Notes under the pieces: model-generated
The model's input: only the letters and a program-made list of their open reading frames with translations
Told to the model about the DNA's origin: nothing
Databases searched by the model: none
Translations under genes and position numbers: made by a program
Source of the DNA: a virus
DNA: 43,683 nucleotides
Strand: one strand, 5' to 3'
Virus record (IMG/VR): IMGVR_UViG_3300043478_000025
Shown: positions 1 through 43,683 of the stretch, piece by piece
How the letters are laid out: every line of letters starts with the position of its first letter
How positions within the stretch are numbered: position 1 is the first letter of the stretch

Positions 1-127
1 GGCGTGACGAGCCAGCCATCAGGCATAAAAGCTTCCTCTCTGGAACCCCCAAGCATAGCTGGATTGCGAAGTACACCAGCAGCATAGTTCTTGAGACAGA
101 GAGGAGAGTAGCCAAACGGATTCCTCC
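1..127. repeat. Exact 127-bp terminal direct repeat, copy 1 (circular-assembly overlap)
   Basis: Bases 1-127 (ggcgtgacgagccagcc...aaacggattcctcc) recur verbatim at 43557-43683. The repeat lies inside a minus-strand CDS that stays in frame across the junction. Confidence 0.95.
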
Positions 128-491
128 CTAAGTAGTCATGGAAGTAGTCGTTTACGAAGCCCCAATCGAATCCTACAGGCCACGCTACGAATAGTGGTTT
201 GCCCTCAACCATTTCATCTAGCCAGTCGGCAAACATTTGCATGGCATCTACAACCGGAAGTGGGCTATAACGATGCGCTTCCCATTGTTCCGGCCATTGC
301 TTCCACCACTCCATTGTGTTGTCATCCCACTTGTGGGCAGCAGCAGGCGGGAACTCTAGGTTAACAGTAAATACTTCAGCACGGTTGTAGTCTTCATCGA
401 GAGCTACAGCACCGATGGAACACATTTCAGACACCGAAGGTGACGGCCCTGTAGTTTCGATATCTACCGAGACTAACGAGTACTCACTCAC
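1..491 (-). CDS. DEDDh (DnaQ-like) 3'-5' exonuclease, N-terminal part; continues across the circular junction into 43556..43466
   Basis: Own translation from GTG at 491 gives VSEYSLVSVDIETTG (Exo I), PLFVAWPVGFDWGF (Exo II) and, after the junction, LLPHIAINDA (Exo III H-x4-D). 491+91 nt = 582 nt = 193 aa plus stop. Not in the ORF track because it is split by the window edge. Confidence 0.8.
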   Translation of the reverse strand, partial: MSEYSLVSVDIETTGPSPSVSEMCSIGAVALDEDYNRAEVFTVNLEFPPAAAHKWDDNTMEWWKQWPEQWEAHRYSPLPVVDAMQMFADWLDEMVEGKPLFVAWPVGFDWGFVNDYFHDYLGRNPFGYSPLCLKNYAAGVLRNPAMLGGSREEAFMPDGWLVT

Positions 492-1422
492 TTCTCATCC
501 TTTCTGGGTGCGACAACGCAAGGAACATCAGAGCGAGTATGAATAACGCTACGGCGAATAGAATAGCCAAGTCCGTAAAGAAGCCTGTCTCTGCGAGTGG
601 AGTACGTTTCGGAGTTGTCGGTGGATATTCGACGTAAGCTGTAAGTGTAGGAGTAGCCTGTGTTACGATGAACGGAGTGGTTGTTGGTGGACTGGTGGTT
701 GGTATGGTGGTTGCTGTTGTGGTTGACGGTGTTGTTGTTGTTGGAACTGTTAGTGGTGTAGTTACCGGTACCGTTGTCGTAGGTACTGTGCAGATTAGGT
801 ACTCACCGTTCTTAGCTGAGATGACTGTAGTACGATTATCGGCTGTCTGCTTACCTTGTTGAATGCGCAGAGCCTCAGTGAAATACGAACCAGACGGACC
901 AACATCTTGTAGCGGAACGCCTACAATCGCGTCAAGCTGGTAATTGCAGCCAAGACCGAATCGAGCTAGGTCTGGCATCGGGAACGTGATTTCTCCCGGC
1001 CCAGGCACTAAAAACTCCACTGAGTAACCGCCGTTTGGTCCTGTAAGCTGATCTACGTTCGGATCAAATCTTGGACCTTGTGCTACCTTGACGACGAACG
1101 AAACAGCAGATCCTACACATTCTGGTGCGACGTCTGTCCATGCCATTCTAACCAGATCGGCTTCGTTCAAATCTGGAAGAAGTGAGAGGTCGGACACAGG
1201 TCCGATGTCTACGTTCGTTACCGAATTATGGGTGCCGAACGTTGGATTAAGGACCCCAGTGTAATCACAACCGGGTGTAAGAAACGCTTGCGGCGTTCCT
1301 GGATAGTTAGCGTAGTCTGTGACTAGCGGCGGTCTTTGATTGTCGGGAACCTGGGCTCCTACACTTCCAGAGCCTATGATCCCACCGCCTAGGATCAGGC
1401 CGGCGATAAGAGCCTTCTTCAT
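484..1422 (-). CDS. Secreted, cell-wall-anchored surface protein with a Thr/Pro-rich stalk and an LAETG sortase sorting signal
   Basis: N-terminal signal peptide MKKALIAGLILGGGIIGSGSVGAQV and a ~190-aa globular part. T/P-rich linker (VPTTTVPVTTPLTVPTTTTPSTTTATTIPTTSPPTTTP). LAETG is encoded at 583-597, followed by a hydrophobic helix (FFTDLAILFAVALFILALMFLALS) and a charged tail (HPERMRSE). Confidence 0.8.
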   Translation of the reverse strand: MKKALIAGLILGGGIIGSGSVGAQVPDNQRPPLVTDYANYPGTPQAFLTPGCDYTGVLNPTFGTHNSVTNVDIGPVSDLSLLPDLNEADLVRMAWTDVAPECVGSAVSFVVKVAQGPRFDPNVDQLTGPNGGYSVEFLVPGPGEITFPMPDLARFGLGCNYQLDAIVGVPLQDVGPSGSYFTEALRIQQGKQTADNRTTVISAKNGEYLICTVPTTTVPVTTPLTVPTTTTPSTTTATTIPTTSPPTTTPFIVTQATPTLTAYVEYPPTTPKRTPLAETGFFTDLAILFAVALFILALMFLALSHPERMRSE

Positions 1423-2312
1423 TACTTGTCCGGAATGCTCTCTAGTACCGGCATCACTTCGTAAGTAGAAGTGATTGACCCACCGTCCGTCTCGAACGTG
1501 TATTTCTTAGCCTCCATTTGCTGCCTGGTCATCAACACTCCGTGAGCCTGTAGGACGCTTACTGTGTACGGTGTAGCAATGGGCCACGCCTTTGGTTCAG
1601 TAGGTGAAATAGCCCAGATAGTACCAGGGCCGTGTTTTCCACCGCCGCCTACTTGTACCACGTATCGCATCATATCGTCTTCTTCCTCATCTACTACAGG
1701 ACCAGGTCCTACACTTCCTCCGAGTTCTGCGATTGCAGACTCGACCATTAAATCCGTTCGTTCGACACTGCAATCCCAGTGGTCGTTGCCGACAGCGTCA
1801 ATATGTGCACAAATTCCATCGAATGCCGCCCACTCGGCGTCTGACATTCTGCCATGCCAGTATTCGGACGCACTTCCAGAACTGTCCGTGTGATACCTAA
1901 CGTTGGAAAGGTTAACGTCCAGCCCAATACTCCGCAAAGCTTGCACTTGTGGAGCGATAACGTTGCGACCGATCCAATCGCATTGTTGTCTGGAATAGGT
2001 CTCGACATTAACTACAGGGTTCCCAACTAGTTCGGTCTGGATACAGTACCACTTACGGTTCAGGTACGAGTTGGTGTAGGGTGGTTGATACAGAGCTTTG
2101 CCGGATCTGTTCAGATCAAGACTCTGCCACTTGTCTCCTGTGTAGACATTGGCCCACGCATGAGGCGGGTATTGGTGACTCTGGGCATAAGACATGCTTA
2201 GTCCAGAACTCACAGTCATGTGCAGGCAGATACTTGCAGGATATCCACCGACGTAATCTCCGCCGTTCGTATTGTTGTTCCCGATCCATTGATACCCCGG
2301 AATTGCCAGCAT
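1422..2312 (-). CDS. Putative endolysin (N-acetylmuramoyl-L-alanine amidase, Amidase_2/PGRP-like N-domain plus C-terminal domain)
   Basis: Candidate Zn ligands in T7-lysozyme-like order: SICLHMTV ... IQTELVG ... ICAHIDAVGNDHWDC. An acidic linker (VDEEEDDMM) precedes an ~80-aa C-terminal domain. Sits in a lysis-like cluster with small TM proteins. Confidence 0.5.
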   Translation of the reverse strand: MLAIPGYQWIGNNNTNGGDYVGGYPASICLHMTVSSGLSMSYAQSHQYPPHAWANVYTGDKWQSLDLNRSGKALYQPPYTNSYLNRKWYCIQTELVGNPVVNVETYSRQQCDWIGRNVIAPQVQALRSIGLDVNLSNVRYHTDSSGSASEYWHGRMSDAEWAAFDGICAHIDAVGNDHWDCSVERTDLMVESAIAELGGSVGPGPVVDEEEDDMMRYVVQVGGGGKHGPGTIWAISPTEPKAWPIATPYTVSVLQAHGVLMTRQQMEAKKYTFETDGGSITSTYEVMPVLESIPDK

Positions 2313-2518
2313 CAGTGATGGTCCACATCTTCGTTGTAGTAAGGTCTGGGTTCCACATCTTCCTCGAAGGGTTCGACTTCGTGAGCTTCCATTGTGGATC
2401 TATCCCACTCTACTTCTATCCACCACTCACCGACTTCGATGTTCCAGGTACGAACTACAGTACCAACCATGCCTGATTCTAGGTCACGAACTCGTTGTCC
2501 CTCTCGTGCTCTAATCAT
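2312..2518 (-). CDS. Hypothetical protein (68 aa, acidic C-terminus)
   Basis: ORF-track ORF with start/stop overlaps to both neighbours (ATGATTAG upstream, 1-nt overlap with the endolysin start). Confidence 0.6.
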   Translation of the reverse strand: MIRAREGQRVRDLESGMVGTVVRTWNIEVGEWWIEVEWDRSTMEAHEVEPFEEDVEPRPYYNEDVDHH

Positions 2519-2687
2519 TTCTCCACCAACGTTGCCAGGCGAAAGTCATACCGGGAGGGGCTACTGGACCGAATTTGGCAATGAATGACATGAACTTGTT
2601 ATTCACCCCTAGTTCATCGCCTTGGGCTGCACGATTGCCGATTGCTAGGACAGCGAACATTGCGACGAGCCCGAAGAAGTTAGTCAT
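2511..2687 (-). CDS. Small membrane protein (58 aa), holin candidate
   Basis: Own translation: MTNFFGLVAMFAVLAIGNRAAQGDELGVNNKFMSFIAKFGPVAPPGMTFAWQRWWRND. It has an N-terminal TM segment, its ATG overlaps the stop of the upstream gene and its TAG overlaps the next ATG. Below the 60-aa track cut-off. Confidence 0.5.
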   Translation of the reverse strand: MTNFFGLVAMFAVLAIGNRAAQGDELGVNNKFMSFIAKFGPVAPPGMTFAWQRWWRND

Positions 2688-3024
2688 CTTCGTCCATCAG
2701 GAGTCGAAAATTATGGAGCCTCTGCCTGGGTCGGTCTTCTCCGTGAAGATCATCCAGAAAGTGGCTTGGATTGTGGGGTCGGTAAATACCCACTCCGTAA
2801 ACCACAACAGGATGAACGCCGAGACTGTTGTTATCTGCGTCCCAGACTTCTTTGAGGTCTTGACGCCAGTCAATCTCAAAGTTTCCCTCTGCATCCGGAT
2901 ATAGTGACAGTGGGATTGGACGCCATTGGTGATTTCTCGGATTGAGGGTTGCACCGATGAAGTAGGCGATCTCACATTCATCGCACTTTCTCCACGTTGG
3001 CTCATACGTCTCGACCGTGGCCAT
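2680..3024 (-). CDS. Hypothetical protein (114 aa)
   Basis: ORF-track ORF in the co-directional tightly packed block. The alternative-frame ORF 2697..3005 is judged a shadow. Confidence 0.6.
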   Translation of the reverse strand: MATVETYEPTWRKCDECEIAYFIGATLNPRNHQWRPIPLSLYPDAEGNFEIDWRQDLKEVWDADNNSLGVHPVVVYGVGIYRPHNPSHFLDDLHGEDRPRQRLHNFRLLMDEDD

Positions 3025-3316
3025 TTGTCTCCTGGATAGGGATTTGGAGTGCTTCTGTATTATCCTCCCCAGGCGGGGGGATTGCCGGAATCCTCATGAA
3101 CTCCGGTACCTGGAGAGGCATTGCATTTTCAGTGGGTAGTACCTTATCTTGTTCTGTGTAGGGAATGCCTAGTGTTCTGAACGTCTCTAGGACACTCAGA
3201 TAAAGGTAACGGTGCATGAAGAACCGCTCATCATCCGAGAGTCTCCACGAGTGCATTCCAAGCCGAGCCATCATCTCGGCTACTTGGGCGTTTACGAAAC
3301 GGCTCCGGAGTTCCAC
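3002..3316 (-). CDS. Hypothetical protein (104 aa, GTG start)
   Basis: ORF-track ORF packed between the resolvase and the next gene. Confidence 0.6.
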   Translation of the reverse strand: MELRSRFVNAQVAEMMARLGMHSWRLSDDERFFMHRYLYLSVLETFRTLGIPYTEQDKVLPTENAMPLQVPEFMRIPAIPPPGEDNTEALQIPIQETNGHGRDV

Positions 3317-3324
3317 ATCCTACC

Positions 3325-3762
3325 TCACCATATGATTTTCGTTTCTGGATCTACGCCTTGATGAATTGCATAAACTGCGTGAACATAGGCGTCGGTCCAA
3401 TGAGTAGGAGTGCCCTTGTACTTAGCCATTTTATACCCAGCAGGTTTGATCATCGGTTGTTGCACCGTGAAATGCCAGCCCAGGTCATAGGCTTTTCCGT
3501 AGCAGACCCCAATTTGCTTAGTAACAGGTGTAGGAGTCCATTCGGCTGACTTACGAAGGATGAAGTCTTCACAGACCACGATTACGTTCTCAGGGGAGAA
3601 TCCTGTTAGATCGTAGGCTTTGGAGTCCCAACCTTTGACCCATGCCATGAAGTCCGGCCAGGGAACGTTGCCGAAGTCGTGTAGGATCATTTGCCTGTCT
3701 CGCCAGCTAACCCAGGCATAGCCTGTAGTCTTACCTGGGTCGATCCCGAGGTAGAGTGTCAT
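3325..3762 (-). CDS. ruvC: RuvC-like Holliday-junction resolvase
   Basis: N-terminal LGIDPGKTTGYA (catalytic Asp motif), VVCEDFILR (Glu), and C-terminal HWTDAYVHAVYA (His/Asp). Size of 145 aa is typical. Confidence 0.75.
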   Translation of the reverse strand: MTLYLGIDPGKTTGYAWVSWRDRQMILHDFGNVPWPDFMAWVKGWDSKAYDLTGFSPENVIVVCEDFILRKSAEWTPTPVTKQIGVCYGKAYDLGWHFTVQQPMIKPAGYKMAKYKGTPTHWTDAYVHAVYAIHQGVDPETKIIW

Positions 3763-4094
3763 CCAGATTCCTTGTTCTCAAGTAGTCGTTGTAGTTCTTG
3801 TTGCACTATCACAGGGAATTCTTCCCTTACTCGTTTTCGTTGGTCAGCGGTCAAGCCGCCGAATACTCCTACAGGGACATCTATGTTCTGCGATAAACAT
3901 CGCCATCGGACAGGACAGACTTCCCGACACACCGTTGTGGCGATGAAGATGTCCGCAGGTTTGTTACTGAACCAGATGTCAGTCGGTCTGCTTACACACG
4001 CACCCATTCTCTCCCAGGTAGGACGATTAAAGATGTTGGCGAACGCACTTAGATCGACTGATCTGTTTTCAGGCTGGATGCCAGGATCCGTCAT
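3759..4094 (-). CDS. whiB: WhiB-like Fe-S transcription factor
   Basis: Four Cys arranged C-x22-C-x3-C-x5-C (GACVS ... TVCREVCPVRWRC), followed by a GVFGGLT turn and a basic tail (DQRKRVRE). Confidence 0.8.
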   Translation of the reverse strand: MTDPGIQPENRSVDLSAFANIFNRPTWERMGACVSRPTDIWFSNKPADIFIATTVCREVCPVRWRCLSQNIDVPVGVFGGLTADQRKRVREEFPVIVQQELQRLLENKESG

Positions 4095-4416
4095 CAGATG
4101 CCACGATCAAGTTGCAGGTCGCTGTAGCACCGATGAAACTCCACGGAGTAGCCGCAGTTGGGTTTGCACCCTTCTTGACCGCAGGCTTTGCAACCCAGGT
4201 CGGAATACGAGGAAGCAACGGAATGGTATCATCACCTTGGACTGTTGCTGCTATTGCTGTGTTTAAGTAGGCGATGTTCGTTGCATCCGTGTTCATTATC
4301 CAGAAACCCTGACACCTTTCCAACCCCGGGTTTCCTAGCATGTCGATCGGATCGAAGTTACCTGCCGTTGTAGCTGCTGCTACGAGCTTACTAAGTCCTC
4401 TTGCTGTTGCTGCCAC
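4069..4416 (-). CDS. Hypothetical protein (115 aa)
   Basis: ORF-track ORF. Its start abuts the polymerase stop and it overlaps the WhiB-like start by 26 nt. Confidence 0.55.
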   Translation of the reverse strand: MAATARGLSKLVAAATTAGNFDPIDMLGNPGLERCQGFWIMNTDATNIAYLNTAIAATVQGDDTIPLLPRIPTWVAKPAVKKGANPTAATPWSFIGATATCNLIVASDDGSWHPA

Positions 4417-6182
4417 TAGCCCTCCTTGTTCAACTGTTTTGCCTCTACTGAGAACGGTATCCCGAAACGCTTGGTGGGCGGGGCTTCCATAATGTCGATG
4501 ATCTGTGCTGTAGTTTCCTCTAGCACATGCGGTGCGATGTAGAACCAGAGGCTATCATGTACTGAATTGCAGATCCGAGCTTGTATCTCACCACGCTTTA
4601 TCGCTTCACTCAGCATGATGGTGCTCTGCATGAGTATTTGCCCGCAACCGCCTTGAACTACACGGTTGAAAGCAATATGGTGCTTAGCTTGTACACCAGG
4701 AACTTCTGGTTGGATTCGTGCCCGGCGACGGTTCCACATTTCCACGTGTCCGTACCGCTTGTGGTAGTTGGCGTACGCTAAGTTAGCTCGACGAAATCCT
4801 GGGTACTGTCCGTGAAAAGCCTCCTTCCAAGACTCCGCTTGATCGAGTGTGCAACTGAATCCGAACATTCGATATAGCTGTGCCTTAAAAGTGTCAGCTC
4901 CAACTCCGTAAATCCACGCGAAGTTCCCAGTCTTACCAACTTGTCGAGCAGTATATCTATCATCGAGTTGATCGTAGGCTCCGATGACGGTTGCTGTTGC
5001 TGCATGTGGATCTAGTCCTTCTGCGAAGAGTTCGTACATGATAGGATCATGGCCTAGCCTCATAGCATAGAATGATCCGAGTCGTAGTTCTACAGCATTG
5101 TAATCAAACTCTACAAGCACTGATCCCGGAGGGTCCACGAAGAGACGTTTGACTCTCGCTCCGTCTCTAGGAATCTGTTGCAGGTTCGGCTCAGCGCAAG
5201 ACAGTCTGCCCGTAACCGTGCCGTGTTGTTTAAGACCTGGATGGATTCGATCGGTAGCAGTTCGACGTCGCTTGAATCCTTCGTACCATGTTGAGTCCGC
5301 TTTTGCCAGATTGCGCCAGCGTAGAATGTTGCGGAACAGATCCCCATGCTGAGGGAACTGATCAATAAGACGATTGAGCGCTTCCTTGTCTTGTCCACGT
5401 TGTCCTTTCTGAGTGTAGGATAGACACGGCAGTTTCATCTCTGTATAGAGTAGTTCGTCTAGTTGCTTGCGCTTGCTCGGCTCGAAGCCTACGATCTTCT
5501 CAATTTGTCGCATTTCTTCTTGACCTACAGCCTGCATAACGTCGAGAAGGTCCCAGTCTACTAACAAACCTTCTTGAACGATGTGCTGTAGTGCCCGAAT
5601 GTACCGAGCCGATGTCTTGTAAAGCTTGGCCAACCCTTGTTCTTCGAGCTTGCCTCTGTCTCTAAGGAAGAGTTTATACGTCAGCCGAATGTCCTGCTGA
5701 GCGTACTCACTCATGAACTGGAACGGAATCTCATTCCAGCCGTATATCTTCTCGATCTTGCCGATGTCGACGATGCTTTCGCCCCATCGAATTCCCTTGG
5801 TTTCCTTCAAATACCGGAGACTCAGGAAGTCCAGGCTGTAGTTGTACTCATTCTCGTTGAGAATGTGGTGCATAACAAGAACATCCCAGATGAACCCGTC
5901 ATGAACGTATCCGTTCTGCTCTAGAATCTCTAGATCGAACATCAACGAGAAGCCGATCATCTCCTTGCCCCGCAATAGCGGAATGACGTCGACGAATTCT
6001 TGTGGCGTGAAGTAGAACGTGTCTAAATCTAGGCCAGTCGGGATACCTACAGCTACACCCATGAGTTCTTTGCCGTCGAACGTATCTGTCTTGTACGTTT
6101 CAACGTCGAGAACAAAGATGCCGGTGCGCCGCAGTTGCTCTTTGAACTTGCTCGCTGGGTCTAACTCATAGGTCAATGTCAT
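4416..6182 (-). CDS. Family-A DNA polymerase with N-terminal 3'-5' exonuclease domain
   Basis: Exo motifs: VLDVETYKT, GFSLMFDLEIL, YAQQDIRLTYKL. Pol motif A is DYNAVELRL, motif B is RQVGKTGNFAWIYG, motif C is SVHDSLWF. Confidence 0.9.
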   Translation of the reverse strand: MTLTYELDPASKFKEQLRRTGIFVLDVETYKTDTFDGKELMGVAVGIPTGLDLDTFYFTPQEFVDVIPLLRGKEMIGFSLMFDLEILEQNGYVHDGFIWDVLVMHHILNENEYNYSLDFLSLRYLKETKGIRWGESIVDIGKIEKIYGWNEIPFQFMSEYAQQDIRLTYKLFLRDRGKLEEQGLAKLYKTSARYIRALQHIVQEGLLVDWDLLDVMQAVGQEEMRQIEKIVGFEPSKRKQLDELLYTEMKLPCLSYTQKGQRGQDKEALNRLIDQFPQHGDLFRNILRWRNLAKADSTWYEGFKRRRTATDRIHPGLKQHGTVTGRLSCAEPNLQQIPRDGARVKRLFVDPPGSVLVEFDYNAVELRLGSFYAMRLGHDPIMYELFAEGLDPHAATATVIGAYDQLDDRYTARQVGKTGNFAWIYGVGADTFKAQLYRMFGFSCTLDQAESWKEAFHGQYPGFRRANLAYANYHKRYGHVEMWNRRRARIQPEVPGVQAKHHIAFNRVVQGGCGQILMQSTIMLSEAIKRGEIQARICNSVHDSLWFYIAPHVLEETTAQIIDIMEAPPTKRFGIPFSVEAKQLNKEG

Positions 6183-7923
6183 CGCTGCCCTTTAGATCTT
6201 CCTCGTTTAGTTCGCCGGTCATTTGTAGTGCAGGCTTCGCAGCCTCTGGTTCTCTAGCAGAAGTCTTTTCAAACCAATGGTCTGTGTTCCTGTTCAGGAA
6301 CAGCGTGCTGGTTCCACTGAGGAACCTAGTCTTCACACCATCGAATTCTACACCGCTTTTGGAACGCTGCATGATAAACACGGTATTGGCACGATCACCG
6401 AAGACACGGCTGCCGTAAGCGTCGTCTATGGTGAACCTGTAGTTCTTGACTCCGGCAGGTACCTTCCTCGGGTGTGCAATTACGATGCACCATATTCCGA
6501 GTTGTTGTCGGAGTCTGTCAATCCAGTCGGCAATCTTTCTTGCACCAGTCTCATCCTGTAGGCTTGTCTTAGTCGAAGCCCCAAGAGTGTCCAAGATAAA
6601 GCCGGAGAAGCCACCGTCTCGAAGTCGTTTCTCGTATGCCTTCTGGTTTCGTTCATCGTCAAGAGCTACAGCCTGTCCGGTTGCACGAGTCTGGAAGTAT
6701 TCTTCTAGGTGCTCAAGCTCATCAGTCGTCATGTTGTTCGACATTGGTAAGAGGAACTCTGTAAGCTCAGCGCTGTTCATTTCATGGCTGGCTACGTAGA
6801 TTTTCTCTGCTCGCTCTCGCTGTTCAATCTCGAACCCTAACCACGACTTCTTGCTTAATGCGATCGTGATTCCGAGGTTGAACGCCAGGGTTGTCTTGCC
6901 GATCCCTGTAGGTCCAACGAGATACATCAAACCTTTGTTGCCGAGAACTCCTGGGATGATCCATTCGATTCGTGGACTCTTTGTGATCAGAGTCTTGAAA
7001 CCTACAGCCTCATTCCAATTGATGTCGTCGTCAGCAACTGGCGGTGGTTCGTCGGTAACGATTCTGATGGGCGGGGTCGTCTTCTCTTGAGCCCGGTGTA
7101 GGATAGTATCTAGTTGTTCGTTCCTGTCGGAACGGTTGTCGAATTTGCCCCATTTCTTGGCAGCTTCATCGACGATGTGTCGTGCTTCTTCTAGTGCGAA
7201 CTCTTCTTCGAGTAACCTACACGCTAGCTCGAACAGCTTGTCGGAACGGGTTCCTTCGGATGGCTTGGAGTTGTAGAGCTTCTTCGTGTACTCCGTTAAC
7301 TCTTCCCACCGTTGGATCGAAACCTCTTCCATGCCGAGTTTCGGCGTGAGAAGGTTCATCTGAGGAAGCCTGAACTCTGTCAGATCGAAGACTGTACCGT
7401 GGTTCTCTAGGAGAGAGACTGGTTTCGGTGGAGTGTGTTTGTGGTTGAAAGTACCGGGGATCCGGAGTAATTGTGTAGGATCATGTCCGGACTTATCTGC
7501 ACCAGGAACTGCGTTTCCAAAGAAACGGTTCGTCTCTAAAAGTGCCTCACGCCCAAGCCACGCCTCAGATCGTCGGTACTGGTGGACCCTACCGACGGAG
7601 CCCGAGGCGACCAGGAGGCCGGCAGGCGGGCAGCTAGGGCCGTCTCGTGGCACGTCCGTTGGCAGGTCGTCCACATCGGCCCAGCTAACCCAGCTACCTA
7701 GACAAAATTCCATCCGGCGTCTTTGGACGTGAAAGAGCGCAGGAGTGAAATAGACATCACCCTGCGCTCCTAGTTGTTGAACTTTGTTTTCCGAGACCCG
7801 AGAGATTCCATCGGGTACTTTGATGAACCATTCCTTTGCTGGCTTTCCACCTTTGAAGAGTGAAAGCGCAAAGTAACCCTCTTGGTCGCCACCGAAGACG
7901 TAGTCGAAGAACTCATTGAGCAT
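6166..7923 (-). CDS. Bifunctional primase-polymerase (AEP) fused to a RecA/DnaB-type helicase/ATPase
   Basis: N-terminal AEP motifs: WADVDD (DxD), GSVGRVHQY (sGxGxH), LLRIPGTFNHKH. C-terminal Walker A VGPTGIGKTTLA, Walker B FILDTLG, and IVIAHPRK. Confidence 0.8.
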   Translation of the reverse strand: MLNEFFDYVFGGDQEGYFALSLFKGGKPAKEWFIKVPDGISRVSENKVQQLGAQGDVYFTPALFHVQRRRMEFCLGSWVSWADVDDLPTDVPRDGPSCPPAGLLVASGSVGRVHQYRRSEAWLGREALLETNRFFGNAVPGADKSGHDPTQLLRIPGTFNHKHTPPKPVSLLENHGTVFDLTEFRLPQMNLLTPKLGMEEVSIQRWEELTEYTKKLYNSKPSEGTRSDKLFELACRLLEEEFALEEARHIVDEAAKKWGKFDNRSDRNEQLDTILHRAQEKTTPPIRIVTDEPPPVADDDINWNEAVGFKTLITKSPRIEWIIPGVLGNKGLMYLVGPTGIGKTTLAFNLGITIALSKKSWLGFEIEQRERAEKIYVASHEMNSAELTEFLLPMSNNMTTDELEHLEEYFQTRATGQAVALDDERNQKAYEKRLRDGGFSGFILDTLGASTKTSLQDETGARKIADWIDRLRQQLGIWCIVIAHPRKVPAGVKNYRFTIDDAYGSRVFGDRANTVFIMQRSKSGVEFDGVKTRFLSGTSTLFLNRNTDHWFEKTSAREPEAAKPALQMTGELNEEDLKGSDDIDL

Positions 7924-7947
7924 CCCTCCCTCGATTCTTTCTTTTCC

Positions 7948-8054
7948 CAGCCACGGGAACTCTGTCTCTCTACCCGAAAAGCCGTACCCTCAGGATTAGA
8001 GAGTACGGCTAGTCAGGATTCCCGTGGCTGTGGAATTACCCCGGAAGGGCGGGG
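7948..8054 (-). terminator. Nested hairpins/terminators between the SSB-like and primase genes
   Basis: CCCCG/CGGGG hairpin at 8039-8054, just after the 8058 stop. Perfect 12-bp arms cagccacgggaa (7948-7959) / ttcccgtggctg (8019-8030) enclose an 8-bp stem agccgtac (7980-7987) / gtacggct (8003-8010), which is followed by a short U run on the minus strand. Confidence 0.6.
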
Positions 8055-8057
8055 TTC

Positions 8058-8684
8058 TCAGTAGGGCTCTTCGTCCATTTCGTAATCCGAAACGGAACGC
8101 CAACCCATGATCTTGGTTCGGGGCTTTGACTCGCCGTCACGCTTGTCAACTTCCTCGACCGTTTGGAGTCGAACCGACACCGGCATGTCATCGAAGTAAC
8201 TCATCGCCACGTTGCGTCGCCCACGAACGTCTCGAACTTCTGGTCGGAACTCCTTGAAGTTCACATTCCGACCTTCCCAGTCTTCTCCAGTCGTCGCCGA
8301 AAGGAAACTACACAGTTCCCTGAGTCCGTTCGGAGTCCAGTTCGGCTTGAAACCGAGCCAGATGTACTTTCCGAAGAACGTCCCGTTGTAACTTGCCAGC
8401 GGACCGGAAGGCTGGTCGATCTGCACACTGATGTTCCAACCACGGCTGACTTTGCCGGTATTCGGACCATCGGTGTTTGTCTTCTCTTGGTGTAGGACAC
8501 CCTTCACCTGTGCGTTGTACCAACCATCGGGAGGGTACACCATCGACAAGTCGGCGTCTTCACCGAACATCTTGTCGAAGTCGAATTCAGGTGTGTCGTC
8601 TTCTGTCGAAGCGAAGACGAAACCGGAATCCAACGGCGCCTCTTCGTCATCGTCCGTGAACGGAGTGGTAGTCTGGTCCGTCAT
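8058..8684 (-). CDS. Putative ssDNA-binding protein (acidic aromatic C-terminal tail)
   Basis: Located between the recombination ATPase and the primase. The C-terminus DYEMDEEPY resembles SSB/gp2.5-type acidic tails ending in an aromatic residue. No OB-fold motif could be verified by eye. Confidence 0.35.
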   Translation of the reverse strand: MTDQTTTPFTDDDEEAPLDSGFVFASTEDDTPEFDFDKMFGEDADLSMVYPPDGWYNAQVKGVLHQEKTNTDGPNTGKVSRGWNISVQIDQPSGPLASYNGTFFGKYIWLGFKPNWTPNGLRELCSFLSATTGEDWEGRNVNFKEFRPEVRDVRGRRNVAMSYFDDMPVSVRLQTVEEVDKRDGESKPRTKIMGWRSVSDYEMDEEPY

Positions 8685-9424
8685 GCGTGTTCCTTTGTTT
8701 GTTGTAGTTGGCTAATGAAACCGTCTAGCGTTTGCCAGTCTGGGTCTCGTATGATCGGGTTCTTCCCGATCGGGAATCGTGACTTCGTTAGCAAGTCGGT
8801 ACCGGATTGAACCCGAAGGGTTCGTGTAGCTCCGGTTAGTTCCAGGAAGAAACAGCAATCCATCATCGCCATCACTTCTCTGGTTAGGGCGGGGCTAAGA
8901 CCTGGTCGAATTAGTTTCTTCTGTAGTCCCTGAACTGTGATTGTATCCTCCGTCATGTGGCACGTGAGGATGAGGTTCTTACCTGTGCTCAGAAGAGCTT
9001 CGATGAATTTGACGATTCGGAAGTTGTTGGCAGAATAGATAGCTTCGTGGAACGGGTTCTTCTCTTCTACAAGAACGTCTACACCACGGATCTGTCGCTC
9101 ACGTTCGATGCTTTGTAGAGAAGAGATGGTATCGACGACGATGGTGTCGATTTCCGCTAGGAACTTCTTATCTCGACATAGATCACGTAGGAAACGAACT
9201 GCTTTTTCCCAGTCTTGCGTCGAGTACCACTTGACCGCCGAGCGGAGTTCACTCGGGAGATTCCGTAAGACAACTTGTCCGCCGTCATCGAACTCGATAA
9301 TGAGGGGTCGTGGAGCCTTAGCAGCGAGAGTAGTTTTTCCCGAACCTGGCCATCCGTAGAGGAAGAGTTTCCATCGTTCGAGATAGGCTTCATCTCCAGT
9401 CCTTATTGCGTCAGCTACAGGCAT
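8681..9424 (-). CDS. RecA-like AAA ATPase (Sak4-type recombination/annealing protein)
   Basis: Walker A LYGWPGSGKTTLA, Walker B IVVDTISSL. At 247 aa and adjacent to a nuclease, it fits the usual phage recombination module. Confidence 0.7.
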   Translation of the reverse strand: MPVADAIRTGDEAYLERWKLFLYGWPGSGKTTLAAKAPRPLIIEFDDGGQVVLRNLPSELRSAVKWYSTQDWEKAVRFLRDLCRDKKFLAEIDTIVVDTISSLQSIERERQIRGVDVLVEEKNPFHEAIYSANNFRIVKFIEALLSTGKNLILTCHMTEDTITVQGLQKKLIRPGLSPALTREVMAMMDCCFFLELTGATRTLRVQSGTDLLTKSRFPIGKNPIIRDPDWQTLDGFISQLQQTKEHA

Positions 9425-10392
9425 TATGGTAGCTCCGGGTAGACTTCCGAGTCGAGGTCGAACTGATCAATGTCAAAGTCTTGTACCTCCATTGTCGTAG
9501 TCTGGAACTTAGTGCTAGCAAGTTCATCTATGGAACTGCCCTGTAGGTAGGTCATGCAGATTTCACTGAAACCGCAGCCACTACAGAACTTGTCGAGTCG
9601 ACGACCGAACTTGAAGTTCTCGTACCGCCACATCTGGTCGATGAGACCGAACAGTTCTTCTTGGTAAGCGTCGAGAGTTGTCTTAGTAACTTTGAGTTGA
9701 TGCCTCTGGAAACGCTCTTCACGCTGTAGTGCCTCGTGAACGTTGTTCTTCGGCAACCACATGTCGACCGTGTTGATCATCATCCATTCGACTTCCACGC
9801 CTTGAAGTGAAAAGAGGAGCGGATAGAAATTCGTCTGGATGTCAAAGACGATCGAATCTGTAGTCCACGGGCGCCTTGTGTGCGTCTTGTGATCGACGAT
9901 TCCCAAAGCAGCCCTCCGCTCTGCGAGTAGATCAACAATGCCGTGGAGATAGATCGGTCGGCGTCCTGTAGCTTTTGAACTGCGAAGCGTGGTATCGGCG
10001 AACGTTTCAATTTCGGCTCCTACAGGGATTAGTTTCTCACCACGCTCGGCCCATTTCATGTAAGTGATCATGATAGTGTAGGCGTTGAAGAACAGCAACT
10101 GACTCTCGTAGTCAGTCCATCCGTTCTCGGCTTGTGTAGTTTCCATCAGTTCGACCAGTTCTTGACTCGTTAGAATCTGAACCGGCCGACCGATGAACTT
10201 CTTATAGTAGTTCTCGGCCAGCTTGTGCCACATCTCACCGAGAGACATCTTCTGTGTCTGAACACGGAACTCAGACAGATTCTCTCGGCGTACGAGACTC
10301 CACTTATAGTTACACCTCTGGAAGAGAGCTACCTGTGTAGGACTGATAGTGATAGCGTTCTCGGGAATGTCTTCTCTGGTTAGTAGTTTCAT
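9424..10392 (-). CDS. PD-(D/E)XK nuclease of the Cas4/RecB family with Fe-S cysteines
   Basis: N-terminal Cys (FQRCNYKW) plus a C-terminal C-x2-C-x5-C (FCSGCGFSEIC). Core HGIVDLL...GIVDHKTH matches D...(D/E)xK. Confidence 0.75.
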   Translation of the reverse strand: MKLLTREDIPENAITISPTQVALFQRCNYKWSLVRRENLSEFRVQTQKMSLGEMWHKLAENYYKKFIGRPVQILTSQELVELMETTQAENGWTDYESQLLFFNAYTIMITYMKWAERGEKLIPVGAEIETFADTTLRSSKATGRRPIYLHGIVDLLAERRAALGIVDHKTHTRRPWTTDSIVFDIQTNFYPLLFSLQGVEVEWMMINTVDMWLPKNNVHEALQREERFQRHQLKVTKTTLDAYQEELFGLIDQMWRYENFKFGRRLDKFCSGCGFSEICMTYLQGSSIDELASTKFQTTTMEVQDFDIDQFDLDSEVYPELP

Positions 10393-10402
10393 AGCTCCCT
10401 TG

Positions 10403-10501
10403 TTAGGCTCGGCGGAGTAGGTAGATGATCAGTAGAATGAGTGCAACGATCGCAAGGATGACTAGTACGGTGATGAGGGTTGGATCTACAGCTAGAATCA
10501 T
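10403..10501 (-). CDS. Possible 32-aa hydrophobic peptide
   Basis: Own translation: MILAVDPTLITVLVILAIVALILLIIYLLRRA. ATGA overlap with the upstream stop, and it ends 10 nt before the GGAG RBS of the nuclease gene. Confidence 0.4.
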   Translation of the reverse strand: MILAVDPTLITVLVILAIVALILLIIYLLRRA

Positions 10502-11220
10502 AATGTCCCCGGTGCCCATTTTGTTCCGGTCCAGGTGAACCACCATTTACCAAGGAAGAAGTTATCCCACGACGCCCATGCTCCGGAGCCGTCGGGAAAG
10601 TAACCCAGTCCTTGTAGTTTATCAGCGTTTGCTTGATCGCCGTTCGTAACGGTTGGCTCTGGTGGAAAGTTCTGACTGATCTTCACACTAGCCTTGTTTA
10701 ACGGACCCTGAACCCAGGAGAGATAGTTAGCCGTTTGATCGGCAGGACCTATCCACGTAGCCATATCAGGGTTGTCCGGTAGGCCGATATCTACCCAGTT
10801 TCCTAATGGCCAGGGATTTGTTTGTCCGGCGGCGCCTAGTCCATAGTTCAAATCTTGCATTGTCTGCGGATTATCACAACCCGGAGGCGTAAAGTATCCT
10901 GGGGCTCCCGCAACTACACCTGTTGCTGGGTTAGGAGGAACCGGAGGAACCCAACCCGGAACTAGCGGGCCGTCGTCTAGTGGGTAGAGTTTGTAGTAAC
11001 GCATTGTGTCGCAGAGAATCAATAGATCCCGTGCAACTTTTCTGGATTGTTCTTCGGTCCTACAGTCCCTTCCCATGAACCAGTTTCCCTGGGTTCTCAT
11101 GGCAAGAGCTAGCTGATCTACGTCTACGTCGCTGAATGGAGGGTTTGGGGAGATGTAAGGCTGTATTTGTCCGCCTCCTGGCATCGACGTGACAATCGAC
11201 GCCATGAAAGGTTCGGTCAC
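10498..11220 (-). CDS. Hypothetical protein (240 aa) with an N-domain paralogous to 11483..11920 and a Trp/Pro/Gly-rich C-domain
   Basis: DVDQLALAMRTQGNWFMGRDCRTEEQSRKVARDLLILCDTM aligns with DVDLLALALQRVGPFFLGNDVRSVESARAVALELLQAFLDM of the 145-aa protein. Confidence 0.65.
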   Translation of the reverse strand: MTEPFMASIVTSMPGGGQIQPYISPNPPFSDVDVDQLALAMRTQGNWFMGRDCRTEEQSRKVARDLLILCDTMRYYKLYPLDDGPLVPGWVPPVPPNPATGVVAGAPGYFTPPGCDNPQTMQDLNYGLGAAGQTNPWPLGNWVDIGLPDNPDMATWIGPADQTANYLSWVQGPLNKASVKISQNFPPEPTVTNGDQANADKLQGLGYFPDGSGAWASWDNFFLGKWWFTWTGTKWAPGTL

Positions 11221-11486
11221 AGCTTACGAAACTGCGTGTAGGGAGCCTTTAGAATAACAGGCTCCGGGTCTTCTCCCCTCTCTATCCCTGGACTTTCCGC
11301 ACCTCTACTTTCTCCGCCTTCTGGCGGGGGAGGTTCTGGAAGTTCAGCCTTAGAACGGGCGAGAGAAGTTTCGGCGTTCTCATCGCCCATCTGTAGTTGT
11401 TCCATTCGAGCGTGATGCTCACGCTCGCCGAGTTCCTTCTGCTTGATCTGTTCCCTGTCTTCTGAATCTGCTGGACGTTCGCTCAC
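11217..11486 (-). CDS. Hypothetical charged protein (89 aa)
   Basis: ORF-track ORF with 4-nt overlaps to both neighbours. Confidence 0.55.
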   Translation of the reverse strand: MSERPADSEDREQIKQKELGEREHHARMEQLQMGDENAETSLARSKAELPEPPPPEGGESRGAESPGIERGEDPEPVILKAPYTQFRKL

Positions 11487-11920
11487 TTCTTACCGCCGAT
11501 GTTAGCCTGCCGCTGTTCAGCGGAGGACTTGCCTTCATCGGAAGTTTCGTCGTTCTTACGTCGAGCGTTCGCCATCTGCTCTGTAGGTGTAGGTGAAGGC
11601 TCAGGAAGATTCGACGGGAGTCGAGCGTTACCAGAACGCTGTTGAAGCGATTCGTCCAAATAGACAGAAGCTTGTGTCTTTGCGTACTCGGCGAAATCCG
11701 CCGCTGGCTTCGGCTGTTCGTATCCCATATCCAAGAAAGCCTGGAGCAATTCGAGAGCTACAGCCCGAGCGCTTTCAACGGAACGAACATCGTTGCCGAG
11801 GAAGAAGGGACCTACACGCTGCAAAGCGAGAGCGAGAAGATCGACGTCCTTATCTTCCCAAGGAACCTCTTCGACTTCTGGTTCCTCGGTAGGAGTTTCC
11901 TTGGTAACTGTATCAGGCAT
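11483..11920 (-). CDS. Hypothetical protein (145 aa), paralogous domain shared with 10498..11220
   Basis: ORF-track ORF preceded by AAAGAGAAAGGCAACCGCC before the ATG. Shared domain as described for 10498..11220. Confidence 0.65.
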   Translation of the reverse strand: MPDTVTKETPTEEPEVEEVPWEDKDVDLLALALQRVGPFFLGNDVRSVESARAVALELLQAFLDMGYEQPKPAADFAEYAKTQASVYLDESLQQRSGNARLPSNLPEPSPTPTEQMANARRKNDETSDEGKSSAEQRQANIGGKK

Positions 11921-11953
11921 GGCGGTTGCCTTTCTCTTTATTGTTCGATTATG

Positions 11954-12043
11954 CCGGGGAACTGGACCACCTTTGGGAGTATGAGCACAGTTCCCCGGCT
12001 GCCTAATCTACACGGTGGGTGGAATCACCGTTGACTGTAGATT
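11954..12043 (-). repeat. Two tandem long hairpins in the leader of gene 11483..11920
   Basis: Perfect 11-bp arms ccggggaactg (11954-11964) / cagttccccgg (11988-11998). An 8-bp pair aatctaca (12005-12012) / tgtagatt (12036-12043) encloses an inner cggtg/caccg stem. The second hairpin belongs to the CTACA family. Confidence 0.7.
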
Positions 12044-12049
12044 GGCAAG

Positions 12050-12089
12050 TGGTCGATGCTGGAATCGAACCAGCTATTCCTTTTCGACC
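12050..12089 (-). ncRNA. tRNA-like acceptor/T-arm mimic 1 (no D or anticodon arm)
   Basis: Minus-strand sense: GGTCGAA-AAGGAATA-GCTGG-TTCGATT-CCAGC-ATCGACC-A. It has a canonical T-loop, a 5-bp T-stem, a 6-bp acceptor-like stem and discriminator A. It overlaps the stop of CDS 12074..12280. Confidence 0.4.
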
Positions 12090-12280
12090 TGACGTTTCGC
12101 TTCTTGTTGTTTTCTACTCCACGGGAGTAGGTCTTCTAGTGGAAGAACTCCCACCATTATCATGCCTAAGATGATTGACTTAATCGGTACTGACTCTTCG
12201 TAGAGAGCCTCGATGATTATCAAGACCCCTAGGATGAAGATTGTTATTCTGCGTACGGCGTCAAAGAAAGCTGTAAACAT
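12074..12280 (-). CDS. Small membrane protein (68 aa, two predicted TM segments)
   Basis: Hydrophobic segments ITIFILGVLIIIEAL and IILGMIMVGVLPL, with a basic C-tail. RBS GAGGACGGGT lies before the ATG at 12280. Confidence 0.65.
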   Translation of the reverse strand: MFTAFFDAVRRITIFILGVLIIIEALYEESVPIKSIILGMIMVGVLPLEDLLPWSRKQQEAKRQVEKE

Positions 12281-12310
12281 ACCCGTCCTCGTTCGGGAAG
12301 GGTGGTGTAG

Positions 12311-12396
12311 TGGCCCGAGCTAGAATCGAACTAGCTGCACAAGAAGAACTCCGGGAGAGACAGAGACCATTGTTTTCTTGGCGCTCCTGCCGAGCC
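12311..12396 (-). ncRNA. tRNA-like element 2 (86 nt: acceptor stem plus canonical T-arm, non-canonical core)
   Basis: Sense: GGCTCGG ... GCTAG-TTCGATT-CTAGC-TCGGGCC-A. 7-bp acceptor stem (two G.U) and a T-arm identical to element 1 except for one compensatory pair (G-C to A-U). In the interior I could fold only a 9-bp CAAGAAAAC/GTTCTTCTTG stem, not a cloverleaf. Confidence 0.4.
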
Positions 12397-12435
12397 ATGA
12401 TGGCAGTTTAAAGACATGCCCAGGTCTTAGTTCAC

Positions 12436-13347
12436 TCAGGAATCGTCGTCGTCGAACAACTCCGTCACGTTGTCGTCGGAATCCGCCTCGAAGTCTGCCG
12501 GATCGTCGTCCGACAAATCGAGAGTCAGTTCGTTGATGTCTTCCGTGGACTCGTCGTCGTCATCGGAAGTTTCGTCCGTCATCTTGTTGGCGACGATCTT
12601 GTGACCGGAAACCGTGAACTCGAAACGGTCCGGGGGATTGGCCCGATCGAAGTTCGGGTTCTGCTCTTCGATCGCCTTCCAGAGTTCACCGACGTTCTTG
12701 ACGAACTTCTTCAGGTGGGTCTGAACCGCCGAGAGCTTTCGCTCGGTGATCGCCGTTTCGGTTCCCTCGGGATCGGTCACCGTGAACTGGAAAGTACCGC
12801 CGAGACGCTTTCCGGTCTTCGCACGATCCCCGACAGCACCACGGAGGTTGTCGATCTTCTCCTTGCCGAGAATCGAAACACCCACGGCCTTGAACCAATC
12901 CGGATCGGTTCCTTCCAGAAGGTTCCGGATGCCGTTCATGTTGTCGACGTGAATCTTGCGTTCCTTTCGGAACTCGACAAGCTCGGCTTCCTTCGGCTTG
13001 TCGGACTCATCGACCTTCGTGATGTTCGCATCGACGAACGTGTCGAGACGCTTGTCGTACTCCTTGAGAACCCGACGGACCGTTTCGTACAGTCCGGCGA
13101 ACTGCTCGTCCGACAAACCTTCCGCCGAAAGTGCGTTTCGGATGGAAGTGGCCACCGGGTTGTTGGCCTTCTTGTCGGTCATGTCGGGGTTGGCAGCCTC
13201 GAACCGAGTGTTGAGAAGCTTCGTGCGACCGAAACTCTCCAACGCCATTTTCTCGTCGAGGGTGTCGACCAGTTCCTTGGAAGCCAGCCACTTCTCGACC
13301 AGAGTGACGGTGAACGGGTTTTCCGTTCCGATGTTGACATCAGACAT
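12436..13347 (-). CDS. Abundant-looking early protein (303 aa) with a ~50-aa poly-acidic C-terminal tail
   Basis: Strong G/C-ending codon bias generates long shadow ORFs in other frames (e.g. 12601..13506). Tail: TDETSDDDDESTEDINELTLDLSDDDPADFEADSDDNVTELFDDDDS. No TGTAG/CTACA in the whole gene. Confidence 0.75.
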   Translation of the reverse strand: MSDVNIGTENPFTVTLVEKWLASKELVDTLDEKMALESFGRTKLLNTRFEAANPDMTDKKANNPVATSIRNALSAEGLSDEQFAGLYETVRRVLKEYDKRLDTFVDANITKVDESDKPKEAELVEFRKERKIHVDNMNGIRNLLEGTDPDWFKAVGVSILGKEKIDNLRGAVGDRAKTGKRLGGTFQFTVTDPEGTETAITERKLSAVQTHLKKFVKNVGELWKAIEEQNPNFDRANPPDRFEFTVSGHKIVANKMTDETSDDDDESTEDINELTLDLSDDDPADFEADSDDNVTELFDDDDS

Positions 13348-13537
13348 TTGGATGCAACCTTTTCCAGTAGTGGGTTTGTTGGTAACGCCAGGTGTTGCGC
13401 TTGTCCCGACTACAATTCGGGCACTTATCTGTTTCGCCGGGAGTTGAGAATCCAGCTAGACAGTTACTACAGTAGCGAGCACAAGCTCGTATCTGTCGTC
13501 TGTTGATACCGTAGCACACTCCGCAAATCCAGCGCAA
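13340..13537 (-). CDS. Small zinc-ribbon protein (65 aa, TTG start)
   Basis: Three CxxC pairs (CGVC, CSNC, CPNC). The 3' end overlaps the next start by 8 nt. The start codon is uncertain. Confidence 0.5.
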   Translation of the reverse strand: MRWICGVCYGINRRQIRACARYCSNCLAGFSTPGETDKCPNCSRDKRNTWRYQQTHYWKRLHPNV

Positions 13538-13605
13538 GGGATAGTCTGGATAAAGTGTTCCCCAAGCATTATGGTAGTCGGAAGTGCAGATCAGAGGTAG
13601 TTTGT

Positions 13606-13770
13606 TCAGGAAGAAACTCGGTCACCTGTCTCGACGGTGAGGAAGACGTCTTCGTAACGCTCCTTGATCAACTCCGAGAGGATGACTTCGTTGGTGTCGA
13701 TGTCGCCGATGATGTCATCGGAATCCTCTGCGTTGAGTGGAACTCGGATGACAAGCGTTCGGTTTTCCAT
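13606..13770 (-). CDS. Small acidic protein (54 aa)
   Basis: Own translation: MENRTLVIRVPLNAEDSDDIIGDIDTNEVILSELIKERYEDVFLTVETGDRVSS. Preceded by the purine-rich leader GAAAGGGAAAGAGAACACA and is the first gene after the 13867-13895 promoter. The plus-strand ORF 13555..13815 is judged a shadow. Confidence 0.55.
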   Translation of the reverse strand: MENRTLVIRVPLNAEDSDDIIGDIDTNEVILSELIKERYEDVFLTVETGDRVSS

Positions 13771-13866
13771 TGTGTTCTCTTTCCCTTTCGCTTAATGGGC
13801 GAGGTCGTTTTGTGAGGTTAGCTTTCGGGGTCCCGCCGTCCAGGCAGGCTCCGCCCCACGCCCCTC

Positions 13867-13895
13867 ACAGTACCATAGGGCCGAAACCCCGTCAA
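13867..13895 (-). promoter_or_regulatory. Host sigma70/HrdB-type promoter candidate
   Basis: On the minus strand: TTGACG (13895-13890), 17-nt spacer, TACTGT (13872-13867, fits TANNNT). It is followed by a ~100-nt GC-rich structured leader with GTGAGG...CCTCAC arms. Confidence 0.5.
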
Positions 13896-13931
13896 GAGCT
13901 AGTGCCCAAAGGATTTTCGTACTTTCGGAAC

Positions 13932-14204
13932 TTAGCCGCATCCTTTACGTCGAAGCCAGGCCCGGTAGTATTCGATTCTCTCTTGTATCGCTGCCCTGTT
14001 GGCGTTCGATGCTTCGGGGAATCGTTCGACTTCCAGTAGGAAAGCCGTATGAATACTATCACAGAGCCCGCCAGGTAGAAGCACCCGAACTTCCTTCGGA
14101 AGCTGGGCAACTATCTCGGCTTCTGTAGGCTGCTTAGTTTCTGGAACGGCCAAGATGGCAACTACAGCCAGTGACGCTGTAACGGCTAGTGTTCTTCGCT
14201 TCAC
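13932..14204 (-). CDS. Secreted or membrane-anchored small protein (90 aa, GTG start)
   Basis: N-terminus MKRRTLAVTASLAVVAILAVPE resembles a signal peptide or anchor. Confidence 0.55.
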   Translation of the reverse strand: MKRRTLAVTASLAVVAILAVPETKQPTEAEIVAQLPKEVRVLLPGGLCDSIHTAFLLEVERFPEASNANRAAIQERIEYYRAWLRRKGCG

Positions 14205-14208
14205 AGAA

Positions 14209-14466
14209 CTAGTTGTCGTAGTAGAATTGCTGTACCTCCGTGTGTAGGTTTAGAATTGCTAACCGTACTTGCTTTTCGTATTTCCTACACGCCTCTGCGT
14301 CCTCAGGATCTGGCTCGATGTTATACTTTGCTCTTGCGAGCACCGCTTCTCGGATTCTTTCTCCGTAAGCGTGCCAGATGTAATCTTCACCCTGAGAAAC
14401 GCAGAGACTGTAAGCAGCAGCAAGCTCAGTCAGCAGCTTCTGTCTTGGACTCTTCTTCGAGCGCAA
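14209..14466 (-). CDS. Hypothetical protein (85 aa)
   Basis: ORF-track ORF. The 41-nt overlap with the upstream gene leaves the start uncertain. Confidence 0.5.
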   Translation of the reverse strand: MRSKKSPRQKLLTELAAAYSLCVSQGEDYIWHAYGERIREAVLARAKYNIEPDPEDAEACRKYEKQVRLAILNLHTEVQQFYYDN

Positions 14467-14818
14467 GAAGATCAGCCCTTCGGTCTAGCTCGTCTGCGTG
14501 ATTGAGCAGTTCCTCCGCTATCTTTCTCAGTTGGGCCGTTACCTTTCGCAAACTAGTCGGCATACTTTCCAACTGCTTAGCCTTGGAAACAACTTCGTGC
14601 AGACGAGAGAACAACAGCAGGTAGTGAAGGAACAGATCCTTCGTCTCCCACTTGTCTTCTAGTCTTTCGAACCATCCGGACCTGTAGTAGAACACAGTCC
14701 CGTTCTTGAGCAACGTTCCGTCTTTGACAGCACGGGAAACCTGAACCGACAAATTGCTGTCGCCGATTTCCTTCGCTGTTCTAGGACGACGGAAGAACGC
14801 TTTGTTCACTGTTGGCAC
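14426..14818 (-). CDS. Hypothetical protein (130 aa), basic N-terminus, possible DNA-binding
   Basis: ORF-track ORF with a 1-nt overlap to the upstream stop. N-terminus is KAFFRRPRTAKEIGD. No firm motif seen. Confidence 0.55.
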   Translation of the reverse strand: MPTVNKAFFRRPRTAKEIGDSNLSVQVSRAVKDGTLLKNGTVFYYRSGWFERLEDKWETKDLFLHYLLLFSRLHEVVSKAKQLESMPTSLRKVTAQLRKIAEELLNHADELDRRADLLALEEESKTEAAD

Positions 14819-15123
14819 TATTGCCTCCGAGTTATCCTGGGCGGGATTGAATCGTCGAGAAGGATGAAGTCCTTCCAGATCTGCTCGATACGATCTTCGT
14901 CTTCCTCTTCATCCCACGCATCAGTCAATGTGACTTTGCAGGAACGAACGACGAACGTATCGTCTTCTACTAACTGGAAGTCTTCGCTCTTCACAACGAC
15001 CAGTGTAGGATCAGGACAGTCGATGTAATACATCGCCGTCATACTCATTGTGTCGAGACTGAACTGCTCGACATCAGTTTCGACGTGACGTTCTTCACCC
15101 CACGGCAATCGTATCTTAGTCAC
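14818..15123 (-). CDS. Hypothetical acidic protein (101 aa)
   Basis: ORF-track ORF with an 8-nt overlap to the upstream gene. Confidence 0.6.
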   Translation of the reverse strand: MTKIRLPWGEERHVETDVEQFSLDTMSMTAMYYIDCPDPTLVVVKSEDFQLVEDDTFVVRSCKVTLTDAWDEEEDEDRIEQIWKDFILLDDSIPPRITRRQ

Positions 15124-15361
15124 AGTTCTGCTTTCTGTATTCCATCAGGAAGCGTCCTGAAAGGTTCTTCAGAATGGTATCTAGCCTCTCATTCGAGACC
15201 TCTCGGTAATGCACCAAGGCGGTTCCGTAGAGAAAGTTCTTTATATAGCTTGACGAGACGAAGTTGTTTCGTAGTTGTCCCGTCTCTTCATCACGACGCA
15301 ACGCTTGGTAGTTGTAGTATAGGACGTCAAATCGAGCCTTCTTCTGCTGATTGTCCGTCAT
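15116..15361 (-). CDS. Hypothetical protein (81 aa)
   Basis: ORF-track ORF with a TAATG overlap to the upstream stop. Confidence 0.6.
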   Translation of the reverse strand: MTDNQQKKARFDVLYYNYQALRRDEETGQLRNNFVSSSYIKNFLYGTALVHYREVSNERLDTILKNLSGRFLMEYRKQNCD

Positions 15362-15708
15362 TAAGAATCACCGTCGATGTAGATGGTACCTTCTCGTTCG
15401 ATCAACTCTCGCACGAACTGTAGGCCACGCTTCTTGGTGTTGTGGCCTACACCCTTGAGAAGATAACCGGGAGGGTAAACACGCCTCTCGTAAATCTTCT
15501 CCGTCATCATGCGATTGTATGACCTAGCCCAGAAAGCACCGCAGGAACTGCATTCACGATAGACCGGCCAGCCGTAAGGAACAGCCAACCAAGGATCAAT
15601 CAACTTGGGTCGCATCCATGCATGACGATCGACTCTACAGTCCAAGTATTCGTCTGGATACTCTTCCAGAATCTCGTTGTAGGACTTGATGTCATTCTCC
15701 TTCGGCAC
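15361..15708 (-). CDS. Hypothetical protein (115 aa from GTG 15708; the ORF track extends to 15771)
   Basis: RBS GAAGGAGAG lies 7 nt before the GTG at 15708. The longer version would overlap the Cys-rich ORF by ~80 nt. Contains DCRVDRH...ECSSCG, a possible metal site. Confidence 0.55.
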   Translation of the reverse strand: MPKENDIKSYNEILEEYPDEYLDCRVDRHAWMRPKLIDPWLAVPYGWPVYRECSSCGAFWARSYNRMMTEKIYERRVYPPGYLLKGVGHNTKKRGLQFVRELIEREGTIYIDGDS

Positions 15709-15847
15709 CTGGGCACTCTCCTTCTGGTAACTCGAACGCACAGTAGACACAGTCTCGCTTGAGACAAGCACCGTTGCAAGTGCAGTCTAGGAAGCTGTAA
15801 GCTCTCCCGTCTCTCTTTATGACGGGGTACTCACTCGGGTCCTTCAT
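15692..15847 (-). CDS. Cys-rich mini-protein (51 aa, 7 Cys)
   Basis: Own translation: MKDPSEYPVIKRDGRAYSFLDCTCNGACLKRDCVYCAFELPEGECPGAEGE. Start and stop overlap both neighbours. Confidence 0.4.
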   Translation of the reverse strand: MKDPSEYPVIKRDGRAYSFLDCTCNGACLKRDCVYCAFELPEGECPGAEGE

Positions 15848-16004
15848 CGTCCTGTCTCTCTTCTATCATGTCTAGTAGTTTCCTAGCAAAGTCTTCGGCG
15901 TCGATCTGCTCTTTCTCATGGTCTCGCAGATGCAACAAGAACAATGACCCTAGAGTCACTATCATGGTGAACATAGCTGCCAATAGAAGCAAGATCGGAA
16001 CCAC
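15831..16004 (-). CDS. Small membrane protein (57 aa, GTG start)
   Basis: Own translation: VVPILLLLAAMFTMIVTLGSLFLLHLRDHEKEQIDAEDFARKLLDMIEERQDDEGPE. GGAGG lies 4 nt upstream of the GTG. The plus-strand ORF 15868..16197 is judged a shadow. Confidence 0.5.
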   Translation of the reverse strand: MVPILLLLAAMFTMIVTLGSLFLLHLRDHEKEQIDAEDFARKLLDMIEERQDDEGPE

Positions 16005-16005
16005 T

Positions 16006-16179
16006 TTACCTCCGGAAGAGTCGATCCAAGAGTCGATTCAACCAACCGGGGTTTTCTGGAAGAACCCTGCGATGCTCCGGCCTGTTGCAGTCATGCAACC
16101 CGTATTCGCTTATCTCAACTTCGTTGAGTTTGAACAACCTCCCGCAACCCATGCAGGAGAAGTAACCATCTTGTGCCAT
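16006..16179 (-). CDS. Small protein (57 aa) with a CxxC pair
   Basis: Own translation: MAQDGYFSCMGCGRLFKLNEVEISEYGLHDCNRPEHRRVLPENPGWLNRLLDRLFRR. Preceded by the conserved leader AACTACTACAGAAAGAGACACTG and hairpin 16206-16236. Confidence 0.5.
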   Translation of the reverse strand: MAQDGYFSCMGCGRLFKLNEVEISEYGLHDCNRPEHRRVLPENPGWLNRLLDRLFRR

Positions 16180-16205
16180 CAGTGTCTCTTTCTGTAGTAG
16201 TTTGG

Positions 16206-16236
16206 GGAACTACACCAGGACATCTAGTGTAGAACC
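16206..16236 (-). repeat. GGAACTACA-family intergenic hairpin (copy b)
   Basis: Plus strand: ggaactacac-caggacatcta-gtgtagaacc. The stem CTACAC/GTGTAG is flanked by conserved GGAA...AACC (two mismatches then two G-C pairs). It lies 16 nt after the stop at 16252. Confidence 0.75.
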
Positions 16237-16251
16237 CGAAGCCACTACAGG

Positions 16252-16446
16252 CTACTCGTGAAGCTCAATTGAAAGTGACTCCGGGTCTTCGAGAAGTTCG
16301 CCGATGTCGAGAACTCCCTGATCCCAGTCGTAACTCAGAGTCTCACAGACTTGTGCCGGAGTCGGTTCCGGTGCGTCCAGTTCTATCTCCTTGTAGTCGT
16401 TGGTATCGACCCGGATGATTACTGTTACCTTGATGGGAATGATCAT
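16252..16446 (-). CDS. Hypothetical acidic protein (64 aa)
   Basis: ORF-track ORF with RBS GGAGAAGAG just upstream. Confidence 0.6.
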   Translation of the reverse strand: MIIPIKVTVIIRVDTNDYKEIELDAPEPTPAQVCETLSYDWDQGVLDIGELLEDPESLSIELHE

Positions 16447-16447
16447 T

Positions 16448-16618
16448 TTACTCTTCTCCTGTATCTACCGGGGGTCCGTCGTAACTACAGTCTCTCGGTT
16501 GAGAGAGTTCGTCGTAGCAAACGCTACTGTTGTTCTCGGAGCGAATCCACAACCCAACCAGAAGTGCTACGACCATCGCTATGATCAGCATCCTGATTAC
16601 TTTCCAGTCGTCGGACAT
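16448..16618 (-). CDS. Small membrane protein (56 aa)
   Basis: Own translation: MSDDWKVIRMLIIAMVVALLVGLWIRSENNSSVCYDELSQPRDCSYDGPPVDTGEE. RBS GAGGAG lies 9 nt upstream. Preferred over the overlapping track ORF 16524..16754. Confidence 0.5.
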   Translation of the reverse strand: MSDDWKVIRMLIIAMVVALLVGLWIRSENNSSVCYDELSQPRDCSYDGPPVDTGEE

Positions 16619-16680
16619 CGTTATCTATCTCCTCACAAGCCTGTAGTATTAGTCTTAGATGGTAGTCTGTAGTTCCGTAA

Positions 16681-16977
16681 TCACGTTTGGATAAGCTTGA
16701 CATCGGCGTCCTGTATGTAGAGGGTTTCGTTGTGACGGAAGAAACGGTGCGCAACTACAACGCACCGCCCTTCTTCCTCTTGAACGCCGTTCACTCTACC
16801 TGTAAGATGGTCTACACTCAGCGGAACGTACTTTCGCACGCTGTAGCTAAAACGCAACGCACTGATGTTGCTGTTGTAGTTGAACGTTCGCACCGCAGGC
16901 ATTTCTACTATCTCACCCGAAGGCAAGTAAATTGCCGTTACTCCTTGGTCAGTTATCTCTTCCTTCTGTCGTGGCAT
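16681..16977 (-). CDS. Hypothetical protein (98 aa from ATG 16977; the track ORF extends to GTG 17070)
   Basis: A strong RBS GAGGAGAAGT lies before the ATG at 16977. No RBS precedes the GTG at 17070. Confidence 0.55.
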   Translation of the reverse strand: MPRQKEEITDQGVTAIYLPSGEIVEMPAVRTFNYNSNISALRFSYSVRKYVPLSVDHLTGRVNGVQEEEGRCVVVAHRFFRHNETLYIQDADVKLIQT

Positions 16978-17088
16978 ACTTCTCCTCACGCCAACTCGGC
17001 CCATACTTCCTCGGAGAACATATCTATAGGCATCATTGCGATGAGTAGTATCAGTCCCTCGAAGAAACACTTGATGAGATAGTCATTC

Positions 17089-17268
17089 TCAGGCACTTGC
17101 TCTCCTTAGTTGTTCTGAAAGTCTGACGTGATTGATGTTGACGAACTTCTGGTACATCATCGCAGCACCAACGAACTTCTTGTGATCGGCGGTGCTGTTG
17201 TTTCGTCGTCGGTAGTAGTTGACGAGAAGCGAGAACGCTTCTGTTTGCTTCTCTGCTTGCGTTTGCAT
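17089..17268 (-). CDS. Small basic protein (59 aa)
   Basis: Own translation: MQTQAEKQTEAFSLLVNYYRRRNNSTADHKKFVGAAMMYQKFVNINHVRLSEQLRRASA. TAATG overlap with the upstream stop. One residue below the track cut-off. Confidence 0.45.
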   Translation of the reverse strand: MQTQAEKQTEAFSLLVNYYRRRNNSTADHKKFVGAAMMYQKFVNINHVRLSEQLRRASA

Positions 17269-17510
17269 TAGGACAGCTCCCTCATCACAGTCACGATGCG
17301 GTTCTCACAGTCGGCTAGTTCGGTGAGAATGTTCTTCTGGATGATCCGAAGAAGCGAGAGTTCGTAGTTCTTGGCCGAACGGCGAGTTGCGAACAGAACG
17401 CAGCACTTGCACTTCATTCGACCTAGTTCGATGAAGCTGCCGGAATCGAACTCCGTGAACTGCGGAGGACCGTCGTAGATCCCATCGCTCACTTTGTAGT
17501 ACGTGGTCAT
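17268..17510 (-). CDS. Hypothetical protein (80 aa)
   Basis: ORF-track ORF with RBS AAGGAGAAACGA before the ATG. First gene after hairpin 17537-17562. Confidence 0.65.
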   Translation of the reverse strand: MTTYYKVSDGIYDGPPQFTEFDSGSFIELGRMKCKCCVLFATRRSAKNYELSLLRIIQKNILTELADCENRIVTVMRELS

Positions 17511-17536
17511 TCGTTTCTCCTTAGTAGTAAGCTGGA

Positions 17537-17562
17537 GGAACTACACCCTGAGGTGTAGAACC
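17537..17562 (-). repeat. GGAACTACA-family intergenic hairpin (copy a)
   Basis: Plus strand: ggaactacacc-ctga-ggtgtagaacc. 7-bp stem with a 4-nt loop and conserved GGAA/AACC flanks. Lies 18 nt after the SNF2 stop. Confidence 0.8.
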
Positions 17563-17579
17563 TTCAACCGGCTACTGGT

Positions 17580-19541
17580 TCACTTCTTGTTGAGCCAGTC
17601 CTGGAGCTTGTTTCTCCATTCACTGGCCCGGAGTGCTGTGTGTTCGGTGATTCCTTCCGCCTCCATGATCTTGTCTTCGCAAATGCCGTCGATGATGTTG
17701 TCGACAGTTCCGTCGCAGATGTACTTGTGAACCGTTACCGGCTCCAAGCAATCGAGCCTCCAAGCTCGATCTTCTGCCTGTAGGTTCCGCTGTGGGTTGT
17801 ACCAACGATCCAACATGATGACGTTGGAACTTCCTCCATCCCACCGCTTGTCTTTGTGTAGATTCAGACCTTCGGCGCCGGCTCCCATGTTCAGGATCAG
17901 GACGTTGATCTTGTTGTCCTGGAAATCCTTCTCGATGTCTGCCGTATCTCTGGTCGTAAGCCTCTTGTCTCCGGTGATGGCTTCGCAGGACAATCCCATC
18001 TCCTTGAATCGCTCCATGAGATAAGCGATCGGAGAGTTGAACTGAGCACTGAAGATCAGAACGTTCTCCTTCTCGGACATGACCAACTCGAAGACATGCT
18101 CTGCGCAGTAATCGAGCTTGACGAGAGGACCGTTCAGGTGCTTGAGCACCTTCTTCTTCTGGATGTTCCCGTCGTTGTCCTTGATGATGAACCCGTTCTG
18201 GTCCTTGATCGGAACCGAAACGTTGAAGTCCTCAGCGACCAGCGAGATGCGAGCGTAGTGGAGTTCTGCCAGGATTCCGGCAATGGAAACCATGTCGTCG
18301 CCGAGTTCGTCCAGCTTGATCATGAAGTCTTCCATGACCTGCTTCTGGAAGTTCCAGAGATCGCTTCCTGGACTCATCTCCACGAAATGCTCCTGGTAGA
18401 GCTTGTCGTGCATGAACAAGCCGATTTCCTTCTTCGTCTTGCGGAAGAAGTTCGCTGAGATGACTCGCATGATGAGTTCGATCGAGATTCCGATCGAGTA
18501 AGCCATCATGAAGGTCCGCTTGAAATGCTGACGGCTCGGGAACTGAACGGGATTGAACAAGTGGGTGTAAGCCCAGACTTCTTCGCTTCCGTTGTTGATC
18601 AGAGAACCCGACATGAAGATCGGGAACGGACGACCTTCGGCCTTAACCTCGAAAGCGTCATCGTTCCATTGGTACTTGGAATGTCCGGCCGGCAATGCAA
18701 CTACACGCATGCTTTCGGTTCCGTGGAGAAGCTTCTTGAGTCCCAACCACATCTTGGTAGGACCAGAAGCGTTTGCACCACCACGAAGTCGGTGCATTTC
18801 GTCGACTGCGATGACCATCCAATCACGCTGCTCGAACTCCTTCATGAGAGAAGTGTTCAGAGCTTCGTAGTTGGTGATGTAAGTTTCCGGAAGTCCGGCA
18901 GCCTGTAGGGTTTCGCCCATGAAGTTCAACATGGCGACTCTGGTGTCGGAAGCTCCGAGAAGAGGAACGATGTTCAATCCCCATTCCTTGCACTGACGAG
19001 CGGAAGACTTCACGAGTGCGCTCTTAGTCAGCCAAAGACACGGAGCCTTCGGAAACAAGATGCGCAAGCCTCGGATCGTCATTGCGGTCTCAGCAGTCTT
19101 ACCGAGCGAGGTATCGTTTGCGTTGAAGATACCCCACTGACCGGTAACTTCTGGACGCAGGAAACGATCCCACGAGAAGATCAGATCTGCCTTCTGGTAG
19201 TCTCGGAGCTTTGTCCACTCCGGCCACTGGCTTACGCCAGAAAGGATCTTCTCCAACGGAGGGTTGGTAAGGTCCGGTTCCTTCTGAAGCTTCTCACGAG
19301 CTTCCATCTTCGCTCGTGCCAAACCTCGTTCGGCGACTTCCAGATCTGTTCTTGCGTTCGTCTTCTGGAAGTAGGCGGTCTGCTTCTTCTGACGAGCAAC
19401 CTCCAACTTCTCTCGGAGTTCGTTGAGTTGGACTGAAAGCTGGCGGACTTCCTCGTCCAGAGTATCGTACTCCGAATCCAAGTCCTGGATGCTTTCGGTT
19501 AGCTCACGAACCTTGTCACTGAAATCTTCGATGTCTCCCAT
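17580..19541 (-). CDS. SNF2/RAD54-family helicase with an N-terminal coiled coil (653 aa from ATG 19541)
   Basis: Motif I DTSLGKTAE, motif II DEMHRLRGG, motif V GAGAEGLNL, motif VI WYNPQRNLQAEDRAWR. The track start at 19625 would translate through hairpin 19585-19616. ATG 19541 is preceded by ACGAGAGAGAAC. Confidence 0.85.
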   Translation of the reverse strand: MGDIEDFSDKVRELTESIQDLDSEYDTLDEEVRQLSVQLNELREKLEVARQKKQTAYFQKTNARTDLEVAERGLARAKMEAREKLQKEPDLTNPPLEKILSGVSQWPEWTKLRDYQKADLIFSWDRFLRPEVTGQWGIFNANDTSLGKTAETAMTIRGLRILFPKAPCLWLTKSALVKSSARQCKEWGLNIVPLLGASDTRVAMLNFMGETLQAAGLPETYITNYEALNTSLMKEFEQRDWMVIAVDEMHRLRGGANASGPTKMWLGLKKLLHGTESMRVVALPAGHSKYQWNDDAFEVKAEGRPFPIFMSGSLINNGSEEVWAYTHLFNPVQFPSRQHFKRTFMMAYSIGISIELIMRVISANFFRKTKKEIGLFMHDKLYQEHFVEMSPGSDLWNFQKQVMEDFMIKLDELGDDMVSIAGILAELHYARISLVAEDFNVSVPIKDQNGFIIKDNDGNIQKKKVLKHLNGPLVKLDYCAEHVFELVMSEKENVLIFSAQFNSPIAYLMERFKEMGLSCEAITGDKRLTTRDTADIEKDFQDNKINVLILNMGAGAEGLNLHKDKRWDGGSSNVIMLDRWYNPQRNLQAEDRAWRLDCLEPVTVHKYICDGTVDNIIDGICEDKIMEAEGITEHTALRASEWRNKLQDWLNKK

Positions 19542-19584
19542 GTTCTCTCTCGTTTGTGTGTTGTCCGCCAGTCGAGTAACTGGT

Positions 19585-19616
19585 GGAACTACAGCAACTG
19601 TAGTTGCTGTAGAACC
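19585..19616 (-). repeat. GGAACTACA-family intergenic hairpin (copy g)
   Basis: Plus strand: ggaactacagcaac-tgta-gttgctgtagaacc. 10-bp stem with conserved flanks. Lies 10 nt after the stop at 19626. Confidence 0.8.
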
Positions 19617-19625
19617 GTCAATCAC

Positions 19626-19904
19626 TCACAAGCCCTTGCTTGGTCCCCAAGGAGTTGTGACTCCTTGTATGCGAACCCAGTGTTCTCTGTAGTAATCGAG
19701 ATCCTGCTTCGCCAGATCGGCCATTGTTTGGCCGTTGTTCGGATCGAGTTCCGTTGGCTGATCCGAGAAGCAGTAGTAACCGTCTGAGCTTTCTATGAAC
19801 TCCTCGACTTCTTCGTCTTGCATGTCTTCCGGGATTGCTACGATCGCACAACCGTCAAGCTGTGAGAACGTGGTTCCGTCGGCGAGTACCATGACCCACT
19901 TCAT
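19626..19904 (-). CDS. Hypothetical acidic protein (92 aa)
   Basis: ORF-track ORF. The alternative-frame ORF 19618..19851 is judged a shadow. Confidence 0.6.
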   Translation of the reverse strand: MKWVMVLADGTTFSQLDGCAIVAIPEDMQDEEVEEFIESSDGYYCFSDQPTELDPNNGQTMADLAKQDLDYYREHWVRIQGVTTPWGPSKGL

Positions 19905-19908
19905 AATG

Positions 19909-20091
19909 TCAGTCGTCCTCTTGTAGTTCGTACTTGGCCATGTGTTCGGCGCAGAACGGGTTGTACTTGCGGACCTTGGTCGATCCGACTTCGTCTCCGT
20001 CCCAAACCATCTTGTACTGCACTTTCTTCTCGCAGTACACGTTCTTCCCGTCCTTGTTGACGAGCCAACGGCAGGAATGCTTCAGTGTCAC
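19909..20091 (-). CDS. Small Cys/His protein (60 aa, GTG start)
   Basis: KHSCRW...VYCEKK...FCAEH is a possible zinc site. Preceded by the leader CCAACTAACGAAAGAGACAGAA and hairpin 20115-20145. Confidence 0.55.
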   Translation of the reverse strand: MTLKHSCRWLVNKDGKNVYCEKKVQYKMVWDGDEVGSTKVRKYNPFCAEHMAKYELQEDD

Positions 20092-20114
20092 TTCTGTCTC
20101 TTTCGTTAGTTGGG

Positions 20115-20169
20115 GGAACTACAGGAAGTTGTTCCTGTAGAATCCTCAAGCAACGAAGGGAACTACACC
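20115..20169 (-). repeat. GGAACTACA-family hairpin (copy c) plus an extra half-site
   Basis: Plus strand: ggaactacaggaa-gttg-ttcctgtagaatcc (20115-20145, 9-bp stem). An additional ggaactaca lies at 20159-20167, directly after the stop at 20171. Confidence 0.75.
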
Positions 20170-20170
20170 T

Positions 20171-20356
20171 TCATGCTTTCTCGATGTCGTTACCGTCGAT
20201 CCACTCGTCTAGCTCGGTGTCGTCGAAACGAACCAGGCAACGAATGACCAGAAGTGAATCCTCCGAAGTGTCGATCTCGCACACTTGGAGAGTTCCTGTC
20301 ATCTCTTCGTTCCCGATGACTCGGACCTTGTCGCCTACGTAGAAGTCGGTAGCCAT
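20171..20356 (-). CDS. Hypothetical small protein (61 aa)
   Basis: ORF-track ORF and the first gene after promoter 20441-20469. Leader is CGACTACTGAAAAGAGACAGAGA. Confidence 0.6.
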   Translation of the reverse strand: MATDFYVGDKVRVIGNEEMTGTLQVCEIDTSEDSLLVIRCLVRFDDTELDEWIDGNDIEKA

Positions 20357-20440
20357 TCTCTGTCTCTTTTCAGTAGTCGGCTTTAAGTAGCAAACGCTAC
20401 GGTGCGCCGCCCGGTAGGCAGTACCCTGGCGGGTGCGGAC

Positions 20441-20479
20441 ATCTTAGCATAGGTCCCTTAGCTTGTCAATAGCTAAGGG
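20441..20479 (-). promoter_or_regulatory. Near-consensus sigma70-type promoter with its -35 box centred in a perfect 9-bp palindrome (operator candidate)
   Basis: Minus strand: TTGACA (20469-20464), 17-nt spacer, TAAGAT (20446-20441). Palindrome cccttagct (20455-20463) / agctaaggg (20471-20479) brackets the -35 hexamer. Confidence 0.65.
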
Positions 20480-20607
20480 AGAAAGCTTTTCGTAGAAAGG
20501 TAGAACTGGTTTCAAGGGAACTACAGTTAAAAGGCTTTAAGTGGCCCACTTTCCACGAAGAAATTCGGGAAGCGAACGGGTTATGGGGGGGCGAACAGGC
20601 GTTCGGT

Positions 20608-20792
20608 TGTAGAGATCTCTACATCTGTAGATTTGTCTACAGTTGGGGTGTAGAGATTCCTACAGGCCGACAGGGGGTCTGACCTGCGGTTTGTCGAGAA
20701 GTCTACAGGGGCGGTGTAAGAATCTCTACCAGCCGCTTGGAAGGGGTGAAACCCCAATTCCAAGGGCGGAGTGGAATGTAGACATCTCTACA
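20608..20792. repeat. Cluster of TGTAGA/TCTACA palindromes plus a strong stem-loop (candidate origin or multi-operator)
   Basis: tgtagagatctctaca 20608-20623 (perfect 16 bp). ctgtaga-tttg-tctacag 20625-20642. gtgtag-agattc-ctacag 20648-20665. tctaca...tgtaaga 20702-20721 (imperfect). tgtaga-catc-tctaca 20777-20792. Stem-loop cttggaaggggt-gaa-accccaattccaag at 20736-20764. Confidence 0.75.
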
Positions 20793-20875
20793 GGGGCGTC
20801 GAAACCTCTACACGACTTATAGGCGTTTTCCGCTACTGTAGGATCAATACGGACCCCAAACTAACGGAAATTGGT

Positions 20876-20957
20876 AAGCGGCCACGTAGCTGTATGACCC
20901 CGCGTGTTACAAAGTTGTCATACTTTAAAGCGGCCCTGTAACTGTATGAACCCCGCC
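20876..20957. repeat. Imperfect ~29-bp direct repeat pair
   Basis: aagcggccacgtagctgtatgaccccgcg (20876-20904) versus aagcggccctgtaactgtatgaaccccgcc (20928-20957), about 25 of 29 positions identical. The spacer holds tgttacaaagt, which also occurs in the 22.6-kb control region. Confidence 0.7.
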
Positions 20958-21006
20958 GCCGGCGGTTCGGCGAACGCCGTTCGTCTTTCGACGTTCGGCC
21001 GAACGT
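20955..21006. repeat. GC-rich CGAACG/CGTTCG palindromes
   Basis: ccgccggcgg 20955-20964, cgaacg-c-cgttcg 20971-20983, and the perfect 16-bp acgttcggccgaacgt 20991-21006. A related cgaac-aggc-gttcg lies at 20592-20605. Confidence 0.65.
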
Positions 21007-21007
21007 A

Positions 21008-21025
21008 GGGGAGGTTTCCCTCCCC
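21008..21025 (-). terminator. Stem-loop terminator candidate after gene 21032..21256
   Basis: Minus-strand GGGGAGG-GAAA-CCTCCCC: perfect 7-bp stem with a GNRA-type tetraloop, 6 nt after the stop. There is no clear U tract. Confidence 0.5.
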
Positions 21026-21031
21026 GTCGTT

Positions 21032-21256
21032 CTAGCAGTCGTAGCCGGCGCAGTAGAGGATATCCTCTTCCGCCTTGTTCCAGTTCGAGGCGTACTGTTC
21101 GGCGAGAATGAGTAGGACGTGTTCTGCCATCTCTACCTGCCCGGAGTCGATTCCGTGCTTCTCGACGGCCCGAGTGTAGTACCCCGCCGCTTTCACGAGA
21201 AGCGGATACCGCTCGCACTTTCGGATTTCGTTCATCTGCTCTTCGGTCATGAACAC
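21032..21256 (-). CDS. Hypothetical protein (74 aa)
   Basis: ORF-track ORF, starting at GTG 21256 or ATG 21250. The overlapping ORF 20925..21284 is judged a shadow. Confidence 0.6.
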   Translation of the reverse strand: MFMTEEQMNEIRKCERYPLLVKAAGYYTRAVEKHGIDSGQVEMAEHVLLILAEQYASNWNKAEEDILYCAGYDC

Positions 21257-21337
21257 AGTCTATCCTGCCTCTTGTCGTTTCCACCGATCGGCGGAGGGAA
21301 TCTCCGGAAACTTCTCCCCGGAGACTCCCCTCGCAGA

Positions 21338-22144
21338 TCAGCCGACCTTCGTCAACCAGATCTTCCGGTTCTCGTGAAGGACCGCTTTCTTCGGCTCTTC
21401 GTCACCGACGGCGAAGTAGTCGGAGTGCCAGTTGTCGAACTTCTCCGCAATCTCCGCCGGCTTCTTGACGCCGAAGAGCTTGAAAGCCGCTTCTCCGAGC
21501 GTGGCGCACTCGAATAGCGCACCGTTGACCACGAACTTGACGTTCGTGTTGTGCGCTCGGAGCGCTCCGACGTTCGTCACCGTGACTTCGGCAGACTTCT
21601 CCGCCGGAGCGTTTGGGATGATCCACGTTCCGTCTTCTCGCCTCCCACCGAACTTCTTGATCGTCGGGAGATCGAGGATCATCTTGACGGTCATCTTCTC
21701 GATCACGCCCTGCTCGATCATCGTGACAGTTCCGTTCAGAACCTTCACGAGCGTCGCCCGAACTTCTCCGAGATCCGTGTCGGCCGGAATCTGTCCCCGG
21801 ACGTTCTTCTGCGCATAGCGCCCGAAGAGCTCGGAGAGCAGAACGGTCATGAGATCGTTCAGCTTTCGCTGGAAGAGCAGGAGACCGTTCGTGGTCGCCG
21901 TCGTGAACATCCATTCTTGGATGTTCGTCAGTTCCGGGAGCTCTTCGGTCGACTTTTCGTCGATCGACTGCGCCGCTTTCCACTGAGCGAAGTTCTGGTC
22001 GAACTTCCCCGTCAAGATCTGGTGTGCCAGATCGTAGAAAGCCGCCTTCTCTTCCAGGATCCGCAGACCGTTGTTCACGGACGAATCCTCGTGATAGACC
22101 ACTTCCGGAGTCTCCGCCGGTTCGGTCGTGTTCTCGTCTTCCAT
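21338..22144 (-). CDS. Abundant-looking early protein (268 aa), function unknown
   Basis: Strong G/C-ending codon bias gives long shadow ORFs (21402..22214, 21551..22171, 21432..21818). Leader is CAAGAAAGAGGCAAGC. No TGTAG/CTACA inside the gene. Confidence 0.75.
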   Translation of the reverse strand: MEDENTTEPAETPEVVYHEDSSVNNGLRILEEKAAFYDLAHQILTGKFDQNFAQWKAAQSIDEKSTEELPELTNIQEWMFTTATTNGLLLFQRKLNDLMTVLLSELFGRYAQKNVRGQIPADTDLGEVRATLVKVLNGTVTMIEQGVIEKMTVKMILDLPTIKKFGGRREDGTWIIPNAPAEKSAEVTVTNVGALRAHNTNVKFVVNGALFECATLGEAAFKLFGVKKPAEIAEKFDNWHSDYFAVGDEEPKKAVLHENRKIWLTKVG

Positions 22145-22183
22145 GCTTGCCTCTTTCTTGTGCCAGCCTAGTTGCTGGTGGAG

Positions 22184-22205
22184 CCATTCTACCGTGGCAG
22201 AATGG
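22184..22205 (-). repeat. Variant intergenic hairpin with the family flanks but a different stem
   Basis: Plus strand: gg-ag-ccattct-accgtggc-agaatgg-aa-cc. It keeps the GGAR...AACC frame of the GGAACTACA hairpins while the 7-bp stem sequence differs. Confidence 0.55.
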
Positions 22206-22230
22206 AACCATCAACCTCCGAGCCGCTATT

Positions 22231-22425
22231 TCAGTAGTCCAGCCAGCAAAGCCTAGGGCCGTGCGCTCCCGGATCCGTGAGATGAACTACCATCGGCGCC
22301 ATCGTCGGGATGAATACCATCTCCGTGACAGTGTGCGTCGGGTCGAACTTCTCGCAGCACACTATGATGGCGCCCCATTCGTCACGCCGTGACCAGACTT
22401 GCATCTCGATCTCGTTCTCGTTCAC
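22231..22425 (-). CDS. First early gene, hypothetical (64 aa from GTG 22425; track ORF from TTG 22479)
   Basis: AGCGAGAGGGACAAA-GTG matches the conserved purine-rich leader. The longer version would start inside the predicted -35 box. Confidence 0.5.
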   Translation of the reverse strand: MNENEIEMQVWSRRDEWGAIIVCCEKFDPTHTVTEMVFIPTMAPMVVHLTDPGAHGPRLCWLDY

Positions 22426-22451
22426 TTTGTCCCTCTCGCTTGTGTAGTTCC

Positions 22452-22479
22452 ATTCTAGCGTCCGATTCCCGTTTCGCAA
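22452..22479 (-). promoter_or_regulatory. Sigma70-type leftward early promoter candidate
   Basis: Minus strand: TTGCGA (22479-22474), 16-nt spacer, TAGAAT (22457-22452), immediately followed by GGAACTACA. Confidence 0.55.
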
Positions 22480-22577
22480 CTCCGCTCCGAAACTTTCTTT
22501 CGGATCCGATTCTTGCGTTCCGTCCGTTTCGCTTGTGATATCAGTTTACCGGGTCCGGCCGGAAACCCACGCCGAAA

Positions 22578-22765
22578 CGTGTTACAAGATCTTGTAATAT
22601 TGTGACGAACCGAAATATTACGGTAATACTGCGATCGTGTGACAAGTGTTACGATTCGTAATATAGTGCTCGCTATATTACGATTGTTACAAAGTCATGA
22701 CATTGTAATATAATGCGTGCTATATTACGGGCCTGTTACGATTGTTACAGTTGTATTACGAAATC
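22578..22765. repeat. AT-rich repeat array of GTTACA / GTAATAT boxes in the divergent control region
   Basis: Perfect 16-bp palindrome ttacaagatcttgtaa at 22582-22597. 10-bp arms cgtaatatag/ctatattacg at 22657-22682. 8-bp arms gtaatata/tatattac at 22705-22728. 14-bp direct repeat ttacgattgttaca at 22678-22691 and 22736-22749. Confidence 0.8.
22686..22714 (+). promoter_or_regulatory. Rightward (late-operon) promoter candidate embedded in the palindromes
   Basis: GTTACA (22686-22691), 17-nt spacer, perfect TATAAT (22709-22714). The -10 lies inside palindrome 22705-22728. A second TATAAT is at 22898-22903. Confidence 0.4.
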
Positions 22766-22966
22766 GGTCAGAGTTTGACTTGGTCCCCCGTAGAGCGCGT
22801 AGCCCCAATTCAGATAAAATTTTCCCAAATTAGCAAAACATTCCAAATCCTATTAAGTTACCCCCTCCCCTCGGTGGTCCTCCTGGCGACGTGTGTATAT
22901 AATAGCCTCCATCGCCCCACGCGACCAGGTCGAAGGCTGCCCCGCCCCACCCTACTCGGAGCTAAC

Positions 22967-23371
22967 GTGACTAATAACCCATTGGTCTCTTTCCGAAACC
23001 GTCTCGGTTTAACTCAACTCGAACAGGCTCATCAGTGTGCTCTAGCTGTAGTCCTCATTCAAGCCCAAGAAAAAGGCATTCCTCACCATTTACACCCGCG
23101 CTTCCTCTCGACGTTCCCTGACGCCGTCGAATTAATTCCTGCCTACCATGACTTCCGAACTTCAGTTCGCAGAGAGAATTGGCCTCGGGGTGTAACTGTA
23201 GTTCCCAGTAACGGCCCAGAATTCGCTGAATTCCTGCGTTCGAGTGGCCTCAGCGGAGCTGAGTTCAGTGAGAAGGCATGTATGCCGTTGATAGACATTA
23301 ACTACACCCTACACCATTACCGCATCCCGAGTACACTTATTCGCTTTTTTGAGGAAATCAATGGCCAGTAA
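22967..23371 (+). CDS. Putative DNA-binding protein with two HTH-like segments (134 aa, GTG start)
   Basis: GGAG lies 5 nt before the GTG at 22967. FRNRLGLTQLEQAHQCALAVVLIQAQEKG and FAEFLRSSGLSGAEFSEKACMPLIDIN resemble XRE-type HTH. The track's N-terminal extension from 22742 runs through the repeat array. Confidence 0.5.
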   Translation: MTNNPLVSFRNRLGLTQLEQAHQCALAVVLIQAQEKGIPHHLHPRFLSTFPDAVELIPAYHDFRTSVRRENWPRGVTVVPSNGPEFAEFLRSSGLSGAEFSEKACMPLIDINYTLHHYRIPSTLIRFFEEINGQ

Positions 23372-24056
23372 GCAAGTCCAGTCGACTGTAGCTCTCATTG
23401 AGACGTATTACTGGAAGTTCCGTCGCTTGCCGACGTCTGACGAAGAACTCTTCAGAGAGTACCTCGTTGAAACCTGCCTAGCCGAAGTCTTCGCTAACGC
23501 GAGGTACCTTAAGTACCTGAGCGCTAACGGGGTTCCTGTAGACGGGACGCCTACTCTGACTCCGAAACAAGTGCGATGGATCGACTTACTATGCTCCGCC
23601 GGAGATGGTCGACCAATTGCGGCTAAGATGAAGAGCTTCGGAATCACGCTCTCACAGCACAACGCTTGGCTTAAGAACCCGTTGTTCCAGAGTGCCCTAC
23701 AGACACGTCTTGAACAAATTCTACCAGACGAGCGTTCTAGAGTTCACCAAGCGCTAAGCCGTGAAGCTTCTGGTGGAAACGTTAGTGCCATCAAGCTTTA
23801 CTTAACGCTAACGGGAGAGCTAACAGAAGGAACAAGCTCCGATAAATCGGAGGCAGCTAATCTCATGCAAGGGATTCTCGAAATTCTTGAGGCCCACGTC
23901 GACAGAAACGTGCTTTCAGCTCTCGCCAACGATTTCGATTACTTGCTCGTGCACGGCACGCCACCGGCTCGTAAGCTTAGGGCTGTAGGAGCTGTAGTTT
24001 CCGAAAAAACCGAGAACGTACTGGAATTGGTACTAAACGATGACGACATTTCGTGA
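23361..24056 (+). CDS. terS: Terminase small subunit (231 aa from ATG 23361)
   Basis: Lies immediately upstream of and overlapping TerL. An HTH-like block (IAAKMKSFGITLSQHNAWLKNPLFQSAL) is typical of small terminases. RBS GAGGAA lies before the ATG. Confidence 0.6.
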   Translation: MASKQVQSTVALIETYYWKFRRLPTSDEELFREYLVETCLAEVFANARYLKYLSANGVPVDGTPTLTPKQVRWIDLLCSAGDGRPIAAKMKSFGITLSQHNAWLKNPLFQSALQTRLEQILPDERSRVHQALSREASGGNVSAIKLYLTLTGELTEGTSSDKSEAANLMQGILEILEAHVDRNVLSALANDFDYLLVHGTPPARKLRAVGAVVSEKTENVLELVLNDDDIS

Positions 24057-25509
24057 AGAATTCGCTGGATCCCTTCGTAGAAGGGTAACGTCGCCGAGCT
24101 TGCTCGGGTACACGCCGTACGAAATTCAGGAGAAATTCCATGCCAGCGACGCCATCGGACGTCTTCTTCTGGGAGGAAACAGGGCAGGGAAAACTGTTTC
24201 CGGAGCCACAGAGGCGTCATTCTGGCTCACTGGTAATCATCCTTACAGACGAATACCGGAACCTCCCGTTTTCGGCAGAGGAGTTAGCGTCGATATTGAG
24301 CAAGGTCTCAAGAAAATTATGCTCCCCGAACTCGACAGATGGCTTCCTCGAAGCGCGCTTGTCTCCGGAAGTTGGGAGCAGAGTTACGATAAGCAAAGTC
24401 GTGTTCTCACTCTAGCTAACGGCAGTAAGATGGACTTCCTCACAGGCGAGATGGATACTGAAAAGCACGCTGGTACTTCTCGTAATTTTTGTTGGATCGA
24501 CGAAGAACCGCCTGAAAGCATATTTAACGAGAACATGCTACGACTGGTTGATGTACAGGGTAATTGGTGGATGACAATGACGCCAGTTCTCGGAATGACT
24601 TGGGTCTACAGGAGAATCTACGAACCGTTCACCGAGGGAAACCTACACGATGAAGCAGCAGTGTTCCAAGCACCCTCAGAGTACAACCCTTTCCTTCCTC
24701 CTGGGGCTCTTGACGCAATGCTCGCTGGAATGTCAAGCGAAGAACGGGAAGCTAGGAAGTACGGCAAATTCGTCGCTGCTTCTGGTCTTGTTTATCCTAG
24801 TTTTAATCCTGCTCTCCATGTCGTCGATAGTATTGACCCTAGTGCTGTAGTTCACCCGATAATCACCGGAATGGATCATGGGCTCAGGAATCCGACGGCT
24901 TGGTTGTGGGCTTACGTGGACAATGAAGGACGGATTATTGTCTTCCATGAGTATTACGAGGCAGAACGAACAATCACCGAACACGCCTCCGAAGTTAACT
25001 TCTGGGAGCGAACCAGGAATATTCAGTTCAAGGTCAATTATCGTGTTGGCGACCCTTCCATCTCCCAAAGAAACGCAGTCAACGGAGAGTCGGTTCAATC
25101 CGAGTATTCTCGCGACGATGTCTTCATTGGGCTTGGAAACAATGACGTACCCTACGGACTTAATCGAGTGCGTCGTTTGTTGGATACCCGAGGACTTCTC
25201 ATTACTAACGATTGTACCCATCTTATCAGAGAGCTACATACTTATAGATGGTCCCAATTTGCCAGTATGAAGGCCAGGGAAGCCAAGCAACCAAAGGAAG
25301 CCCCTGAAAAAAGAAACGATCACGCCGTTGATGCACTTAGATACCTTGTGTGCTCTCGCCCGGAAAACGAATGGGGAGGTGCAGACGTTCCTCATTTTGA
25401 GCCAAGGACCCCCTCGCATACTGTTCCTAGAGATGAAGAGTACACCGAACGAGACTTCCTAGGTTCGGATAACGACAAGTACCATCCAGTGTTAGGAGAT
25501 GATTGGTGA
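24040..25509 (+). CDS. terL: Terminase large subunit
   Basis: Walker A LLGGNRAGKT, Walker B FCWIDEEP, and nuclease-domain acidic motifs ITGMDHG and DHAVDALRY. 489 aa. Confidence 0.9.
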   Translation: MTTFREEFAGSLRRRVTSPSLLGYTPYEIQEKFHASDAIGRLLLGGNRAGKTVSGATEASFWLTGNHPYRRIPEPPVFGRGVSVDIEQGLKKIMLPELDRWLPRSALVSGSWEQSYDKQSRVLTLANGSKMDFLTGEMDTEKHAGTSRNFCWIDEEPPESIFNENMLRLVDVQGNWWMTMTPVLGMTWVYRRIYEPFTEGNLHDEAAVFQAPSEYNPFLPPGALDAMLAGMSSEEREARKYGKFVAASGLVYPSFNPALHVVDSIDPSAVVHPIITGMDHGLRNPTAWLWAYVDNEGRIIVFHEYYEAERTITEHASEVNFWERTRNIQFKVNYRVGDPSISQRNAVNGESVQSEYSRDDVFIGLGNNDVPYGLNRVRRLLDTRGLLITNDCTHLIRELHTYRWSQFASMKAREAKQPKEAPEKRNDHAVDALRYLVCSRPENEWGGADVPHFEPRTPSHTVPRDEEYTERDFLGSDNDKYHPVLGDDW

Positions 25510-25745
25510 GCGACCAACTTGCAGAGCAAATTGAACAGACGATGGGATTTCATCCTGGAAACGCTAACGTCGCTAATGTTTATGCTGAGCTACGTGAACG
25601 TTTTCGGGATCTTGCTCATCATGTTAACGAAGTCTGCCCCGATGGTCGTCTTAAGTCCCTAGCAGTCACACATCTCGAAGACGCTTTAATGCGTTCAATC
25701 CAAGCCGTCGCGGTGTCGCAACCTCTCGGACCGGAGCGTATCTGA
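25506..25745 (+). CDS. Hypothetical protein (79 aa)
   Basis: AGGAG (25494-25498) lies 7 nt before the GTG at 25506, and the start overlaps the TerL stop. Confidence 0.6.
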   Translation: MSDQLAEQIEQTMGFHPGNANVANVYAELRERFRDLAHHVNEVCPDGRLKSLAVTHLEDALMRSIQAVAVSQPLGPERI

Positions 25746-26263
25746 TGAACAGGGACTGTAGGATTTATCGTCGGAGTACGCTCCTACAGATGAAAGAAGG
25801 CGATCCGGATTGGGAAGAAACTGTCGATAGTCTAGAGGTTGTTAGCCCTGTAGGTGGAAAAGATGCGCGATTTCAGCTCCTTACCACTGGATTGCAGCTT
25901 CCTGCGTGTAGTTTCGTCTCCCGCAGTATCGACGACGTGTGGTTCTTGGACACCGGGGTTGATTTCGACGGCGGTAGAATGTACATCGGAGAAAAAGACT
26001 TCGTCGGATTGGCCTCTGTCGCTGGGTACGTGTCTAAGGCAAGCGCTAGCCGAGTTTACGAGGAAAATGAGAGACTAAACCGTGATCTCACTATTGCTCG
26101 GAATCTTATCCGGGACCTCCGCGCTGCTGTGGCTGGGTTGGTGGGTGCCGCTCCGGTGGAAGGAAGTGAAAATGCGAGAGCTAGAAAACGAACAGATTCG
26201 GATGAACCTCTCTCACTCGGAACAGAAGCAAACCCTTCGGATCTGGACCTTGATGCTCTCTAA
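25745..26263 (+). CDS. Hypothetical protein (172 aa)
   Basis: ORF-track ORF with a TGATG overlap to the upstream stop. Confidence 0.65.
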   Translation: MNRDCRIYRRSTLLQMKEGDPDWEETVDSLEVVSPVGGKDARFQLLTTGLQLPACSFVSRSIDDVWFLDTGVDFDGGRMYIGEKDFVGLASVAGYVSKASASRVYEENERLNRDLTIARNLIRDLRAAVAGLVGAAPVEGSENARARKRTDSDEPLSLGTEANPSDLDLDAL

Positions 26264-26420
26264 TGAAGCAGGTGTAGCTGTTACCGAAGGTGAATCACCC
26301 CCGCCCGATGTGTTTGTAGTTCCCGATGAGTTCGATGACGAACCTGTAGTTCTCGTTGATGATGACGATGAAGATGCACGGTTCTTGATGGGGGTGCTGA
26401 ACATTGACCATGATGGATGA
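26253..26420 (+). CDS. Small acidic protein (55 aa)
   Basis: In-frame ATG at 26253 within track ORF 26082..26420. Starting at 26082 would overlap the previous CDS by ~180 nt. Sequence: MLSNEAGVAVTEGESPPPDVFVVPDEFDDEPVVLVDDDDEDARFLMGVLNIDHDG. Confidence 0.45.
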   Translation: MLSNEAGVAVTEGESPPPDVFVVPDEFDDEPVVLVDDDDEDARFLMGVLNIDHDG

Positions 26421-28416
26421 AAACACAGACGTCTCTCAGAACGGTAAAGCAGGAGAGCCAGAACCTCTCGTTGTTTGGGAAACTCGTTATTCCAAGGCAA
26501 AAATGGCTCGGCAGCAGTTCGAGCGTCAGTGGTACATCAACATTGCCTTCTTCTTTGGGAAGCAATGGGTCACATGGCAGTATTCTCAGATGCCAACAAG
26601 CCTCGGACAGCTCATAGAGCCGCCTCCGAATCGTTCTAAGACAAGGATCACCGTCAACCGTGTGCGAAAAATTGTCCGAAAGGAACTTGCCCGACTCAAC
26701 AAGGAGCGGATTCGAGGATTCGTTAACCCTAATACTACGGATACTATTGATGTCTCTTCTGCTCGTGCTGCCGATAAGCTTGTTGATTATTTGACGGACG
26801 TTTGCGAAGTTGCGGACGTTATGAAGCGTGTAGACTTCTGGATGTTGCTTTGCGGAACCGCTTTCTCGAAGGATTACTACTCGGATTCGGTCAATGTAGG
26901 CGGAGCTATGGGCGGACCAGTCTGTGAAGCCGTTTCTCCGTTCCATTTATTCGTTCCGAACCTAGACGAGCCCGATATTGAGCGTCAGCCGTGGATTATG
27001 CATTGTGTAGTTCGCGATCCGGAGTTCTTGAGCAAGGAATACGGCGTAAAAGTCGACGAAACGATGACTCTTTCGTCTTCCACCGTCGAATCTCGTCTGA
27101 TGACGGTCATGGGAATGACTGATCAACAGGCGAAGCAGAAGGGTGTTGAGGTAAAAGAGGTCTGGGTCAAGCCAAATGACCAAACTTACCCTGATGGACT
27201 ACATCTGATCTACATAAAGGGTAAAGTCCTACAGGCTGAGCCTTTTCCGTACGCACATGGCCAATTCCCATTCACTCGGAGACAGTACATAGAATCGGGG
27301 ATGTTCTATGCGGATAGCCTTATCAACGACCTTATCCCAATTCAGCTTGAGTACAACCGTACTCGGTCCCAAATCATCGAAGATAAGAACAAGATGGCTA
27401 AACCTATGCTTTCCGCTGTGGAAGGCTCGATTTCGCCTCGTAAGATCCGGAACGTCCCCGGTGAAATCATTCTACATAAGCCTGGTACTAATCCGCCCCA
27501 GCCAATACCCCTTGTTGGGCTTCCGGCATACGTCATAGATCATTTAACTTTGCTACGAACAGAAATGGATGAGCTTGCATCACAACAGACTCAGGATGGG
27601 AAGCAATTACCGCCCGGAGTTACTGCTGCGACGGCCATCGCATATTTGCAGGAGGACGAGTCATCACTTGTTATGGATACGATTCGTGACAAGGAGAAGG
27701 GGTGGCAGAAGGTAATCCAACACTTCCTCTCGTATGTAGGCCAATACTGGGATGCCCAGCATATGGTCAAGACTGTAGGACAAAATCAGAATTTTGAAGC
27801 CTTCAACTTCTCGCAGTCCGATCTTAACGGACAAACGGATTGGCGAGTTGTACCTGGAAGCGCTACGCCGAGAAGCTACCCTGCGCAACAAGCCCAAATC
27901 ATGGAGCTACTCAAGATGGGCGTGGTTCCGGCTCCGATGGCTCTTAACTCGTTGGATCTTGGCGATACGGATCGACTTTACGAGGAAATGCAGGTCGATG
28001 TTCGGGAAGCGGATCTAGAAAATGCCAAGATGGCACAAGGACTACAGCAGCCCGTAGGTAACTATCAGGCGCATTTGGAGCATATTCAGCGTCATGACTT
28101 CTACAGGAAGGGACAAGAGGCTACTCAGCAAGATCAGAACCTTGATTTGCTGTTTAACGCCCATACCTTCATCCACATCGTCTATTTCCTGCTAGAAACC
28201 AATCCAATGCTTCAATTGCCTTGGCAACCACAGGTAATCCAGGGCATTAGAATGGGACAGATACCATGCGATGACTCTATTATGATTCAGGCTAGAGGTT
28301 TGCTGCACGCGGCTGCTTCCGGTATGCTTGCCCCACAGCCCGCTGGTCCGGGCGGAGCACCTGGCGCCCCAGGAGCGCAACCACCAGCACAAGGACCACA
28401 AAATGCCCCCAGTTGA
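26410..28416 (+). CDS. Portal protein
   Basis: ~670 aa, positioned between terminase and scaffold/capsid. ERQWYINIAFFFGKQWV resembles portal N-terminal motifs. Low-complexity C-tail (PQPAGPGGAPGAPGAQPPAQGPQNAPS). The start may be TTG 26404 or ATG 26410/26413. Confidence 0.75.
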   Translation: MMDENTDVSQNGKAGEPEPLVVWETRYSKAKMARQQFERQWYINIAFFFGKQWVTWQYSQMPTSLGQLIEPPPNRSKTRITVNRVRKIVRKELARLNKERIRGFVNPNTTDTIDVSSARAADKLVDYLTDVCEVADVMKRVDFWMLLCGTAFSKDYYSDSVNVGGAMGGPVCEAVSPFHLFVPNLDEPDIERQPWIMHCVVRDPEFLSKEYGVKVDETMTLSSSTVESRLMTVMGMTDQQAKQKGVEVKEVWVKPNDQTYPDGLHLIYIKGKVLQAEPFPYAHGQFPFTRRQYIESGMFYADSLINDLIPIQLEYNRTRSQIIEDKNKMAKPMLSAVEGSISPRKIRNVPGEIILHKPGTNPPQPIPLVGLPAYVIDHLTLLRTEMDELASQQTQDGKQLPPGVTAATAIAYLQEDESSLVMDTIRDKEKGWQKVIQHFLSYVGQYWDAQHMVKTVGQNQNFEAFNFSQSDLNGQTDWRVVPGSATPRSYPAQQAQIMELLKMGVVPAPMALNSLDLGDTDRLYEEMQVDVREADLENAKMAQGLQQPVGNYQAHLEHIQRHDFYRKGQEATQQDQNLDLLFNAHTFIHIVYFLLETNPMLQLPWQPQVIQGIRMGQIPCDDSIMIQARGLLHAAASGMLAPQPAGPGGAPGAPGAQPPAQGPQNAPS

Positions 28417-28443
28417 TTTGCTACTAACAAAGTGAGATTGTAA

Positions 28444-29301
28444 ATGTCTGATGCGATGGGAAGCGACGATCTTTCTGGCCAACTTAGCGGAGCTATTGGC
28501 GGCGATGAAGGATATGAGCCAGACCCAGGCGGCGAAACTGTAGTTCCGGAAGTACAAGAAGGTCCGAAACTATCAGCTTTTGCCCAGAACTATTTGAACA
28601 CTGTTCCTGACGCCGAGCGTGATATCGTTACTCGACACGTTCAGCAATGGGATAAGGGATTCAGCAAGTACGCCGACGGTATCTCCAGGAAATACGGTCA
28701 ATACGACCAACTTGGGGATTTTGATCAGGTTCAACAGGCTGTTCAACTAGCCCAACTAATTACGCAGGATCCTAATACTGCTACTCAATGGCTACTTAGT
28801 CAGGGTTATGGGCGTCAAGAAGCCGCACAAACGGTTCAGAACGCACAACAGGTCGCACAGCAAAACCCTCAGCAGCAACCAGGACAGCCAGGACAACCTC
28901 AGCAAGAATGGGTTCCTCCGGCCGTTCAGAGGGAACTACAGCAATACAAAATGGCTCTCGGGGCGATGAACCAACGCTTTGAGACCGACCAGTTCAACAG
29001 AGAAACCGAAAGGTACCAGCGAGAAATTGAGTCTGGACTCGCAGCGGTCAAATCTCAGTATCCTCAGATCCCCGAGACCATGATCCTTCATCTAATGAAG
29101 GGCGGGATGGAGATGGATGACGCTGTAGGTTTGATCGTAGAGCAAATCCAGGCGGGAGTTAATCAACGTCAAGCTCCCAATGCTCCAAGGGTACTCAGCT
29201 CGGCATCTTTGCCCCCACAAGCAGCGAAAGCGCCGTCAGAAATGACGGACGACGAACGGAAGGCGAGTTTACTCGCTGCCCTACAAGGAGCAATGGAATA
29301 G
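28444..29301 (+). CDS. Scaffolding protein
   Basis: Sits between portal and capsid. Gln-rich, helical-looking sequence (QQVAQQNPQQQPGQPGQPQQ). Confidence 0.6.
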   Translation: MSDAMGSDDLSGQLSGAIGGDEGYEPDPGGETVVPEVQEGPKLSAFAQNYLNTVPDAERDIVTRHVQQWDKGFSKYADGISRKYGQYDQLGDFDQVQQAVQLAQLITQDPNTATQWLLSQGYGRQEAAQTVQNAQQVAQQNPQQQPGQPGQPQQEWVPPAVQRELQQYKMALGAMNQRFETDQFNRETERYQREIESGLAAVKSQYPQIPETMILHLMKGGMEMDDAVGLIVEQIQAGVNQRQAPNAPRVLSSASLPPQAAKAPSEMTDDERKASLLAALQGAME

Positions 29302-30491
29302 TGCCGAACGTTAATATCTCTTCAATCTCTCCAATCCTGAAGGTTCACTATGAGGGACCGATCGCAAAGAACATTCAGGATGAGACCGTACTCACCCAGC
29401 GCATTGAGTCCTCTTCAAAGGGAGTTACGCACCGGGCGGGTGGTAAGTACGTGGACTTCCCCATTCTCGTCGGAAAGAACCAGGGTATTTCCTTCCGGCA
29501 AGAGAATGAGACCCTCGGTGCTCCTGGTCGCTCTCGGTCAAAGGAAGTCCAGGTTCCTTTGTACTACGGCTACGGCCGTGCAAGGATCCAGGGCCAGATC
29601 TTTGAAATCGCAGAGTCCGACATGGACGCATTCGTCGAGGCCGTCGACAATGAGATGTCTGTGCTCAAGATGTCTGTTGGAAAGGACCAGAACAGAATTT
29701 TCTACGGTTCTGGAACTGGGAACCTTGCTACGATCCAGAGCACAGGTACGCTGAATACCGTAACCGTGGACGACGCTTACTGGTTGGAAATCGACGCTGT
29801 TGTTGACGTCGTAACCATTTCAACCGGCGCCGTTGTTGCTGCTGCCAGGAACATCACAGCCGTTGACTACACCGCGATGACCGTTACCTTCGACGGTGCT
29901 GCCGCTGCTGTATCCGCTGGTTTGCAGATGTTCACCCGTGCTGGCAACTATGCAGCAGGTACTCAGCGTGAGCCTTCCGGGCTGGATCGTATGGCCAACA
30001 ACTCGGTGAACTTGTTTGGGGTCAACGATCCGGTCTGGAAGGCGAACACGCTTGCTTTGAATGGCGCTCTTTCGGAAGTTGCCATGATCAAGCGTTGTGA
30101 CGCCGTGCGTAAGAGTGGTGGGAAGGTTACCGCAATCTTCACGTCTCTCGGTGTTCGGCTGGCCTACTTCAACCTGCTAGTTCAGCAGCGTCGTCAGAAC
30201 AATACCGTCGAATTCAAGGGTGGATTCCGTGGCCTACCCTTCATTTACGGTCCGCAAGAACTTCCAGTGGTTGAAGATCCGGACTGTCCTGCTGGTAAGA
30301 TGTACTTCGTGCCGGAAAAGGAAATGCGAATCTACCACACGAAGGACTGGCACTTCGAGGACAAGACGGGGTCGATGTTCGTCCAAGTAGCCGATACCGA
30401 TGCTTACGACGTTCTCATCAAGAGGTACTTCGAGATGGGGATTCGTCGTCGAAACGGTCTCGGAGCTTTAACAGGCGTCACCGAAGGCTAA
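29301..30491 (+). CDS. Major capsid protein (396 aa, GTG start)
   Basis: AAGGAG RBS with a TAGTG overlap to the scaffold stop. Strong codon bias and almost no TGTAG/CTACA. Followed by two strong hairpins/terminators. Confidence 0.75.
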   Translation: MPNVNISSISPILKVHYEGPIAKNIQDETVLTQRIESSSKGVTHRAGGKYVDFPILVGKNQGISFRQENETLGAPGRSRSKEVQVPLYYGYGRARIQGQIFEIAESDMDAFVEAVDNEMSVLKMSVGKDQNRIFYGSGTGNLATIQSTGTLNTVTVDDAYWLEIDAVVDVVTISTGAVVAAARNITAVDYTAMTVTFDGAAAAVSAGLQMFTRAGNYAAGTQREPSGLDRMANNSVNLFGVNDPVWKANTLALNGALSEVAMIKRCDAVRKSGGKVTAIFTSLGVRLAYFNLLVQQRRQNNTVEFKGGFRGLPFIYGPQELPVVEDPDCPAGKMYFVPEKEMRIYHTKDWHFEDKTGSMFVQVADTDAYDVLIKRYFEMGIRRRNGLGALTGVTEG

Positions 30492-30496
30492 ATTCT

Positions 30497-30543
30497 GGGG
30501 GAATAGCCGCCAACATCCGCCGTGTTCCCTCGGCTATTCCCCC
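30497..30543 (+). terminator. Perfect 13-bp stem hairpin after the capsid gene
   Basis: gggggaatagccg (30497-30509) / cggctattccccc (30531-30543) with a 21-nt loop and no U tract. Confidence 0.55.
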
Positions 30544-30576
30544 ATCTTCTCCCCTTGGGCGGGGTTGACTAATTGG

Positions 30577-30602
30577 GCCGGTCCTTCGGGGCCGGCTCTT
30601 TT
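30577..30602 (+). terminator. Canonical intrinsic terminator
   Basis: gccggtcc-ttcg-gggccggc (8-bp stem with one G.U, UUCG loop), followed by tctttt. Confidence 0.75.
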
Positions 30603-30617
30603 AGTAGGAGGCCTAAT

Positions 30618-31097
30618 ATGCCCTGGGATGCTATCTCAATGGACGGAGAACTCGTCCATGTTGAAGATGATGTCGCCCACGTCGTCAAGGAAATCAGTCG
30701 ACTCTGGCCGGACCTTAAGATCCAGTATTGTCCGAATCCTGATCCGGGCGACGCTCCTTTCCGTGTTGTTGAGTTGTGCAGGGATAATGTTTGGCGACCC
30801 GTACTTACAGCCCAGACCCTGGATAACCGTCTGCTGGATATGCTTCACGATTGTGATAGCTATAAAGTTAATGTCCTGGCTAAACTTGATGCGAATAACG
30901 CGAAAGTTAGGGCCGAGCAGAAAGAGGCTGAAAACTCTTGGCGTACGGCAGCAAAGGATGTCCTACTACAAGTATTTAGAAGCCCGAAAGGCCGGTATAC
31001 TATACCGGATACACGTCCGGGCCATGAAGGTGAAATCATCTTCATAGACGATGACCCCGCCCGTCGGACGATCGTGAGAGATTATGAATCTGACTAG
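30618..31097 (+). CDS. Hypothetical virion-module protein (159 aa from ATG 30618)
   Basis: AGGAGG (30606-30611) lies 6 nt before the ATG. The track start at 30573 lies inside the terminator. Confidence 0.65.
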   Translation: MPWDAISMDGELVHVEDDVAHVVKEISRLWPDLKIQYCPNPDPGDAPFRVVELCRDNVWRPVLTAQTLDNRLLDMLHDCDSYKVNVLAKLDANNAKVRAEQKEAENSWRTAAKDVLLQVFRSPKGRYTIPDTRPGHEGEIIFIDDDPARRTIVRDYESD

Positions 31098-31755
31098 TCT
31101 ACAAACGTTCGTGTCGGCTCTTGCGGGAGACGAATCTAACGTTCAGTTCACGACGGCACAGATCACGCAGTACCTCAACTGGGCGCAGAAGGAAATGTGT
31201 AGGCGGCTGGAATACTTCCAGAAAACCGCTACAATCACAACACTAGATACAGGCGTTGTAGATAATCAAGGCGGAGCAGTTCTTCCGGCGGACTTCGATC
31301 AGGAACTACACGTCTTCTGGAACGGAAGTAAGATCAGTAAGACCTCCTATGCTGACTTCTATGGACAGCTTGGCGGGGGTGTAGGTACCAGTAATCCCAC
31401 GTATTATGCCATTCAGGACTTTAACTCCACACCAGCACGACGAATGGTGTTCTGGCCTTATCAGTCTCCCGGAAGAACGGGAATTGATCTAGACCTGATC
31501 TATACCGCACAACCTCCCGATCTTGTTGCCGGTGTGGATATTCCGGTGCTTCCTGATGCTTGCCATGAGGCTATGTGTTTGTATGCTCTGGCGAAGTGTA
31601 AACTACAGGAAAACGACTATCAAGCTTATAAGCTCGTTCAGGGTGACTACCTAGCCAAGATAATGGAACTGTCTAGTTTTGTGACAGAAGCGGACGGTTT
31701 CTCGTACCCGATCGTTCGTTCTTCGTACGAGCAGATCGAGTCAATGGATGCGTAG
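31084..31755 (+). CDS. Structural protein, possible head-tail adaptor
   Basis: Call rests on position after the capsid and on size (223 aa). No diagnostic motif was verified. Confidence 0.4.
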   Translation: MNLTSLQTFVSALAGDESNVQFTTAQITQYLNWAQKEMCRRLEYFQKTATITTLDTGVVDNQGGAVLPADFDQELHVFWNGSKISKTSYADFYGQLGGGVGTSNPTYYAIQDFNSTPARRMVFWPYQSPGRTGIDLDLIYTAQPPDLVAGVDIPVLPDACHEAMCLYALAKCKLQENDYQAYKLVQGDYLAKIMELSSFVTEADGFSYPIVRSSYEQIESMDA

Positions 31756-33472
31756 CGACCTCAAAGAGCACACCATCCGTAAGTTCAAAGGAATGAATGC
31801 TTCACGTAATTCTGCCGTGAAGAGTGAGTCCTTCGGCCCCGCCGAAGATCAAATGGTTGACATCAACAATTTCAATGTCAACCCAAGAGGTTATTTAGAG
31901 AAGCGCTGGGGAGTTCAGGAACTCACTAGAATCGTCAATCCCGCAGTGGGTACTGGCGGTCTACGGATAATCGGTATACAACGCGGTACTTTTGGACCAG
32001 CCAGCGGTACGCTAAACATTTCCACGTATAACTACATTCTGGTGACAGATGACGTTAATTTGTGGCGAGTTAACGTACAGACCGGCGAATACCAAAGTAT
32101 TAACATAGGTCACGGTGGCGGTGCGGTTGCGAAAGCACAATGGGCCGCTGAATACGGCGGCCTCAATTCAGCCTCTGCCTACACCGTAACTGTAGTGCGT
32201 CAAGGTACTGGTTTAACGTCTGCGATGGGCGGATTCCTCAGTATCGGTGTCGCTAATAACATCGTCGAAACTCCGGGTTGGATACCTAACACACCTATAG
32301 GCACGCATATCACCATTTTCAAGGATCGTGCCTTCGTCATCAATTCAAACGGCAGTACTGAACTTACCGGTAACGAAACCAAAGTCTGGTATTCTGGAGC
32401 AACGAATCTGGCGGACTTCGGCGGCGTCGCCATGCGAAACTTTAACCTGGACTTTGGCGACGGTGATTATCTAATCGCCACAGTGCCGTTCAATGACCAA
32501 CTGTATTGCTTCAAGACACGTAAAATTTTCTCTGTCAGTCCAGAAGGACAGCCTGCTGACTGGCAATACAAATTGATTTCGGATCGAATCGGTTGTGTAG
32601 GTCGCGGTACGGTAAAGGTTATCGACGGTAAGCTCTATTTTCTGAGTCTGGAGGGTGTAGTTCGTTTCGACGGCGCCCAGGCTGAGCTTATTTCGGAGAA
32701 CGTCAAGGATCTGCTAGAACAGTACCGAGACTTCAAAGATCCAGGCTTGGCGATGAATATGTACGCCTCGCACTGGCAGAATAAGTATATCCTCTGGATG
32801 CCCAGGGACACTGGCGAGGGTTGGGCTTATGACGGTGCGCTGGTATTCGATATCGCGTCTTCTACTTGGACTAGATGGACGCTAGCTAATAACGTACAAG
32901 CATTCAGTGAGGCTAGGTTCTCTGATCTAGGTACTGATTCTCTCTTCTTCGGTACAAACTATACCTCCGGTACCAAGAAGAACCGTATTTGGAAGATGAG
33001 TTCTGAGTCTTGGTCTGATGACGGCATAGCCTTTACTAGCTCATTCAGAACTAAGAAGCTGGACTTTGGTGCTCCTGTAGCACAGAAGCGCATGTTTGCG
33101 TGCGGGGTAACCGTTAAGAATGAACCTACGGATACTACGCCCGCCGGTGGTGCGATTTACCAGATAAGTAATTTCACAGACGATATGTTCGGATATTCTA
33201 CAGCGTATTATGAACCTGTCAAGTTCGGAGTCACTAATTTTCTAGGCCAGCCTCCCAGAAGTCCTTTCAGGTACTGCTACACCTCCGTTACATTGATGCG
33301 TTCTTTGGCTTATTCGGCTGTGTACGACATAACATGGCTTGCAGAAGAACGCGGTATTGAACCATATTCCCGCCCAGGTGGAAGCAAAGTCGAGCAAATT
33401 CCGGCCGCCAACATCGCTAAGGCAGGACCGGACAATAACTGTAAGCTAACCTCCGGATATCTGTTGAGGTAA
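31748..33472 (+). CDS. Tail structural protein, paralogue A1 (574 aa)
   Basis: Shares long conserved blocks with 34633..36204, e.g. KVWYSGATNLADFGGVAMRNFNLDFGDGDYLIATVPFNDQLYCFKT ... WQYKLISDRIGCVGRGTVKVIDGKLYFLSLEGVVRFDG. Confidence 0.6.
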   Translation: MRSDLKEHTIRKFKGMNASRNSAVKSESFGPAEDQMVDINNFNVNPRGYLEKRWGVQELTRIVNPAVGTGGLRIIGIQRGTFGPASGTLNISTYNYILVTDDVNLWRVNVQTGEYQSINIGHGGGAVAKAQWAAEYGGLNSASAYTVTVVRQGTGLTSAMGGFLSIGVANNIVETPGWIPNTPIGTHITIFKDRAFVINSNGSTELTGNETKVWYSGATNLADFGGVAMRNFNLDFGDGDYLIATVPFNDQLYCFKTRKIFSVSPEGQPADWQYKLISDRIGCVGRGTVKVIDGKLYFLSLEGVVRFDGAQAELISENVKDLLEQYRDFKDPGLAMNMYASHWQNKYILWMPRDTGEGWAYDGALVFDIASSTWTRWTLANNVQAFSEARFSDLGTDSLFFGTNYTSGTKKNRIWKMSSESWSDDGIAFTSSFRTKKLDFGAPVAQKRMFACGVTVKNEPTDTTPAGGAIYQISNFTDDMFGYSTAYYEPVKFGVTNFLGQPPRSPFRYCYTSVTLMRSLAYSAVYDITWLAEERGIEPYSRPGGSKVEQIPAANIAKAGPDNNCKLTSGYLLR

Positions 33473-33473
33473 A

Positions 33474-34052
33474 ATGCCAACCAAAACCTGGCAATCTGGC
33501 GAAGAAATCAAAGCCGCTGACGTCAACCAATACCTGCAAGTACAGGCTGTTCAGGTCTTCGCCGACGCTGCTGCCAGAACTACTGCCGTTCCAACGCCTA
33601 CAGTTGGAATGACCTCGTACTTGATTAGTACGGGTGCTCTTGAGATCTTCACAGATAAGACGTCTCCGGCGTCATGGCGTCCTCCTTGGAATACCTCCTG
33701 GGGGCTAATGCATAATGCTGCCGTCGCAGACATTACCTGGACTAACTCGAACCAGTTTCTCGTGCCTACTCTGCCTTGTAATCTACCGGGACGGTATTAC
33801 AAAGTAGAGTTAGACATAAATATCGCTATCGGTGCTCCGCAGGCTCAAACAGCCACCATGCAGTTCATGAACGGGGCTCTTAGTGGGACGTTCGGTCAAT
33901 GGGCTCAGAACCAAGGATGGTGGATCAGAGCCTGTCTCGGAGAAATTGTAATCGGCCAAACCTCCAATGACATTCGCATTGTAGGACGAATAGATTTTGC
34001 CGCAACTACTAACTGGGGCCGTGTTCGAGTCTTTGATGTGGGGCCGGTCTAA
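33474..34052 (+). CDS. Tail fibre / receptor-binding-like protein, paralogue B1 (192 aa)
   Basis: The N-terminal ~80 aa (MPTKTWQSGEEIKAADVNQYLQ ... PTVGMTSYL ... PPWNTSWGL) and the C-terminal RVRVFDVGPV are shared with B2. The middle is diverged. Confidence 0.55.
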   Translation: MPTKTWQSGEEIKAADVNQYLQVQAVQVFADAAARTTAVPTPTVGMTSYLISTGALEIFTDKTSPASWRPPWNTSWGLMHNAAVADITWTNSNQFLVPTLPCNLPGRYYKVELDINIAIGAPQAQTATMQFMNGALSGTFGQWAQNQGWWIRACLGEIVIGQTSNDIRIVGRIDFAATTNWGRVRVFDVGPV

Positions 34053-34633
34053 TGCCTACTAAAACTTGGGCAGCAGGCGAGGATTTCAACGCCGTTGACA
34101 TCAATTCGTACTTGCAGAATCAGATGGTTTTGCAGTTCGCTAATACCACTGAGCGAGCATCGGAGATACCGAATCCAACCGTAGGGATGGTTTCGTTTCT
34201 GTCTTCTACCGGTGGGTTTGAGGTCTTTACCGACAAAACTACACCACCCTCCTGGAAGCCTCCGTGGAATACGGCTTGGGGTCTTGTTCGTGGTGCTATG
34301 GTCTACGACATTCCGCTCACGGTAAGCCCTGCATGGATATTAACGCAGCTACCTGTACAGGTAGCAGGGCGCAAGTACAAGATAGAGTATGACGTCAACC
34401 TGATTGCTGCTAATACAGGTTTCATGGAAATTAAGTACCAGACTGCCGCAGGCTACGATCTTCAACTCTTGGTCACTAACTATTCCAACTGGCCTAAGCG
34501 TGAGAACGTATGGCAATGTTTCGACGGAGCCCCTACTAATGTCGTCGGTATCATTGGTGCTGCTTGGGCAGACGCCGTTACGGCGGTCATGAGTTACGGT
34601 AGAGTTCGAGTCTTCGATATGGGGCCGATATAG
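34052..34633 (+). CDS. Tail fibre / receptor-binding-like protein, paralogue B2 (193 aa)
   Basis: MPTKTWAAGEDFNAVDINSYLQ ... PTVGMVSFL ... PPWNTAWGL ... RVRVFDMGPI. ATGA-type overlap with B1. Confidence 0.55.
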   Translation: MPTKTWAAGEDFNAVDINSYLQNQMVLQFANTTERASEIPNPTVGMVSFLSSTGGFEVFTDKTTPPSWKPPWNTAWGLVRGAMVYDIPLTVSPAWILTQLPVQVAGRKYKIEYDVNLIAANTGFMEIKYQTAAGYDLQLLVTNYSNWPKRENVWQCFDGAPTNVVGIIGAAWADAVTAVMSYGRVRVFDMGPI

Positions 34634-36204
34634 TGCTGGGTAGAGCGTTCAAGCCAGTCACGATCAAGAAATTCAAGGGCATGAACACGGCTCTGTCTGG
34701 TTCAGTTCCAGAAGCGTACTCTCAGGATGACCAAGAACTAGCCGAACTCATCAACTTCAACACCAACACCGACGGTTATTTAGAGAAGCGTAAGGGTGCT
34801 AACCTCGTTGCTTCCATAACGGCACCCTATACTCCCACTAAACTGCGTGTAGTTTACCTACAGCGCACTCGTGTAGGTTCGCTTTCTAACCGAATATTCG
34901 TAACAGACGACACCGAAACCTGGCGACTAAGCGCAGCCGGTGGGGCTGCAACTAGACTAACTCTGGCTGGTGGTCCTCTAAGTTCTCTACAGTCAATGGT
35001 TGAATATGGTGGAGTTAACTCTGCTACGGCGTATAACTGTACCGGAGTTCGTTGGTGGCCTACACAGGTCCCGGCCGAAATGGCTACCGGTGTCATAGGT
35101 TTCTACGGCGATACTTCTGTAGGTCAAGCCGGACCTATAACTAATTCGCCGATTGGCACCCAAATCAGTCTCTTCAAGAACCGTGGCTGGATCATCAACA
35201 CGATGGGCAAGTACAATTCCTCTGGCCATGAGACGAAAGTGTGGTATTCAGCCGCTACTAACCTTAGTGACTGGGGTGGAGCCGCACTTTCTAACTTCAA
35301 CCTGGATTTCGGTGACGGCGACTTTTTGGTAGCTATGCTGCCGTTCAATGAGCAAATGTTTTTCTTCAAGACCAAGAAGACCTACATGGTATCTGCCGAC
35401 GGTCCACCAAGTAACTGGCAGTACCGATTGATTTCTGACAGGATCGGGTGTGTAGGTCGAGGAACCGTCAAAGTCATCAATAACATCATCTACTTCCTTA
35501 GTGTAGATGGTGTAGTTCGTACTGACGGCGTCACGTTCCAGAACATTTCAGATCCAATCCGAGACTTCTTCGATTCCTACAGGGATTACTGGAAGCCCGA
35601 GACGGCGATGAATCTGTACGCCTCTTATTGGGACTTCAAGTACATTCTCTGGATGCCTTCTAGCAACGGTACCATCAATACAGCTCTTGTATTCGATGTG
35701 CGAACCGAAGGCTGGACGATGTATAAACTAGGCGGCGGAGTAACCGCCTTGGGTGAAGTTCTCTGGGATGAGCATTACCCAGAAACACTGCTTTTCGGGT
35801 CTTCTACTGGGAATCAGATCTGGTCGTTCGGTGTTAACGTCTACAAGGATAACTCTGTAGATTTCGATTGTACGTTCACTACTAAGAAGTACGATTTCGA
35901 CTCAGCTATGAAGAAGAAGCGCAATCATCTAGTCGGCTTGTCTGTAGGGGATGTAAACACGTTTCAGCCTGGTAGTATTACCGTAAGCAACACCGCAGAC
36001 GACAACGTGACTACTACCAGAACCGAAGTACCCAGTGTTAGCGGCGCAATGAATGTTAAAGCTCGGGGCTCAGGATACGGCAGATACTTCCAGGCTAAAG
36101 TTCAACATAAGTCGGGTAGCTTCATTGCCGTATACGATCTTACGTTCATGAATGAAGACCGATCCTTCGAGCCGAAGTCTAGTCCGCCAGTGAAGACCGC
36201 ATGA
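34633..36204 (+). CDS. Tail structural protein, paralogue A2 (523 aa, GTG start)
   Basis: KVWYSAATNLSDWGGAALSNFNLDFGDGDFLVAMLPFNEQMFFFKT ... WQYRLISDRIGCVGRGTVKVINNIIYFLSVDGVVRTDG, colinear with A1. Confidence 0.6.
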   Translation: MLGRAFKPVTIKKFKGMNTALSGSVPEAYSQDDQELAELINFNTNTDGYLEKRKGANLVASITAPYTPTKLRVVYLQRTRVGSLSNRIFVTDDTETWRLSAAGGAATRLTLAGGPLSSLQSMVEYGGVNSATAYNCTGVRWWPTQVPAEMATGVIGFYGDTSVGQAGPITNSPIGTQISLFKNRGWIINTMGKYNSSGHETKVWYSAATNLSDWGGAALSNFNLDFGDGDFLVAMLPFNEQMFFFKTKKTYMVSADGPPSNWQYRLISDRIGCVGRGTVKVINNIIYFLSVDGVVRTDGVTFQNISDPIRDFFDSYRDYWKPETAMNLYASYWDFKYILWMPSSNGTINTALVFDVRTEGWTMYKLGGGVTALGEVLWDEHYPETLLFGSSTGNQIWSFGVNVYKDNSVDFDCTFTTKKYDFDSAMKKKRNHLVGLSVGDVNTFQPGSITVSNTADDNVTTTRTEVPSVSGAMNVKARGSGYGRYFQAKVQHKSGSFIAVYDLTFMNEDRSFEPKSSPPVKTA

Positions 36205-36653
36205 GTATTTACTTAGACCTCATTCCACCACCTCAATTCGACCGATCGTTGGTCGCCTACACCGTAGGTAATTTCGGTCGCATCAAGGACGCTCTAGTTA
36301 GAGCATCCGGGCGTACTTACGTTTTCAACGTTCAATCTACCGGTGCTTGGCCCAAGAGCTTCACTATTACACACCCATTTAGAGCGGACGTTCTAGTCAC
36401 ATACGGTGCTACTTGTTGGGCTAATGCTGTAGGAATGGCCGGAACCGCACTTCAATTAGATGGTGGTTTCGTAGGTACCTGGGGCTATTACTTTATGAAC
36501 GAAGCTTCTTCGCACAAACAAACTACAGGTGCTCACGTCGCACGAAATTTAGCTGCTGGTGACCATCAGTGGACAATTACTATTCCAGCAGGCAATACTT
36601 CTTCTGACGGTAATGACTGGGGTTGGATCGCATTCACAATGACCGAGGTGTAG
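36201..36653 (+). CDS. Virion-module hypothetical protein (150 aa)
   Basis: ORF-track ORF with a 4-nt overlap to the upstream gene. Confidence 0.65.
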   Translation: MSIYLDLIPPPQFDRSLVAYTVGNFGRIKDALVRASGRTYVFNVQSTGAWPKSFTITHPFRADVLVTYGATCWANAVGMAGTALQLDGGFVGTWGYYFMNEASSHKQTTGAHVARNLAAGDHQWTITIPAGNTSSDGNDWGWIAFTMTEV

Positions 36654-36656
36654 GCC

Positions 36657-36893
36657 ATGAATTTACAGGAAATGCTCATGGGCCTACAAGGTCCACCGAC
36701 AGCATCACAGAAGGTATTCGATCCACGAGGTTTAACAGGGGAGATGGCGAGAGGTAGTAATGTTTACCTCGGTGGCCTTCCCGCCGCACCGGGAGCCGGA
36801 CGACCAAGAAAACCAGCACCGGTCAACGCACAACAAATGAATCCGGCGCTCATGGCAGCGATCAATAAGAGGTTGGCTGGCTATGCCCATTAA
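36657..36893 (+). CDS. Virion-module hypothetical protein (78 aa)
   Basis: ORF-track ORF tightly packed in the late operon. Confidence 0.6.
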   Translation: MNLQEMLMGLQGPPTASQKVFDPRGLTGEMARGSNVYLGGLPAAPGAGRPRKPAPVNAQQMNPALMAAINKRLAGYAH

Positions 36894-37920
36894 CCAATAC
36901 GGTCTACAGACATCAGACGACCAGAATAAACTGGGGACTTCCGGTACTGGAATCATCGACTCCGGAAACCAACAAGCCTCGGGGCCTGTAGGACAGCAGA
37001 GTCCTTTCAGTGCAGTAACTCCTGGACAAATTTCTGCTGCCGGTGCTGCTCCCGTACTTCCTACAGTTCAGCAGTACGCCTTCAATCCTAAGTACGCTGC
37101 TCAGAGCCAGGCTCTTGAGCAGATGTTAGCGGATAAGCAGCTAGAGCAAAACAACCAGTTGTTCGCTGCCCAACAGGACTTCGATCGACAGAAAACTGAT
37201 GCCGGAACTACACGTCAGAAAGCTTTAGATGCTCTGATCGCTAAGTTTGCAACATCCGGTATGATCGGATCTACCGCTGACGCCGAGACTCGCGGTGATC
37301 TTGAGACTAACTATAACAAGTATCTAAGCGATCTAGCACTTGGGCTAGGAAACACTCAACAAGGTATTAGAGGCAACTACGCTAATACCGTTCGAGATGT
37401 GAACTTCCAGCGTGCTGATATGTGGAGCAAGCAAGGCGAGGAAGATCTAGCTGAACGACGTCGTCAAGACGAAATTCGTCTTCAAGGCGAACGAGATAGA
37501 GCAGCCGCTGATAACGCTCGAATGATCGCAGATTCAAACAGAGCAGCCGCAGAAGCAGCCGCTAACAATCGTCCCGTAATTAACATTCCGTCTCCTTATG
37601 CTCCTGGTGGTGGGGGCGGAGGTGGTGGAGGCGGTGGTGGCGGTGGAGGTGGAGCAGGCGGAGGTGGTTTTGGATGGAACATTCCGTGGGCTGGGATTGC
37701 ACCGTCTGATTCCTACCAAGACATCGTGAACCAGATCGCTTTGCTTGGTCAATCCGGTGCTAGTCATCAGCTAAGTCTGTTGTATTCTGCTCCGGAAATG
37801 CAGGGACAGAACGTTGCTGATCTTAAGAAGAACCTTGGTAGTGCAATCTACAAGGCTTCGACACCCGGCGCACCAGGATATATGCCCACGGATTACTCTA
37901 ATCCTGGAGGTTTCTGGTAA
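36883..37920 (+). CDS. Putative internal virion/ejection protein with a coiled-coil region and a poly-Gly tract (345 aa)
   Basis: Position before two further large proteins resembles a podovirus internal-core set. A Gly run is encoded at 37606-37668. Confidence 0.45.
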   Translation: MPINQYGLQTSDDQNKLGTSGTGIIDSGNQQASGPVGQQSPFSAVTPGQISAAGAAPVLPTVQQYAFNPKYAAQSQALEQMLADKQLEQNNQLFAAQQDFDRQKTDAGTTRQKALDALIAKFATSGMIGSTADAETRGDLETNYNKYLSDLALGLGNTQQGIRGNYANTVRDVNFQRADMWSKQGEEDLAERRRQDEIRLQGERDRAAADNARMIADSNRAAAEAAANNRPVINIPSPYAPGGGGGGGGGGGGGGGGAGGGGFGWNIPWAGIAPSDSYQDIVNQIALLGQSGASHQLSLLYSAPEMQGQNVADLKKNLGSAIYKASTPGAPGYMPTDYSNPGGFW

Positions 37921-39152
37921 TGGCTGACCCAGGTCTATGGGATGCCGCACAAGCAAATATTGCGGTAAAGTACGATCCCCAACAAGCAGCACTACAGCGG
38001 CAGCTTGAACTGTCGCAGAAGAACACAGCTTCGAGTGAACAAGCTATTCAGGGTTTCGGCAACACTGGGCGAACGAACATCGGGACCAACTTCGCTACCC
38101 TGTACGGTCTTCTCGGAGCGAATAAAACAGATACACAGAACGCTCTGAATCAGCAAGTAGATTTGACGAATCAAGGCTACGATCAAGCGATTAAGAACAT
38201 TCAAGGATACCAGCAGGGATCCAGGGATTACATCGCTCAGATGGCTGCGGCTCTAGGCCAGTCTGGACAAGGACTAGTTTCCTCTGGTAAGTTGGAAGAC
38301 GTAGCGAACCAGCAGCTAGGCTACGCCCAAGGAGCCAGAACAAACTACGGAAGCACCCTATCTGACTGGGTTGCTAAGATGGGTTCTCTGGCTGATATGG
38401 GGATCGCCAGCGCTCATCAAAACGAAGCATTGAAGCTGTCGGGCTTTGAGTCCGATCTGCTCAACATGCTTGGTCAGAACAAGCTCGCGGGAACCACACA
38501 AGAAACAGATGTAATCAATAAGATCGCTGATCTGATGAACGTCAGACAGAGCGATCTGGTAGATATGTACAACCAGCTTGTTGCAGCACAATGGCAACGA
38601 GATTTCGAGCAGGCTAAGCTCAATGAACAGGCTTCTGAACACGCAGCATCTCTTGCAAACGCTAGGGATATTGCAGCTATGCAAGAATCGGGAGCTAACT
38701 CTCGTGCCGCTGCTGCGAAGGACGATTCGCTGGATTGGGCTAAGTTCAATGAGGGTGTACGACAGTTCAACCTAGGCCGTGAAGATACGGCGAGTTCTTC
38801 TGCAGCCACAAACGCCTTCAATGAACGAGAGTTCCAGGCTAAGTATCCAGGAACAGGTGATCCTAGTGCGCTCACTGGTATGATCGACTCTGGTCTTATC
38901 AGTGCAAATGATCCTGGTGCGGCAAATGCTTGGTTGACCGGCGGACCTCAAGGACTACAGACCTACAACAGCAATCAAGCTGGATTGAAGCAGGTCCAGG
39001 ATATGCTTCAAGGTCTAGGTAGAAGTGTAGGTGGCGGCGACGGCTTCTGGGGTACCAGAAATACCAACGGCGATCCTTGGGGATGGGATCAAGCGCAGGG
39101 TGTAGGTAACTGGGTAAGCAATAACTGGAACAAGTGGCCTTGGGATTACTAA
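37920..39152 (+). CDS. Putative internal virion protein (410 aa, Q/N/G/A-rich)
   Basis: Call rests on position and composition. TAATG overlap with the upstream stop. Confidence 0.45.
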   Translation: MADPGLWDAAQANIAVKYDPQQAALQRQLELSQKNTASSEQAIQGFGNTGRTNIGTNFATLYGLLGANKTDTQNALNQQVDLTNQGYDQAIKNIQGYQQGSRDYIAQMAAALGQSGQGLVSSGKLEDVANQQLGYAQGARTNYGSTLSDWVAKMGSLADMGIASAHQNEALKLSGFESDLLNMLGQNKLAGTTQETDVINKIADLMNVRQSDLVDMYNQLVAAQWQRDFEQAKLNEQASEHAASLANARDIAAMQESGANSRAAAAKDDSLDWAKFNEGVRQFNLGREDTASSSAATNAFNEREFQAKYPGTGDPSALTGMIDSGLISANDPGAANAWLTGGPQGLQTYNSNQAGLKQVQDMLQGLGRSVGGGDGFWGTRNTNGDPWGWDQAQGVGNWVSNNWNKWPWDY

Positions 39153-39155
39153 TCT

Positions 39156-42100
39156 ATGGCTTCTAAGCAGCTAACCCAAGACGAAATTATGAAGATGAGC
39201 CAGTATCTTCGGCAACAACGAGCCGAAGGTGGGTCGCCTCATAGGATTCAGCAGGACCCTCTCGGAGCAAAAGGAGAGGGTCTAAAGCAGGCTGGATTAG
39301 GTGCTTTGAAGACTACTTTCAACGTTTTGGACCAGTTGAAGTCGTCGATTACTACAGGACTCTACGAATCCTTTAACGAGAAGAACCGAGCTAGTCTTTC
39401 TACTGATCCCTTTGTAGGCTTCTGGGAAGGGTTGACAGGCAAGAGACACACGTCTGTTTCGGATATTCTCAAGGACGACTTCGGGGTTAAGAACAAGGTA
39501 GCACTCGGCGTCGGTGGGTTTGTAGGAGACATTGCTCTAGATCCTCTTACTTACGTCGGACTAGCACCACTCAAAGGCATATCTACCGGCGAAGCTACTT
39601 TGCGAGCTACACAGCAAATCGGCAAAGCAGTCGAAGAAGGTACTCTGGCTGCGGAACACATGCCGCAGGCTGTAGCTGATTTAGCCAAACAGCTCGGTAA
39701 AGAGAACCCGTATAAGTTCAAGGTTGAAGTCGGTCTGCCAGGCCGTAAGATAGGTGTAGCAGAAGTTAGACAGCCGGAAGTAGTCAACAAGCTTCGTGAG
39801 TTCGTCAAGGGTCCTGAAGGAGAAGCACGAGGATTTGTTAAGGCGCTCTCTCGTAATGCCGAAGAGCCATTTGGACTAGCTAGCGAGTCACGAACTATCC
39901 AAAGCGACTTTGCGGGGAAAATGAACCGCAATCAGCGGGCTCTACTGAAACTACACAATGAAGTAGACTACGGCTCACGTCGCATCGCAGCACTAGCTTA
40001 TGAAAATCCTGAGTACTTCAATGAAGTCAAGGATGTTCCGCTAATAACCCAGGATACTGTAGGCGGTCTTGCTGGCAGAATCATGCGTATGGGTCGAGGC
40101 GAGACTAGCGCCCTTATGGAAGCCCGAGATGGCGGCATTAATACGATCGGTGAGTACGTAGATTATGTGCGTAGTCATCGTCGTATGATGACGGAGAAAG
40201 AAATGGAAGCTGGGATGCACCGTCATCTCCTTCCTACACAACAAGAAGCCTCCCAGCCCAGTCTGTTTAGTCTGAGTGAGTACCGTAAGCCGACAGGTAG
40301 AATTTCTCGGAGTAAGAATGTTATCGAGTGGCAGGATCTTTCCAGAGGCGAGAAAGATGCCATTCTAGATAGTACAAATCAGCTACTCCCCAAGCGTGTA
40401 CTAAAGCCTAAAGAGCTAGAGATTATTCGAGGCCAGAACAAGCAACTCGGCAAAGCCGGCGAGTCGTATGTGTCCCCCAATATGACGCCATTTGAGGGTC
40501 CGAATGGACTTCTCAGTACCCGTGCTGACCCTGTAGTTGACATTGGTGAGTCCCATATCACTTCGATGGCTAACTCATTCCGGGATCAAACCCAAGCTAA
40601 GATCGTCCGCAGAGCCTTGGAAACCATCGGAATAAAGGCTGATTCCGTCGAAGGCAGGGCGATGTTAGACAACCTAGCCGCCAAGGAGTCTATGGGCATT
40701 CGTTGGACTAACGTTCAACGTGGAAAGGGCGGAAACGCACTACTTAACGAAGTAGCCCAACACTCAGATTTTAAGAATATGGTGATTCCTGAGCCGATCC
40801 AGAGGCTCCTGAATACTCAACACGAGATTCTTAATAACGACGACCTCGGTGCTAAGTTCATGCAGCACTTTGATCGTGTAATGAGCCATTGGAAGGCGCT
40901 CAACACTACGCTAAATCCAGGCTACATGACTAGAAACGCCGTAAGTGATGTGATTGCTAACTTCGCCGACGGCGTTTTCGATCCTCGCAGGTACCTACAG
41001 GCTCACCAGGTGCTCTCGGAAATTAAGAAGAACGACGTTATTGACCTAGCCGAAACGCTTCGTGATCCAACTTCTGCACTTCATGTACCTAACCTAAGCG
41101 CTCCATCTGACGTAGCCATCCGCATCGGCGGACGTGCTCATAACCCACGAGAGATTTGGAATGCTGGCACAGAGAACGGCGTCTTCTCTGGTGAAATTGT
41201 TACTGAGAGAATGAAGGGTGCTGTAGGAGACCCCGGTGCTGTAGGAGTCTCTAAGGACCCCGGAACTGCCCTCAAATTTGCCAACATCAAGGACACGCTA
41301 GACAAGAACGTAAAGCAGACCGCTTCTAATGCACTTAACCTTGCTGAAGCTAGGATGGCTGATGTAAACATAGCAAGAGAGACAAACCAGCGATACGCTC
41401 ACTTCATTGACCGTTATGACAAGGAAGTGACGAGCGGTCTAAAGAGCTACGCTAAGGAACACAAAATAGGTTCTAGGAATTTAGAGGCTATTCGTGCACA
41501 CATGGGCACAGAAGCCGCTACGCAACTAGAACAGAAAGCTGCTAAGACGGCAGCAGAGAGAGTTCGTAAGTTCAACATCGACTACGGTTCGTTGTCATCG
41601 TTTGAGAAGAAATACATGAAGCGGTTGATTCCGTTCTACAGCTTCTTCCGTAAGAACGCACCCCTACAGATGTCGATGTTGTTCACCAAGCCTGGCTTCA
41701 TGAATGCTTACCCAAAGACCTTCGAGGCCATTCAAAACGTAATCGGAACAAATGACGGCAACGGTGACTGGATGGTTCCTGATTGGATTCGGGAATCCAT
41801 GCCAGTGCGTTTGGCTGTAGCTGGTTCCCAGGGAAACATTGTTAGCCAAATCGCTCGGTTCGCCTCTGGTGCTTCTGACGACACTTCTGTGTTCTTGCCT
41901 ATGATGCAAGGACTTATGCCTGCATCTGATGTCGGTACGGTTCTTGGCCCACTACAAAGAGCTTACGACACGCACAGTGTTAACCAGGGTGTTCAGGCGA
42001 TTGCACAGAACTCAGCCAACATGGCGAACCCCGCTTTGAAGATGTGGTTTGAGAAAGCTACAGGTACGAATGCAAGTACCGGTGGTCCTATTGAACCGAG

Positions 42101-42434
42101 TTTCAGTAAGTGGCTTGTAGGATCTACTCTGGGCGCTCCTGGACGTTTGGCATACAACGTTTTACCGCCCGGTGATCGTGCTATAGCTCCTTCAGTTACA
42201 TCTACAGCTTTGGGTCCGCAGCTTAGGAACGTTGATCAGACCTATCAGAAGTCGGAGTTCCAGCACAGGCGGAACTTGATGAACCAACAGGTTAAGAGTC
42301 TGCGCATGGAGATTGCTAAGCAGAGAGGCATTGATCCGGAGAGTGAGCGATTCGGTAGGATAACAAGCCCTGAAATCCGTCAAATGTTGAACTACATGAA
42401 GAAGGCTGGGAGGTCGGTTGGCACCTACGGTTAA
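39156..42434 (+). CDS. Large virion protein (1092 aa), probable internal core/ejection protein
   Basis: Last and largest gene of the late operon, as in podovirus gp16-like proteins. I could identify no catalytic motif. Confidence 0.45.
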   Translation: MASKQLTQDEIMKMSQYLRQQRAEGGSPHRIQQDPLGAKGEGLKQAGLGALKTTFNVLDQLKSSITTGLYESFNEKNRASLSTDPFVGFWEGLTGKRHTSVSDILKDDFGVKNKVALGVGGFVGDIALDPLTYVGLAPLKGISTGEATLRATQQIGKAVEEGTLAAEHMPQAVADLAKQLGKENPYKFKVEVGLPGRKIGVAEVRQPEVVNKLREFVKGPEGEARGFVKALSRNAEEPFGLASESRTIQSDFAGKMNRNQRALLKLHNEVDYGSRRIAALAYENPEYFNEVKDVPLITQDTVGGLAGRIMRMGRGETSALMEARDGGINTIGEYVDYVRSHRRMMTEKEMEAGMHRHLLPTQQEASQPSLFSLSEYRKPTGRISRSKNVIEWQDLSRGEKDAILDSTNQLLPKRVLKPKELEIIRGQNKQLGKAGESYVSPNMTPFEGPNGLLSTRADPVVDIGESHITSMANSFRDQTQAKIVRRALETIGIKADSVEGRAMLDNLAAKESMGIRWTNVQRGKGGNALLNEVAQHSDFKNMVIPEPIQRLLNTQHEILNNDDLGAKFMQHFDRVMSHWKALNTTLNPGYMTRNAVSDVIANFADGVFDPRRYLQAHQVLSEIKKNDVIDLAETLRDPTSALHVPNLSAPSDVAIRIGGRAHNPREIWNAGTENGVFSGEIVTERMKGAVGDPGAVGVSKDPGTALKFANIKDTLDKNVKQTASNALNLAEARMADVNIARETNQRYAHFIDRYDKEVTSGLKSYAKEHKIGSRNLEAIRAHMGTEAATQLEQKAAKTAAERVRKFNIDYGSLSSFEKKYMKRLIPFYSFFRKNAPLQMSMLFTKPGFMNAYPKTFEAIQNVIGTNDGNGDWMVPDWIRESMPVRLAVAGSQGNIVSQIARFASGASDDTSVFLPMMQGLMPASDVGTVLGPLQRAYDTHSVNQGVQAIAQNSANMANPALKMWFEKATGTNASTGGPIEPSFSKWLVGSTLGAPGRLAYNVLPPGDRAIAPSVTSTALGPQLRNVDQTYQKSEFQHRRNLMNQQVKSLRMEIAKQRGIDPESERFGRITSPEIRQMLNYMKKAGRSVGTYG

Positions 42435-42459
42435 CACAATTCCAGAGCATTAGGCATGC

Positions 42460-42492
42460 AAAAGCCCCTAGGCCAAAACCTAGGGGCTTTTT
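42460..42492. terminator. Bidirectional intrinsic terminator between the convergent blocks
   Basis: aaaa-gcccctagg (42464-42472), loop ccaaaa, cctaggggc (42479-42487), then ttttt. An A run lies upstream and a T run downstream. Confidence 0.85.
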
Positions 42493-42495
42493 ACG

Positions 42496-42801
42496 TTACT
42501 CGTGATGTTCGACGAACTTTTCCAGAGACACTTTGGTAGCTTCTGGGATCTGGTAGTAAGTTACGCTGCTGTCATCTGACTCCAAGATTATGAGGAATGT
42601 TCCGTCTGAACGCTTAACTACAGTTCCGGCAGGTACGCCTTGAAGACACGAATGGCCTTCTGTGAGAACGTATTCTACACCGCAGTAGCCGCAGACGGAC
42701 GTTTCCGAAGAACGGGTGGATTTAGTTTGTGGAGCTTCGACTCCTTCTGTATGCTGCTCAAAGAGTCGCGCCCTGTCTAATACAGCATCTCCGTCCCACA
42801 T
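42496..42801 (-). CDS. Hypothetical protein (101 aa) with a CxxC...HxC motif
   Basis: ORF-track ORF and the last gene of the minus block. The frame stays open ~150 nt upstream of the ATG without a canonical start codon. Confidence 0.6.
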   Translation of the reverse strand: MWDGDAVLDRARLFEQHTEGVEAPQTKSTRSSETSVCGYCGVEYVLTEGHSCLQGVPAGTVVKRSDGTFLIILESDDSSVTYYQIPEATKVSLEKFVEHHE

Positions 42802-42950
42802 CGGACTTCTTCCGAAGGTGAAGATGTCGTCGTTAGTTTCTCCGATGTTGACGAACCCGGATTCTTCGAGTTGTTCCGGTTCTTCCGGCAGCGATGGTGT
42901 AGGAAGCTCACCAGGATTTCTAGGTTCAGGAAGAACAGGGAACGTCGGAG

Positions 42951-43103
42951 TTACGTTTTCTTCGCTCGACTGTTCGCTATCCGTATCGCCTTCCCTTCAT
43001 CGCCTTCGCGTTTCAGAATGGCATTACTGATCGCCGCCCATTTGGCGGGTTCGATGTCTGGATTCTTTGTGTGCCTTTTGGCGTCCTTCGCTTTCCAAGG
43101 CAT
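42951..43103 (-). CDS. Small basic protein (50 aa)
   Basis: Own translation: MPWKAKDAKRHTKNPDIEPAKWAAISNAILKREGDEGKAIRIANSRAKKT. TAAATG junction with the upstream stop. Confidence 0.45.
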   Translation of the reverse strand: MPWKAKDAKRHTKNPDIEPAKWAAISNAILKREGDEGKAIRIANSRAKKT

Positions 43104-43466
43104 TTATCGAACAGGAGGTCCACCAGGAGGCATTGCACCTGACATCGGAGGCATCATTCCCATTCTACCCTGCATTGCTGGGTTTTGTCCCGGAGGCGGA
43201 CCCATAGGAACAGCACCAGGAGGAAGACCCATAGGAGGACCACCGGGAGGCATTCCACCAGGACCCCCAGGACCACCTGGGGGAGCAGAACCTTCCATTT
43301 GAGCAAGCATCATCATGATTGCTTGCAACATCGCTGGATCCATCTTTCCTCCTGAACTCTTCTTGCTACTGCCACGACGGTCATTCTTGTTGTCTGGTGT
43401 CTTGCCTTCTACGTCTACCTTGTTGTCCTTCTTCTGTTCCATCTTGAATCCGTGCTCTGTAGCCAT
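43104..43466 (-). CDS. Low-complexity Pro/Gly/Met-rich protein (120 aa)
   Basis: A basic N-terminal third and a Met-rich helix (MDPAMLQAIMMMLAQMEG), followed by PPGGPGGPGGMPPGGPPMGLPPGAVPMGPPPGQNPAMQGRMGMMPPMSGAMPPGGPP. The opposite-strand ORF 42871..43302 is a shadow. Confidence 0.65.
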   Translation of the reverse strand: MATEHGFKMEQKKDNKVDVEGKTPDNKNDRRGSSKKSSGGKMDPAMLQAIMMMLAQMEGSAPPGGPGGPGGMPPGGPPMGLPPGAVPMGPPPGQNPAMQGRMGMMPPMSGAMPPGGPPVR

Positions 43467-43683
43467 CAGCCAGTGTACCTCATTATGTTGCGGATCATCA
43501 TTGCCTGAGCAATCGCGTCATTGATTGCGATATGCGGGAGAAGACCGATACTCTCGGGCGTGACGAGCCAGCCATCAGGCATAAAAGCTTCCTCTCTGGA
43601 ACCCCCAAGCATAGCTGGATTGCGAAGTACACCAGCAGCATAGTTCTTGAGACAGAGAGGAGAGTAGCCAAACGGATTCCTCC
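43466..43683 (-). CDS. DEDDh exonuclease, C-terminal part (43557-43683 duplicates 1-127)
   Basis: Stop TGA at 43468-43466, overlapping the next ATG by 1 nt. Encodes ...PESIGLLPHIAINDAIAQAMMIRNIMRYTG, which includes the Exo III H-x4-D. Confidence 0.8.
   Translation of the reverse strand, partial: RNPFGYSPLCLKNYAAGVLRNPAMLGGSREEAFMPDGWLVTPESIGLLPHIAINDAIAQAMMIRNIMRYTG
43557..43683. repeat. Exact 127-bp terminal direct repeat, copy 2
   Basis: Identical to 1-127. Unique genome length is therefore 43556 bp. Confidence 0.95.

Follow-up and report, generated by a model that had tools for sequence, protein, structure and literature searches.

The primase RepB′ of RSF1010 initiates on two inverted repeats in oriV; immediately 3′ of a hairpin lies a GTG triplet whose T is the start position, and dATP is the first nucleotide used (PMC8567376). 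In AEP prim-pols the recognition site is bound by a helix-bundle domain and initiation occurs at the base adjoining the word; pRN1 ORF904 requires GTG and ATP and starts with ATP, and for NrS-1 prim-pol the preferred words are 5′-GTGG/GTGA-3′ (TTTGGTTA), with synthesis beginning one base upstream of them (PMC8718748). The T7 gp4 sites are 5′-(G/T)(G/T)GTC-3′, with site strength influenced by the 3′ flank, and the Okazaki range reported for T7 is 1-6 kb (PMC12839067). For pRN1 ORF904 or NrS-1 prim-pol, our literature searches turned up no account of such words being enriched across a genome or switching between lineages, and no description of genome-wide selection for a primase start signal of this kind. 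Among repeated phage motifs, the lambda ori iterons are bound by O protein and the stoperators of cluster A mycobacteriophages by repressor; both stoperators and cluster K start-associated sequences are 13-bp motifs found only between genes, in ~10-35 copies.

The window analysed here is a 43,683-nt stretch of viral DNA (IMG/VR record IMGVR_UViG_3300043478_000025). By exact count it holds 136 copies of TGTAG and 113 of CTACA, 249 together against 83.5 expected from base composition; at 2.98x this is the most over-represented of the 512 strand-pooled pentamers, and the original prediction of ~245 against ~85, about 3-fold, was close. A maximal-order Markov model expects 151 (z 7.9; runner-up pentamer z 3.5). 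Synonymous codons were shuffled gene by gene with protein and codon usage held fixed, giving 117±8.6 expected against the 249 observed (z 15.4, maximum 145 in 200 shuffles); when all pentamers were scored in such shuffles TGTAG/CTACA reached z 16.7 and the runner-up 8.0, and codon permutation gave 105±8 (z 17.8). These counts confirm, for both strands, a word about twice as frequent as would follow from the encoded proteins and their codon usage. The earlier claim that selection acts on the DNA and not on amino-acid content could have failed under codon-preserving shuffles and held strongly. As a separate observation, CGCG is strongly avoided in the window (observed/expected 0.14).

Both orientations, previously noted in both transcription blocks, were seen in both arms and in every stop-free frame. 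On the sense strand CTACA falls 48, 39 and 42 times in frames 0, 1 and 2, and TGTAG 15, 1 and 79 times, being nearly absent from frame 1 because a TAG stop would arise there. The Val and Leu codon choices said to create the motif are plain: Val is written GTA in 66% of T_G flanks vs 19% otherwise, and Leu is written CTA in 52% of cases ahead of CA vs 18% otherwise, with all four quoted examples (26829-26833, 26895-26899, 27006-27010, 25784-25788) exact; Thr likewise is written ACA in 39% of cases following CT vs 21% otherwise. Of 703 synonymous opportunities for the word 212 are taken, and its density is 11.1 per kb in non-coding vs 5.3 per kb in coding DNA. Four motif deserts had been reported, with 0, 0, 0 and 1 copies, in the most codon-biased genes. 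The copy numbers stood; the link to codon bias is weakly supported, and those genes also have few synonymous opportunities. Set against these opportunities, 12436-13347 (0/12), 21338-22144 (0/12) and the capsid gene (1/20) are depleted at nominal P 0.007-0.014, modest evidence with ~65 genes tested, and the SNF2 stretch (4/19 used) is not depleted.

Table 1. Positions of the word, its longer and palindromic forms, and associated genes in the window
Feature	Coordinates	Strand	Remarks
Dispersed word TGTAG/CTACA	1..43683	136 on +, 113 on -	weak extended consensus [C/G]TGTAG[T/G]T(C)
Palindrome array TGTAG(A)-N4/6-(T)CTACA	20608..20812	.	candidate origin/strong priming sites on both strands, or operator array
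Perfect palindromes	20608-20623, 20626-20641, 20649-20664, 20777-20792		
One-mismatch palindrome	20692-20707		
Two-mismatch palindrome	20715-20730		
Array half-site	20808-20812		
Non-coding region between early and middle genes	20357..21032	-	
Second intergenic cluster, two TGTAG-N12-CTACA pairs	16193..16249	.	pairs 16193-16214, 16228-16249
TGTAGTTCC, left arm	16206-16214, 17537-17545, 19585-19593, 20115-20123, 20159-20167, 20517-20525	-	transcribed strand; first four 25-50 nt upstream of start codons
TGTAGTTCC, right arm	22443-22451, 23197-23205, 26315-26323, 28539-28547	+	
TGTAGTTCC, further copy	16668-16676	+	
TGTAGTTCC, further copies	28932-28940, 31302-31310, 37204-37212	-	
Primase-helicase, 585 aa	6166..7923	-	proposed reader of the word
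Family A DNA polymerase (PolA) with 3′-5′ exonuclease	4416..6182	-	in module diverged in TGTGG clade
115-aa protein	4069..4416	-	directly downstream of PolA
Conserved early gene, 268 aa	21338..22144	-	word-free
WhiB-family protein	3759..4094	-	PF02467, 39.5 bits (cutoff 23.6)

The original prediction suggested looking for an extended consensus, for periodic spacing and in related phages. The first search was productive: the word forms the core of [C/G]TGTAGTTCC, a longer element with 14 copies against ~0.3 expected. Several left-arm copies are preceded by a CTACA-containing arm able to pair into a hairpin, for example CTACAGGAA-CAAC-TTCCTGTAG, ending at 20115. The copy at 22443-22451 lies in the arm-switch region, and the homologous element of the relative L005 is TGTGGTTCC. 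As in the cluster A and cluster K motifs, this is a short asymmetric actinophage motif repeated between genes and oriented with transcription, but neither of those has hundreds of copies within coding sequence in both orientations. (The WhiB-family protein marks the host as an actinobacterium.) Periodicity was not found, the per-strand spacing in the window being random (CV 1.03-1.14) at one word per 320-390 nt.

Six TGTAG-N6-CTACA palindromes have the word as their half-site; four of them are perfect where 0.35 are expected, and pairs with this spacing are found only in the array. The array, which like the longer element and the family-wide nature of the trait went beyond the original prediction, lies in a ~0.7-kb non-coding region. 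In transcription order this region holds a terminator hairpin GGGGAGGGAAACCTCCCC (21025-21008), GAACG/CGTTC palindromes, two CATACAGYTACNNGGCCGCTT copies, the array, and a sigma-70-type promoter, TTGACA (20469-20464)-N17-TAAGAT (20446-20441). The layout is common to relatives, with different half-sites; arrays at the same position in L006 and L005 are built on CGTTC and GTAAC, so that an array half-site equal to the enriched word is special to the window. Close palindromic repeats in a non-coding stretch, differing between related phages, recall phage-origin iteron and operator arrays. Unlike in lambda-type iterons, the half-site is here, and only in the window, the genome-wide word, and a candidate initiator was not found. 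The early gene at 21338..22144 is overlapped by a spurious ORF at 21402-22214.

Comparison with related phages found twelve that are TGTAG-rich, and other lineages with words of their own. In the sister clade (L005/L012/L021/L022) CCACA/TGTGG is ~2x enriched and CTACA stands at 0.9-1.3x; eight copies of TGTGGTTCC and none of TGTAGTTCC were counted in the merged L005 contig. Word sites of the window read TGTGG at 7/36 orthologous positions in L005 vs 0/55 in L006 (Fisher P=0.001). This clade has changed its word to TGTGG, in the long element as well as at orthologous sites within genes. In L006 26/55 word sites in orthologous genes are identical, vs 27% for pentamers generally (P=0.001); individual sites are thus maintained. 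Further words are CTGTGG in the Arthrobacter phages Jasmine and Adat (101 and 90 copies; 4.9x in Adat), and TGTCG in Cellulosimicrobium phage DS1 (z 7.9) and Microbacterium phage Shocker (z 6.6), Shocker also having CTGTAAAGG, with 45 copies of the 9-mer CTGTAAAG(G). Outside the family, phages with both the AEP primase-helicase and the replication module in common include Pseudomonas phage PMBT14 (TGTGG, z 7.6, its lone outlier), Serratia phage Opt-155 (GTGTG and TGTGG, z ~4) and Arthrobacter phage Amigo (GTGTGC, z 5.7; CTGTGG not enriched). The controls T7, Constance and L014-16 showed no such enrichment. T-G-T-N-N words are family-wide, lineage-specific and independent of host genus. Jasmine and Amigo share one host strain, Arthrobacter sp. 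ATCC 21022, and carry different words, so the word is not imposed by the host. This difference, the word change between sister phages and the related words in actinobacterial and Pseudomonas phages with a common replication module contradict, indirectly, the host-wide bias that the original prediction had named as a second refutation.

Per-strand spacing is more even than chance in four genomes from three independent lineages: Jasmine (CV 0.62, P=1e-4, and 0.70, P=0.009, the lowest among 36 comparable hexamers), Adat (0.69, 0.71), Amigo (0.69, 0.75) and PMBT14 (+ strand, 0.67, P=1e-4). Longer words have a mean per-strand spacing of 0.8-2.8 kb, which is within or near the Okazaki range reported for T7.

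The primase-helicase joins an N-terminal RepB′-like AEP primase (motifs WVDxD, SGSPGRxHxYW and LLRVPGTxNxK, by alignment) and a helix-bundle domain at residues ~200-285 to a C-terminal Twinkle/T7-gp4-type SF4 helicase, the helicase part matching Twinkle. A structure model of moderate quality (pLDDT 64) gave as best Foldseek matches full-length RepB′ (3h20, E 9.5e-6), the S-2L PrimPol and the RepB′ catalytic domain with initiator DNA, so the modelled enzyme shows a RepB′-like AEP fold. HMMER against PDB sequences detected no similarity to pRN1 ORF904 or NrS-1 prim-pol. Identity to L006 and to the TGTGG clade is 66% and 56% for this protein, 82% and 64-66% for PolA, and 89% and 41-44% for the 115-aa protein; for neighbouring genes the two are about equal. 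The word switch thus coincides with extra divergence of the replication module. Word type is tracked most sharply by the 115-aa protein, not by the primase. Two primase positions separate TGTAG-type from TGTGG-type enzymes, but Jasmine, independently TGTGG-type, lacks them, and no primase residues co-varying with the word were found. With only one switch observed among close relatives, any co-diverging gene would fit.

Among the functions first proposed for the word we favour priming, and we give about an even chance to TGTAG being where the phage's own RepB′-like AEP primase-helicase recognises its template and starts; this enzyme would be a trans-acting reader whose specificity, as argued from the TGTGG switch, could change. 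The even per-strand spacing in the four genomes above supports this reading. RSF1010 RepB′ is the best structural match in both catalytic and helix-bundle domains, and ssiA/ssiB resemble the T-G-T words, the hairpin-plus-word elements and the inverted-pair array in non-coding DNA. RSF1010, however, has only two 40-nt sites, leading-strand-only replication and no helicase fusion, whereas the window has a 5-9 nt word in ~250 copies on both strands and a primase fused to an SF4 helicase. pRN1 ORF904 and NrS-1 prim-pol likewise read a short GTN-type template word through a helix-bundle domain, and GTGG, the best NrS-1 site, is contained in the words of TGTGG-type relatives. T7 gp4 shares the SF4 fusion and a pentamer made of a constant trinucleotide and two variable letters, but is a DnaG/TOPRIM primase with a zinc finger, not an AEP. 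Several results count against the priming reading, among them the random spacing in the window and the lack of primase residues co-varying with the word. The T7 pentamers are no outliers in the T7 genome (M3 z 0.2-2.3), so the best-studied primase offers no precedent for enrichment; word density in the window seems above what Okazaki priming would need; the promoter-proximal, co-oriented placement of TGTAGTTCC fits a transcription factor equally well; the L006 and L005 arrays use other half-sites; and a homologous catalytic core occurs in Gordonia phage Gibbous without any TGT word, while Brevundimonas phage Polewnik gives only a weak CTGTG/TGTGG signal (z ~4, ranks 6-7).

Low-affinity protein sites, also proposed originally, are still a live rival. 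We think it rather unlikely, though deserving of attention, that the word is the site of another phage-encoded dsDNA-binding protein from the conserved early/replication arm, such as a regulator that activates or represses transcription, a protein that coats the genome or counters silencing, or the 115-aa protein beside PolA. The palindromes would then be dimer operators, TGTAGTTCC an activator box near promoters, and the dispersed copies low-affinity sites marking or coating phage DNA. Six fixed-spacing 16-bp palindromes upstream of a sigma-70-type promoter, the place of TGTAGTTCC before start codons and its orientation along transcription in the left arm, a small protein as the strongest co-varying gene, and sites that in the window are clustered or random all agree with this, but a search of the candidate proteins found no DNA-binding domain. 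Regulators also leave unexplained ~130 extra intragenic copies in both orientations and the even spacing in the four phages above; across the wider TGT-word phages it is the replication module that is conserved, not early-region proteins, and array half-sites differ in L006 and L005 while their genome-wide words stay TGTAG and TGTGG.

Nicking and modification, two further functions first suggested, found no support. Such enzymes typically have short asymmetric targets on both strands (cf. the site-specific nicks of T5-like phages and protective, motif-specific base modifications), and there are many unannotated ORFs, with HNH endonucleases in some relatives. A target of this kind is nevertheless improbable: genes for a methyltransferase, for base modification or for a nickase were not detected within the window, the HNH genes are not common to the whole family, and CGCG avoidance suggests DNA exposed to restriction rather than broadly protected. 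We know of no nicking or modification targets enriched by selection. A mutational footprint, from context-dependent error or repair bias of the family A polymerase or an associated factor, we hold to be very improbable. PolA and its neighbour did diverge along with the switch, and phages of different hosts show the trait along with the replication module; but in synonymous shuffles depletion is distributed across many one-mismatch neighbours of TGTAG and not a single source word, orthologous sites are conserved above background, the 9-mer extension, perfect palindromes and Shocker 9-mer are far too specific, and even spacing implies selection on placement. Chi sites, 5-8 nt long, differ from host to host and phages can be enriched in them, and CTGTGG loosely resembles E. 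coli Chi, GCTGGTGG, but a Chi-like signal or general oligonucleotide usage imposed by the host is largely refuted and hardly credible, given the differing words of Jasmine and Amigo and of equal-GC sister phages, the lack of an outlier word in the unrelated Arthrobacter phage Constance, TGTGG in a Pseudomonas phage, no orientation polarity found for the word, and no word excess in the 67%-GC bacterial DNA attached to L009.

In the favoured primase reading, the enzyme is a RepB′/pRN1-type AEP that carries a helix-bundle domain and is joined to a replicative helicase of the T7-gp4/Twinkle type. If it works as solved members of this class do, its helix-bundle and catalytic domains would read a GTN(R) word on the single-stranded template, and the primer would begin with (d)ATP paired to a T within or adjoining that word. 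In 5′-[C/G]-T-G-T-A-G-3′ the T-G-T does not vary across the family and the two final letters are lineage-specific. Stronger sites would stand where coding constraint is absent, as hairpin-plus-TGTAGTTCC elements between genes, and the inverted-pair array, a candidate origin, would give start sites on both strands as ssiA/ssiB do in RSF1010 oriV; we infer the reader (the primase), the start T and the origin (the array). Travelling on the helicase, the primase would have to begin primers again and again on the strand that serves at the time as lagging-strand template. Recombination-dependent replication, with forks that are probably bidirectional, is suggested by further genes of the window, for a Cas4-type exonuclease, an AAA_24 ATPase and a RuvC resolvase. 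With priming repeated and forks probably running both ways, selection would have written the word into both strands, mostly by synonymous codons.

The large excess of TGTAG and its reverse complement CTACA claimed by the original prediction is borne out by exact counting: the window holds 136 and 113 copies, 249 in all, where base composition predicts 83.5. The word ranks first in over-representation among the 512 strand-pooled pentamers, and against a maximal-order Markov expectation of 151 it reaches z 7.9 (runner-up pentamer, 3.5); under the same model no 6- to 8-mer of the window is a genome-wide outlier. The codon-preserving shuffle that had been named as decisive does not reproduce the count. 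With synonymous codons shuffled inside genes, so that every protein and the codon usage of each gene stay intact, the count was 117±8.6, with a maximum of 145 in 200 shuffles (z 15), and a codon permutation null gave 105±8. When all pentamers were scored by synonymous shuffle, CTACA had z 16.7 and the runner-up 8.0.

The word is written through context-dependent codon choice, as had been proposed from Val and Leu codons. Val is encoded by GTA at 66% of positions between T and G and at 19% of others; Leu is encoded by CTA at 52% of positions preceding CA and at 18% of others. All frames that do not generate a stop codon are used, on sense and antisense strands, and both orientations are seen in each arm of the genome, as the original prediction had it; the stop-codon frame accounts for the small asymmetry of 136 versus 113. 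About 30% of the 703 synonymous opportunities to spell the word are taken. Depletion relative to these opportunities is found in the capsid gene (1/20) and in two genes listed in the table of features, modest evidence given that ~65 genes were tested; the motif deserts and individual sites quoted earlier proved exact. An RNA-level signal was rejected because the sense strand is enriched for both orientations. A single directional conversion (VSP-repair-like) was also rejected, since in the synonymous-shuffle scoring the depletion around the word is distributed over many neighbours.

Megablast of the window against known phages gave no match, deposited phages having no close relative of it; its terminase shows no more than 40% identity to the terminases of an uncultured podovirus (MW202795.1) and of Arthrobacter, Microbacterium and Cellulosimicrobium phages. 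The left arm (minus strand) encodes an SNF2-type helicase, a Cas4-type PD-(D/E)XK nuclease, an AAA_24 ATPase, the primase-helicase, a family A polymerase (PolA), a RuvC-like resolvase and WhiB, and the right arm a P22-type portal with SU10-type adaptor and capsid proteins. This two-arm layout is common to phages Jasmine, Adat, Shocker and DS1. The WhiB gene indicates an actinobacterial host. PHROGs and Pfam gave almost no annotation for the early and unfamiliar proteins, and no known RNA family or tRNA was found in the window. The SNF2 helicase, as a single query, had no match in viral or metagenome collections. A scan of genome contigs for host chromosomal DNA, with the Lsr2-like protein of Jasmine as query, also gave nothing. 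Two nearly completely overlapping ORFs lie on the same strand in different frames at 21338-22144 and 21402-22214, and homologues were found only for the first. Within the packaging module, the gene at 25503 is likely, from its sequence, to be an anti-defence gene, the Acb2_Tad1_hairpin family being one of anti-CBASS/anti-Thoeris sponges.

Features of the window and of related loci (window positions unless a locus is named)
Position (strand)	Feature	Observation
4069-4416 (-)	115-aa protein, downstream of PolA	No domain detected; conserved beside PolA across the family
6166-7923 (-)	Primase-helicase	AEP primase fused to SF4 helicase
12436-13347	Gene depleted in the word	0/12 opportunities used
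20357-21032	Non-coding region, ~0.7 kb	In transcription order: terminator hairpin, GAACG/CGTTC palindromes, duplicated 20-mer, TGTAG array, TTGACA-N17-TAAGAT promoter
20608-20792	Palindromes TGTAG(A)-N4/6-(T)CTACA	Six copies: four perfect, two imperfect
20925-21284	Spurious ORF	
20940-21000	Repeated element of form CAGCTAnnnGGCCG and terminator GGGGAGGGAAACCTCCCC	Also in L006 and L005
21033-21251	Small gene (real)	
21338-22144 (-)	Conserved early protein (real gene)	0/12 opportunities used, zero copies of the word; no family match; homologues 27-41% identical, at the same position in four relatives
21402-22214 (-)	Spurious ORF	Arg-rich
25503-25745 (+)	80-aa protein	90% identical to L006 gene with Pfam Acb2_Tad1_hairpin match; similar gene in L013
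L006, 9280-9520	Homologous non-coding region	CGTTC-N6-GAACG palindromes, at least four copies
L005, 3260-3460	Homologous non-coding region	GTAAC-N4-GTTAC palindromes, at least five copies
L009, 1-11300	Fragmented related phage	53% GC, frameshifted genes
L009, 12100-21296	Bacterial DNA	67% GC; CsbD, entericidin, MarC and MarR-type genes; proteobacterial-type small stress proteins

The window is also poor in CGCG (25 copies versus ~184 expected, observed/expected 0.14), and its rarest pentamers are CGCGC, CCGCG and ACGCG. The depletion is common to all close relatives (0.00-0.21) except L001 (0.73), and is not seen in the bacterial part of L009 (1.31). Its probable cause is that a CGCG-type restriction system is being avoided. 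L009 itself (ENA ERZ25039555 contig_5919, from a 291-kb contig) is probably a long-read assembly chimera and not a prophage, and its bacterial part was therefore left out as host evidence.

The extended consensus that the original prediction had suggested looking for exists. TGTAG is preceded by C or G in 78% of copies, and TTCC comes after it in large excess; copies matching all four flank bases number 14 versus 1.1 expected, and those matching three number 33 versus 12.3. This flank bias yields the 9-mer TGTAGTTCC, present 14 times in the window versus ~0.3 expected. In the left arm the transcribed strand carries six copies, of which four are found 25-50 nt upstream of start codons; a CTACA-containing arm precedes several of the six and can pair with them into a hairpin. 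The palindromes form a fixed-spacing cluster, and the spacing TGTAG-N6-CTACA is unique in the window to the non-coding region. The element where the arms switch, CTCGCTTGTGTAGTTCC, has a homologue, CTCGCTTGTGTGGTTCC, in L005, a contig of the clade enriched in TGTGG. The lineage-specific repeats in the homologous non-coding regions of the window, L005 and L006 look like iterons of an origin or regulatory region. Three known site types were considered and set aside: an NtcA/CRP-type site (TGTA-N8-TACA), given the actinobacterial host suggested by WhiB, the lack of a HIP1 element and a likeness confined to the array; a DnaA box (CCACA core), whose flanks mismatch; and an ECF sigma -35 (GGAAC on the reverse strand of TGTAGTTCC), which is antisense to genes and has no -10 partner.

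Comparison with related phages, also called for by the original prediction, found CTACA to be the top or a near-top pentamer in twelve relatives by the same unbiased outlier test as for the window (observed/expected 1.5-3.2), with polymerase identity down to 39% and GC of 44-54%. In a sister clade (the L005 contig, L012, L021 and L022) CTACA is at 0.9-1.3x and the top word is CCACA/TGTGG at ~2x; the merged L005 contig has eight copies of TGTGGTTCC and none of TGTAGTTCC. In codon-aligned orthologues, 47% of window sites are identical in L006, a TGTAG-type relative, versus 27% for general pentamers (P=0.001). The L005 counterpart of a window TGTAG is most often TGTGG (7/36 sites versus 0/55 in L006, Fisher P=0.001). 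The dispersed coding copies have thus been maintained, and switched jointly with the intergenic elements, which is the pattern expected if a trans-acting reader altered its specificity.

Over-represented words by phage, with controls
Phage	Host	Word
Jasmine, Adat	Arthrobacter sp. ATCC 21022	CTGTGG, 101 and 90 copies; 4.9x in Adat
DS1	Cellulosimicrobium	TGTCG, z 7.9
Shocker	Microbacterium	TGTCG, z 6.6; 9-mer CTGTAAAGG, CTGTAAAG(G), ~45 copies versus ~0.1 expected
PMBT14 (siphovirus)	Pseudomonas	TGTGG, sole outlier, z 7.6
Opt-155	Serratia	GTGTG and TGTGG, z ~4
Amigo	Arthrobacter sp. ATCC 21022	GTGTGC, z 5.7; CTGTGG not enriched
Gibbous	Gordonia	No TGT word
Polewnik	Brevundimonas	CTGTG and TGTGG, weak, ranks 6-7
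T7, Constance, L014-L016 (controls without module)		No word

The family words keep T-G-T constant and vary by lineage in the next two letters. A search with the primase domain alone retrieved PMBT14, Opt-155 and Amigo. The word tracks the primase/replication module and not the host, with Gibbous (none) and Polewnik (weak) as exceptions; Gibbous shares with the family only the primase catalytic core. From these comparisons the reader would be phage-encoded and move with the replication module.

Some of these genomes have further word biases. In Shocker, CTGTAAAGG is found in either orientation within coding DNA and also at gene ends, where it provides the TAA stop and an AAGGAG ribosome-binding site; each terminal repeat has three copies. 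Given the separate TGTCG excess, Shocker may have two word classes. Gibbous has the very strong tetramer outlier TTGC/GCAA (233 versus 127, z 9.4) together with GCATT; this may be its counterpart of the word, under another grammar. TGTAC is nearly absent from Polewnik (two copies, 0.03x), which suggests GTAC restriction avoidance. CCTGA/TCAGG is the top maximal-order Markov pentamer in Amigo (z 6.25) and T7 (z 5.3) and is elevated in Jasmine and Adat (z ~3.9), an excess that recurs across unrelated phages.

Protein divergence follows the switch in part of the genome. Identity to the window in L006 versus the TGTGG clade is 66 versus 56% for the primase-helicase, 82 versus 64-66% for PolA, and 89 versus 41-44% for the 115-aa protein, a divergence far above that of any neighbouring gene; most other genes are about equal (SNF2 77/79%, AAA_24 88/80%). 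The extra divergence points to the replication module, from a single switch event and without singling out the primase. Alignment of 15 sequences shows the AEP motifs to be invariant, and the N-terminal 300 residues of the primase also hold a helical segment. In an AlphaFold model the overall pLDDT is 64, rising to about 90 in the helix bundle; its top Foldseek matches are full-length RepB′ (E 9.5e-6), the PrimPol of cyanophage S-2L and the catalytic domain of RepB′ in complex with initiator DNA, and the C-terminal half of the primase-helicase matches Twinkle helicase. Alignment and model thus predict an AEP primase that has both the catalytic motifs and a helix bundle. The sole differences distinguishing TGTAG-type from TGTGG-type primases are F261Y and D501E, and Jasmine does not share them.

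In this AEP class the helix-bundle domain binds the recognition site. RepB′ uses dATP as its first nucleotide, at the T of a GTG triplet directly 3′ of a hairpin in two inverted repeats of oriV (PMC8567376), pRN1 ORF904 requires GTG and ATP, and NrS-1 prim-pol uses GTGG/GTGA sites, 5′-GTGG-3′ being best, with the first base upstream as the start (PMC8718748). The family words T-GTAG, T-GTGG, T-GTCG, T-GTGC and CTGTAAAGG share this GTN-type grammar, with a T as candidate start base, and the hairpin-plus-word elements and inverted-pair array of the window recall RSF1010-type ssi sites.

Repeated priming at the word would be expected to favour even coverage of each strand. Per-strand gaps in Jasmine have CV 0.62 (P=1e-4) and 0.70 (P=0.009), the lowest two among 36 hexamers of similar abundance; gaps in Adat are also significantly more regular than random, PMBT14 has CV 0.67 on the plus strand (P=1e-4) and Amigo 0.69 and 0.75. 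On each strand the longer words recur every 0.8-2.8 kb on average, inside or close to the Okazaki range of 1-6 kb reported for T7 (PMC12839067). The window itself lacks the regular spacing that the original prediction had proposed to look for (CV 1.0-1.1, with the arrays removed and for hexamer subsets as well). Chance alone would produce around half of the window's pentamer copies, and these could hide a regular pattern.

We put at about an even chance that TGTAG is the recognition and start word of the primase. This reading accounts jointly for the enrichment on both strands and in all frames, site conservation and switching, independence from the host, the link to the replication module, the grammar of the word, evenly spaced sites in relatives and the inverted-pair array. 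Against it, T7 primase sites are not enriched in the T7 genome, no primase residues clearly co-vary with the word, word density in the window is above the apparent priming need, and the array half-sites CGTTC (L006) and GTAAC (L005) differ from the genome-wide words. The promoter-proximal position of TGTAGTTCC is explained equally well by a transcription factor and, like the clustered fixed-spacing palindromes at 20608-20792, which have the layout of an operator or iteron array, would fit another sequence-specific DNA-binding protein of the phage. We consider such a protein unlikely, if still a serious candidate. In the genes neighbouring the array, most of them without a family match, no HTH or other DNA-binding domain was detected. 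A nicking or modification target is improbable, as 40 proteins, many ORFs being unannotated, yielded no methyltransferase, base-modifying enzyme or nickase against Pfam and PHROGs. A polymerase-linked mutational footprint we judge quite improbable. Least probable is a host signal, Chi-like recombination signals included: Jasmine and Amigo differ in word on one strain, Constance has none, TGTGG recurs in a Pseudomonas phage, and Chi would call for an orientation bias, which the 136 versus 113 copies, with both orientations in each arm, do not show.

Primase recognition words, ssi sites and origin iterons have already been described. Our literature search found nothing on a primase-type word that is kept genome-wide through synonymous codons, varies between sister lineages and has been rewritten at orthologous sites, and if the primase reading is true we know of no earlier case of such a word sculpting a whole genome and evolving between sister lineages. 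A further, rather unlikely proposal is a private 'replication address code', in which the primase would be efficient only on its lineage-specific word and the genome would have evolved a dense display of it on both strands. A change of specificity (TGTAG to TGTGG) would then have rewritten hundreds of sites, many at the same codon positions, leaving sister phages mutually incompatible for exchange of replication modules and the replisome biased to phage over host DNA, a new kind of genome-wide enzyme-template co-evolution. Such a code would be detectable from sequence alone in many phages with the replication module.

Because several cultured phages carry their own versions of the word, the signal is highly testable. 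If the primase reading is true, primase specificity could be read straight from phage genomes, giving a sequence-only handle on lagging-strand initiation in phages with AEP primase-helicases, which include cultured Arthrobacter, Microbacterium, Cellulosimicrobium, Pseudomonas and Serratia phages. The predicted incompatibility of module and genome would bear on recombination barriers, phage engineering and recoding. Should another protein read the word, a dominant lineage-specific T-G-T-N-N word under selection in a broad phage group would still stand.

Follow-up and report, generated by a model that had tools for sequence, protein, structure and literature searches.

The phage genome and the locus of the predicted wall-anchored protein

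The window, meaning the whole stretch of 43,683 nt that was analysed, is a complete phage genome encoding a terminase, a portal, a major head protein and an SU10-type adaptor, with tail proteins of 345, 410 and 1092 aa at 36883-42434. A terminal overlap of 127 bp closes it into a circle of 43,556 bp, and the genome was recovered in many samples. No integrase or repressor families were detected among the ORFs scanned, and the phage is a lytic-looking, podovirus-like phage of uncultured Acidimicrobiia. Its WhiB-like gene, together with the Acidimicrobiia homologues described below, places the predicted host in the phylum Actinomycetota. The gene examined here lies on the replication/lysis strand, opposite to the structural strand, and identical copies of the 312-aa protein it encodes were found on 10 contigs, which represent at least 6 samples; SRR35358091 and JGI 3300009610 are examples of source samples. 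The genes of the locus and the segments of the 312-aa product are as follows.

484..1422, minus strand: whole ORF of the predicted phage-borne wall-anchored surface protein (ATG start, 312 aa plus stop)
1354..1422, minus strand: predicted signal peptide, residues 1-23, MKKALIAGLILGGGIIGSGSVGA followed by QV (n/h/c regions and V-x-A rule, by inspection)
790..1353, minus strand: head domain, residues 24-211, about 185 aa (alignment and AlphaFold2)
598..789, minus strand: Thr/Pro-rich stalk, residues 212-275 (composition; predicted disordered)
583..597, minus strand: LAETG, putative sortase pentapeptide of the class E type, residues 276-280 (T279 and G280 invariant in 35 sequences)
511..582, minus strand: hydrophobic segment predicted to retain the protein in the membrane, residues 281-304, 24 aa (Kyte-Doolittle and AlphaFold2)
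484..510, minus strand: predicted short cytoplasmic tail HPERMRSE plus stop (two Arg, net charge about zero)
1422..2312, minus strand: putative modular endolysin, 296 aa (domain swaps with P0163 and P0199)
1..491 and across the circular junction to 43466, minus strand: DEDD (Rv2179c-like) exonuclease (GTG start at 491)
2511..2687, minus strand: 58-aa protein containing a single hydrophobic segment and encoded two genes upstream of the lysin (ORF list)

No match was obtained in an Rfam scan of the window, and scans for promoters and terminators around 484..1422 gave signals at or below chance. Searches against 50,697 phage records, by megablast with the first 8 kb and by tblastn with the 312-aa protein and the lysin, also returned no match.

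With a reservation on the charge of the tail, every part of a cell-wall sorting architecture that a sequence-only reading of this DNA had listed is present where that reading placed it. The signal peptide, which is of the Sec type by inspection, consists of MKK, a 14-residue hydrophobic/Gly core and a VGA-Q junction. Cleavage is predicted between A23 and Q24, and the alignment shows that Ala or Gly followed by Gln is kept at this junction across the homologues. Inspection found neither a lipobox Cys nor a twin-Arg motif, and residues 1-51 are Cys-free. The globular domain that had been proposed to follow is modelled as a beta-sandwich. The stalk had been put at about 70 aa; its Thr/Pro character stands, with 44% Thr and 22% Pro, and its length is 64 aa. 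AlphaFold2 gives it a pLDDT of 52-65, and its sequence is hypervariable among homologues. The LAETG codons are exactly at 583-597, and the hydrophobic helix said to come after them is supported by Kyte-Doolittle values of up to 3.1 over a 19-residue window and by a helix at residues 283-303 in the AlphaFold2 model. The tail had been described as positively charged. Basic residues are indeed present, as (S)HPERMRSE includes 2 Arg and 1 His, but against 2 Glu a net positive charge is unclear. Most homologues in the alignment have basic tails, e.g. RRRQLNS and KTRHVRR.

Evidence for a sortase-type sorting signal

All 35 of 35 homologues retain the Thr-Gly pair of the motif, always equally far from the helix that follows it, in a C-terminus that is otherwise hypervariable. 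Only one of the 295 stop-to-stop segments of at least 60 aa in the window combines such a motif with a hydrophobic stretch and a basic tail, and residue shuffles indicate that 0.02 sorting signals of this kind would be expected by chance. LAETG carries Ala in place of Pro at P3, which is the class E feature. LAXTG is the signal of class E sortases, and Streptomyces SrtE1 cleaves LAETG with a 2-fold preference over LPETG (PMC5148588), in agreement with the earlier assignment of LAxTG to this class.

Cell-wall sorting-signal HMMs, which had been proposed as a check, did not lend support directly, as neither PF00746 nor the NCBIfam LPXTG models match the 312-aa protein even at E<=1. Among the relatives, anchor models match weakly in only 3 of 35. 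The PF00746 threshold is reached by two longer relatives, P0041 and P0086, and a precomputed PF00746 assignment exists for P0148 and P0252. JGI names three further relatives (P0011, P0030 and P0230) as LPXTG proteins, and P0011, labelled 'LPXTG-motif cell wall-anchored protein', belongs to the phage clade. The canonical forms LPFTG, LPATG or LPRTG occur in relatives. Copies of the phage clade have Ala or Gly at P3 and never Pro, whereas LPATG or LPTTG is found in the sister host alleles. The P4/P3 residues are odd in several copies of the phage clade (FGATG, MAVTG, FAVTG), and this could reflect relaxed or different processing.

A different reading of the C-terminus would make the product a type I membrane protein, retained through its C-terminal helix independently of sortase, with the xxTG kept for some other reason. 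The missing PF00746 or TIGR-type match, the weakly basic tail and the atypical P4/P3 residues in some phage copies would fit such a protein. However, the T-G pair is fully conserved at constant spacing from the helix while its surroundings vary, relatives carry canonical motifs, some of them at the Pfam anchor threshold, and cleavage of LAETG by a class E sortase is proven (PMC5148588). Retention in the membrane without sortase is thus considered unlikely. The central claim of the sequence-only reading, that the phage encodes a sortase substrate, is supported by the full tripartite signal, the invariant T-G, the relatives with a Pfam anchor and the completeness of the phage genome, and processing and anchoring of the 312-aa protein by a sortase are predicted with good confidence. 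A sortase gene was found neither in the phage ORFs scanned nor in the family loci examined. Covalent anchoring requires continuing wall synthesis, which the late lytic cycle could restrict.

A predicted beta-sandwich head from an uncharacterised family

Structure prediction followed by a fold search, also proposed earlier, gave a confident beta-sandwich and no fold neighbour at E<1e-3. In the full AlphaFold2 model, residues from about 30 to 210 have a pLDDT above 90, and the head modelled separately is all-beta with a pLDDT of 92.5 and a pTM of 0.89. Foldseek was run against PDB with both the full and the head-only model, and against BFVD with the full one; nothing fell below the 1e-3 cut-off. 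The top matches were PDE6D, RhoGDI, GM2 activator and the Wzt sugar-binding domain, all at a TM of 0.4 or below. PDE6D and the Wzt domain are generic Ig-like sandwiches, and none of these matches was taken as a clue to function. Weak matches to Big-1 and Ig-like phage proteins were also seen.

Searches of Pfam, NCBIfam and PHROGs with the 312-aa protein produced no meaningful match; hits to NCBIfam BimA and to Pfam mucin reflect Thr/Pro composition only and were discarded. PDB sequence searches returned only low-complexity or anchor-region matches, and PADLOC returned none. The head, which has no Pfam, PHROG or PDB neighbour, therefore represents an uncharacterised family with a novel beta-sandwich. 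Motifs conserved in the alignment are TDYANYP and YQLDAIVG.PL..VGP, and D36, Y37, Y40, K112, Q125, Y161, Q162 and D164 are invariant. Four Cys (52, 102, 159 and 211) are conserved in the head and suggest extracytoplasmic disulfides. Purifying selection on the head is strong, with pN at 0.11-0.13 against a pS of about 0.8, which is saturated.

Host ancestry of the gene

The family comprises 104-114 clusters, and all named matches are from Acidimicrobiia. Genes in the loci of high-GC MAGs were picked with a GC3 filter. Distant family members are flanked by sucCD and purH, or adjoin purA/clp and etfA. The closest host alleles are 73-79% identical in the head and have a GC of 0.71-0.72 and a GC3 of 0.85-0.95, whereas the phage gene has a GC of 0.51 and a GC3 of 0.44, matching the phage. 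A recent capture from the host was rejected on these grounds. The reverse, a recent transfer from phage to host as the origin of the phage-like host allele P0012, was rejected as well, since the DNA of P0012 is host-like; its odd C-terminus stems from a frameshift in its contig sequence, and reading the other frame restores LPATG and the TM segment. Longer relatives have Ig-like PLipase_C_C repeats in place of the stalk. One relative is on a conjugative-element-like contig (FtsK/SpoIIIE, SLT_2), and another is on a contig of small genes, all on the same strand, that includes DUF932 and is possibly a mobile element.

Judged from these comparisons, the phage gene is a captured Acidimicrobiia surface-protein gene. 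Its capture from the host and its circulation among several unrelated phages, described below, go beyond what the sequence-only reading could reach.

Distribution among phages and relationship to neighbouring genes

The phage copies form a single clade within the family and were found in three unrelated genome layouts, all of about 50% GC. The first is the podovirus-like genome of the window, where the gene is between the endolysin and the exonuclease. In the second, represented by siphoviruses, tail genes, a Dp-1 holin and ORFs for small membrane proteins all lie upstream of the gene, with about 1 kb separating it from the Dp-1-type holin. The third layout, L024, has the gene directly after a tail-fibre-like gene. 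A syntenic 44.7-kb relative of the window genome, L028, has no family member, and a 74-aa ORF with two TM segments fills the slot. The lysin of L028 shares 58% aa identity with that of the window, and the lysin and exonuclease DNA of the two genomes is about 69% identical. The gene is thus optional accessory cargo in this phage lineage.

The 296-aa protein encoded upstream has no direct match in Pfam, PHROG or PDB. However, its N-domain shares 65% identity with P0163, a protein bearing PG_binding_1, and its C-domain (205-296) is common to P0199, which bears Amidase_2, and these domain swaps support its assignment as a modular endolysin. As noted previously, the lysin gene overlaps the gene downstream, the lysin stop and the ATG sharing one base in TAATG at 1420-1424. 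The 3' end of the latter gene is in turn overlapped by the exonuclease GTG at 491, and the gene is followed by the exonuclease rather than being the final gene of the operon. The small TM protein reported at 2511..2687 has a single hydrophobic segment and no family match, and is possibly holin-like.

Given this arrangement, the product could be an accessory of lysis that helps the endolysin or holin, either by loosening or marking the wall before lysis or by tethering or regulating the lysin. The overlap with the lysin stop and the position of the siphovirus copies, close to a holin and amid small membrane proteins, are in keeping with such a role, which the sequence-only reading had raised. 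This suggestion fared poorly. L028 has a homologous lysin and the exonuclease but lacks the gene, the siphovirus loci have no nearby lysin of the window type, and the L024 copy comes after a tail-fibre-like gene. Furthermore, the family consists mostly of chromosomal host genes, and the searches revealed neither a hydrolase signature nor a hydrolase fold. Conserved linkage to the lysin/holin and a domain for lysis or membrane disruption, the marks of a lysis-cassette protein, were not found. As the gene is optional in the lineage, with the 74-aa membrane protein in its slot in L028, a dedicated lysis role is unlikely, and we regard an accessory function in lysis as improbable. The head was also considered as the missing siphovirus endolysin and rejected, as hydrolase features are absent from it and its family is one of chromosomal genes.

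In L024 and the siphoviruses the gene closes the block of tail genes, and Ig-like sandwiches often serve as virion decorations; both points might suggest a structural or decoration protein of the particle. A cleavable Sec signal, a C-terminal anchor and a sorting motif are, however, ill-suited to virion assembly in the cytoplasm, the conserved Cys suggest disulfides formed outside it, and the window copy is on the strand opposite to the structural genes. A virion component is therefore very hard to reconcile with these features and is given almost no weight.

Possible roles of the displayed protein

The full set of wall-attachment sequence signals is present, so the phage probably alters the surface of the infected cell. 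In the proposed mechanism, Sec would export the product and the signal peptide would be removed after Ala23, and the C-terminal helix and the Arg-containing tail would then retain the protein in the membrane. A housekeeping class E-type sortase of the host would cut LAETG between Thr and Gly, joining the protein to lipid II and thence to peptidoglycan. The 64-aa Thr/Pro stalk would cross the wall and present the disulfide-stabilised beta-sandwich head on the infected cell, and the head would remain attached to wall debris after lysis. That this is an accessory, host-derived surface-protein gene whose product is anchored by sortase and displayed on the infected cell, with a purpose that is guessed as set out here, is a reading to which we give about even chances.

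The phage copy could instead do the job of the host protein, as host-function cargo resembling an auxiliary metabolic gene and with no part in exclusion. Jobs that can be imagined are the binding of a nutrient, a polymer or neighbouring cells, kept or boosted during a long infection. Homologues of the gene are chromosomal in hosts and are in housekeeping neighbourhoods, and head, stalk and anchor together form the layout of an adhesin or binding protein. The head identity to host alleles and the strong purifying selection are further points in favour, so that the same binding partner has probably been kept. Against this, no ligand or fold clue was found, and the close relative L028 dispenses with the gene. 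The relatives on conjugative-element-like and possibly mobile contigs also count against it, as they suggest a benefit to mobile elements in general. Overall, a purely host-type function appears rather unlikely.

The preferred reading, display of the head in the interest of the phage, would have the head bind a conserved envelope component and remodel or mask the surface, which would exclude competitors or spare progeny from sticking to debris. We put this forward tentatively, as a possibility that falls short of even chances. The competitors excluded by a masked surface would be other phages or mobile elements. In its most specific and more speculative form, lytic Acidimicrobiia phages would graft a lectin-like captured head onto peptidoglycan via the host sortase for receptor masking, leading to exclusion or to progeny protection. 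The graft would outlast lysis on wall fragments and therefore would mask the receptor on both infected cells and debris. If true, superinfection exclusion or progeny protection would here be covalent and sortase-dependent, and the trait would pass horizontally between unrelated phages and further mobile elements that have these hosts in common. To our knowledge, neither sortase-dependent covalent superinfection exclusion nor progeny protection of this type has been described for any phage.

Movement of the gene among at least three unrelated phage architectures, together with strong purifying selection, suggests that covalent re-decoration of the host wall during infection is of general benefit. 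Phage-carried sortase substrates have been described in prophages of Firmicute pathogens, and there the lysogen is the one that profits. The present gene would add environmental phages that look lytic and infect an uncultured class of actinobacteria, and would be new in combining the class E (LAxTG) signal with a head from an uncharacterised family. It is a candidate for a wall-anchored exclusion or anti-adsorption factor, a possible new surface-display module for Actinobacteria, and a marker connecting phages of about 50% GC with Acidimicrobiia hosts of about 70% GC.

Comparison with known systems

The Streptomyces chaplins ChpA-C, which are class E (LAXTG) substrates, resemble the 312-aa protein in having a signal peptide, LAxTG, a hydrophobic segment and a tail with charged residues, and the host phylum, Actinomycetota, is common to both. 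They differ in that the chaplin amyloid domain is unrelated to the novel beta-sandwich, and in that the protein described here is phage-encoded and has Acidimicrobiia as the host class.

SasX is a wall-anchored protein on a PhiSPbeta-like prophage of S. aureus ST239 (PMC10232760) and is likewise a surface protein carried as phage cargo. However, it belongs to a temperate Firmicute prophage, and the lysogen uses it as a factor for colonisation and aggregation. The present gene is in a 43.6-kb circular-assembling genome whose scanned ORFs include no integrase or repressor family, so carriage by a temperate phage with expression in a lysogen is not supported. Its product has an LAxTG motif and no similarity to any entry in the phage database searched.

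PrgA (Sec10) of plasmid pCF10 is an LPXTG surface-exclusion protein that alters the cell surface and so cuts uptake of competing copies (bioRxiv 10.1101/2020.06.18.156562). Both proteins are encoded by mobile elements and sortase-anchored, by prediction in the present case, and in both a stalk keeps the head off the wall; the relative on a conjugative-element-like contig adds to the likeness. The stalk of PrgA is a coiled coil and its head a CAP protease, whereas the phage protein has a disordered Thr/Pro-rich stalk and a small beta-sandwich head without a protease signature, and no Pfam match to either PrgA feature was found.

With Ltp of S. thermophilus phage and Llp of T5, the phage protein shares the proposed logic that a phage-made envelope protein blocks later infection or stops the loss of progeny on receptor-bearing debris. 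Ltp and Llp are lipoproteins with a lipobox Cys. The phage protein has no homology to them and differs in its Cys-free signal-peptidase I site between Ala and Gln, which leaves no Cys at +1 of the mature protein, and in its C-terminal sortase signal. T5 and exclusion through receptor blocking are cited in PMC9863714.

GamR, a wall-anchored LPXTG protein that serves Bacillus phage gamma as its receptor (PMC9863714), is a host gene product that is not phage-borne and has no sequence relationship to the protein described here. Nevertheless, as GamR is both sortase-anchored and a phage receptor, a receptor-related role is conceivable for the host homologue and for the phage copy.

Architecture and sorting signal of the target protein

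The minus-strand ORF at 484..1422 starts with ATG and encodes a 312 aa protein. Its head (residues 24-211) is flanked by the following parts.

Residues 1-23, minus strand: signal peptide (MKKALIAGLILGGGIIGSGSVGA), n/h/c layout of the Sec type by inspection
Residues 212-275, minus strand: stalk, 44% Thr and 22% Pro
Residues 276-280 (nt 583-597), minus strand: LAETG
24 residues after LAETG, minus strand: hydrophobic segment, Kyte-Doolittle up to 3.1, predicted helix
Last eight residues, minus strand: C-terminal tail HPERMRSE, two Arg and also two Glu

A V-x-A site precedes Gln24, and neither a lipobox Cys nor a twin-Arg is present in residues 1-23. LAETG lies exactly where the sequence-only reading had placed it. 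The tail, described there as positively charged, is only weakly so, the two Arg being accompanied by two Glu, and the tails of relatives are clearly basic. Among the 295 stop-to-stop segments of ≥60 aa in the window, only the target combines the motif with a hydrophobic stretch and a basic tail; residue shuffles, used as a chance control, gave 0.02 such combinations per proteome. In profile searches, PF00746 and the NCBIfam anchor models did not match the protein itself, which is attributed to the training of these models on Firmicute LPXTG signals. PF00746 is precomputed for other family members, and JGI labels three members, including P0011 from the phage clade, as LPXTG proteins. LAXTG is the class E sortase signal, and SrtE1 prefers LAETG over LPETG 2-fold in cleavage (PMC5148588). 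The target is predicted with good confidence to be anchored by a sortase, and it is most improbable that it is instead a component of the virion.

The protein family and its head

The full-length search found 46 homologues, while the head recovered 114 clusters at 50% identity in an exhaustive search and 104 clusters in a profile search. Nearly all family members are 280-350 aa and share the layout of the target. Across 35 aligned homologues T279 and G280 never change, despite the hypervariability of signal peptide, stalk and tail. Forms of the motif in the family include LAETG, LAATG, LAKTG, IAQTG, IARTG, FGATG, MAVTG, FAVTG, LPATG, LPFTG and IPATG. Longer relatives carry Ig-like PLipase_C_C repeats instead of the Thr/Pro stalk and reach the Pfam LPXTG-anchor cut-off.

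In the same alignment the invariant head residues are Y40, P41, C52, C102, Q125, C159, Q162, D164, G168, L171, G175 and P176. Four conserved Cys in the head fit a disulfide-bonded, extracytoplasmic domain. AlphaFold2 gives the head as a confident all-beta sandwich (pLDDT 92.5 and pTM 0.89 for the head alone; pLDDT above 90 over residues about 30-210 of the full-length model), with a disordered stalk and a helical C-terminus in the full-length model. Foldseek searches of PDB and BFVD returned no neighbour at E<1e-3, the best matches being generic Ig-like sandwiches with TM 0.4 or below (PDE6D, RhoGDI, GM2 activator and the Wzt sugar-binding domain). The modelled fold supports a putative displayed binding head and points to no ligand.

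Phage genome and gene neighbourhood

The whole genome of the phage is contained in the window. An exact direct repeat at the window ends, bases 1-127 recurring at 43557-43683, is a circular-assembly overlap, so that the genome size is 43,556 bp. Across at least six samples, 10 contigs encode the identical 312 aa protein, and several of these contigs are 43,679-43,697 bp long. Genes for a large terminase, portal, major head protein and SU10-type adaptor are present, as are those for a PolA-type polymerase, helicases, a RuvC-like resolvase and a WhiB-like regulator, the last being the main clue in the window to an actinobacterial host. Neither an integrase nor a sortase was detected among the window ORFs scanned. 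Given this gene content and the lack of a detected integrase, "lytic-looking podovirus" is a fair description for an actinobacterial phage.

3759-4094, minus strand: WhiB-like regulator, PHROG 472 and others
1422-2312, minus strand: endolysin, 296 aa, module swapping among relatives

Two structural proteins of 574 and 523 aa (31748-33472 and 34633-36204, both plus strand) share their matches to PHROG 3287 (virion structural protein) and PHROG 511 (internal virion protein), and have the appearance of a paralogous pair that has diverged within the structural module. A 120 aa protein (43104-43466, minus strand) consists almost only of Pro, Gly and Met in its C-terminal two thirds (PPGGPGGPGGMPPGGPPMG...) and has no family match.

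The minus-strand order is a 58 aa membrane protein, a 68 aa protein, the 296 aa protein, the target, a DEDD (Rv2179c-like) exonuclease, whose gene spans the circular junction, and two small genes, after which come convergent tail genes. The target lies inside the operon and not at its end, since its ATG overlaps the upstream stop, as the sequence-only reading had noted, within the sequence TAATG, and the GTG start of the exonuclease at 491 overlaps its 3′-end.

The 296 aa protein has no direct match in Pfam, PHROG or PDB. Its N-terminal 200 aa share 65% identity with P0163, a relative ending in PG_binding_1, and its C-terminal 90 aa are common to P0199, which begins with Amidase_2. Across relatives, the N-terminal domain (∼200 aa; Q92, E94, H170, D177, H178 and D180 invariant) is paired with PG_binding_1 or PG_binding_3. 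Module swapping is typical of lysins, and the earlier endolysin call is accepted on these module exchanges despite the lack of a direct family match. The two domains look like a putative catalytic family not previously described and a wall-binding module.

Host ancestry

The gene is of host origin. All named family matches are to Acidimicrobiia or Acidimicrobiales MAGs, and the closest host alleles are the sister group of a single clade that unites the phage copies. Distant members (31-41% identity) are located among core genes.

L013: order sucC, sucD, family member, purH
L011: family member adjoining purA and a Clp ATPase gene
L015: family member adjoining etfA

The closest cellular alleles (73-79% head identity) are on 329-kb and 3-kb contigs with GC 0.71, and their GC3 is 0.85-0.95. 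The phage gene, in contrast, has GC 0.507 and GC3 0.44, similar to the rest of the phage, so that the transfer from host to phage must be old and the gene has since adapted to the phage. Given this ancestry, the target may simply retain the host protein's own function, though this is judged rather unlikely.

Gene-carrying phages have GC 0.49-0.52 and the Acidimicrobiia genomes with the closest relatives 0.67-0.72 (L001, L027, L011-L016), a gap of about 20 points if these are the hosts. Host allele P0012 (L027, 1610-2557; 72% GC) has a head 79% identical to the phage head, and a frameshift in the assembly explains the odd C-terminus of this allele, with PLPATG and a hydrophobic segment restored in the +1 frame. 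The closest chromosomal homologues, P0013 and P0020, are near an Imm_superinfect (PF14373) gene (L001, 6084-6623, and L003, 5640-6092, both minus strand), helicase fragments and an RNase H/RVT_3 gene, with an integrase fragment in L003. These alleles may lie outside the core genome, in an island of variable or defence type.

Spread among phages

The gene has spread horizontally to three unrelated phage layouts, all with GC 0.49-0.52.

Layout 1: the podovirus-like window
Layout 2: siphoviruses with a 1,579 aa tape-measure protein; gene after tail genes, Dp-1-type holin and small membrane proteins
Layout 3: contig L024; overlap with the stop codon of a tail-fibre-like gene, RuvC-like gene in facing orientation

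More distant relatives are on a conjugative-element-like contig (FtsK/SpoIIIE, SLT_2, HNH) and a small-gene contig with DUF932. Podovirus and siphovirus copies share 80-89% identity in the head and 23-52% in the stalk and anchor; head pN is 0.11-0.13 and pS about 0.8 (saturated), indicating strong purifying selection on the head. A 5.9 kb contig binned in a Chitinophagaceae MAG (L010, JBEVKW010000434.1) is a fragment of the siphovirus carrying P0008, with the identical 315 aa protein and DUF6353 and phage TAC genes, and is probably mis-binned.

L028, a 44.7-kb syntenic relative, keeps the window order of PDDEXK, AAA_24, helicase, PolA, lysin and exonuclease genes, with lysin and exonuclease DNA about 69% identical. 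No target-family member was found in 20.9 kb of L028, and the slot directly after the lysin is filled by a 74 aa ORF (10900-11124) with two hydrophobic (TM) segments that may be holin-like. Hence the slot is variable and the target an optional cargo gene, dispensable in this close relative. A role in lysis, raised in the sequence-only reading, would make the target an accessory to the adjacent lysin. However, L028 has the lysin without the target and the neighbours differ in other phages, no lysin of the window's type being found near the gene in the siphovirus loci; a dedicated lysis function is thus disfavoured and considered improbable.

Proposed role and comparison with known systems

Following established sortase biology, the target would be exported by Sec, cleaved by signal peptidase and retained in the membrane, where a host class E-type sortase would cut LAET|G and transfer it to lipid II and then the wall, the stalk keeping the head at the surface. 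The use tentatively favoured is surface remodelling or exclusion to the benefit of mobile elements. Competitors might be excluded, or masking of a wall receptor might prevent the loss of progeny on debris; if covalently anchored, the protein would stay on pieces of the wall once the cell has lysed.

This is a genuine and moderately surprising finding, in phages whose hosts are uncultured. An incomplete coverage of the literature yielded no description of a sortase substrate from a lytic phage or from a phage of Acidimicrobiia, which is absence of evidence only. LPXTG proteins can serve as phage receptors, as does GamR (PMC9863714), which is not homologous to the target. The target would work like class E sortase substrates with a chaplin-type signal, and resembles cargo such as prophage SasX (PMC10232760) and the plasmid surface-exclusion protein PrgA (10.1101/2020.06.18.156562), in each case without homology.

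What the first reader, a model, noticed from the sequence alone, without database searches (positions are those of the whole stretch)
12050..12396. Two tRNA-like acceptor/T-arm mimics with a compensatory stem substitution bracket a small membrane-protein gene
Both elements lie on the minus strand and carry the canonical T-loop TTCGATT in a 5-bp stem.
- The stems are GCTGG/CCAGC at 12058-12074 and GCTAG/CTAGC at 12319-12335. The single difference is a compensatory G-C to A-U pair.
- Each is followed by a 7-nt acceptor-3' strand, discriminator A and CCACT-like sequence.
- Each has an upstream complement that forms a 6-7-bp acceptor stem: GGTCGAA at 12083-12089 and GGCTCGG at 12390-12396.
- Neither folds into a cloverleaf. 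Element 1 has only an 8-nt linker in place of the D and anticodon arms. Element 2 (86 nt) has one long irregular arm.
- Together they flank the 68-aa two-TM gene 12074..12280, and element 1 overlaps its stop codon.

Possible roles: RNase P/RNase Z or CCA-adding-enzyme substrates that excise or stabilise this mRNA, tRNA mimicry that targets a host factor, or remnants of tRNA-3'-end attachment cores. No integrase is present. An exact GGTTCGATTCC 11-mer is unlikely by chance, and two such arms 260 bp apart even less so.
Basis: partly seen in the sequence, partly recalled or inferred. Interest (0 to 1): 0.8.

Follow-up and report, generated by a model that had tools for sequence, protein, structure and literature searches.

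The report
Phage tRNA-like RNA gene family
An uncultured soil phage of actinobacteria carries an 86-base gene for a tRNA-shaped RNA that cannot decode, kept by compensatory mutations in its relatives, plus a shortened second copy; both are most likely cut sites for the host's tRNA-trimming enzymes, and the longer one probably also yields a stable small RNA whose role is unknown.

Summary
Both elements exist as described, on the minus (coding) strand. Element 2 (12311-12396) belongs to a conserved structured-RNA family. Nine distinct homologues sit downstream of the same 303-aa gene in related metagenomic phages. They share:
- an acceptor stem and a T arm with a canonical UUCGAYU loop;
- a short GG-containing linker in place of a D arm;
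- a long covarying hairpin capped by an invariant CUGUCUC loop.

Of 22 modelled pairs, 15 show double-sided changes and 96% of cells pair; 12 G-U against 1 A-C cells fix the strand. ARAGORN and Rfam do not call it a tRNA or tmRNA.

Element 1 (12050-12089) is the same element with the long arm exactly removed. It is unchanged in a strain that is about 9% diverged around it.

Relatives carry one element, not two, so the "bracketing" is particular to this genome. No integrase was found, and the 5' halves covary, so these are not attP relics.

Best reading: a tRNA-derived, non-decoding RNA processed by RNase P, 3' tRNA-end enzymes and the CCA-adding enzyme, punctuating the early operon. The function of the conserved arm is unknown. 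Cultured Arthrobacter phages (Azeevirinae) carry an unannotated element of the same blueprint, which makes this testable.

The parts
12311..12396 (-). Element 2: complete tRNA-like RNA gene, 86 nt from G1 to the discriminator A73; no CCA encoded
   Evidence: Sequence. CM hit of 81.9 bits. Nine distinct homologues; 96.3% of cells paired and 15 of 22 pairs with double-sided change.
12390..12396 (-). Element 2, acceptor 5' strand GGCUCGG
   Evidence: Pairs with 12312-12318. Compensatory changes in L016, L019, L012 and L013.
12383..12389 (-). Element 2, linker CAGGAGC with a GG doublet, in the place of the D arm
   Evidence: A GG doublet is present in all nine homologues. No D stem.
12337..12382 (-). 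Element 2, long arm: base GCC/G-U-GC, covarying helix, internal loop, apical stem-loop
   Evidence: Helix 2: 7 of 8 pairs have double-sided change.
12357..12363 (-). Invariant apical-loop motif CUGUCUC
   Evidence: Identical in 8 of 9 homologues; L011 has CUGUUAUC.
12319..12335 (-). Element 2, T arm GCUAG-UUCGAUU-CUAGC
   Evidence: 4 of 5 pairs covary; G53-C61 is invariant.
12311..12318 (-). Element 2, acceptor 3' strand UCGGGCC plus discriminator A
   Evidence: The discriminator varies (A, C or G) among homologues. The next base is always C.
12050..12089 (-). Element 1: the same element lacking the long arm (acceptor 5' strand, AAGGAAUA linker, T arm, acceptor 3' strand, A73)
   Evidence: CM hit of 30.5 bits with 41 model positions replaced by 0 nt. 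No substitutions in strain L025, against about 9% in the flanks.
12074..12280 (-). 68-aa small membrane-protein ORF (ORF-B family); its last 16 nt, including the stop codon, lie inside element 1
   Evidence: Homologous ORFs in L013, L011 and L016.
12402..12421 (-). Conserved hairpin GG(G)CA-UGUCUUUAAAC-UGCC(C), 5 nt upstream of element 2
   Evidence: Compensatory C-G to U-A change in L016 and a U.G pair in L034. No substitutions in L025.
11953..12047 (-). Two strong hairpins immediately downstream of element 1
   Evidence: MFE -56.2 kcal/mol, z = -5.35. Counterparts in L014 and L016.
12436..13347 (-). 303-aa gene with an acidic C-terminal tail, function unknown; the element family always lies downstream of it
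   Evidence: No Pfam, PHROG, PDB-sequence or fold match.

Best explanation
Element 2 is a gene for an RNA of about 86 nt that derives from a tRNA but no longer decodes.

What the RNA keeps and loses (shown):
- It keeps the tRNA 'top half': a coaxial acceptor/T-stem stack of about 12 bp, a canonical T loop, and a GG doublet that can form the elbow.
- It has lost the D stem.
- In place of the anticodon arm it has a long hairpin with an invariant CUGUCUC loop.

How it most likely works (inferred, not shown):
- It is co-transcribed with the early/replication genes on the minus strand.
- Host RNase P cuts at its 5' end, leaving the upstream mRNA ending in a protective hairpin.
- Host 3' tRNA-end enzymes cut after the discriminator, and the CCA-adding enzyme completes the 3' end.
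- The element therefore punctuates the operon and at the same time releases a stable tRNA-like small RNA. That RNA's conserved arm carries a further, still unknown, function.

Element 1 is a second copy that has lost exactly the long arm and is left as a minihelix. It most likely still works as a processing site at the 3' end of the 68-aa ORF. Cleavage there would remove that ORF's stop codon.
For: Shown:
1. The family is real. Nine distinct homologues lie downstream of the same gene. 96.3% of cells pair; 15 of 22 pairs have double-sided change; 0 of 500 shuffles reach this; slid controls pair at 18-51%.
2. The strand is fixed. There are 172 Watson-Crick, 12 G-U and 1 A-C cells, so it is the minus-strand RNA that folds.
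3. The tRNA top half is what is kept. The T loop UUCGAYU and G53-C61 are invariant. Where the acceptor stem has 5 bp (L012, L015) the T stem has 7, so the sum stays at 12. Genuine tRNAs score 17-35 bits on the family model, while family members score 53-83 bits.
4. It is not a decoding tRNA or a tmRNA. Relaxed ARAGORN gives inconsistent anticodons.
5. Element 1 is a precise deletion of the arm. It shows 0 substitutions in 40 nt in strain L025, against about 9% in the flanks, giving P about 0.03. Element 2, the hairpin and the stretches joining them out to 12473 show 0 in 171 nt.
6. Context fits punctuation. When the element directly follows the 303-aa gene, with no small ORF in between, it is preceded by a hairpin plus 4-7 nt that mostly end in CA(N).
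7. Arthrobacter phages (Azeevirinae) have an unannotated element of the same blueprint. Their top half is conserved and the acceptor stem covaries, while the interior varies over roughly 25-100 nt.

By analogy: plant-mitochondrial t-elements, found through the same GGTTCRANYCC motif, direct RNase P/Z cleavage. They receive non-encoded C/A additions and even create 3' ends inside reading frames (PMC1920247).
Against: - No RNA data exist, so transcription, the cleavage sites and CCA addition are all inferred.
- A pure processing signal does not explain why the loop CUGUCUC and the arm base GCGCC/G-N-GC are invariant. They hold across phages whose neighbouring protein is only 53-77% identical.
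- The close relative L016 has no element 1, and L014 carries a copy that has lost its 5' half. The second site is therefore dispensable in some lineages.
- The cultured capsid relatives Jasmine and Shocker have no such element.
- The hand alignment of the long arm was made with the structure in mind. The acceptor stem and T arm are aligned without gaps and do not depend on this.
Confidence: 0.55

Rival explanations
1. It is a trans-acting tRNA mimic or decoy. The processed RNA soaks up or misdirects a host factor that recognises tRNA. Candidates are an anticodon nuclease, an acceptor-end nucleotidyltransferase toxin of the MenT/AbiE type, tRNA-guanine transglycosylase, or SmpB. The CUGUCUC loop would imitate an anticodon loop. 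This is compatible with the processing model as a way of making the RNA, but it places the function in the free RNA.
For: - The loop and the arm base are invariant although the helix between them covaries.
- CUGUCUC matches the tRNA-Asp anticodon loop CUGUCAC at 6 of 7 positions, as seen in annotated actinophage tRNA-Asp genes. L011 has CUGUUAU, which resembles the Asn loop.
- The shared UGU is the motif recognised by TGT and by E5-type nucleases (own knowledge).
- The host is an actinobacterium (phage WhiB). That phylum is rich in tRNA-targeting toxins (PMC7450476, listed; own knowledge).
Against: - Comparison with 34 annotated actinophage tRNAs does not single out Asp.
- A 6-of-7 loop match is not rare by chance.
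- The loop has 9-13 nt, not 7, and the arm is longer than an anticodon arm.
- The discriminator varies (A, C or G), and there is no G3:U70.
- In the Azeevirinae elements the interior is not conserved.
- Arm-less element 1 is conserved too.
Confidence: 0.25
2. It is a DNA-level element, either a replication origin or a recombination hotspot. The conserved sequence would act as DNA, or as a primer-forming transcript, within the replication module.
For: - In both phage groups the element lies inside the replication module: next to exonuclease and annealing-protein genes here, and between primase/helicase and DNA Pol I in the Azeevirinae.
- Small ORFs have been shuffled around it.
Against: - 12 G-U cells against 1 A-C cell show selection on one strand as RNA.
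- The conserved sequence is the canonical T loop. That points to tRNA-specific RNA recognition.
- No iterons or AT-rich stretch were noticed in the sequence around it, though no repeat search was run.
Confidence: 0.07
3. They are remnants of tRNA 3'-end attachment cores (attP or attL/attR) left over from an integrative past.
For: - T arm plus acceptor 3' strand is what attP cores usually contain.
- Two copies flank a small insert-like ORF.
- A BLAST hit of the T-arm segment in Streptomyces phage Chymera lies next to a tyrosine integrase.
Against: - No integrase was found among the ORFs of about 200 aa or more that were scanned.
- The complete element, including the acceptor 5' strand and the arm, covaries.
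- The two copies differ in sequence, so they are not a duplicated core.
- A pattern scan of 185,579 species genomes found no host copy.
Confidence: 0.03
4. It is an unusual but functional decoding tRNA, or a miniature tmRNA.
For: The acceptor stem, T arm and GG linker resemble the tRNA-like domain of tmRNA, which also lacks a D stem (own knowledge).
Against: - No ARAGORN or Rfam call.
- Relaxed calls give inconsistent anticodons.
- No 5-bp stem with a 7-nt anticodon loop.
- Position 3:70 is C-G or U-A, not G-U.
- No tag reading frame.
Confidence: 0.03

Closest known systems
Plant-mitochondrial t-elements (tRNA-like processing signals; PMC1920247)
   Same: - A non-cloverleaf element that keeps an acceptor stem and a perfectly conserved T arm (GGTTCRANYCC).
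- It sits between or inside mRNAs on the coding strand.
- Its ends are cut by RNase P and RNase Z, with non-encoded C/A additions.
- It can end an mRNA inside a reading frame, as element 1 would for the 68-aa ORF.
   Different: - Organellar, not viral.
- No conserved long arm with an invariant loop.
- Processing is shown experimentally there and only inferred here.
mascRNA / MALAT1-type tRNA-like 3'-end elements (own knowledge)
   Same: A tRNA-like structure downstream of a longer transcript is cut by RNase P and RNase Z and receives CCA. This yields both a matured upstream RNA and a small stable tRNA-like RNA with a non-functional anticodon region.
   Different: - Eukaryotic nuclear RNAs.
- A cloverleaf with a D arm is retained.
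- No sequence relationship.
tRNA-like domain of tmRNA, including the mitochondrial tag-less form (own knowledge)
   Same: Acceptor stem plus T arm; a D-loop analogue with GG but no D stem; a long helix takes the place of the anticodon stem.
   Different: - No G3:U70.
- No pseudoknots or tag ORF.
- Not found by ARAGORN or the Rfam tmRNA models.
- Only 82-92 nt long.
Bacterial and phage Y RNAs (YrlA) with a tRNA-like module (PMC4201824, listed)
   Same: A non-coding RNA, also found in phages, that combines a tRNA-like T arm/D arm module with a long helix and is handled by tRNA enzymes.
   Different: - In YrlA the RNA termini lie in the long helix that binds the Ro protein, and the acceptor-like stem is closed (own knowledge). 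Here the long arm is closed and the acceptor stem is open.
- No rsr (Ro protein) gene was seen.
- No Rfam match.
Unannotated elements of Arthrobacter phages of the subfamily Azeevirinae (found here)
   Same: - Leader ending in CCA(A).
- Acceptor stem GGCCGG.../...CCGGCC with compensatory variants.
- Linker with GG.
- Long arm that abuts the T arm.
- UUCGAYU T loop, A73 and C74.
- The same 5/7 versus 7/5 stem split in some members.
- Located in the replication module of actinophages.
   Different: - The interior is much more variable (roughly 25-100 nt) and is branched in some members.
- No GCGCC base.
- CUGUCUC occurs only in one prophage-like contig.
- Different neighbouring genes.
- They score only at generic-tRNA level on the family model (28 bits).

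Membership tests
Canonical tRNA | Cloverleaf with a D arm and an anticodon arm of 5 bp plus a 7-nt loop; detected by ARAGORN and Rfam RF00005 | tested here: not met
   0 genes in the window and in 11 relatives' loci. No Rfam tRNA match up to E = 10 or E = 1. Relaxed ARAGORN gives Arg, Thr or undetermined, inconsistently.
Canonical tRNA | 7-bp acceptor stem stacked on a 5-bp T stem, with a UUCRANY T loop and G53-C61 | tested here: met
   Real tRNAs score 17-35 bits on the family model.
tmRNA | G3:U70 alanine identity pair | tested here: not met
   Pair 3:70 is C-G in 8 sequences and U-A in 1.
tmRNA | Tag reading frame and pseudoknots; detected by ARAGORN or Rfam | tested here: not met
   The elements are 82-92 nt long with one closed hairpin. 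No calls by either tool.
t-element / mascRNA-type processing signal | Non-canonical tRNA-like fold with an intact acceptor stem and T arm, on the transcribed strand between cistrons | tested here: met
   Strand fixed by 12 G-U against 1 A-C cells.
t-element / mascRNA-type processing signal | RNA ends coincide with the element's ends (RNase P at G1; RNase Z after N73) | not testable with these tools
   Needs RNA-end mapping or in vitro cleavage.
t-element / mascRNA-type processing signal | Non-encoded CCA, or C/A additions, on the released element | not testable with these tools
   No CCA is encoded. N73 is always followed by C.
attP core derived from a host tRNA 3' end | An integrase encoded nearby | tested here: not met
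   No integrase among the ORFs of about 200 aa or more scanned with Pfam or PHROGs. Contrast Chymera.
attP core derived from a host tRNA 3' end | Identity to the 3' end of a host tRNA gene, with only the 3' part present | tested here: inconclusive
   The complete 5' halves are present and covary. A pattern scan of GTDB genomes gave no family member apart from one prophage-like contig. The pattern required the loop motif, so plain host tRNA 3' ends were not compared.
Y RNA (YrlA) | Termini in a Ro-binding helix, a closed acceptor-like stem, and an adjacent rsr gene | tested here: not met
   The topology is the reverse: the long arm is closed and the acceptor stem is open. No Rfam match.

The most novel reading that the evidence does not exclude
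The RNA is an anti-defence decoy. It would be a tRNA reduced to the features that a host tRNA-targeting immune effector reads: the acceptor/T-arm elbow plus an anticodon-like CUGUCUC loop resembling that of tRNA-Asp. The host's own tRNA-maturation enzymes would produce it in quantity, and it would absorb or inhibit the effector. The arm-less minihelix (element 1) and the Azeevirinae elements would be variants tuned to effectors that attack the acceptor end.
Probability: 0.15. Interest if true: 0.85.

Novelty: new variant of a known kind. Interest (0 to 1): 0.62.

Why it matters
tRNA-like processing signals and tRNA mimics are known from organelles, eukaryotic nuclei, RNA viruses and bacterial Y RNAs. 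A covariation-supported family of D-stem-less tRNA derivatives with a dedicated long arm, embedded in the replication operons of DNA phages, is in neither Rfam 15 nor the literature searched here.

It would show that phages reuse the tRNA top half as a portable handle for host RNase P, RNase Z and the CCA-adding enzyme. That handle could set mRNA boundaries and could launch a stable small RNA.

The same blueprint turned up unannotated in more than twenty cultured Arthrobacter phages with a laboratory host. The idea can therefore be tested directly, and annotators of those genomes are currently missing a gene, or in one case calling it a tRNA.

Tried and rejected
Detectors and databases with no useful result:
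- ARAGORN and Rfam on the window and on relatives: nothing.
- megablast and blastn of the region, and tblastn of the 303-aa protein, against 50,697 phage records: no homologue of element 2 or of the protein.
- IMG/VR protein and pattern scans: only the deleted variant L057, which equals L014.
- A relaxed pattern in JGI metagenomes gave only two true members among 29 hits. The rest were ordinary tRNAs or unrelated sequence.
- The same pattern in GTDB genomes gave no host copy.

Ideas tested and not supported:
- Antisense target of the loop: the complement GGAGACAG is not enriched in the window (46 matches with one mismatch against 46.9 expected).
- Promoter/terminator scan: nothing above background. 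The only minus-strand terminator-like match is the apical hairpin of the long arm itself.
- Function of the 303-aa neighbour: no Pfam, PHROG or PDB-sequence match. The AlphaFold model is mediocre (pLDDT 68.5, pTM 0.33) and has no fold match.
- Origin from tRNA-Asp: the loop and the GG-A-GCGC stretch resemble tRNA-Asp, but alignment against 34 annotated actinophage tRNAs does not rank Asp first. This is left as an unproven idea.
- Third GTTCGATTC at 17443-17451: it lies inside an ORF and has no T stem, so it is taken as chance.
- The cultured capsid relatives Jasmine and Shocker carry no element.

Full report
OBSERVATION

On the minus strand the window reads as follows.
- Element 2: GGCTCGG (12396-12390), 54 nt, GCTAG-TTCGATT-CTAGC (12335-12319), TCGGGCC (12318-12312), A, then CTAC.
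- Element 1: GGTCGAA (12089-12083), AAGGAATA, GCTGG-TTCGATT-CCAGC (12074-12058), ATCGACC (12057-12051), A, then CTTG.

Between them lies a 68-aa ORF (12074-12280), whose stop codon is inside element 1. The only slip is that the 11-mer GGTTCGATTCC occurs in element 1 alone.

ARAGORN finds no tRNA or tmRNA. Rfam 15 gives nothing at gathering score, and no tRNA or tmRNA match up to E = 10. On its own, each element folds as predicted, but with modest z-scores (-2.5 and -1.2). The single sequence therefore proves little.

GENOME CONTEXT

The window is a complete-length (about 43.7 kb) metagenomic phage contig recovered repeatedly.
- The minus strand carries a replication module: SNF2-type helicase, PD-(D/E)XK exonuclease, Sak4-like ATPase, primase/helicase, family A DNA polymerase and a WhiB regulator.
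- The plus strand carries terminase, portal, capsid and internal virion proteins.
- WhiB and the nearest capsids point to an actinobacterial host. Those capsids are 34-37% identical and come from phages of Microbacterium, Cellulosimicrobium and Arthrobacter.
- No integrase, reverse transcriptase or tRNA enzyme was found among the ORFs scanned.

ELEMENT 2 BELONGS TO A CONSERVED RNA FAMILY

The 303-aa gene just upstream has 14 homologue clusters at 53-80% identity. Wherever enough downstream sequence was recovered, a homologous element lies within about 450 nt of its stop codon. These are L016, L008, L019, L012, L013, L015 and L011. A pattern scan of JGI metagenomes added L034 and a diverged strain of the window phage, L025.

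The nine distinct sequences (82-92 nt) share one architecture:
- a 7-bp acceptor stem that starts with GG;
- a 7-9 nt linker that always contains GG, with no D stem;
- a long arm with a base GCC/G-N-GC (one bulged base), then a helix of 5-8 bp, an internal loop, a 2-4 bp apical stem, and a 9-13 nt loop ending in CUGUCUC;
- zero to two bases, then a 5-bp T stem with the loop UUCGAYU;
- the acceptor 3' strand, a variable discriminator (A, C or G), and then always a C. No CCA is encoded.

On my alignment, 96.3% of pair cells are standard pairs and 15 of 22 pairs show changes on both sides. None of 500 shuffles reaches this, and sliding the partners by 1-3 columns drops pairing to 18-51%. MAFFT plus RNAalifold independently recovered the acceptor stem, the arm base and the T stem, with 9 of 16 predicted pairs compensatory.

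Pair cells comprise 172 Watson-Crick, 12 G-U and 1 A-C. The folded molecule is therefore the minus-strand transcript, not DNA or the other strand.

In L012 and L015 the acceptor stem has 5 bp and the T stem 7. The 12-bp coaxial stack that tRNA-processing enzymes measure is thus preserved (own knowledge).

A covariance model separates three groups:
- family members at 53-83 bits, including L034, which was not used for training;
- genuine tRNAs at 17-35 bits;
- everything else in the window at no more than 9.4 bits.

ELEMENT 1

The model aligns element 1 end to end at 30.5 bits, with 41 model positions (essentially the whole long arm) replaced by nothing. The following are retained:
- the leader CA, the acceptor strand that starts with GG, and the AGG of the linker;
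- the T arm and the acceptor 3' strand;
- the tail A-CUUGC, which also follows the elements of L013 and L019 (L012 has A-CUUGU).

Relatives show how such copies arise. L014 is L011 with a clean deletion of the 5' strand, linker and arm, and L016 has no downstream copy at all.

Element 1 is nevertheless not obviously decaying. In strain L025 there are 92 substitutions over about 990 nt. Element 1 has none in 40 nt, while its 100-nt flanks have 10 and 8, giving a Poisson P of about 0.03. The 171-nt stretch 12303-12473, which contains element 2 and the upstream hairpin, has none either.

THE "BRACKETING" IS PARTICULAR TO THIS GENOME

- In L012, L015, L013 and L011 the order is small ORF, then element.
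- In L008, L019, L034 and L016 the order is element, then small ORF.
- Only the window lineage has both.

Two unrelated families of small membrane-protein ORFs occupy these slots. They look like cassettes shuffled around a fixed RNA gene.

Wherever ORF-B precedes an element (window element 1, L013, L011), its unconserved C-terminal tail and its stop codon run into the element's 5' part.

MECHANISM

What is conserved is the part of a tRNA that RNase P, RNase Z, the CCA-adding enzyme and the T-loop modification enzymes recognise. What is lost is the part needed for decoding.

When the element directly follows the 303-aa gene, with no small ORF in between, it is preceded by a hairpin plus 4-7 nt. 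In the window this hairpin spans 12402-12421 and has compensatory changes in L016 and L034. RNase P cleavage would therefore leave the upstream mRNA with a 3' hairpin.

I therefore propose that the element punctuates the early operon and is released as a stable tRNA-like RNA. The closest documented parallel is the plant-mitochondrial t-element. It was found through the same GGTTCRANYCC motif, is cut by RNase P and RNase Z, receives non-encoded C/A, and in two cases creates mRNA 3' ends inside the reading frame (PMC1920247).

All processing steps here are inferred. None is shown.

The invariant loop and arm base argue that the free RNA has a further function. The loop matches the tRNA-Asp anticodon loop at 6 of 7 positions, and the linker resembles the 3' side of a D arm. 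However, a comparison with 34 annotated actinophage tRNAs does not single out Asp, and the loop's complement is not enriched in the genome.

RIVALS

- A decoy for a tRNA-targeting host factor is the most interesting alternative and is compatible with the processing model.
- A DNA-level origin function is disfavoured by the excess of G-U over A-C cells.
- The attP-relic idea fails, because complete elements covary and no integrase is present. A true attP hit (Chymera) shows what that looks like.
- A decoding tRNA or a tmRNA is excluded by the tests run.

A WIDER CLASS

The T-arm segment of L012 hit unannotated intergenic DNA in Arthrobacter phages of the subfamily Azeevirinae, and 26 records share this locus. 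I examined eleven phages and one Pseudarthrobacter genome contig carrying a similar phage-like region. Between primase/helicase and DNA polymerase I, each carries an element with these features:
- a leader ending in CCA(A);
- an acceptor stem GGCCGGU/ACCGGCC that covaries to GGGCGGC/GCCGCCC;
- a GG linker;
- a long arm of roughly 25-100 nt that abuts the T arm;
- A73 and C74.

Only Tweety19's is annotated, as tRNA-Thr. ARAGORN at default settings finds nothing in MaGuCo, Liebe or Chymera.

Whether this is homology or convergence with the window family is unresolved. The interior is not conserved there, which favours a top-half-based function. The cultured capsid relatives Jasmine and Shocker lack any such element.

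VERDICT

The pairing of the two elements and the attP option are not supported. The function of the conserved arm remains open.

Noticed in passing
window 12402-12421 (-); L016, L019, L034, L010/L011/L014: A conserved hairpin, GGGYA-loop(YG..N5-6..AAAC)-URCCC, lies just after the 303-aa gene. It shows a compensatory C-G to U-A change in L016 and a U.G pair in L034. In the L011 lineage it stays with the gene even though the tRNA-like element is about 430 nt further downstream.
   Followed up: partly
L008 ~3656-3680; L013 ~3982-4003; L012 ~3978-4002; L015, L018, L010/L011: A second conserved intergenic hairpin, with the loop c-A-N-A-CGUGA-N, is preceded by AGUCGMAAU. It is present in most relatives but was not seen at this spot in the window.
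   Followed up: no
window 11953-12047 (-): Two very stable hairpins lie directly after element 1 (MFE -56 kcal/mol, z = -5.35), with counterparts in L014 and L016. In L012, L013 and L019 the element is likewise followed by CUUG(C/U) and a long hairpin. They could be terminators or RNase III sites.
   Followed up: partly
L058 (MaGuCo) 2382-2523; L060, L061-L069: Arthrobacter phages of the subfamily Azeevirinae carry an unannotated tRNA-like element of 68-142 nt between primase/helicase and DNA Pol I. It is followed by a conserved 5' UTR of polA (GUUUACACGACC..AGGAGG). Only Tweety19's is annotated, as tRNA-Thr.
   Followed up: partly
L055 (Pseudarthrobacter siccitolerans 4J27, NZ_CAQI01000028.1), reverse strand ~7560-7710: A bacterial genome contig holds an Azeevirinae-like phage region (primase/helicase, small gene, hairpin, tRNA-like element, start of polA). 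Its long arm ends in the hairpin CUGG-CUGUCUC-CCAG, the same 7-mer as in the window family. It was found through a pattern that required that motif.
   Followed up: partly
L014 (= L057) 1974-2017 versus L011 1870-1983: Two otherwise near-identical contigs differ by a clean deletion of about 95 nt. It removes the acceptor 5' strand, the linker and the long arm, and fuses the small ORF to the T arm.
   Followed up: yes
window 12436-13347 (-): The 303-aa protein has a strongly acidic C-terminal tail (ELFDDDDS) like single-stranded-DNA-binding proteins. It has no Pfam, PHROG, PDB-sequence or fold match. It is restricted to about 15 clusters in 5.8 billion proteins and is always followed by the RNA element.
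   Followed up: partly
window 12074-12280 (-); L008 3788-3964; L012 3992-4150; L015; L019; L034: Two unrelated families of small membrane-protein ORFs take turns upstream or downstream of the RNA element. One is the two-TM ORF-B; the other is ORF-A, with a single TM followed by RRK. This suggests cassette shuffling at this locus.
   Followed up: partly
L025 versus window 11832-12820: A co-occurring strain is about 9% diverged overall and about 19% diverged within the 68-aa ORF, yet identical across both RNA elements and the hairpin between the 303-aa gene and element 2.
   Followed up: yes
L059 (Streptomyces phage Chymera) 2501-2528: A T arm/acceptor 3' fragment lies about 100 nt upstream of a tyrosine integrase. 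It is a textbook attP core and serves as a useful contrast to the window elements.
   Followed up: yes

Follow-up and report, generated by a model that had tools for sequence, protein, structure and literature searches.

Covarying stem-loops between early genes of an uncultured phage: putative RNase III-type processing sites

Early genes, promoters and stem-loops

The window, a stretch of 43,683 nucleotides from an IMG/VR virus record, is proposed to be the genome of an uncultured actinobacterial podophage with a leftward (minus-strand) early polycistronic mRNA; a WhiB gene is the sole feature that points to Actinobacteria as hosts. A promoter scan predicted a host-type early promoter at 22479-22452, followed immediately by the 9-mer GGAACTACA in sense orientation, which covers the expected start-site region, and the first early gene has a GTG start at 22425 (Table 1). 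The same arrangement, TTGGAA-16-TAGACT-GGAAC(C/T)ACAC, was found in the related phages L059 (1890-1926) and L062 (4614-4655). A second host-type candidate, at 20469-20441, lies within a non-coding gap of 568 nt that precedes the gene at 20356. No RNA polymerase gene and no RNase III gene were found among the phage genes, and the early mRNA is probably made by host RNA polymerase from sigma-70/sigA-type promoters. The phage also encodes a primase-helicase, and a 1092-aa protein of the virion module (39156-42434) has no recognisable family.

Table 1. Stem-loops, promoter candidates and repeats in the early region (R1, R2, covariance models)
Feature	Position	Strand	Sequence features	R2 score	Fold	Gene context
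E1	22165..22224	-	core 22209-22180: GG-UU-CCAUUCUGC-CACG-GUAGAAUGG-CU-CC; no CTACA in upper stem	30.9 bits, E 5e-6	-31.4 kcal/mol, 23 bp	upstream of conserved 268-aa gene, start 22144
E2	20100..20159	-	core 20145-20115; upper stem CUACAGGAA/UUCCUGUAG, loop CAAC	23.6 bits, E 6e-4 (R1, 49.5 bits)	25 bp	23 nt to GTG start at 20091
E3	19570..19631	-	core 19616-19585; 10-bp upper stem CUACAGCAAC, loop UACA	33.9 bits, E 8e-7	-36.7 kcal/mol, 26 bp	43 nt to SNF2-type helicase start 19541 (start taken from P0001)
E4	17522..17577	-	core 17562-17537; upper stem CUACACC/GGUGUAG, loop UCAG	55.4 bits, E 7e-13		directly 3' of helicase stop codon; then ACUACUAAGGAG, then ATG at 17510
E5	16191..16251	-	core 16236-16206; subtype UAGUGGCU...AACUACUA; 9-bp upper stem	44.2 bits, E 1e-9		26 nt to ATG at 16179
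Predicted early promoter	22443..22479	-	TTGCGA-16-TAGAAT, then GGAACTACA			
Second promoter candidate	20441..20469	-	TTGACA-17-TAAGAT with TG extension; 10/12 matches			
Palindrome array	20601..20813	.	seven palindromes of 15-16 bp, type TGTAGAGATCTCTACA; half-site TGTAG/CTACA			
CTACA...TGTAG hairpin (proposed sixth relative; non-member)	12005..12043	-	AAUCUACA...UGUAGAUU			

Exactly five stem-loops of about 60 nt make up the family, all on the minus strand, which is the mRNA sense, and all within the first 6.3 kb past the early promoter. The earlier note had described hairpins at 16206-16236, 17537-17562, 19585-19616 and 20115-20145; each was present, with upper stems of 9, 7, 10 and 9 bp and differing inner sequences. 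The mismatched flanks do lie on the mRNA strand, where the minus strand reads GG-UU-stem-loop-stem-UU-CC, and the fifth hairpin (22180-22209), despite its unrelated stem, was placed in the same family by the covariance model. The flanks are not invariant as had been thought, since the copy at 20115-20145 has TGTAGAATCC (sense GGAUU, not GGUU) and the fifth copy has CU instead of UU on its 3' side. The proposed sixth relative, at 12005-12043, lacks the GGUU/UUCC flanks and matched neither R1 nor R2 at E<=10 with filters off.

The distances from the upstream stop codon to GG (9-25 nt) and from CC to the next start (23-43 nt) agree with those reported before. The lower stem of E3 overlaps the stop codon of the upstream gene, and a -35/-10-like pair, TTGATG-17-TAGAAT, overlaps E1. 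The claim that every larger early gap carries a copy was not borne out: no member was found in the 568-nt gap (20924-20357) or in 16680-16619, 15830-15772, 14258-14205, 13605-13538, 12073-11921, 10497-10393 and 8057-7924.

A conserved, covarying helix on the mRNA strand

The covariance model R2 was trained on 11 hairpins taken from three relatives (helicase identity 77-79%) and included no sequence from the window. It recovered exactly five sites in the window, all on the minus strand, with E values from 7e-13 to 6e-4, everything else having E values of at least 0.02. All 18 modelled pairs covary, among them those of a lower stem missed in the earlier note. No family matches occurred in 850 kb of unrelated viral DNA bearing the same two 8-mers. 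The structure is kept even where the upper stem lacks the CTACA word, as in E1 and in 7 of the 11 hairpins from relatives that entered the models. After the helicase gene, L059, L060 and L062 carry hairpins orthologous to E4 with unrelated upper stems, the sequences at this position being CUACACC, GCCUACAG, AACCACACC and CCUCUCA, and the E5 subtype is conserved in L059, L060, L062, L063 and L150.

The hairpins had been recognised correctly but described too short, as a covarying lower stem of 13-16 bp extends the helix to 22-26 bp in the five copies. From base to tip, each element of the window comprises a lower stem that varies between copies, then GG, an internal loop of UU x UU, then CC and an upper stem of 7-10 bp, whose sequence is free and which is usually closed by a tetraloop; the conserved core is GRUUGA(A/C)GG-UU ... 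UU-CC(U/A)CCA. The lower stem begins at or beside the upstream stop codon and finishes just before the next ribosome-binding site. Among 16 copies the total helix measured 24.7 +/- 1.7 bp (range 22-28), with upper stems of 7-12 bp whose length was anticorrelated with that of the lower stem (r = -0.77).

Paired cells amounted to 88.8% of the alignment, compared with 65.7% in shuffles and 39-46% when the partners were slid. Both sides change at each modelled pair, giving a covariation score of 0.70 vs 0.27 (0/500 shuffles reached 0.70), to which the upper stem and two G-C pairs do not contribute independently because the set was chosen with a structure-based filter on them, whereas the 11 lowest pairs played no role in sequence choice. 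In the sense orientation there were 36 G.U against 15 A.C combinations, one position being G.U in 11 of the 16 copies, and model scores were 24-63 bits on the sense strand and at most 21 bits on the antisense strand. These data support formation of the structure by the sense-strand transcript. In L063 and L150, which are more distant relatives, the U.U loop is replaced by fully paired GGGAAC/GUUCC and is thus not essential. The terminal loops show no sequence conservation, which makes a loop-reading protein unlikely.

In the full set, 11 of 15 elements end 21-28 nt before the next start, a tight distance, while that to the upstream stop is loose. The L060 copy at 7810 precedes the first gene, in a 5' UTR. 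A conserved ACUAC(U)AAGGAG adjoins the ribosome-binding site. Among the 42 early starts, 13 have ACUAC at -18 to -24 (3.7 expected), but none of the 19 late starts has it there.

The 9-mer and a genome-wide word

The earlier note had taken GGAACTACA as its signal, and all 14 copies proved exact in position and strand (0.24 expected; 0/100 shuffles reached 14). The excess is real, but it is inflated by a genome-wide surplus of CTACA/TGTAG, with 249 copies vs 151 expected under a Markov model; AACTACA alone occurs 53 times. The word is over-represented in coding DNA and on both strands, exceeding synonymous-codon shuffles in coding regions (119 vs 57 and 86 vs 28, z ~10-13). Rather than being the signal, the 9-mer joins CTACA to the reverse complement of UUCC, the conserved 3' flank of the element. 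Two things had thus been merged, the hairpin family and a genome-wide word that supplies most of the 9-mer copies. CTACA is selected genome-wide at the DNA level and fills the hairpin stems because only complementarity is constrained there.

Relatives over-use their own variants of the word: CCACA in L059 and L062, CCTACAGG in MW202795 and CTGTGGG in Arthrobacter phage Brad. The palindrome array within the 568-nt gap looks like iterons or operators and suggests a DNA-binding protein that reads the CTACA word. Different palindrome arrays occupy the equivalent place in relatives, that of L062 being CCACAnnTGTGG, which is also this phage's own genome-wide word.

Candidate functions and known systems

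The hairpins most likely mark processing or stability sites in early mRNA. More specifically, we give a probability of about 40% to their being intercistronic double-stranded RNA elements of the T7 RNase III-site type. Of the three roles proposed in the earlier note, RNase III-type processing fits best, in view of the covariation, the G.U bias, the sense-strand model scores and the near-constant helix length; canonical terminators and hairpin promoters are disfavoured. The elements would act in cis in the leftward early mRNA, where a double-strand-specific endonuclease, most likely host RNase III, would recognise the helix of about two turns, and the tandem U.U loop might direct or limit the cut. 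The early mRNA would thereby be divided into segments whose ends are protected by hairpins, and the gene 23-43 nt downstream would have its ribosome-binding site free. The data show the family with its strand, structure, conservation and position, from which we infer cleavage, the enzyme and the effect on expression. An idealised RNase III substrate has 22 bp, or two helical turns, and internal loops lead to single-strand cuts that leave stabilising 3' hairpins (PMC3867540). As RNase III needs little primary sequence, the conserved GGUU/UUCC core with GRUUGA/CCUCCA points to common descent or to an additional sequence-specific reader. The apparent dispensability of the U.U loop in L063 and L150 argues against processing, as does the L060 copy, which is not intergenic.

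The link to start codons and the ACUAC motif fit a role in translation initiation equally well. The elements might be start-associated translational or 5'-UTR elements that act without cleavage, an RNA version of the ESAS/SAS sequences of actinobacteriophages, although we consider this somewhat unlikely. The helix would juxtapose the upstream stop and the downstream ribosome-binding site, insulating the site from upstream sequence, or its GGUU/UUCC core would be read by a phage or host RNA-binding protein. The tight distance to the next start, the copy without an upstream gene and a core conservation that far exceeds the needs of a double-strand nuclease are in keeping with this, and the same unexplained layout is seen for SAS/ESAS in phages of Clusters K and EF (PMC3203893, PMC7302621, PMC12699233). 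However, none of the early genes was recognised as encoding an RNA-binding protein, the loops are not conserved, the U.U loop is dispensable in the two distant relatives, and such a role does not demand a near-constant helix of about two turns or slightly more. It is also compatible with processing rather than exclusive of it.

Slightly less likely is a role of GGAACTACA, together with the inverted copies within the hairpins, as double-stranded DNA sites bound by a phage protein, such as an operator/stoperator-type repressor or a replication initiator, with hairpin potential being secondary. Selection of CTACA/TGTAG in coding regions, the seven clustered palindromes, the placing of the 9-mer, in three phages, over the early promoter's start-site region and the relatives' own words all speak for such sites, which the authors of the ESAS paper preferred for the ESAS repeats; no repressor gene was identified in the phage. 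The hairpins themselves are harder to accommodate, as the arms are 8 to 14 nt apart, depending on the copy, and enclose compensatory inner stems, the covarying lower stems carry no word, and E1 and most of the relatives' copies keep the structure without it. Neither G.U pairs nor strand-specific scores are expected of a duplex site, and the hairpin arms, CTACA...TGTAG, are everted relative to the TGTAG...CTACA palindromes. The DNA-site model probably explains the word, not the hairpins.

We regard as improbable that the elements are U-tract-less sites of pausing, attenuation or factor-dependent termination, dividing the early operon into temporal classes and perhaps overcome by a phage antiterminator. 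Stable upper stems followed by the pyrimidine run UUCCUCC, and five copies soon after the early promoter, would suit such a role, and U-tract-poor terminators have been proposed for Actinobacteria. Canonical terminators are unsupported: only two U trail the upper stem, none of the five elements had the stem plus T-run sought by a terminator scan, and the L060 copy precedes the first gene. Only at E1 could a new promoter fit ahead of the next start, the covarying lower stem would be superfluous, with its 3' arm downstream of the would-be release site, and no arginine-rich N-like protein was seen among the early proteins.

A role as N4-type promoters or as signals for single-strand initiation, extruded from DNA and read by a phage polymerase or primase, is very improbable. 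Conserved hairpins upstream of early genes, the primase-helicase and the 1092-aa protein could be so read, but the structure-specific features lie on the non-template strand, and N4 promoters have a 5-7-bp stem with a 3-nt loop, whereas the stems here measure 7-12 bp, in addition to a lower stem, and the loops 3-6 nt. Both arms must share one molecule because the lower stem spans the whole gap, and host-type promoters are present and conserved. With hairpin promoters disfavoured and host-type promoters at hand, the earlier concern over a missing polymerase or reader is largely moot.

The T7 RNase III signals R0.3-R1.3, reportedly described by Dunn and Studier in 1983, share several features with the putative processing sites. 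In both cases, several related hairpins occupy intergenic gaps of an early polycistronic mRNA made by host polymerase, each with a stop codon on one side and the next ribosome-binding site on the other, and form an irregular helix, interrupted by an internal loop, of about two turns or slightly more. The presence of five copies within the first 6-7 kb likewise recalls the five signals, R0.3-R1.3, of the ~7-kb T7 early precursor (reviewed in PMC3867540). There is no sequence similarity, however; where the T7 sites have a larger, asymmetric bubble, these elements have a small symmetric 2x2 U.U loop, and their core is much more conserved. The host here is apparently actinobacterial, and the cleavage is putative.

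ESAS/SAS of Cluster K mycobacteriophages and Cluster EF Microbacterium phages, whose function is unexplained, also belong to phages of Actinobacteria. They too are imperfect inverted repeats with a variable spacer, in unusually large gaps, just ahead of a conserved sequence that overlaps the ribosome-binding site; all have the same orientation, and the consensus shifts between related phage groups (PMC3203893, PMC7302621). The sequences are unrelated, SAS being GGGATAGGAGCCC in place of ACUAC(U)AAGGAG, and the arms here are not fixed at 17 bp. Departures between the ESAS arms do not support RNA pairing according to their authors, who favoured DNA-binding sites, whereas the covariation and the G.U pairs found here are clear support for an RNA helix. 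Stoperators of Cluster A mycobacteriophages, mentioned in PMC3203893, offer a parallel for the word. Like them, it is short and asymmetric, has many copies genome-wide, including near gene starts and the early promoter, and differs in sequence between related phages. Stoperators are 13-14 bp long and occur almost only in non-coding DNA and in one orientation, whereas the word here has 5-9 bp and lies mostly inside coding DNA, on both strands.

The early hairpins and their relatives

The hairpin feature of the early intergenic gaps is real and conserved. The four hairpins that the earlier note had described are all present, as is a fifth with an unrelated stem. That description was largely right but incomplete, and it merged two signals. 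On the minus (mRNA) strand, the elements reach well past the hairpin drawn there. From base to tip, an outer stem is followed by a small loop, a middle stem that typically reads GRUUG/CARYU, one mismatched position, three pairs (AGG/CCU), a UU x UU loop, an upper stem of 7-12 bp and a terminal loop, mostly of 4 nt (range, 3-6). The core of the family, UGAAGGUU...UUCCUNCA, is strongly conserved. The flanks, previously called invariant, do vary, with GGAUU in the 20115-20145 copy and CU replacing UU in the fifth. A proposed sixth relative at 12005-12043 is a different hairpin and not a family member, and several of the larger early gaps, every one of which had been said to carry a hairpin, are without the element.

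The same architecture is found at the same places in three related phages, L059, L060 and L062, e.g., directly after the helicase gene, with unrelated upper-stem sequences. Relatives were retrieved via the helicase protein, which is 77-79% identical in these three. Stem complementarity, whose loss in homologous phages was one part of the refutation set out in the earlier note, is kept in all three. In the alignment of 16 copies, paired cells amounted to 88.8%, versus 65.7% in shuffles and 39-46% with the partners slid. Double changes occurred at 18 of the 18 pairs, and the covariation score (0.70 versus 0.27) was matched by none of 500 shuffles. The filter used to select the copies demanded an upper stem and two G-C pairs, so that these carry no independent weight; the 11 lower pairs lay outside the selection. 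Two more distant phages, L063 and L150, have a paired GGGAAC/GUUCC in place of the U.U loop.

A covariance model had also been proposed. Ours, built from the relatives' 11 copies only, recovered exactly five sites in the window, all on the minus strand (55, 44, 34, 31 and 24 bits; E-values of 7e-13 to 6e-4), but not the supposed sixth, and no other match fell below E 0.02. With the full model and filters off, no further members were detected in the window, and there was no match in 850 kb of unrelated viral DNA picked to contain both conserved 8-mers, namely the viral-contig matches listed for the pattern TGAAGGTT...TTCCTCCA. Among the matches listed for this pattern in viral and genome collections, we found chance matches. 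The pattern GGAACTACA...TGTAGAACC gave 57 single chance matches in viral contigs, none protein-related to the window. Across the whole window, no Rfam 15 family reached its gathering score, and at sensitive settings (E<=1) 15800-22800 gave only chance-level matches.

Several features bear on the strand that folds. G.U exceeds A.C in the modelled pairs (36 versus 15), and one position is G.U in 11 of the 16 copies. Model scores are 24-63 bits on the sense strand versus at most 21 bits on the antisense strand. The lower stem reaches from the upstream stop codon, or a few bases from it, to just short of the ribosome-binding site, and the CC flank lies 21-28 nt from the next start codon in 11 of 15 cases. 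All copies are on the sense strand, in gaps of 69-130 nt. The G.U excess, the sense-strand scores, the stop-to-ribosome-binding-site span and the start distance together point to a structure of the early mRNA, neither a duplex DNA site nor a template-strand hairpin. The whole helix measures 24.7 +/- 1.7 bp (range, 22-28), the lengths of the upper and lower stems being anticorrelated (r = -0.77). In one relative, a copy lies in a 5' UTR, without an upstream gene.

Genome context and neighboring elements

The window is an essentially complete metagenomic phage genome of ~43.7 kb, with identical contigs of 43,684 and 43,697 bp. Its gene architecture is that of the Arthrobacter podophages Jasmine and Brad, which together with the WhiB-like gene points to a predicted actinobacterial host. 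The nearest record is MW202795, at 27-35% protein identity. No DNA-level match to 15500-22600 was detected in the phage database search, and a search for the helicase in viral contigs gave no match. Scanning metagenome contigs with a helicase profile returned only relatives of at most 30% identity and was uninformative because the patterns were too generic. The near-identical copies of the window, L065-L068, differ from it by 0-2 bases, so that no population-level covariation was to be had from them.

Coordinates of the early hairpins and of other features in the window and its relatives
Feature	Position	Strand	Remarks
Family hairpin E1	22224-22165	-	
Family hairpin E2	20159-20100	-	
Family hairpin E3	19631-19570	-	
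Family hairpin E4	17577-17522	-	
Family hairpin E5	16251-16191	-	
Minus-strand gene block	484-22425	-	many small acidic proteins without database matches
SNF2-type helicase	19541-17580	-	early block; Pfam/PHROG scans and gene calls
PD-(D/E)XK nuclease, AAA_24 ATPase, primase-helicase		-	early block; Pfam/PHROG scans and gene calls
Family A DNA polymerase, WhiB-like factor		-	early block; Pfam/PHROG scans and gene calls
Plus-strand gene block	22742-42434	+	terminase, portal, capsid, virion proteins
Host-type promoter candidate TTGCGA-16-TAGAAT	22479-22452	-	divergent region; promoter scan
Three host-type promoter candidates	22639-22726	+	divergent region; promoter scan
Host-type promoter candidate TTGACA-17-TAAGAT	20469-20441	-	promoter scan
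GTAATATA-N8-TATATTAC palindromes, 24-26 bp, 2-3 copies	window 22600-22760; L059 1470-1600; L062 4010-4140		
Seven TGTAGAGATCTCTACA-type palindromes, 15-16 bp	20601-20813		clustered within 210 bp, inside the non-coding gap 20924-20357 (568 nt)
ACUAC-carrying early starts (examples)	22425, 20356, 19904, 17510, 16179, 14204, 13347, 8684, 3762		
9-mer AGAAGTTCG, ten copies	8233, 12702, 16292, 17142, 17172, 18446, 21436, 21649, 21759, 22344	8/10 sense	all in early coding DNA
Primase-helicase leader hairpin	window 8057-7924; L060 21600-21700; L062 19620-19700	- (window)	long, nested, upstream of the gene
GGGGAGUCUCCGGGGAGAAGUUUCCGGAGAUUCCCUCC hairpin	21285-21337	-	-34 kcal/mol
GGGGGAGAAAUCUCCCC, related to the GGGGAGUCUCCGGGGAGAAGUUUCCGGAGAUUCCCUCC hairpin	L059 2753-2772; L062 5503-5522		
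CTGGTTCGATTCCAGCATCGACCA	12045-12073	-	
79-aa protein	25506-25745	+	packaging/head module; public gene calls, identical contig

Pfam and PHROG scans of ~50 proteins revealed no RNA polymerase, RNase III, repressor or RNA-binding domain, in line with the earlier remark that no phage RNA polymerase gene is recognizable; the sole candidate regulator was the WhiB-like factor. No PDB sequence match was obtained for a 1092-aa protein. The tRNA scan was without a match. CTGGTTCGATTCCAGCATCGACCA resembles a tRNA T-arm and 3' acceptor strand, with no tRNA gene called there; it may represent a tRNA remnant or else an attP-like core, and an integrase was not seen. The 79-aa protein has a Pfam Acb2_Tad1_hairpin domain, which suggests an anti-CBASS or anti-Thoeris nucleotide sponge. 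One 291-kb contig, L064 (ENA ERZ25039555 contig_5919), holds a truncated relative of the phage adjoining G+C-rich bacterial genes, with fragmented portal and terminase gene calls and a helicase shortened to 431 aa (69% identity). This is a prophage in decay or else a chimera of the assembly, and it might be a pointer to the host.

In the divergent region, the GTAATATA-N8-TATATTAC palindromes overlap the rightward promoter candidates and are kept in relatives; they are probably an operator that switches between the two gene arms. Two further structured elements were observed. The leader hairpin of the primase-helicase gene has a terminator-like, G+C-rich upper stem of 10-12 bp followed by UUUUCGGG, shows compensatory upper-stem changes across the window, L060 and L062, and may be an attenuator. 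The very stable GGGGAGUCUCCGGGGAGAAGUUUCCGGAGAUUCCCUCC hairpin, just after the conserved 268-aa gene, is outside the GGUU/UUCC family.

A genome-wide word

The earlier note had drawn attention to a 9-mer, GGAACTACA, and its count of 14 copies was confirmed at the positions listed there, against 0.24 expected. This 9-mer joins the UUCC flank, in reverse complement, to a word, CTACA/TGTAG, that is over-used throughout the genome. The composite nature of GGAACTACA follows from that over-use, from the upper stems of L059 and L062, which carry CCACA as these phages' own word, and from the many family members without the word (in the window, E1; in L060, four of six). Presumably the word settles in the stems because these need only stay complementary.

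Among the pentamers of the genome, CTACA/TGTAG shows the greatest over-representation, with 249 copies versus 151 under a Markov model and ~85 from base composition alone. Compared with synonymous-codon shuffles, coding DNA holds a two- to three-fold excess in both orientations (119 versus 57 and 86 versus 28; z of ~10-13). Every allowed reading frame is represented, and the copies are spread evenly over the two strands. Extended, the consensus reads ggAACTACAs, with 53 copies of AACTACA and 15 of CCTACAGG in the window. Ten non-hairpin copies of GGAACTACA exceed the ~3 expected after allowing for the 53 AACTACA sites, indicating that the word is really a degenerate 9-10-mer. Outside the early gaps it occurs as single sites, since paired CTACA...TGTAG in coding DNA is at the level expected from word abundance (15 versus ~13.5). 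Relatives over-use variants of it: CCACA/TGTGG in L059 and L062, CTACA in L060, CCTACAGG in MW202795 (28 copies), and CTGTGGG in Arthrobacter phage Brad (40 copies; strand bias of 27:13, ~2:1), in which no family hairpins were found. Being selected in coding DNA on both strands and changing among relatives (CTACA, CCACA, CCTACAGG, CTGTGGG), the word is a lineage-wide DNA-level signal that could have to do with replication, recombination or binding. It may be a Chi-like or primase site; it shows no strand polarity in the window. Another 9-mer, AGAAGTTCG, may owe its copies to a recurring peptide (E/K-K-F) and not to a signal in the DNA.

The 568-nt gap that holds the TGTAGAGATCTCTACA-type palindromes is highly structured, and the array is a candidate origin or operator. 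At the same place, relatives carry arrays of other sequences, and that of L062, CCACAnnTGTGG, consists of its own word. This suggests a putative dimeric DNA-binding protein that reads TGTAG half-sites. In three phages (the window, L059 and L062), GGAACTACA additionally overlies the early promoter's start-site region. A structure model of the conserved early protein of 268 aa encoded beside the array (pLDDT 73) gave no PDB fold match. It is unlikely that hairpins and word are two faces of one hitherto undescribed system in Jasminevirus-like actinobacterial podophages, with a phage-encoded factor recognizing (GG)AAC(T/C)ACA and drifting in specificity. If true, that factor would act on DNA at iteron-like palindromes, the early promoter and hundreds of half-sites, and on early mRNA at the arms of the hairpins and the start-associated ACUAC, and would thereby link replication or genome marking with the shut-off of early genes.

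Function of the hairpins and comparison with known systems

All five hairpins lie between cistrons, in gaps of the co-oriented early block and downstream of predicted promoters, and we infer a polycistronic early transcript across these gaps. Members of the family form irregular helices of about two turns (>=20 bp), interrupted by a 2x2 internal loop and measuring 22-28 bp (24.7 on average). Bacterial RNase III measures about two turns of A-form helix, internal loops limit it to single-strand cuts that leave stabilizing 3' hairpins, and the T7 early precursor carries five RNase III signals (PMC3867540). These T7 early signals are the nearest functional model, and the hairpins would be T7-like double-strand RNA processing and stability elements. 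Helix size, the unconserved loops, the lack of a terminator match and the 5'-UTR copy favor this reading, to which we give a probability of about 40%. RNase III-type processing, one of the roles offered in the earlier note, is a plausible mechanism. Conservation of the core exceeds what RNase III needs. The loops are not conserved in sequence, which argues against a loop-reading protein.

The main rival explanation is that the hairpins act at translation starts without cleavage. They are tightly associated with start codons, and ACUAC, within 32 nt upstream of 13 of the 42 early starts (3.7 expected; mostly at -18 to -24), is absent at the 19 late starts. The motif is also present at starts where the upstream DNA is coding. 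An anti-ribosome-binding-site idea, in which CCUCC of the 3' arm would pair with the downstream ribosome-binding site, was rejected because those of E2, E3 and E5 (GAAAGAGA, GAGAGAGA) do not pair with it.

Other roles fared less well than T7-like processing. Intrinsic (rho-independent) termination calls for a G+C-rich stem and a U-tract, but only UU follows the upper stem, and a terminator scan listed none of the five hairpins. N4 promoters have a 5-7-bp stem and a 3-nt loop on the template strand and go with a virion RNA polymerase gene, whereas the present elements have stems of 7-12 bp plus a lower stem, loops mostly of 4 nt and features specific to the non-template strand, and the polymerase was not found in protein scans. 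A plausible sigma-70 -35/-10 pair occurs in E1 only, the variable stem length breaking the spacing in the others. No arginine-rich protein that would suit an N-like antiterminator is among the first early gene products, which are acidic.

Processing hairpins between cistrons are a textbook feature of T7 in Escherichia coli; to our knowledge, none have yet been reported from phages of Actinobacteria. Cluster A stoperators are asymmetric 13-14-bp non-coding sites that share one orientation with respect to transcription and have a cognate repressor. The word differs from them in that most copies are in coding DNA and either strand carries it, and no such repressor was recognized in protein domain scans.

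Among the described elements of actinobacteriophages, the ESAS/SAS repeats (Cluster K and Cluster EF) come nearest. The 13-bp SAS consensus at the ribosome-binding site, GGGATAGGAGCCC in Cluster K and GGGAAAGGACCCC in Cluster EF (PMC3203893, PMC7302621), is absent here, where the neighboring sequence is ACUAC(U)AAGGAG or GAAAGAGAC. ESAS are imperfect inverted repeats with a 4-13-bp spacer, just upstream of SAS, in gaps of >50 bp and in one orientation (PMC3203893, PMC7302621). Our hairpins share this layout, with loops of 3-6 nt between paired arms and gaps of 69-130 nt, all on the sense strand; since the sequences are unrelated, they are not members of that family. ESAS arms are fixed at 17 bp, whereas arm lengths vary here. 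Departures within the arms did not, according to the ESAS authors, support RNA pairing (PMC3203893); here, in contrast, all 18 hairpin pairs covary. The function of ESAS/SAS was still unexplained in 2025 (PMC12699233). Since 2011, such start-associated inverted repeats have been listed but given no mechanism, and the present family adds a clear, cross-validated case of them as RNA helices, of a size suited to a double-strand nuclease, together with a covariance model for finding more. On a reading more modest than that of one system for hairpins and word, the hairpins would be the first ESAS-type repeats shown as RNA structures, which, if true, would give a testable mechanism for what has gone unexplained since 2011.

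Follow-up and report, generated by a model that had tools for sequence, protein, structure and literature searches.

Gene content and borders of the gap

The window analysed here is a stretch of 43,683 nucleotides of a soil phage genome (IMG/VR record IMGVR_UViG_3300043478_000025). Within it, a gap of 675 bp at positions 20357-21031 separates two leftward gene units. The short unit consists of genes for proteins of 64, 268 and 74 aa and is closed by a stable hairpin. The long operon comprises small genes and those for an SNF2 helicase, an exonuclease, Sak4, a primase-helicase and a DNA polymerase. Inside the gap, about 530 bp lie between a terminator-like hairpin and a near-consensus promoter. 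The features located are, in leftward order:

21001-21032, minus strand: terminator-like GC hairpin with a GGGGAGG-GAAA-CCTCCCC core (inverted repeat I18; RNA fold)
20955-21006, no strand: cluster of GC-rich CGAACG/CGTTCG palindromes (sequence search)
20928-20957, minus strand: A motif, copy 1, ATACAG(C/T)TAC-NN-GGCCGCTT, a directional repeat conserved in the family
20905-20922, no strand: C site, the palindrome TATGACAA-CT-TTGTAACA, between both A copies
20876-20904, minus strand: A motif, copy 2, 52 bp from copy 1
20608-20812, no strand: B array of seven 16-bp palindromes TGTAGA-N4-TCTACA, at 20608-20623, 20626-20641, 20649-20664, 20692-20707, 20715-20730, 20777-20792 and 20797-20812 (repeat finder and pattern search)
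20736-20764, no strand: bulged GC-rich hairpin inside the B array (fold -22.2 kcal/mol, z = -4.2)
20678-20686, minus strand: conserved box CAGGTCAGA inside the B array (motif and blastn islands)
20585-20605, no strand: G7 run (20585-20591) and CGAAC-AGGC-GTTCG palindrome (20592-20605) at the promoter-proximal edge of the array
20480-20560, no strand: AT-richer stretch, 57-63% AT against 46% AT in the neighbourhood
20441-20469, minus strand: promoter P2, TTGACA-17-TGcTAAGAT with an extended -10, of the host sigma-70/sigma-A type
20357-20434, minus strand: predicted 5' leader, ~78 nt long, containing GC hairpins and leading up to the ribosome-binding region AAAGAGACAGAGA and the ATG at 20356

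In eight related contigs, gene callers predicted nothing in the corresponding gap, and no open reading frame is conserved. Comparison of gap against gap by tblastx gave short matches only, on both strands and all at DNA motifs, and the 60-aa reading frame at 20581-20763 was without a Pfam match. The first-pass annotation had called the gap a non-coding hub dense in cis-acting sites and had seen no credible reading frame there. Both statements were borne out, and all of the elements that it had listed lie where it had put them or close by. A conserved protein-coding gene, one finding which it had named as speaking against its reading, was looked for by homology in the relatives and none was found. 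GenBank phages had no DNA similarity to the region, and when IMG/VR was scanned for the 268-aa protein, for the helicase and for the double-palindrome pattern, only unrelated coding sequences matched. The region 20357-21031 is a real, conserved, gene-free control region. A small gene that was overlooked, or a non-coding RNA with structure, would fit the presence of 56-60 aa reading frames on both strands and of several stable hairpins. However, none of these frames is conserved in any relative, Rfam at the gathering score and ARAGORN for tRNAs gave zero matches anywhere in the window, and the sole promoter-like site points out of the gap. Moreover, in the repeated units the stem is kept and the loop varies, a pattern characteristic of dimer sites on duplex DNA and not of RNA hairpins read by a protein. 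We regard a gene or RNA at this position as highly improbable.

The hairpin at 21001-21032 starts where the 74-aa gene has its stop codon; as RNA it folds with -26.1 kcal/mol (z = -4.9). It is followed by neither a U tract nor a T run, and the terminator scan does not call it. A counterpart after the upstream stop codon was found in the relatives L016, L017, L018, L022, L028, L029, L032 and L033. In the window and the relatives the z scores of these hairpins range from -3 to -4.9, and a T run does follow the hairpin in L033 and in the cultured phage Jasmine. At the opposite border, an alignment of seven genomes shows no variation in the TTGAC of P2 or in the A and T of its -10 box. The pattern TTGAC-N15-17-TGNTANNNT has two matches in the whole window, one of them P2, versus 0.13 expected. 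A perfect 10-bp inverted repeat (20454-20480), not conserved in the seven-genome alignment, encloses the -35 box in its loop. P2 is predicted to drive the gene for a 61-aa protein, the SNF2 helicase gene and the rest of the replication operon. The leader folds with -25.8 kcal/mol (z = -1.9) and shares just a weak 5' hairpin across relatives, and the first leftward gene is not conserved between them. Judged from these motifs, the gap is the predicted boundary of two transcription units, where the hairpin would close one and P2 would open the next, with 3' ends expected near 21000 and a transcript start near 20434. Hairpin and promoter, the best-supported functional elements of the gap, were absent from the earlier reading.

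Between array and promoter, the AT-richer stretch overlaps the upstream region of P2 and carries a TGTAGTTCC motif at 20517-20525. Six of the seven genomes have one of their top-three AT-rich 60-bp windows (within 3.5 kb) starting 53-76 bp upstream of the -35 box.

Repeat families and their conservation among uncultured relatives

The imperfect direct repeat with a 52-bp period reported earlier is present; the repeat finder aligned 20876-20901 and 20928-20953 at 85% identity. In the form CAGYTA-N4-GYCG, the A motif occurs in one to three copies in the gaps of the window, L016, L017, L018 and L022, on the gene strand throughout, and beyond the gap only two looser matches were found, in L016 and L020. 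Two to three gap copies of the A motif are also present in L028, L029 and L033. The C site contains the tgttacaaagt box that had been described as common to the gap and the 22.6-kb region, and TGTTACAAAGT is indeed present at 20905 and again at 22685. This pair was matched by 3 of 100 shuffles, so the sharing is weakly significant alone, but the relatives back TGTTACAAAGT as part of a recurring TKACAA-N2-3-TTGTMA palindrome. The C site of L032 is a perfect 18-bp palindrome, TGTTACAACTTTGTAACA, and L016 has four C-type sites alternating with its A motifs. The hexamers of the C site, GTTACA/GTGACA, are the -35 boxes of rightward promoters at 22639-22726.

GC-rich palindromes and the G7 run had been listed correctly as well. 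The hexamers CGAACG/CGTTCG have six matches in the region compared to ~0.8 expected from their genome-wide density, and ACGTTCGGCCGAACGT at 20991-21006 is a perfect palindrome. The cluster at 20955-21006 is poorly conserved; in the closest relative, L032, it is rearranged with a 19-nt deletion. Among the relatives, the G7 run with the CGAAC-AGGC-GTTCG element is kept in L032 only.

For the TGTAGA/TCTACA palindromes, the first-pass annotation had counted five with a spacer of 0-7 nt, including a perfect 16-mer. The perfect 16-mer is there (TGTAGAGATCTCTACA at 20608-20623), but the sites number seven and all share a fixed 6-N4-6 geometry. They are irregularly spaced, 18-62 bp apart. With up to two mismatches allowed, the whole window contains nine matches versus 1.45 expected, and none of 100 shuffles reached nine. 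Six of these matches fall within the 205 bp of the array; the three outside each have two mismatches. The site at 20715 has three mismatches and was picked up by the repeat finder. The B sites are confined to this array, without a good match elsewhere in the genome. The bulged stem-loop at 20736-20764, also reported earlier, is present, and a GC hairpin of other sequence occupies the same position of the array in L016, L017, L018, L022, L028 and L033. L017, L018 and L022 carry the box CAGGTCAGA in their gaps with unchanged orientation; L016 has a variant of it, and in L020 it is inverted.

Nine relatives (L016, L017, L018, L020, L022, L028, L029, L032 and L033) have a common layout with the parts in fixed order: hairpin, A repeats, palindrome array with GC hairpin and CAGGTCAGA box, AT-richer stretch, promoter. 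The repeat families, which had been taken as unrelated to one another, are not so, as their order is fixed and kept across relatives. The Manatee Spring relative MW202795 was too distant for comparison and has no comparable gap. The A motif and the order of parts are kept among relatives, while the B half-site is replaced from phage to phage. It shifts stepwise, from TCTACA to TCTGCC, between phages with 80% identical 268-aa proteins, the array of L028 is built on GGCAGA, and a GTAAC-N4-GTTAC B motif is common to L017 and L020. In L032 a sharp mosaic joint lies at the terminator hairpin, and its array is near-identical, with diverged flanks. In every genome compared, A and B sites alike are virtually restricted to the gap, as expected for a single-copy cis site.

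The B array might be an operator field that times P2, in which case the gap would be a purely transcriptional switch with no role in replication or packaging. The flanks, a terminator and a conserved promoter, suit such a switch. Sixteen-bp 6-N4-6 palindromes are typical of helix-turn-helix dimers, and the B sites fit this form. The C palindrome reuses hexamers of the divergent control region, and in the window phage the perfect inverted repeat brackets the -35 box. The array itself argues against a switch. It never overlaps P2, and its distance from the promoter varies from ~30 to 140 bp across genomes, with the nearest B site 139 bp upstream of the -35 box here and ~30-106 bp in the relatives. 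B sites are missing from the divergent control region and from all other promoter regions. A promoter as near to consensus as P2 should need no activator, the inverted repeat around the -35 box is not conserved, and the conserved hairpin, the CAGGTCAGA box and the A repeats would be left without an obvious role. Lambdoid OL/OR, the phiC31 inverted repeats and the phi29 p4 sites overlap or abut their own promoters and recur at several. The regulatory switch that the first-pass annotation had offered holds for the flanks, while the palindrome array lends it poor support, and as an account of the whole gap we consider it unlikely.

Arrays of palindromes also make up ParB/SopB centromeres, and res or attP arms are multi-site arrays. 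The anatomy of the 16-bp palindrome array would accordingly suit a parS-like centromere of a plasmid prophage or an attP/res-like recombination site. However, ParA, ParB, integrase, resolvase and protelomerase were not detected by Pfam and PHROGs among the larger reading frames. The gene content is that of a lytic podovirus-like phage, and the cultured relatives are lytic with direct terminal repeats. The probability of a centromere or recombination site is very small.

Among the candidates tried, none was identified as the B-binding protein. The small terminase subunit (23349-24056) is ~67% conserved, uniformly, across relatives with wholly different B sites, so it cannot be the B reader. The neighbouring 268-aa protein was without a match in Pfam or PHROGs and, as an AlphaFold2 model (pLDDT 73), without a Foldseek match in PDB or BFVD; these searches gave neither a known fold nor a sign that it binds DNA. 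Among 1.8 billion proteins, a profile search found 20 representatives only, along with weak similarity of the C-terminus to Listeria-Bacteroides (InlB B-repeat) domains. The protein has just a weak beta-grasp-repeat resemblance. It diverges faster than its neighbours (36-47% versus 77-87% identity). Upstream of the small terminase gene, a 134-aa helix-turn-helix-like protein (22967-23371) is encoded, whose putative recognition helix varies only slightly. A 60-aa zinc-finger-like protein (19909-20091) and a 130-aa protein (14426-14818) are further candidates. For the phages with the GTAAC-N4-GTTAC motif, no reading frame within 8 kb on either side was closer between L017 and L020 than to L016.

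The stepwise change of the half-site, the mosaic joint and the near-identical array of L032 fit lineage-specific re-targeting by module exchange. It is conceivable, if improbable, that the array is a modular self-address label, a conserved scaffold of hairpin, CAGGTCAGA box and A repeats that carries a lineage-specific palindrome. Its reader may be a fast-evolving protein, possibly of new fold, for which the 268-aa orphan is the only positional candidate. Such a label would restrict replication or packaging to the phage's own DNA during co-infection by relatives.

Proposed genome terminus and possible replication origin

The large terminase of the window has its best cultured matches in Casserole, Jasmine, Brad and Adat (39.6-39.8% identity) and in Shocker (37.8%), over 87-89% of the protein; at such modest identity, any inference of packaging type is probabilistic. 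Jasmine, Adat and Shocker have direct terminal repeats of 1330, 1551 and 484 bp, respectively, as verified from their records, and the repeat of Jasmine is also given in Table 1 of PMC5513430. In all three phages the repeat begins right after the stop codon of one or more short leftward genes beside a divergent region, and just upstream of a long leftward operon with an SNF2-type helicase. The gap in the window occupies the same syntenic slot as this repeat boundary. The window helicase has a distant homologue in Jasmine gp49 (E = 3e-10, 21% helicase identity). The gap measures 694 bp in Jasmine and 689 bp in Adat versus 675 bp here. The parts follow in these two phages in the order terminator hairpin, directional repeats, terminus, GGATAG/CTATCC arrays and promoter TTGACA-17-TGcTACGCT. 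Their terminus lies inside the inverted repeat ACCCCTCTACC-N13-GGTAGAGGGGT, and that of Shocker falls in the middle of the palindrome GACC|GGTC.

The best reading of the gap is a transcription-unit boundary which also holds the genome terminus and packaging junction. We put forward this terminus reading tentatively, with a chance slightly short of even. Going by the synteny with these three cultured phages, the virion DNA would be linear with a direct terminal repeat. One boundary of this repeat would fall within the gap, probably on the central hairpin or one of the palindromes, or close by. Dyads and repeats that qualify are the hairpin at 20736-20764, as such a candidate site of the genome terminus, the palindromes at 20608 and 20991 and the repeat arrays, with P2 pointing outward. 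The same synteny would let the repeat span from this boundary across the three-gene unit to the divergent region near 22.65 kb, ~1.9 kb in all. The A and B sites may place the terminase, or an accessory protein that defines the ends, at the concatemer junction, where the terminator would shield the site from incoming transcription and P2 would fire away into the replication genes. The window was assembled as a circle with 127 bp of overlap, which leaves a unit of 43,556 bp. A circular assembly is compatible with a collapsed terminal repeat, and circular permutation (headful packaging) fits it equally. Terminal repeats are collapsed in de Bruijn assemblies. The first-pass annotation had rightly named packaging initiation beside an origin as an option, and had been right that one sequence alone is insufficient to assign the function of the gap.

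Several observations speak against a terminus. The cultured analogues are only distantly related (~39% identity in the terminase and 21% in the helicase), and their repeats enclose genes without homology to the three of the window. The usual place of a pac or cos site, directly upstream of the small terminase gene, is here the divergent region at 22.45-22.75 kb. This region is repeat-rich, and the contig of the distant relative L024 ends in it. Clustered dyad sites beside an AT-richer stretch also resemble an origin.

In an iteron-type origin, a phage-specific initiator would bind as a dimer to the seven B palindromes, as lambda O does to four iterons. Negative supercoiling behind P2 would help to melt the AT-richer stretch, after which primase-helicase and DNA polymerase I of the phage would be loaded; this origin function may coexist with a terminus function. 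Seven clustered, dyad-symmetric and genome-unique sites within 205 bp are what an origin would need, and an AT-richer window lies beside the array in six of seven genomes. The embedded GC hairpin could serve as a priming signal. Furthermore, the array heads the replication gene operon, with a terminator shielding it on one side and a strong promoter pointing away on the other. Site specificity shifts between relatives on a fixed scaffold, and lambdoid ori/O pairs likewise vary in specificity and keep their scaffold. However, no recognisable initiator was found by Pfam and PHROGs or by Foldseek on the adjacent 268-aa protein, nor was a protein co-varying with the B motif. The AT richness is mild (~62%) and coincides with the upstream region of P2, and the GC skew, suggested earlier as a check, ran without an inflection at the gap. 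Synteny with known terminal-repeat boundaries accounts for the same anatomy. The replication origin that had headlined the first-pass annotation is therefore without direct support and not demonstrated; we judge it possible but doubtful.

Knowledge of this clade of soil actinophage-like podoviruses comes almost solely from metagenomes, and most of its genes are unannotated. The host of the phage is probably a soil actinobacterium. If the terminus reading is true, the genome can be oriented from its predicted ends, the strongest early promoter is located, and the gap yields a compact cis element that retains its scaffold while close relatives differ by a rewritten recognition sequence. This raises the question of how related phages keep packaging and replication machinery off each other's DNA. 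For the annotation of circular phage contigs, dense repeats beside a promoter should not be read as an origin by default.

Comparison with known phage systems

The palindromic dimer sites of the gap share with phage operator arrays an intergenic location bounded by a promoter, but B sites neither abut the promoter nor recur at others. The lambda ori lies inside the O gene and has four regularly spaced iterons. Lambdoid origins resemble the gap in their cluster of dyads of ~16-19 bp with variable sequence and kept architecture, in the AT-rich neighbour and in nearby transcription. They differ in that here seven irregularly spaced sites lie in non-coding DNA and no initiator was found.

In phage T7, the terminal repeat at the concatemer junction is flanked by arrays of short repeats, and a hairpin element is implicated in duplication of the repeat. 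Just inside the left end, strong promoters for the host RNA polymerase read into the early genes. End repeat, flanking arrays, promoter and a hairpin near the junction are all part of the terminus reading of the gap. T7 differs by its 160-bp repeat, its own RNA polymerase, genes all on one strand and the lack of phage-specific dyad arrays.

Jasmine and Adat (Jasminevirus, podoviruses of Arthrobacter) and Shocker (Microbacterium) share with the window the terminase clade (38-40% identity) and the syntenic slot. The termini are known in these phages, whereas that of the window is predicted by synteny. Overall protein identity is low. The repeat units are GGATAG/CTATCC and CTTTGTT in the cultured phages compared to 6-N4-6 palindromes and ACAGCTA-N3-GGCCGC here, and the genes of the repeat are Lsr2-like there and would be the unrelated 64-, 268- and 74-aa orphans in the window. 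Jasmine and Adat are similar to the window in gap length and agree with it in the order of parts and in the promoter type, TTGACA-17-TGnTAnnnT.

Elements of the gap and a probable transcription boundary

Bases 1-127 of the window recur exactly at 43557-43683; this terminal overlap shows that the sequence was assembled as a circle, with a unit length of 43,556 bp. A second assembly of the same phage measures 43,697 bp (43,556 + 141), consistent with a k-mer-sized overlap (k = 141). The GC content is ~50%. Minus-strand genes extend from 484 to ~22,430 and plus-strand genes from ~22,740 onward. Genes for DNA polymerase I, a primase-helicase, a Sak4-like annealing protein, an exonuclease and a SNF2-type helicase occupy the left arm; the right arm opens with a small-terminase-like helix-turn-helix protein and the large terminase, whose best matches among cultured phages are those of the Arthrobacter podovirus Jasmine and its relatives and of the Microbacterium phage Shocker (38-40% identity). 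The gap under study lies within the leftward gene array, flanked by genes of 74 aa (21032-21256) and 61 aa (20171-20356). No DNA match to this region was found among GenBank phages.

All gap elements listed in the first-pass annotation are present. The bulged hairpin at 20736-20764 folds with -22.2 kcal/mol (z = -4.2), and the direct repeat with a 52-bp period, the CGAACG/CGTTCG palindromes, the G7 run and the TGTTACAAAGT box common to the gap and position 22685 were all recovered. Five TGTAGA/TCTACA palindromes with spacers of 0-7 nt had been described; the array is in fact more regular, with seven sites of fixed 6-N4-6 spacing (B sites). Two further elements, a hairpin and a promoter, had been overlooked.

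Starts 20608, 20626, 20649, 20692, 20715, 20777 and 20797: B sites, TGTAGA-N4-TCTACA
21001-21032, minus (gene) strand: strong hairpin whose start coincides with the 74-aa stop codon (-26.1 kcal/mol, z = -4.9)
20469-20441, minus strand: near-consensus promoter TTGACA-17-TGcTAAGAT (P2), closing the gap on the gene strand

With up to two mismatches, the B palindrome has nine matches genome-wide (1.45 expected), six of them within the 205-bp array. The palindrome CGAAC-AGGC-GTTCG at 20592-20605 is kept among relatives only in the near-identical contig L032; it fits GAAC-N4-GTTC, the core motif of LexA boxes in Gram-positive bacteria, including actinobacteria.

The proposed absence of a credible gene held up, as homology comparison with relatives yielded no conserved ORF. 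Gene calling on eight related contigs placed no ORF in the corresponding gap, tblastx of gap against gap gave only short both-strand matches at DNA motifs, and Rfam and tRNA scans of the gap found nothing. The gap shows no sign of a gene or of a known RNA, and neither an overlooked gene nor a structured RNA is a likely explanation of it.

With a hairpin at one edge and a promoter at the other, the gap marks where a short three-gene unit gives way to the long helicase-replication operon, a reading that is well supported. P2 is followed by a ~78-nt leader, and its extended promoter pattern occurs just twice genome-wide. The other match to TTGAC-N15-17-TGNTANNNT, TTGACGGGGTTTCGGCCCTATGGTACTGT at 13867-13895 (minus), has a CCTATG-TA core in common with P2 and, judged by its sequence, may be an internal left-arm promoter.

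Related motifs elsewhere in the window

An intergenic hairpin motif, (T)TCTACA-N8-14-TGTAGTTCC, is dispersed along the helicase operon, with four exact matches (0.03 expected).

16207-16232, minus strand: dispersed hairpin motif
17538-17558, minus strand: dispersed hairpin motif
19586-19612, minus strand: dispersed hairpin motif
20116-20140, minus strand: dispersed hairpin motif

Each copy precedes a start codon of the operon by ~25 nt, and the inner stems vary yet stay complementary. TGTAGTTCC also occurs at 20159-20167 and 20517-20525. The motif and the B array have the TCTACA half-site in common; the motif is also found in L018 (7920-7952), whose array palindrome differs. The motif could act within the operon as a terminator or attenuator, or else be a site of RNA processing. 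The SNF2 helicase (17580-19625, minus) probably starts at ATG 19541 (653 aa), not at GTG 19625, so that one copy of the motif becomes intergenic; the 653-aa form is identical to database protein P0001.

The divergent control region (22450-22760) is dense in TGTKACRA, TTGTAATA and ATATTACG repeats. It contains the perfect palindrome TTACAAGATCTTGTAA (22582-22597) as well as promoter-like sites, of which three point rightward and overlap (22639-22726) and one points leftward (22479-22452). In a distant relative, L024, the 44,342-bp contig ends inside its own divergent control region, 152 bp ahead of the first leftward gene. This end (1-152) could be due to chance, or hint at a physical end or repeat there.

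Conserved layout and palindrome turnover in relatives

Uncultured relatives were recovered from soil metagenomes with the helicase and a 268-aa protein as queries, and their contigs were fetched. Every one has a non-coding gap of ~370-950 bp in the same place. The order of parts on the gene strand is identical in the window, L016, L017, L018, L022, L028, L029, L032 and L033:

Part 1: stop codon
Part 2: GC hairpin with a GAAA-type loop
Part 3: two to three directional copies of the conserved A motif, ACAGCTA-N3-GGCCGC or TTCAGCTA-N4-GCCG
Part 4: TKACAA-N2-3-TTGTMA palindromes, interleaved with the A motif copies
Part 5: palindrome array, broken by the conserved box CAGGTCAGA and by a GC-rich hairpin whose sequence varies
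Part 6: stretch among the most AT-rich nearby in six of seven genomes
Part 7: promoter, with TTGAC invariant in seven genomes

Within the gap the A motif is always oriented along the gene strand; beyond the gap it has just two looser matches. The sequence of the array palindrome differs from phage to phage:

Window: TGTAGA-N4-TCTACA
L028: GGCAGA-N4-TCTGCC (268-aa protein 80% identical to that of the window)
L017: CGTAAC-N4-GTTACG
L020: GTAAC-TATA-GTTAC
L018: CGTTCC-N4-CGAACG
L033: GTGTTAC-N4-GTAACAC
L016: CCACA-TT-TGTGG-like

Each motif is confined to the gap of its own genome and missing from the others, except for that common to L017 and L020. In L032, where the 268-aa protein is 93% identical to that of the window, divergence differs sharply by segment. 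Between the last A copy and the start codon (~530 bp) there are 8 differences, none of them in the palindrome array; the downstream gene has 9 in its first 105 bp, and the 75-bp A-motif zone has ~19. Furthermore, an unrelated zinc-ribbon gene (~620-800) replaces the 74-aa gene (21032-21256). Uneven divergence and gene swap together show that exchange has been mosaic and that the array is strongly conserved. The joint of the replacement is located exactly at the terminator hairpin, and the small zinc-ribbon gene is also present in L016, L017, L028 and L029.

Several proteins were considered as readers of the B sites. The 268-aa protein (21338-22144, minus) keeps its position across the clade and diverges faster than its surroundings. 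It has no family match, and its AlphaFold2 model (pLDDT 73) has no structural neighbour; the last ~60 residues weakly resemble Listeria-Bacteroides (InlB B-repeat) domains, and only 20 representative sequences were found among 1.8 billion proteins. In the 134-aa helix-turn-helix-like protein encoded ahead of the small terminase gene, the putative recognition helix varies little. None of the ORFs near the helicase tracks the motif common to L017 and L020. The small terminase subunit was excluded because it is evenly conserved (~67%) across phages with unrelated palindromes; it could instead read the conserved A motif.

An iteron-type replication origin at the central array would account for the clustered, phage-specific dyad sites, the adjoining AT-richer stretch and the location at the head of the replication operon, but it has no identifiable initiator, and we regard it as possible though doubtful. 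That the array serves purely as operators is less likely still, since B sites never overlap the near-consensus promoter, lie at a variable distance from it (~30 to 140 bp) and are found at no other promoter. Partition or recombination sites are unlikely.

Comparison with cultured phages with defined ends

Jasmine has a direct terminal repeat of 1330 bp (PMC5513430). Terminal repeats were verified in the deposited records of Jasmine (1330 bp), Adat (1551 bp) and Shocker (484 bp). In all three, the repeat starts just past the stop of the short leftward gene(s) adjoining the divergent region and just upstream of a long leftward operon with a SNF2-type helicase, which is the slot of the gap in the window. 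The Jasmine helicase is a distant homologue of that of the window (E = 3e-10), and the gaps are similar in size (694 bp in Jasmine and 689 bp in Adat, compared to 675 bp). The Jasmine and Adat gaps contain, in order:

First: terminator hairpin
Second: directional CTTTGTT repeats
Third: terminus, inside the inverted repeat ACCCCTCTACC-N13-GGTAGAGGGGT
Fourth: GGATAG/CTATCC arrays
Fifth: promoter TTGACA-17-TGcTACGCT

The Shocker terminus is the centre of the palindrome GACC|GGTC; its unique side carries CGATCG palindromes, and its repeat side carries three copies of CTTTACAGG.

By analogy, the central array of the window may be a genome terminus or packaging junction. Such a terminus would account for the synteny, for the similar gap size and order of parts, for the presence of dyad elements and for the restriction of the sites to a single locus; the evidence comes from distant relatives. 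The statement as a whole, a transcription boundary combined with a terminus or packaging junction at the array, is put forward tentatively, with slightly less than even confidence, and is compatible with a replication origin at the same place. The Jasmine terminus lies 258 bp from the -35 element and ~324 bp from the terminator. Scaled onto the window, these distances give two estimates that would place the terminus at ~20680-20730, beside the central hairpin and the CAGGTCAGA box. A second terminal-repeat boundary would, as in Jasmine, be expected within 22450-22760.

As far as the databases and literature searched show, a conserved scaffold that carries an array in which close relatives have different palindromes, and for which no reader protein was found, has not been described for this clade. 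Terminal-repeat junctions, terminators and promoters are, in themselves, already known kinds of element.
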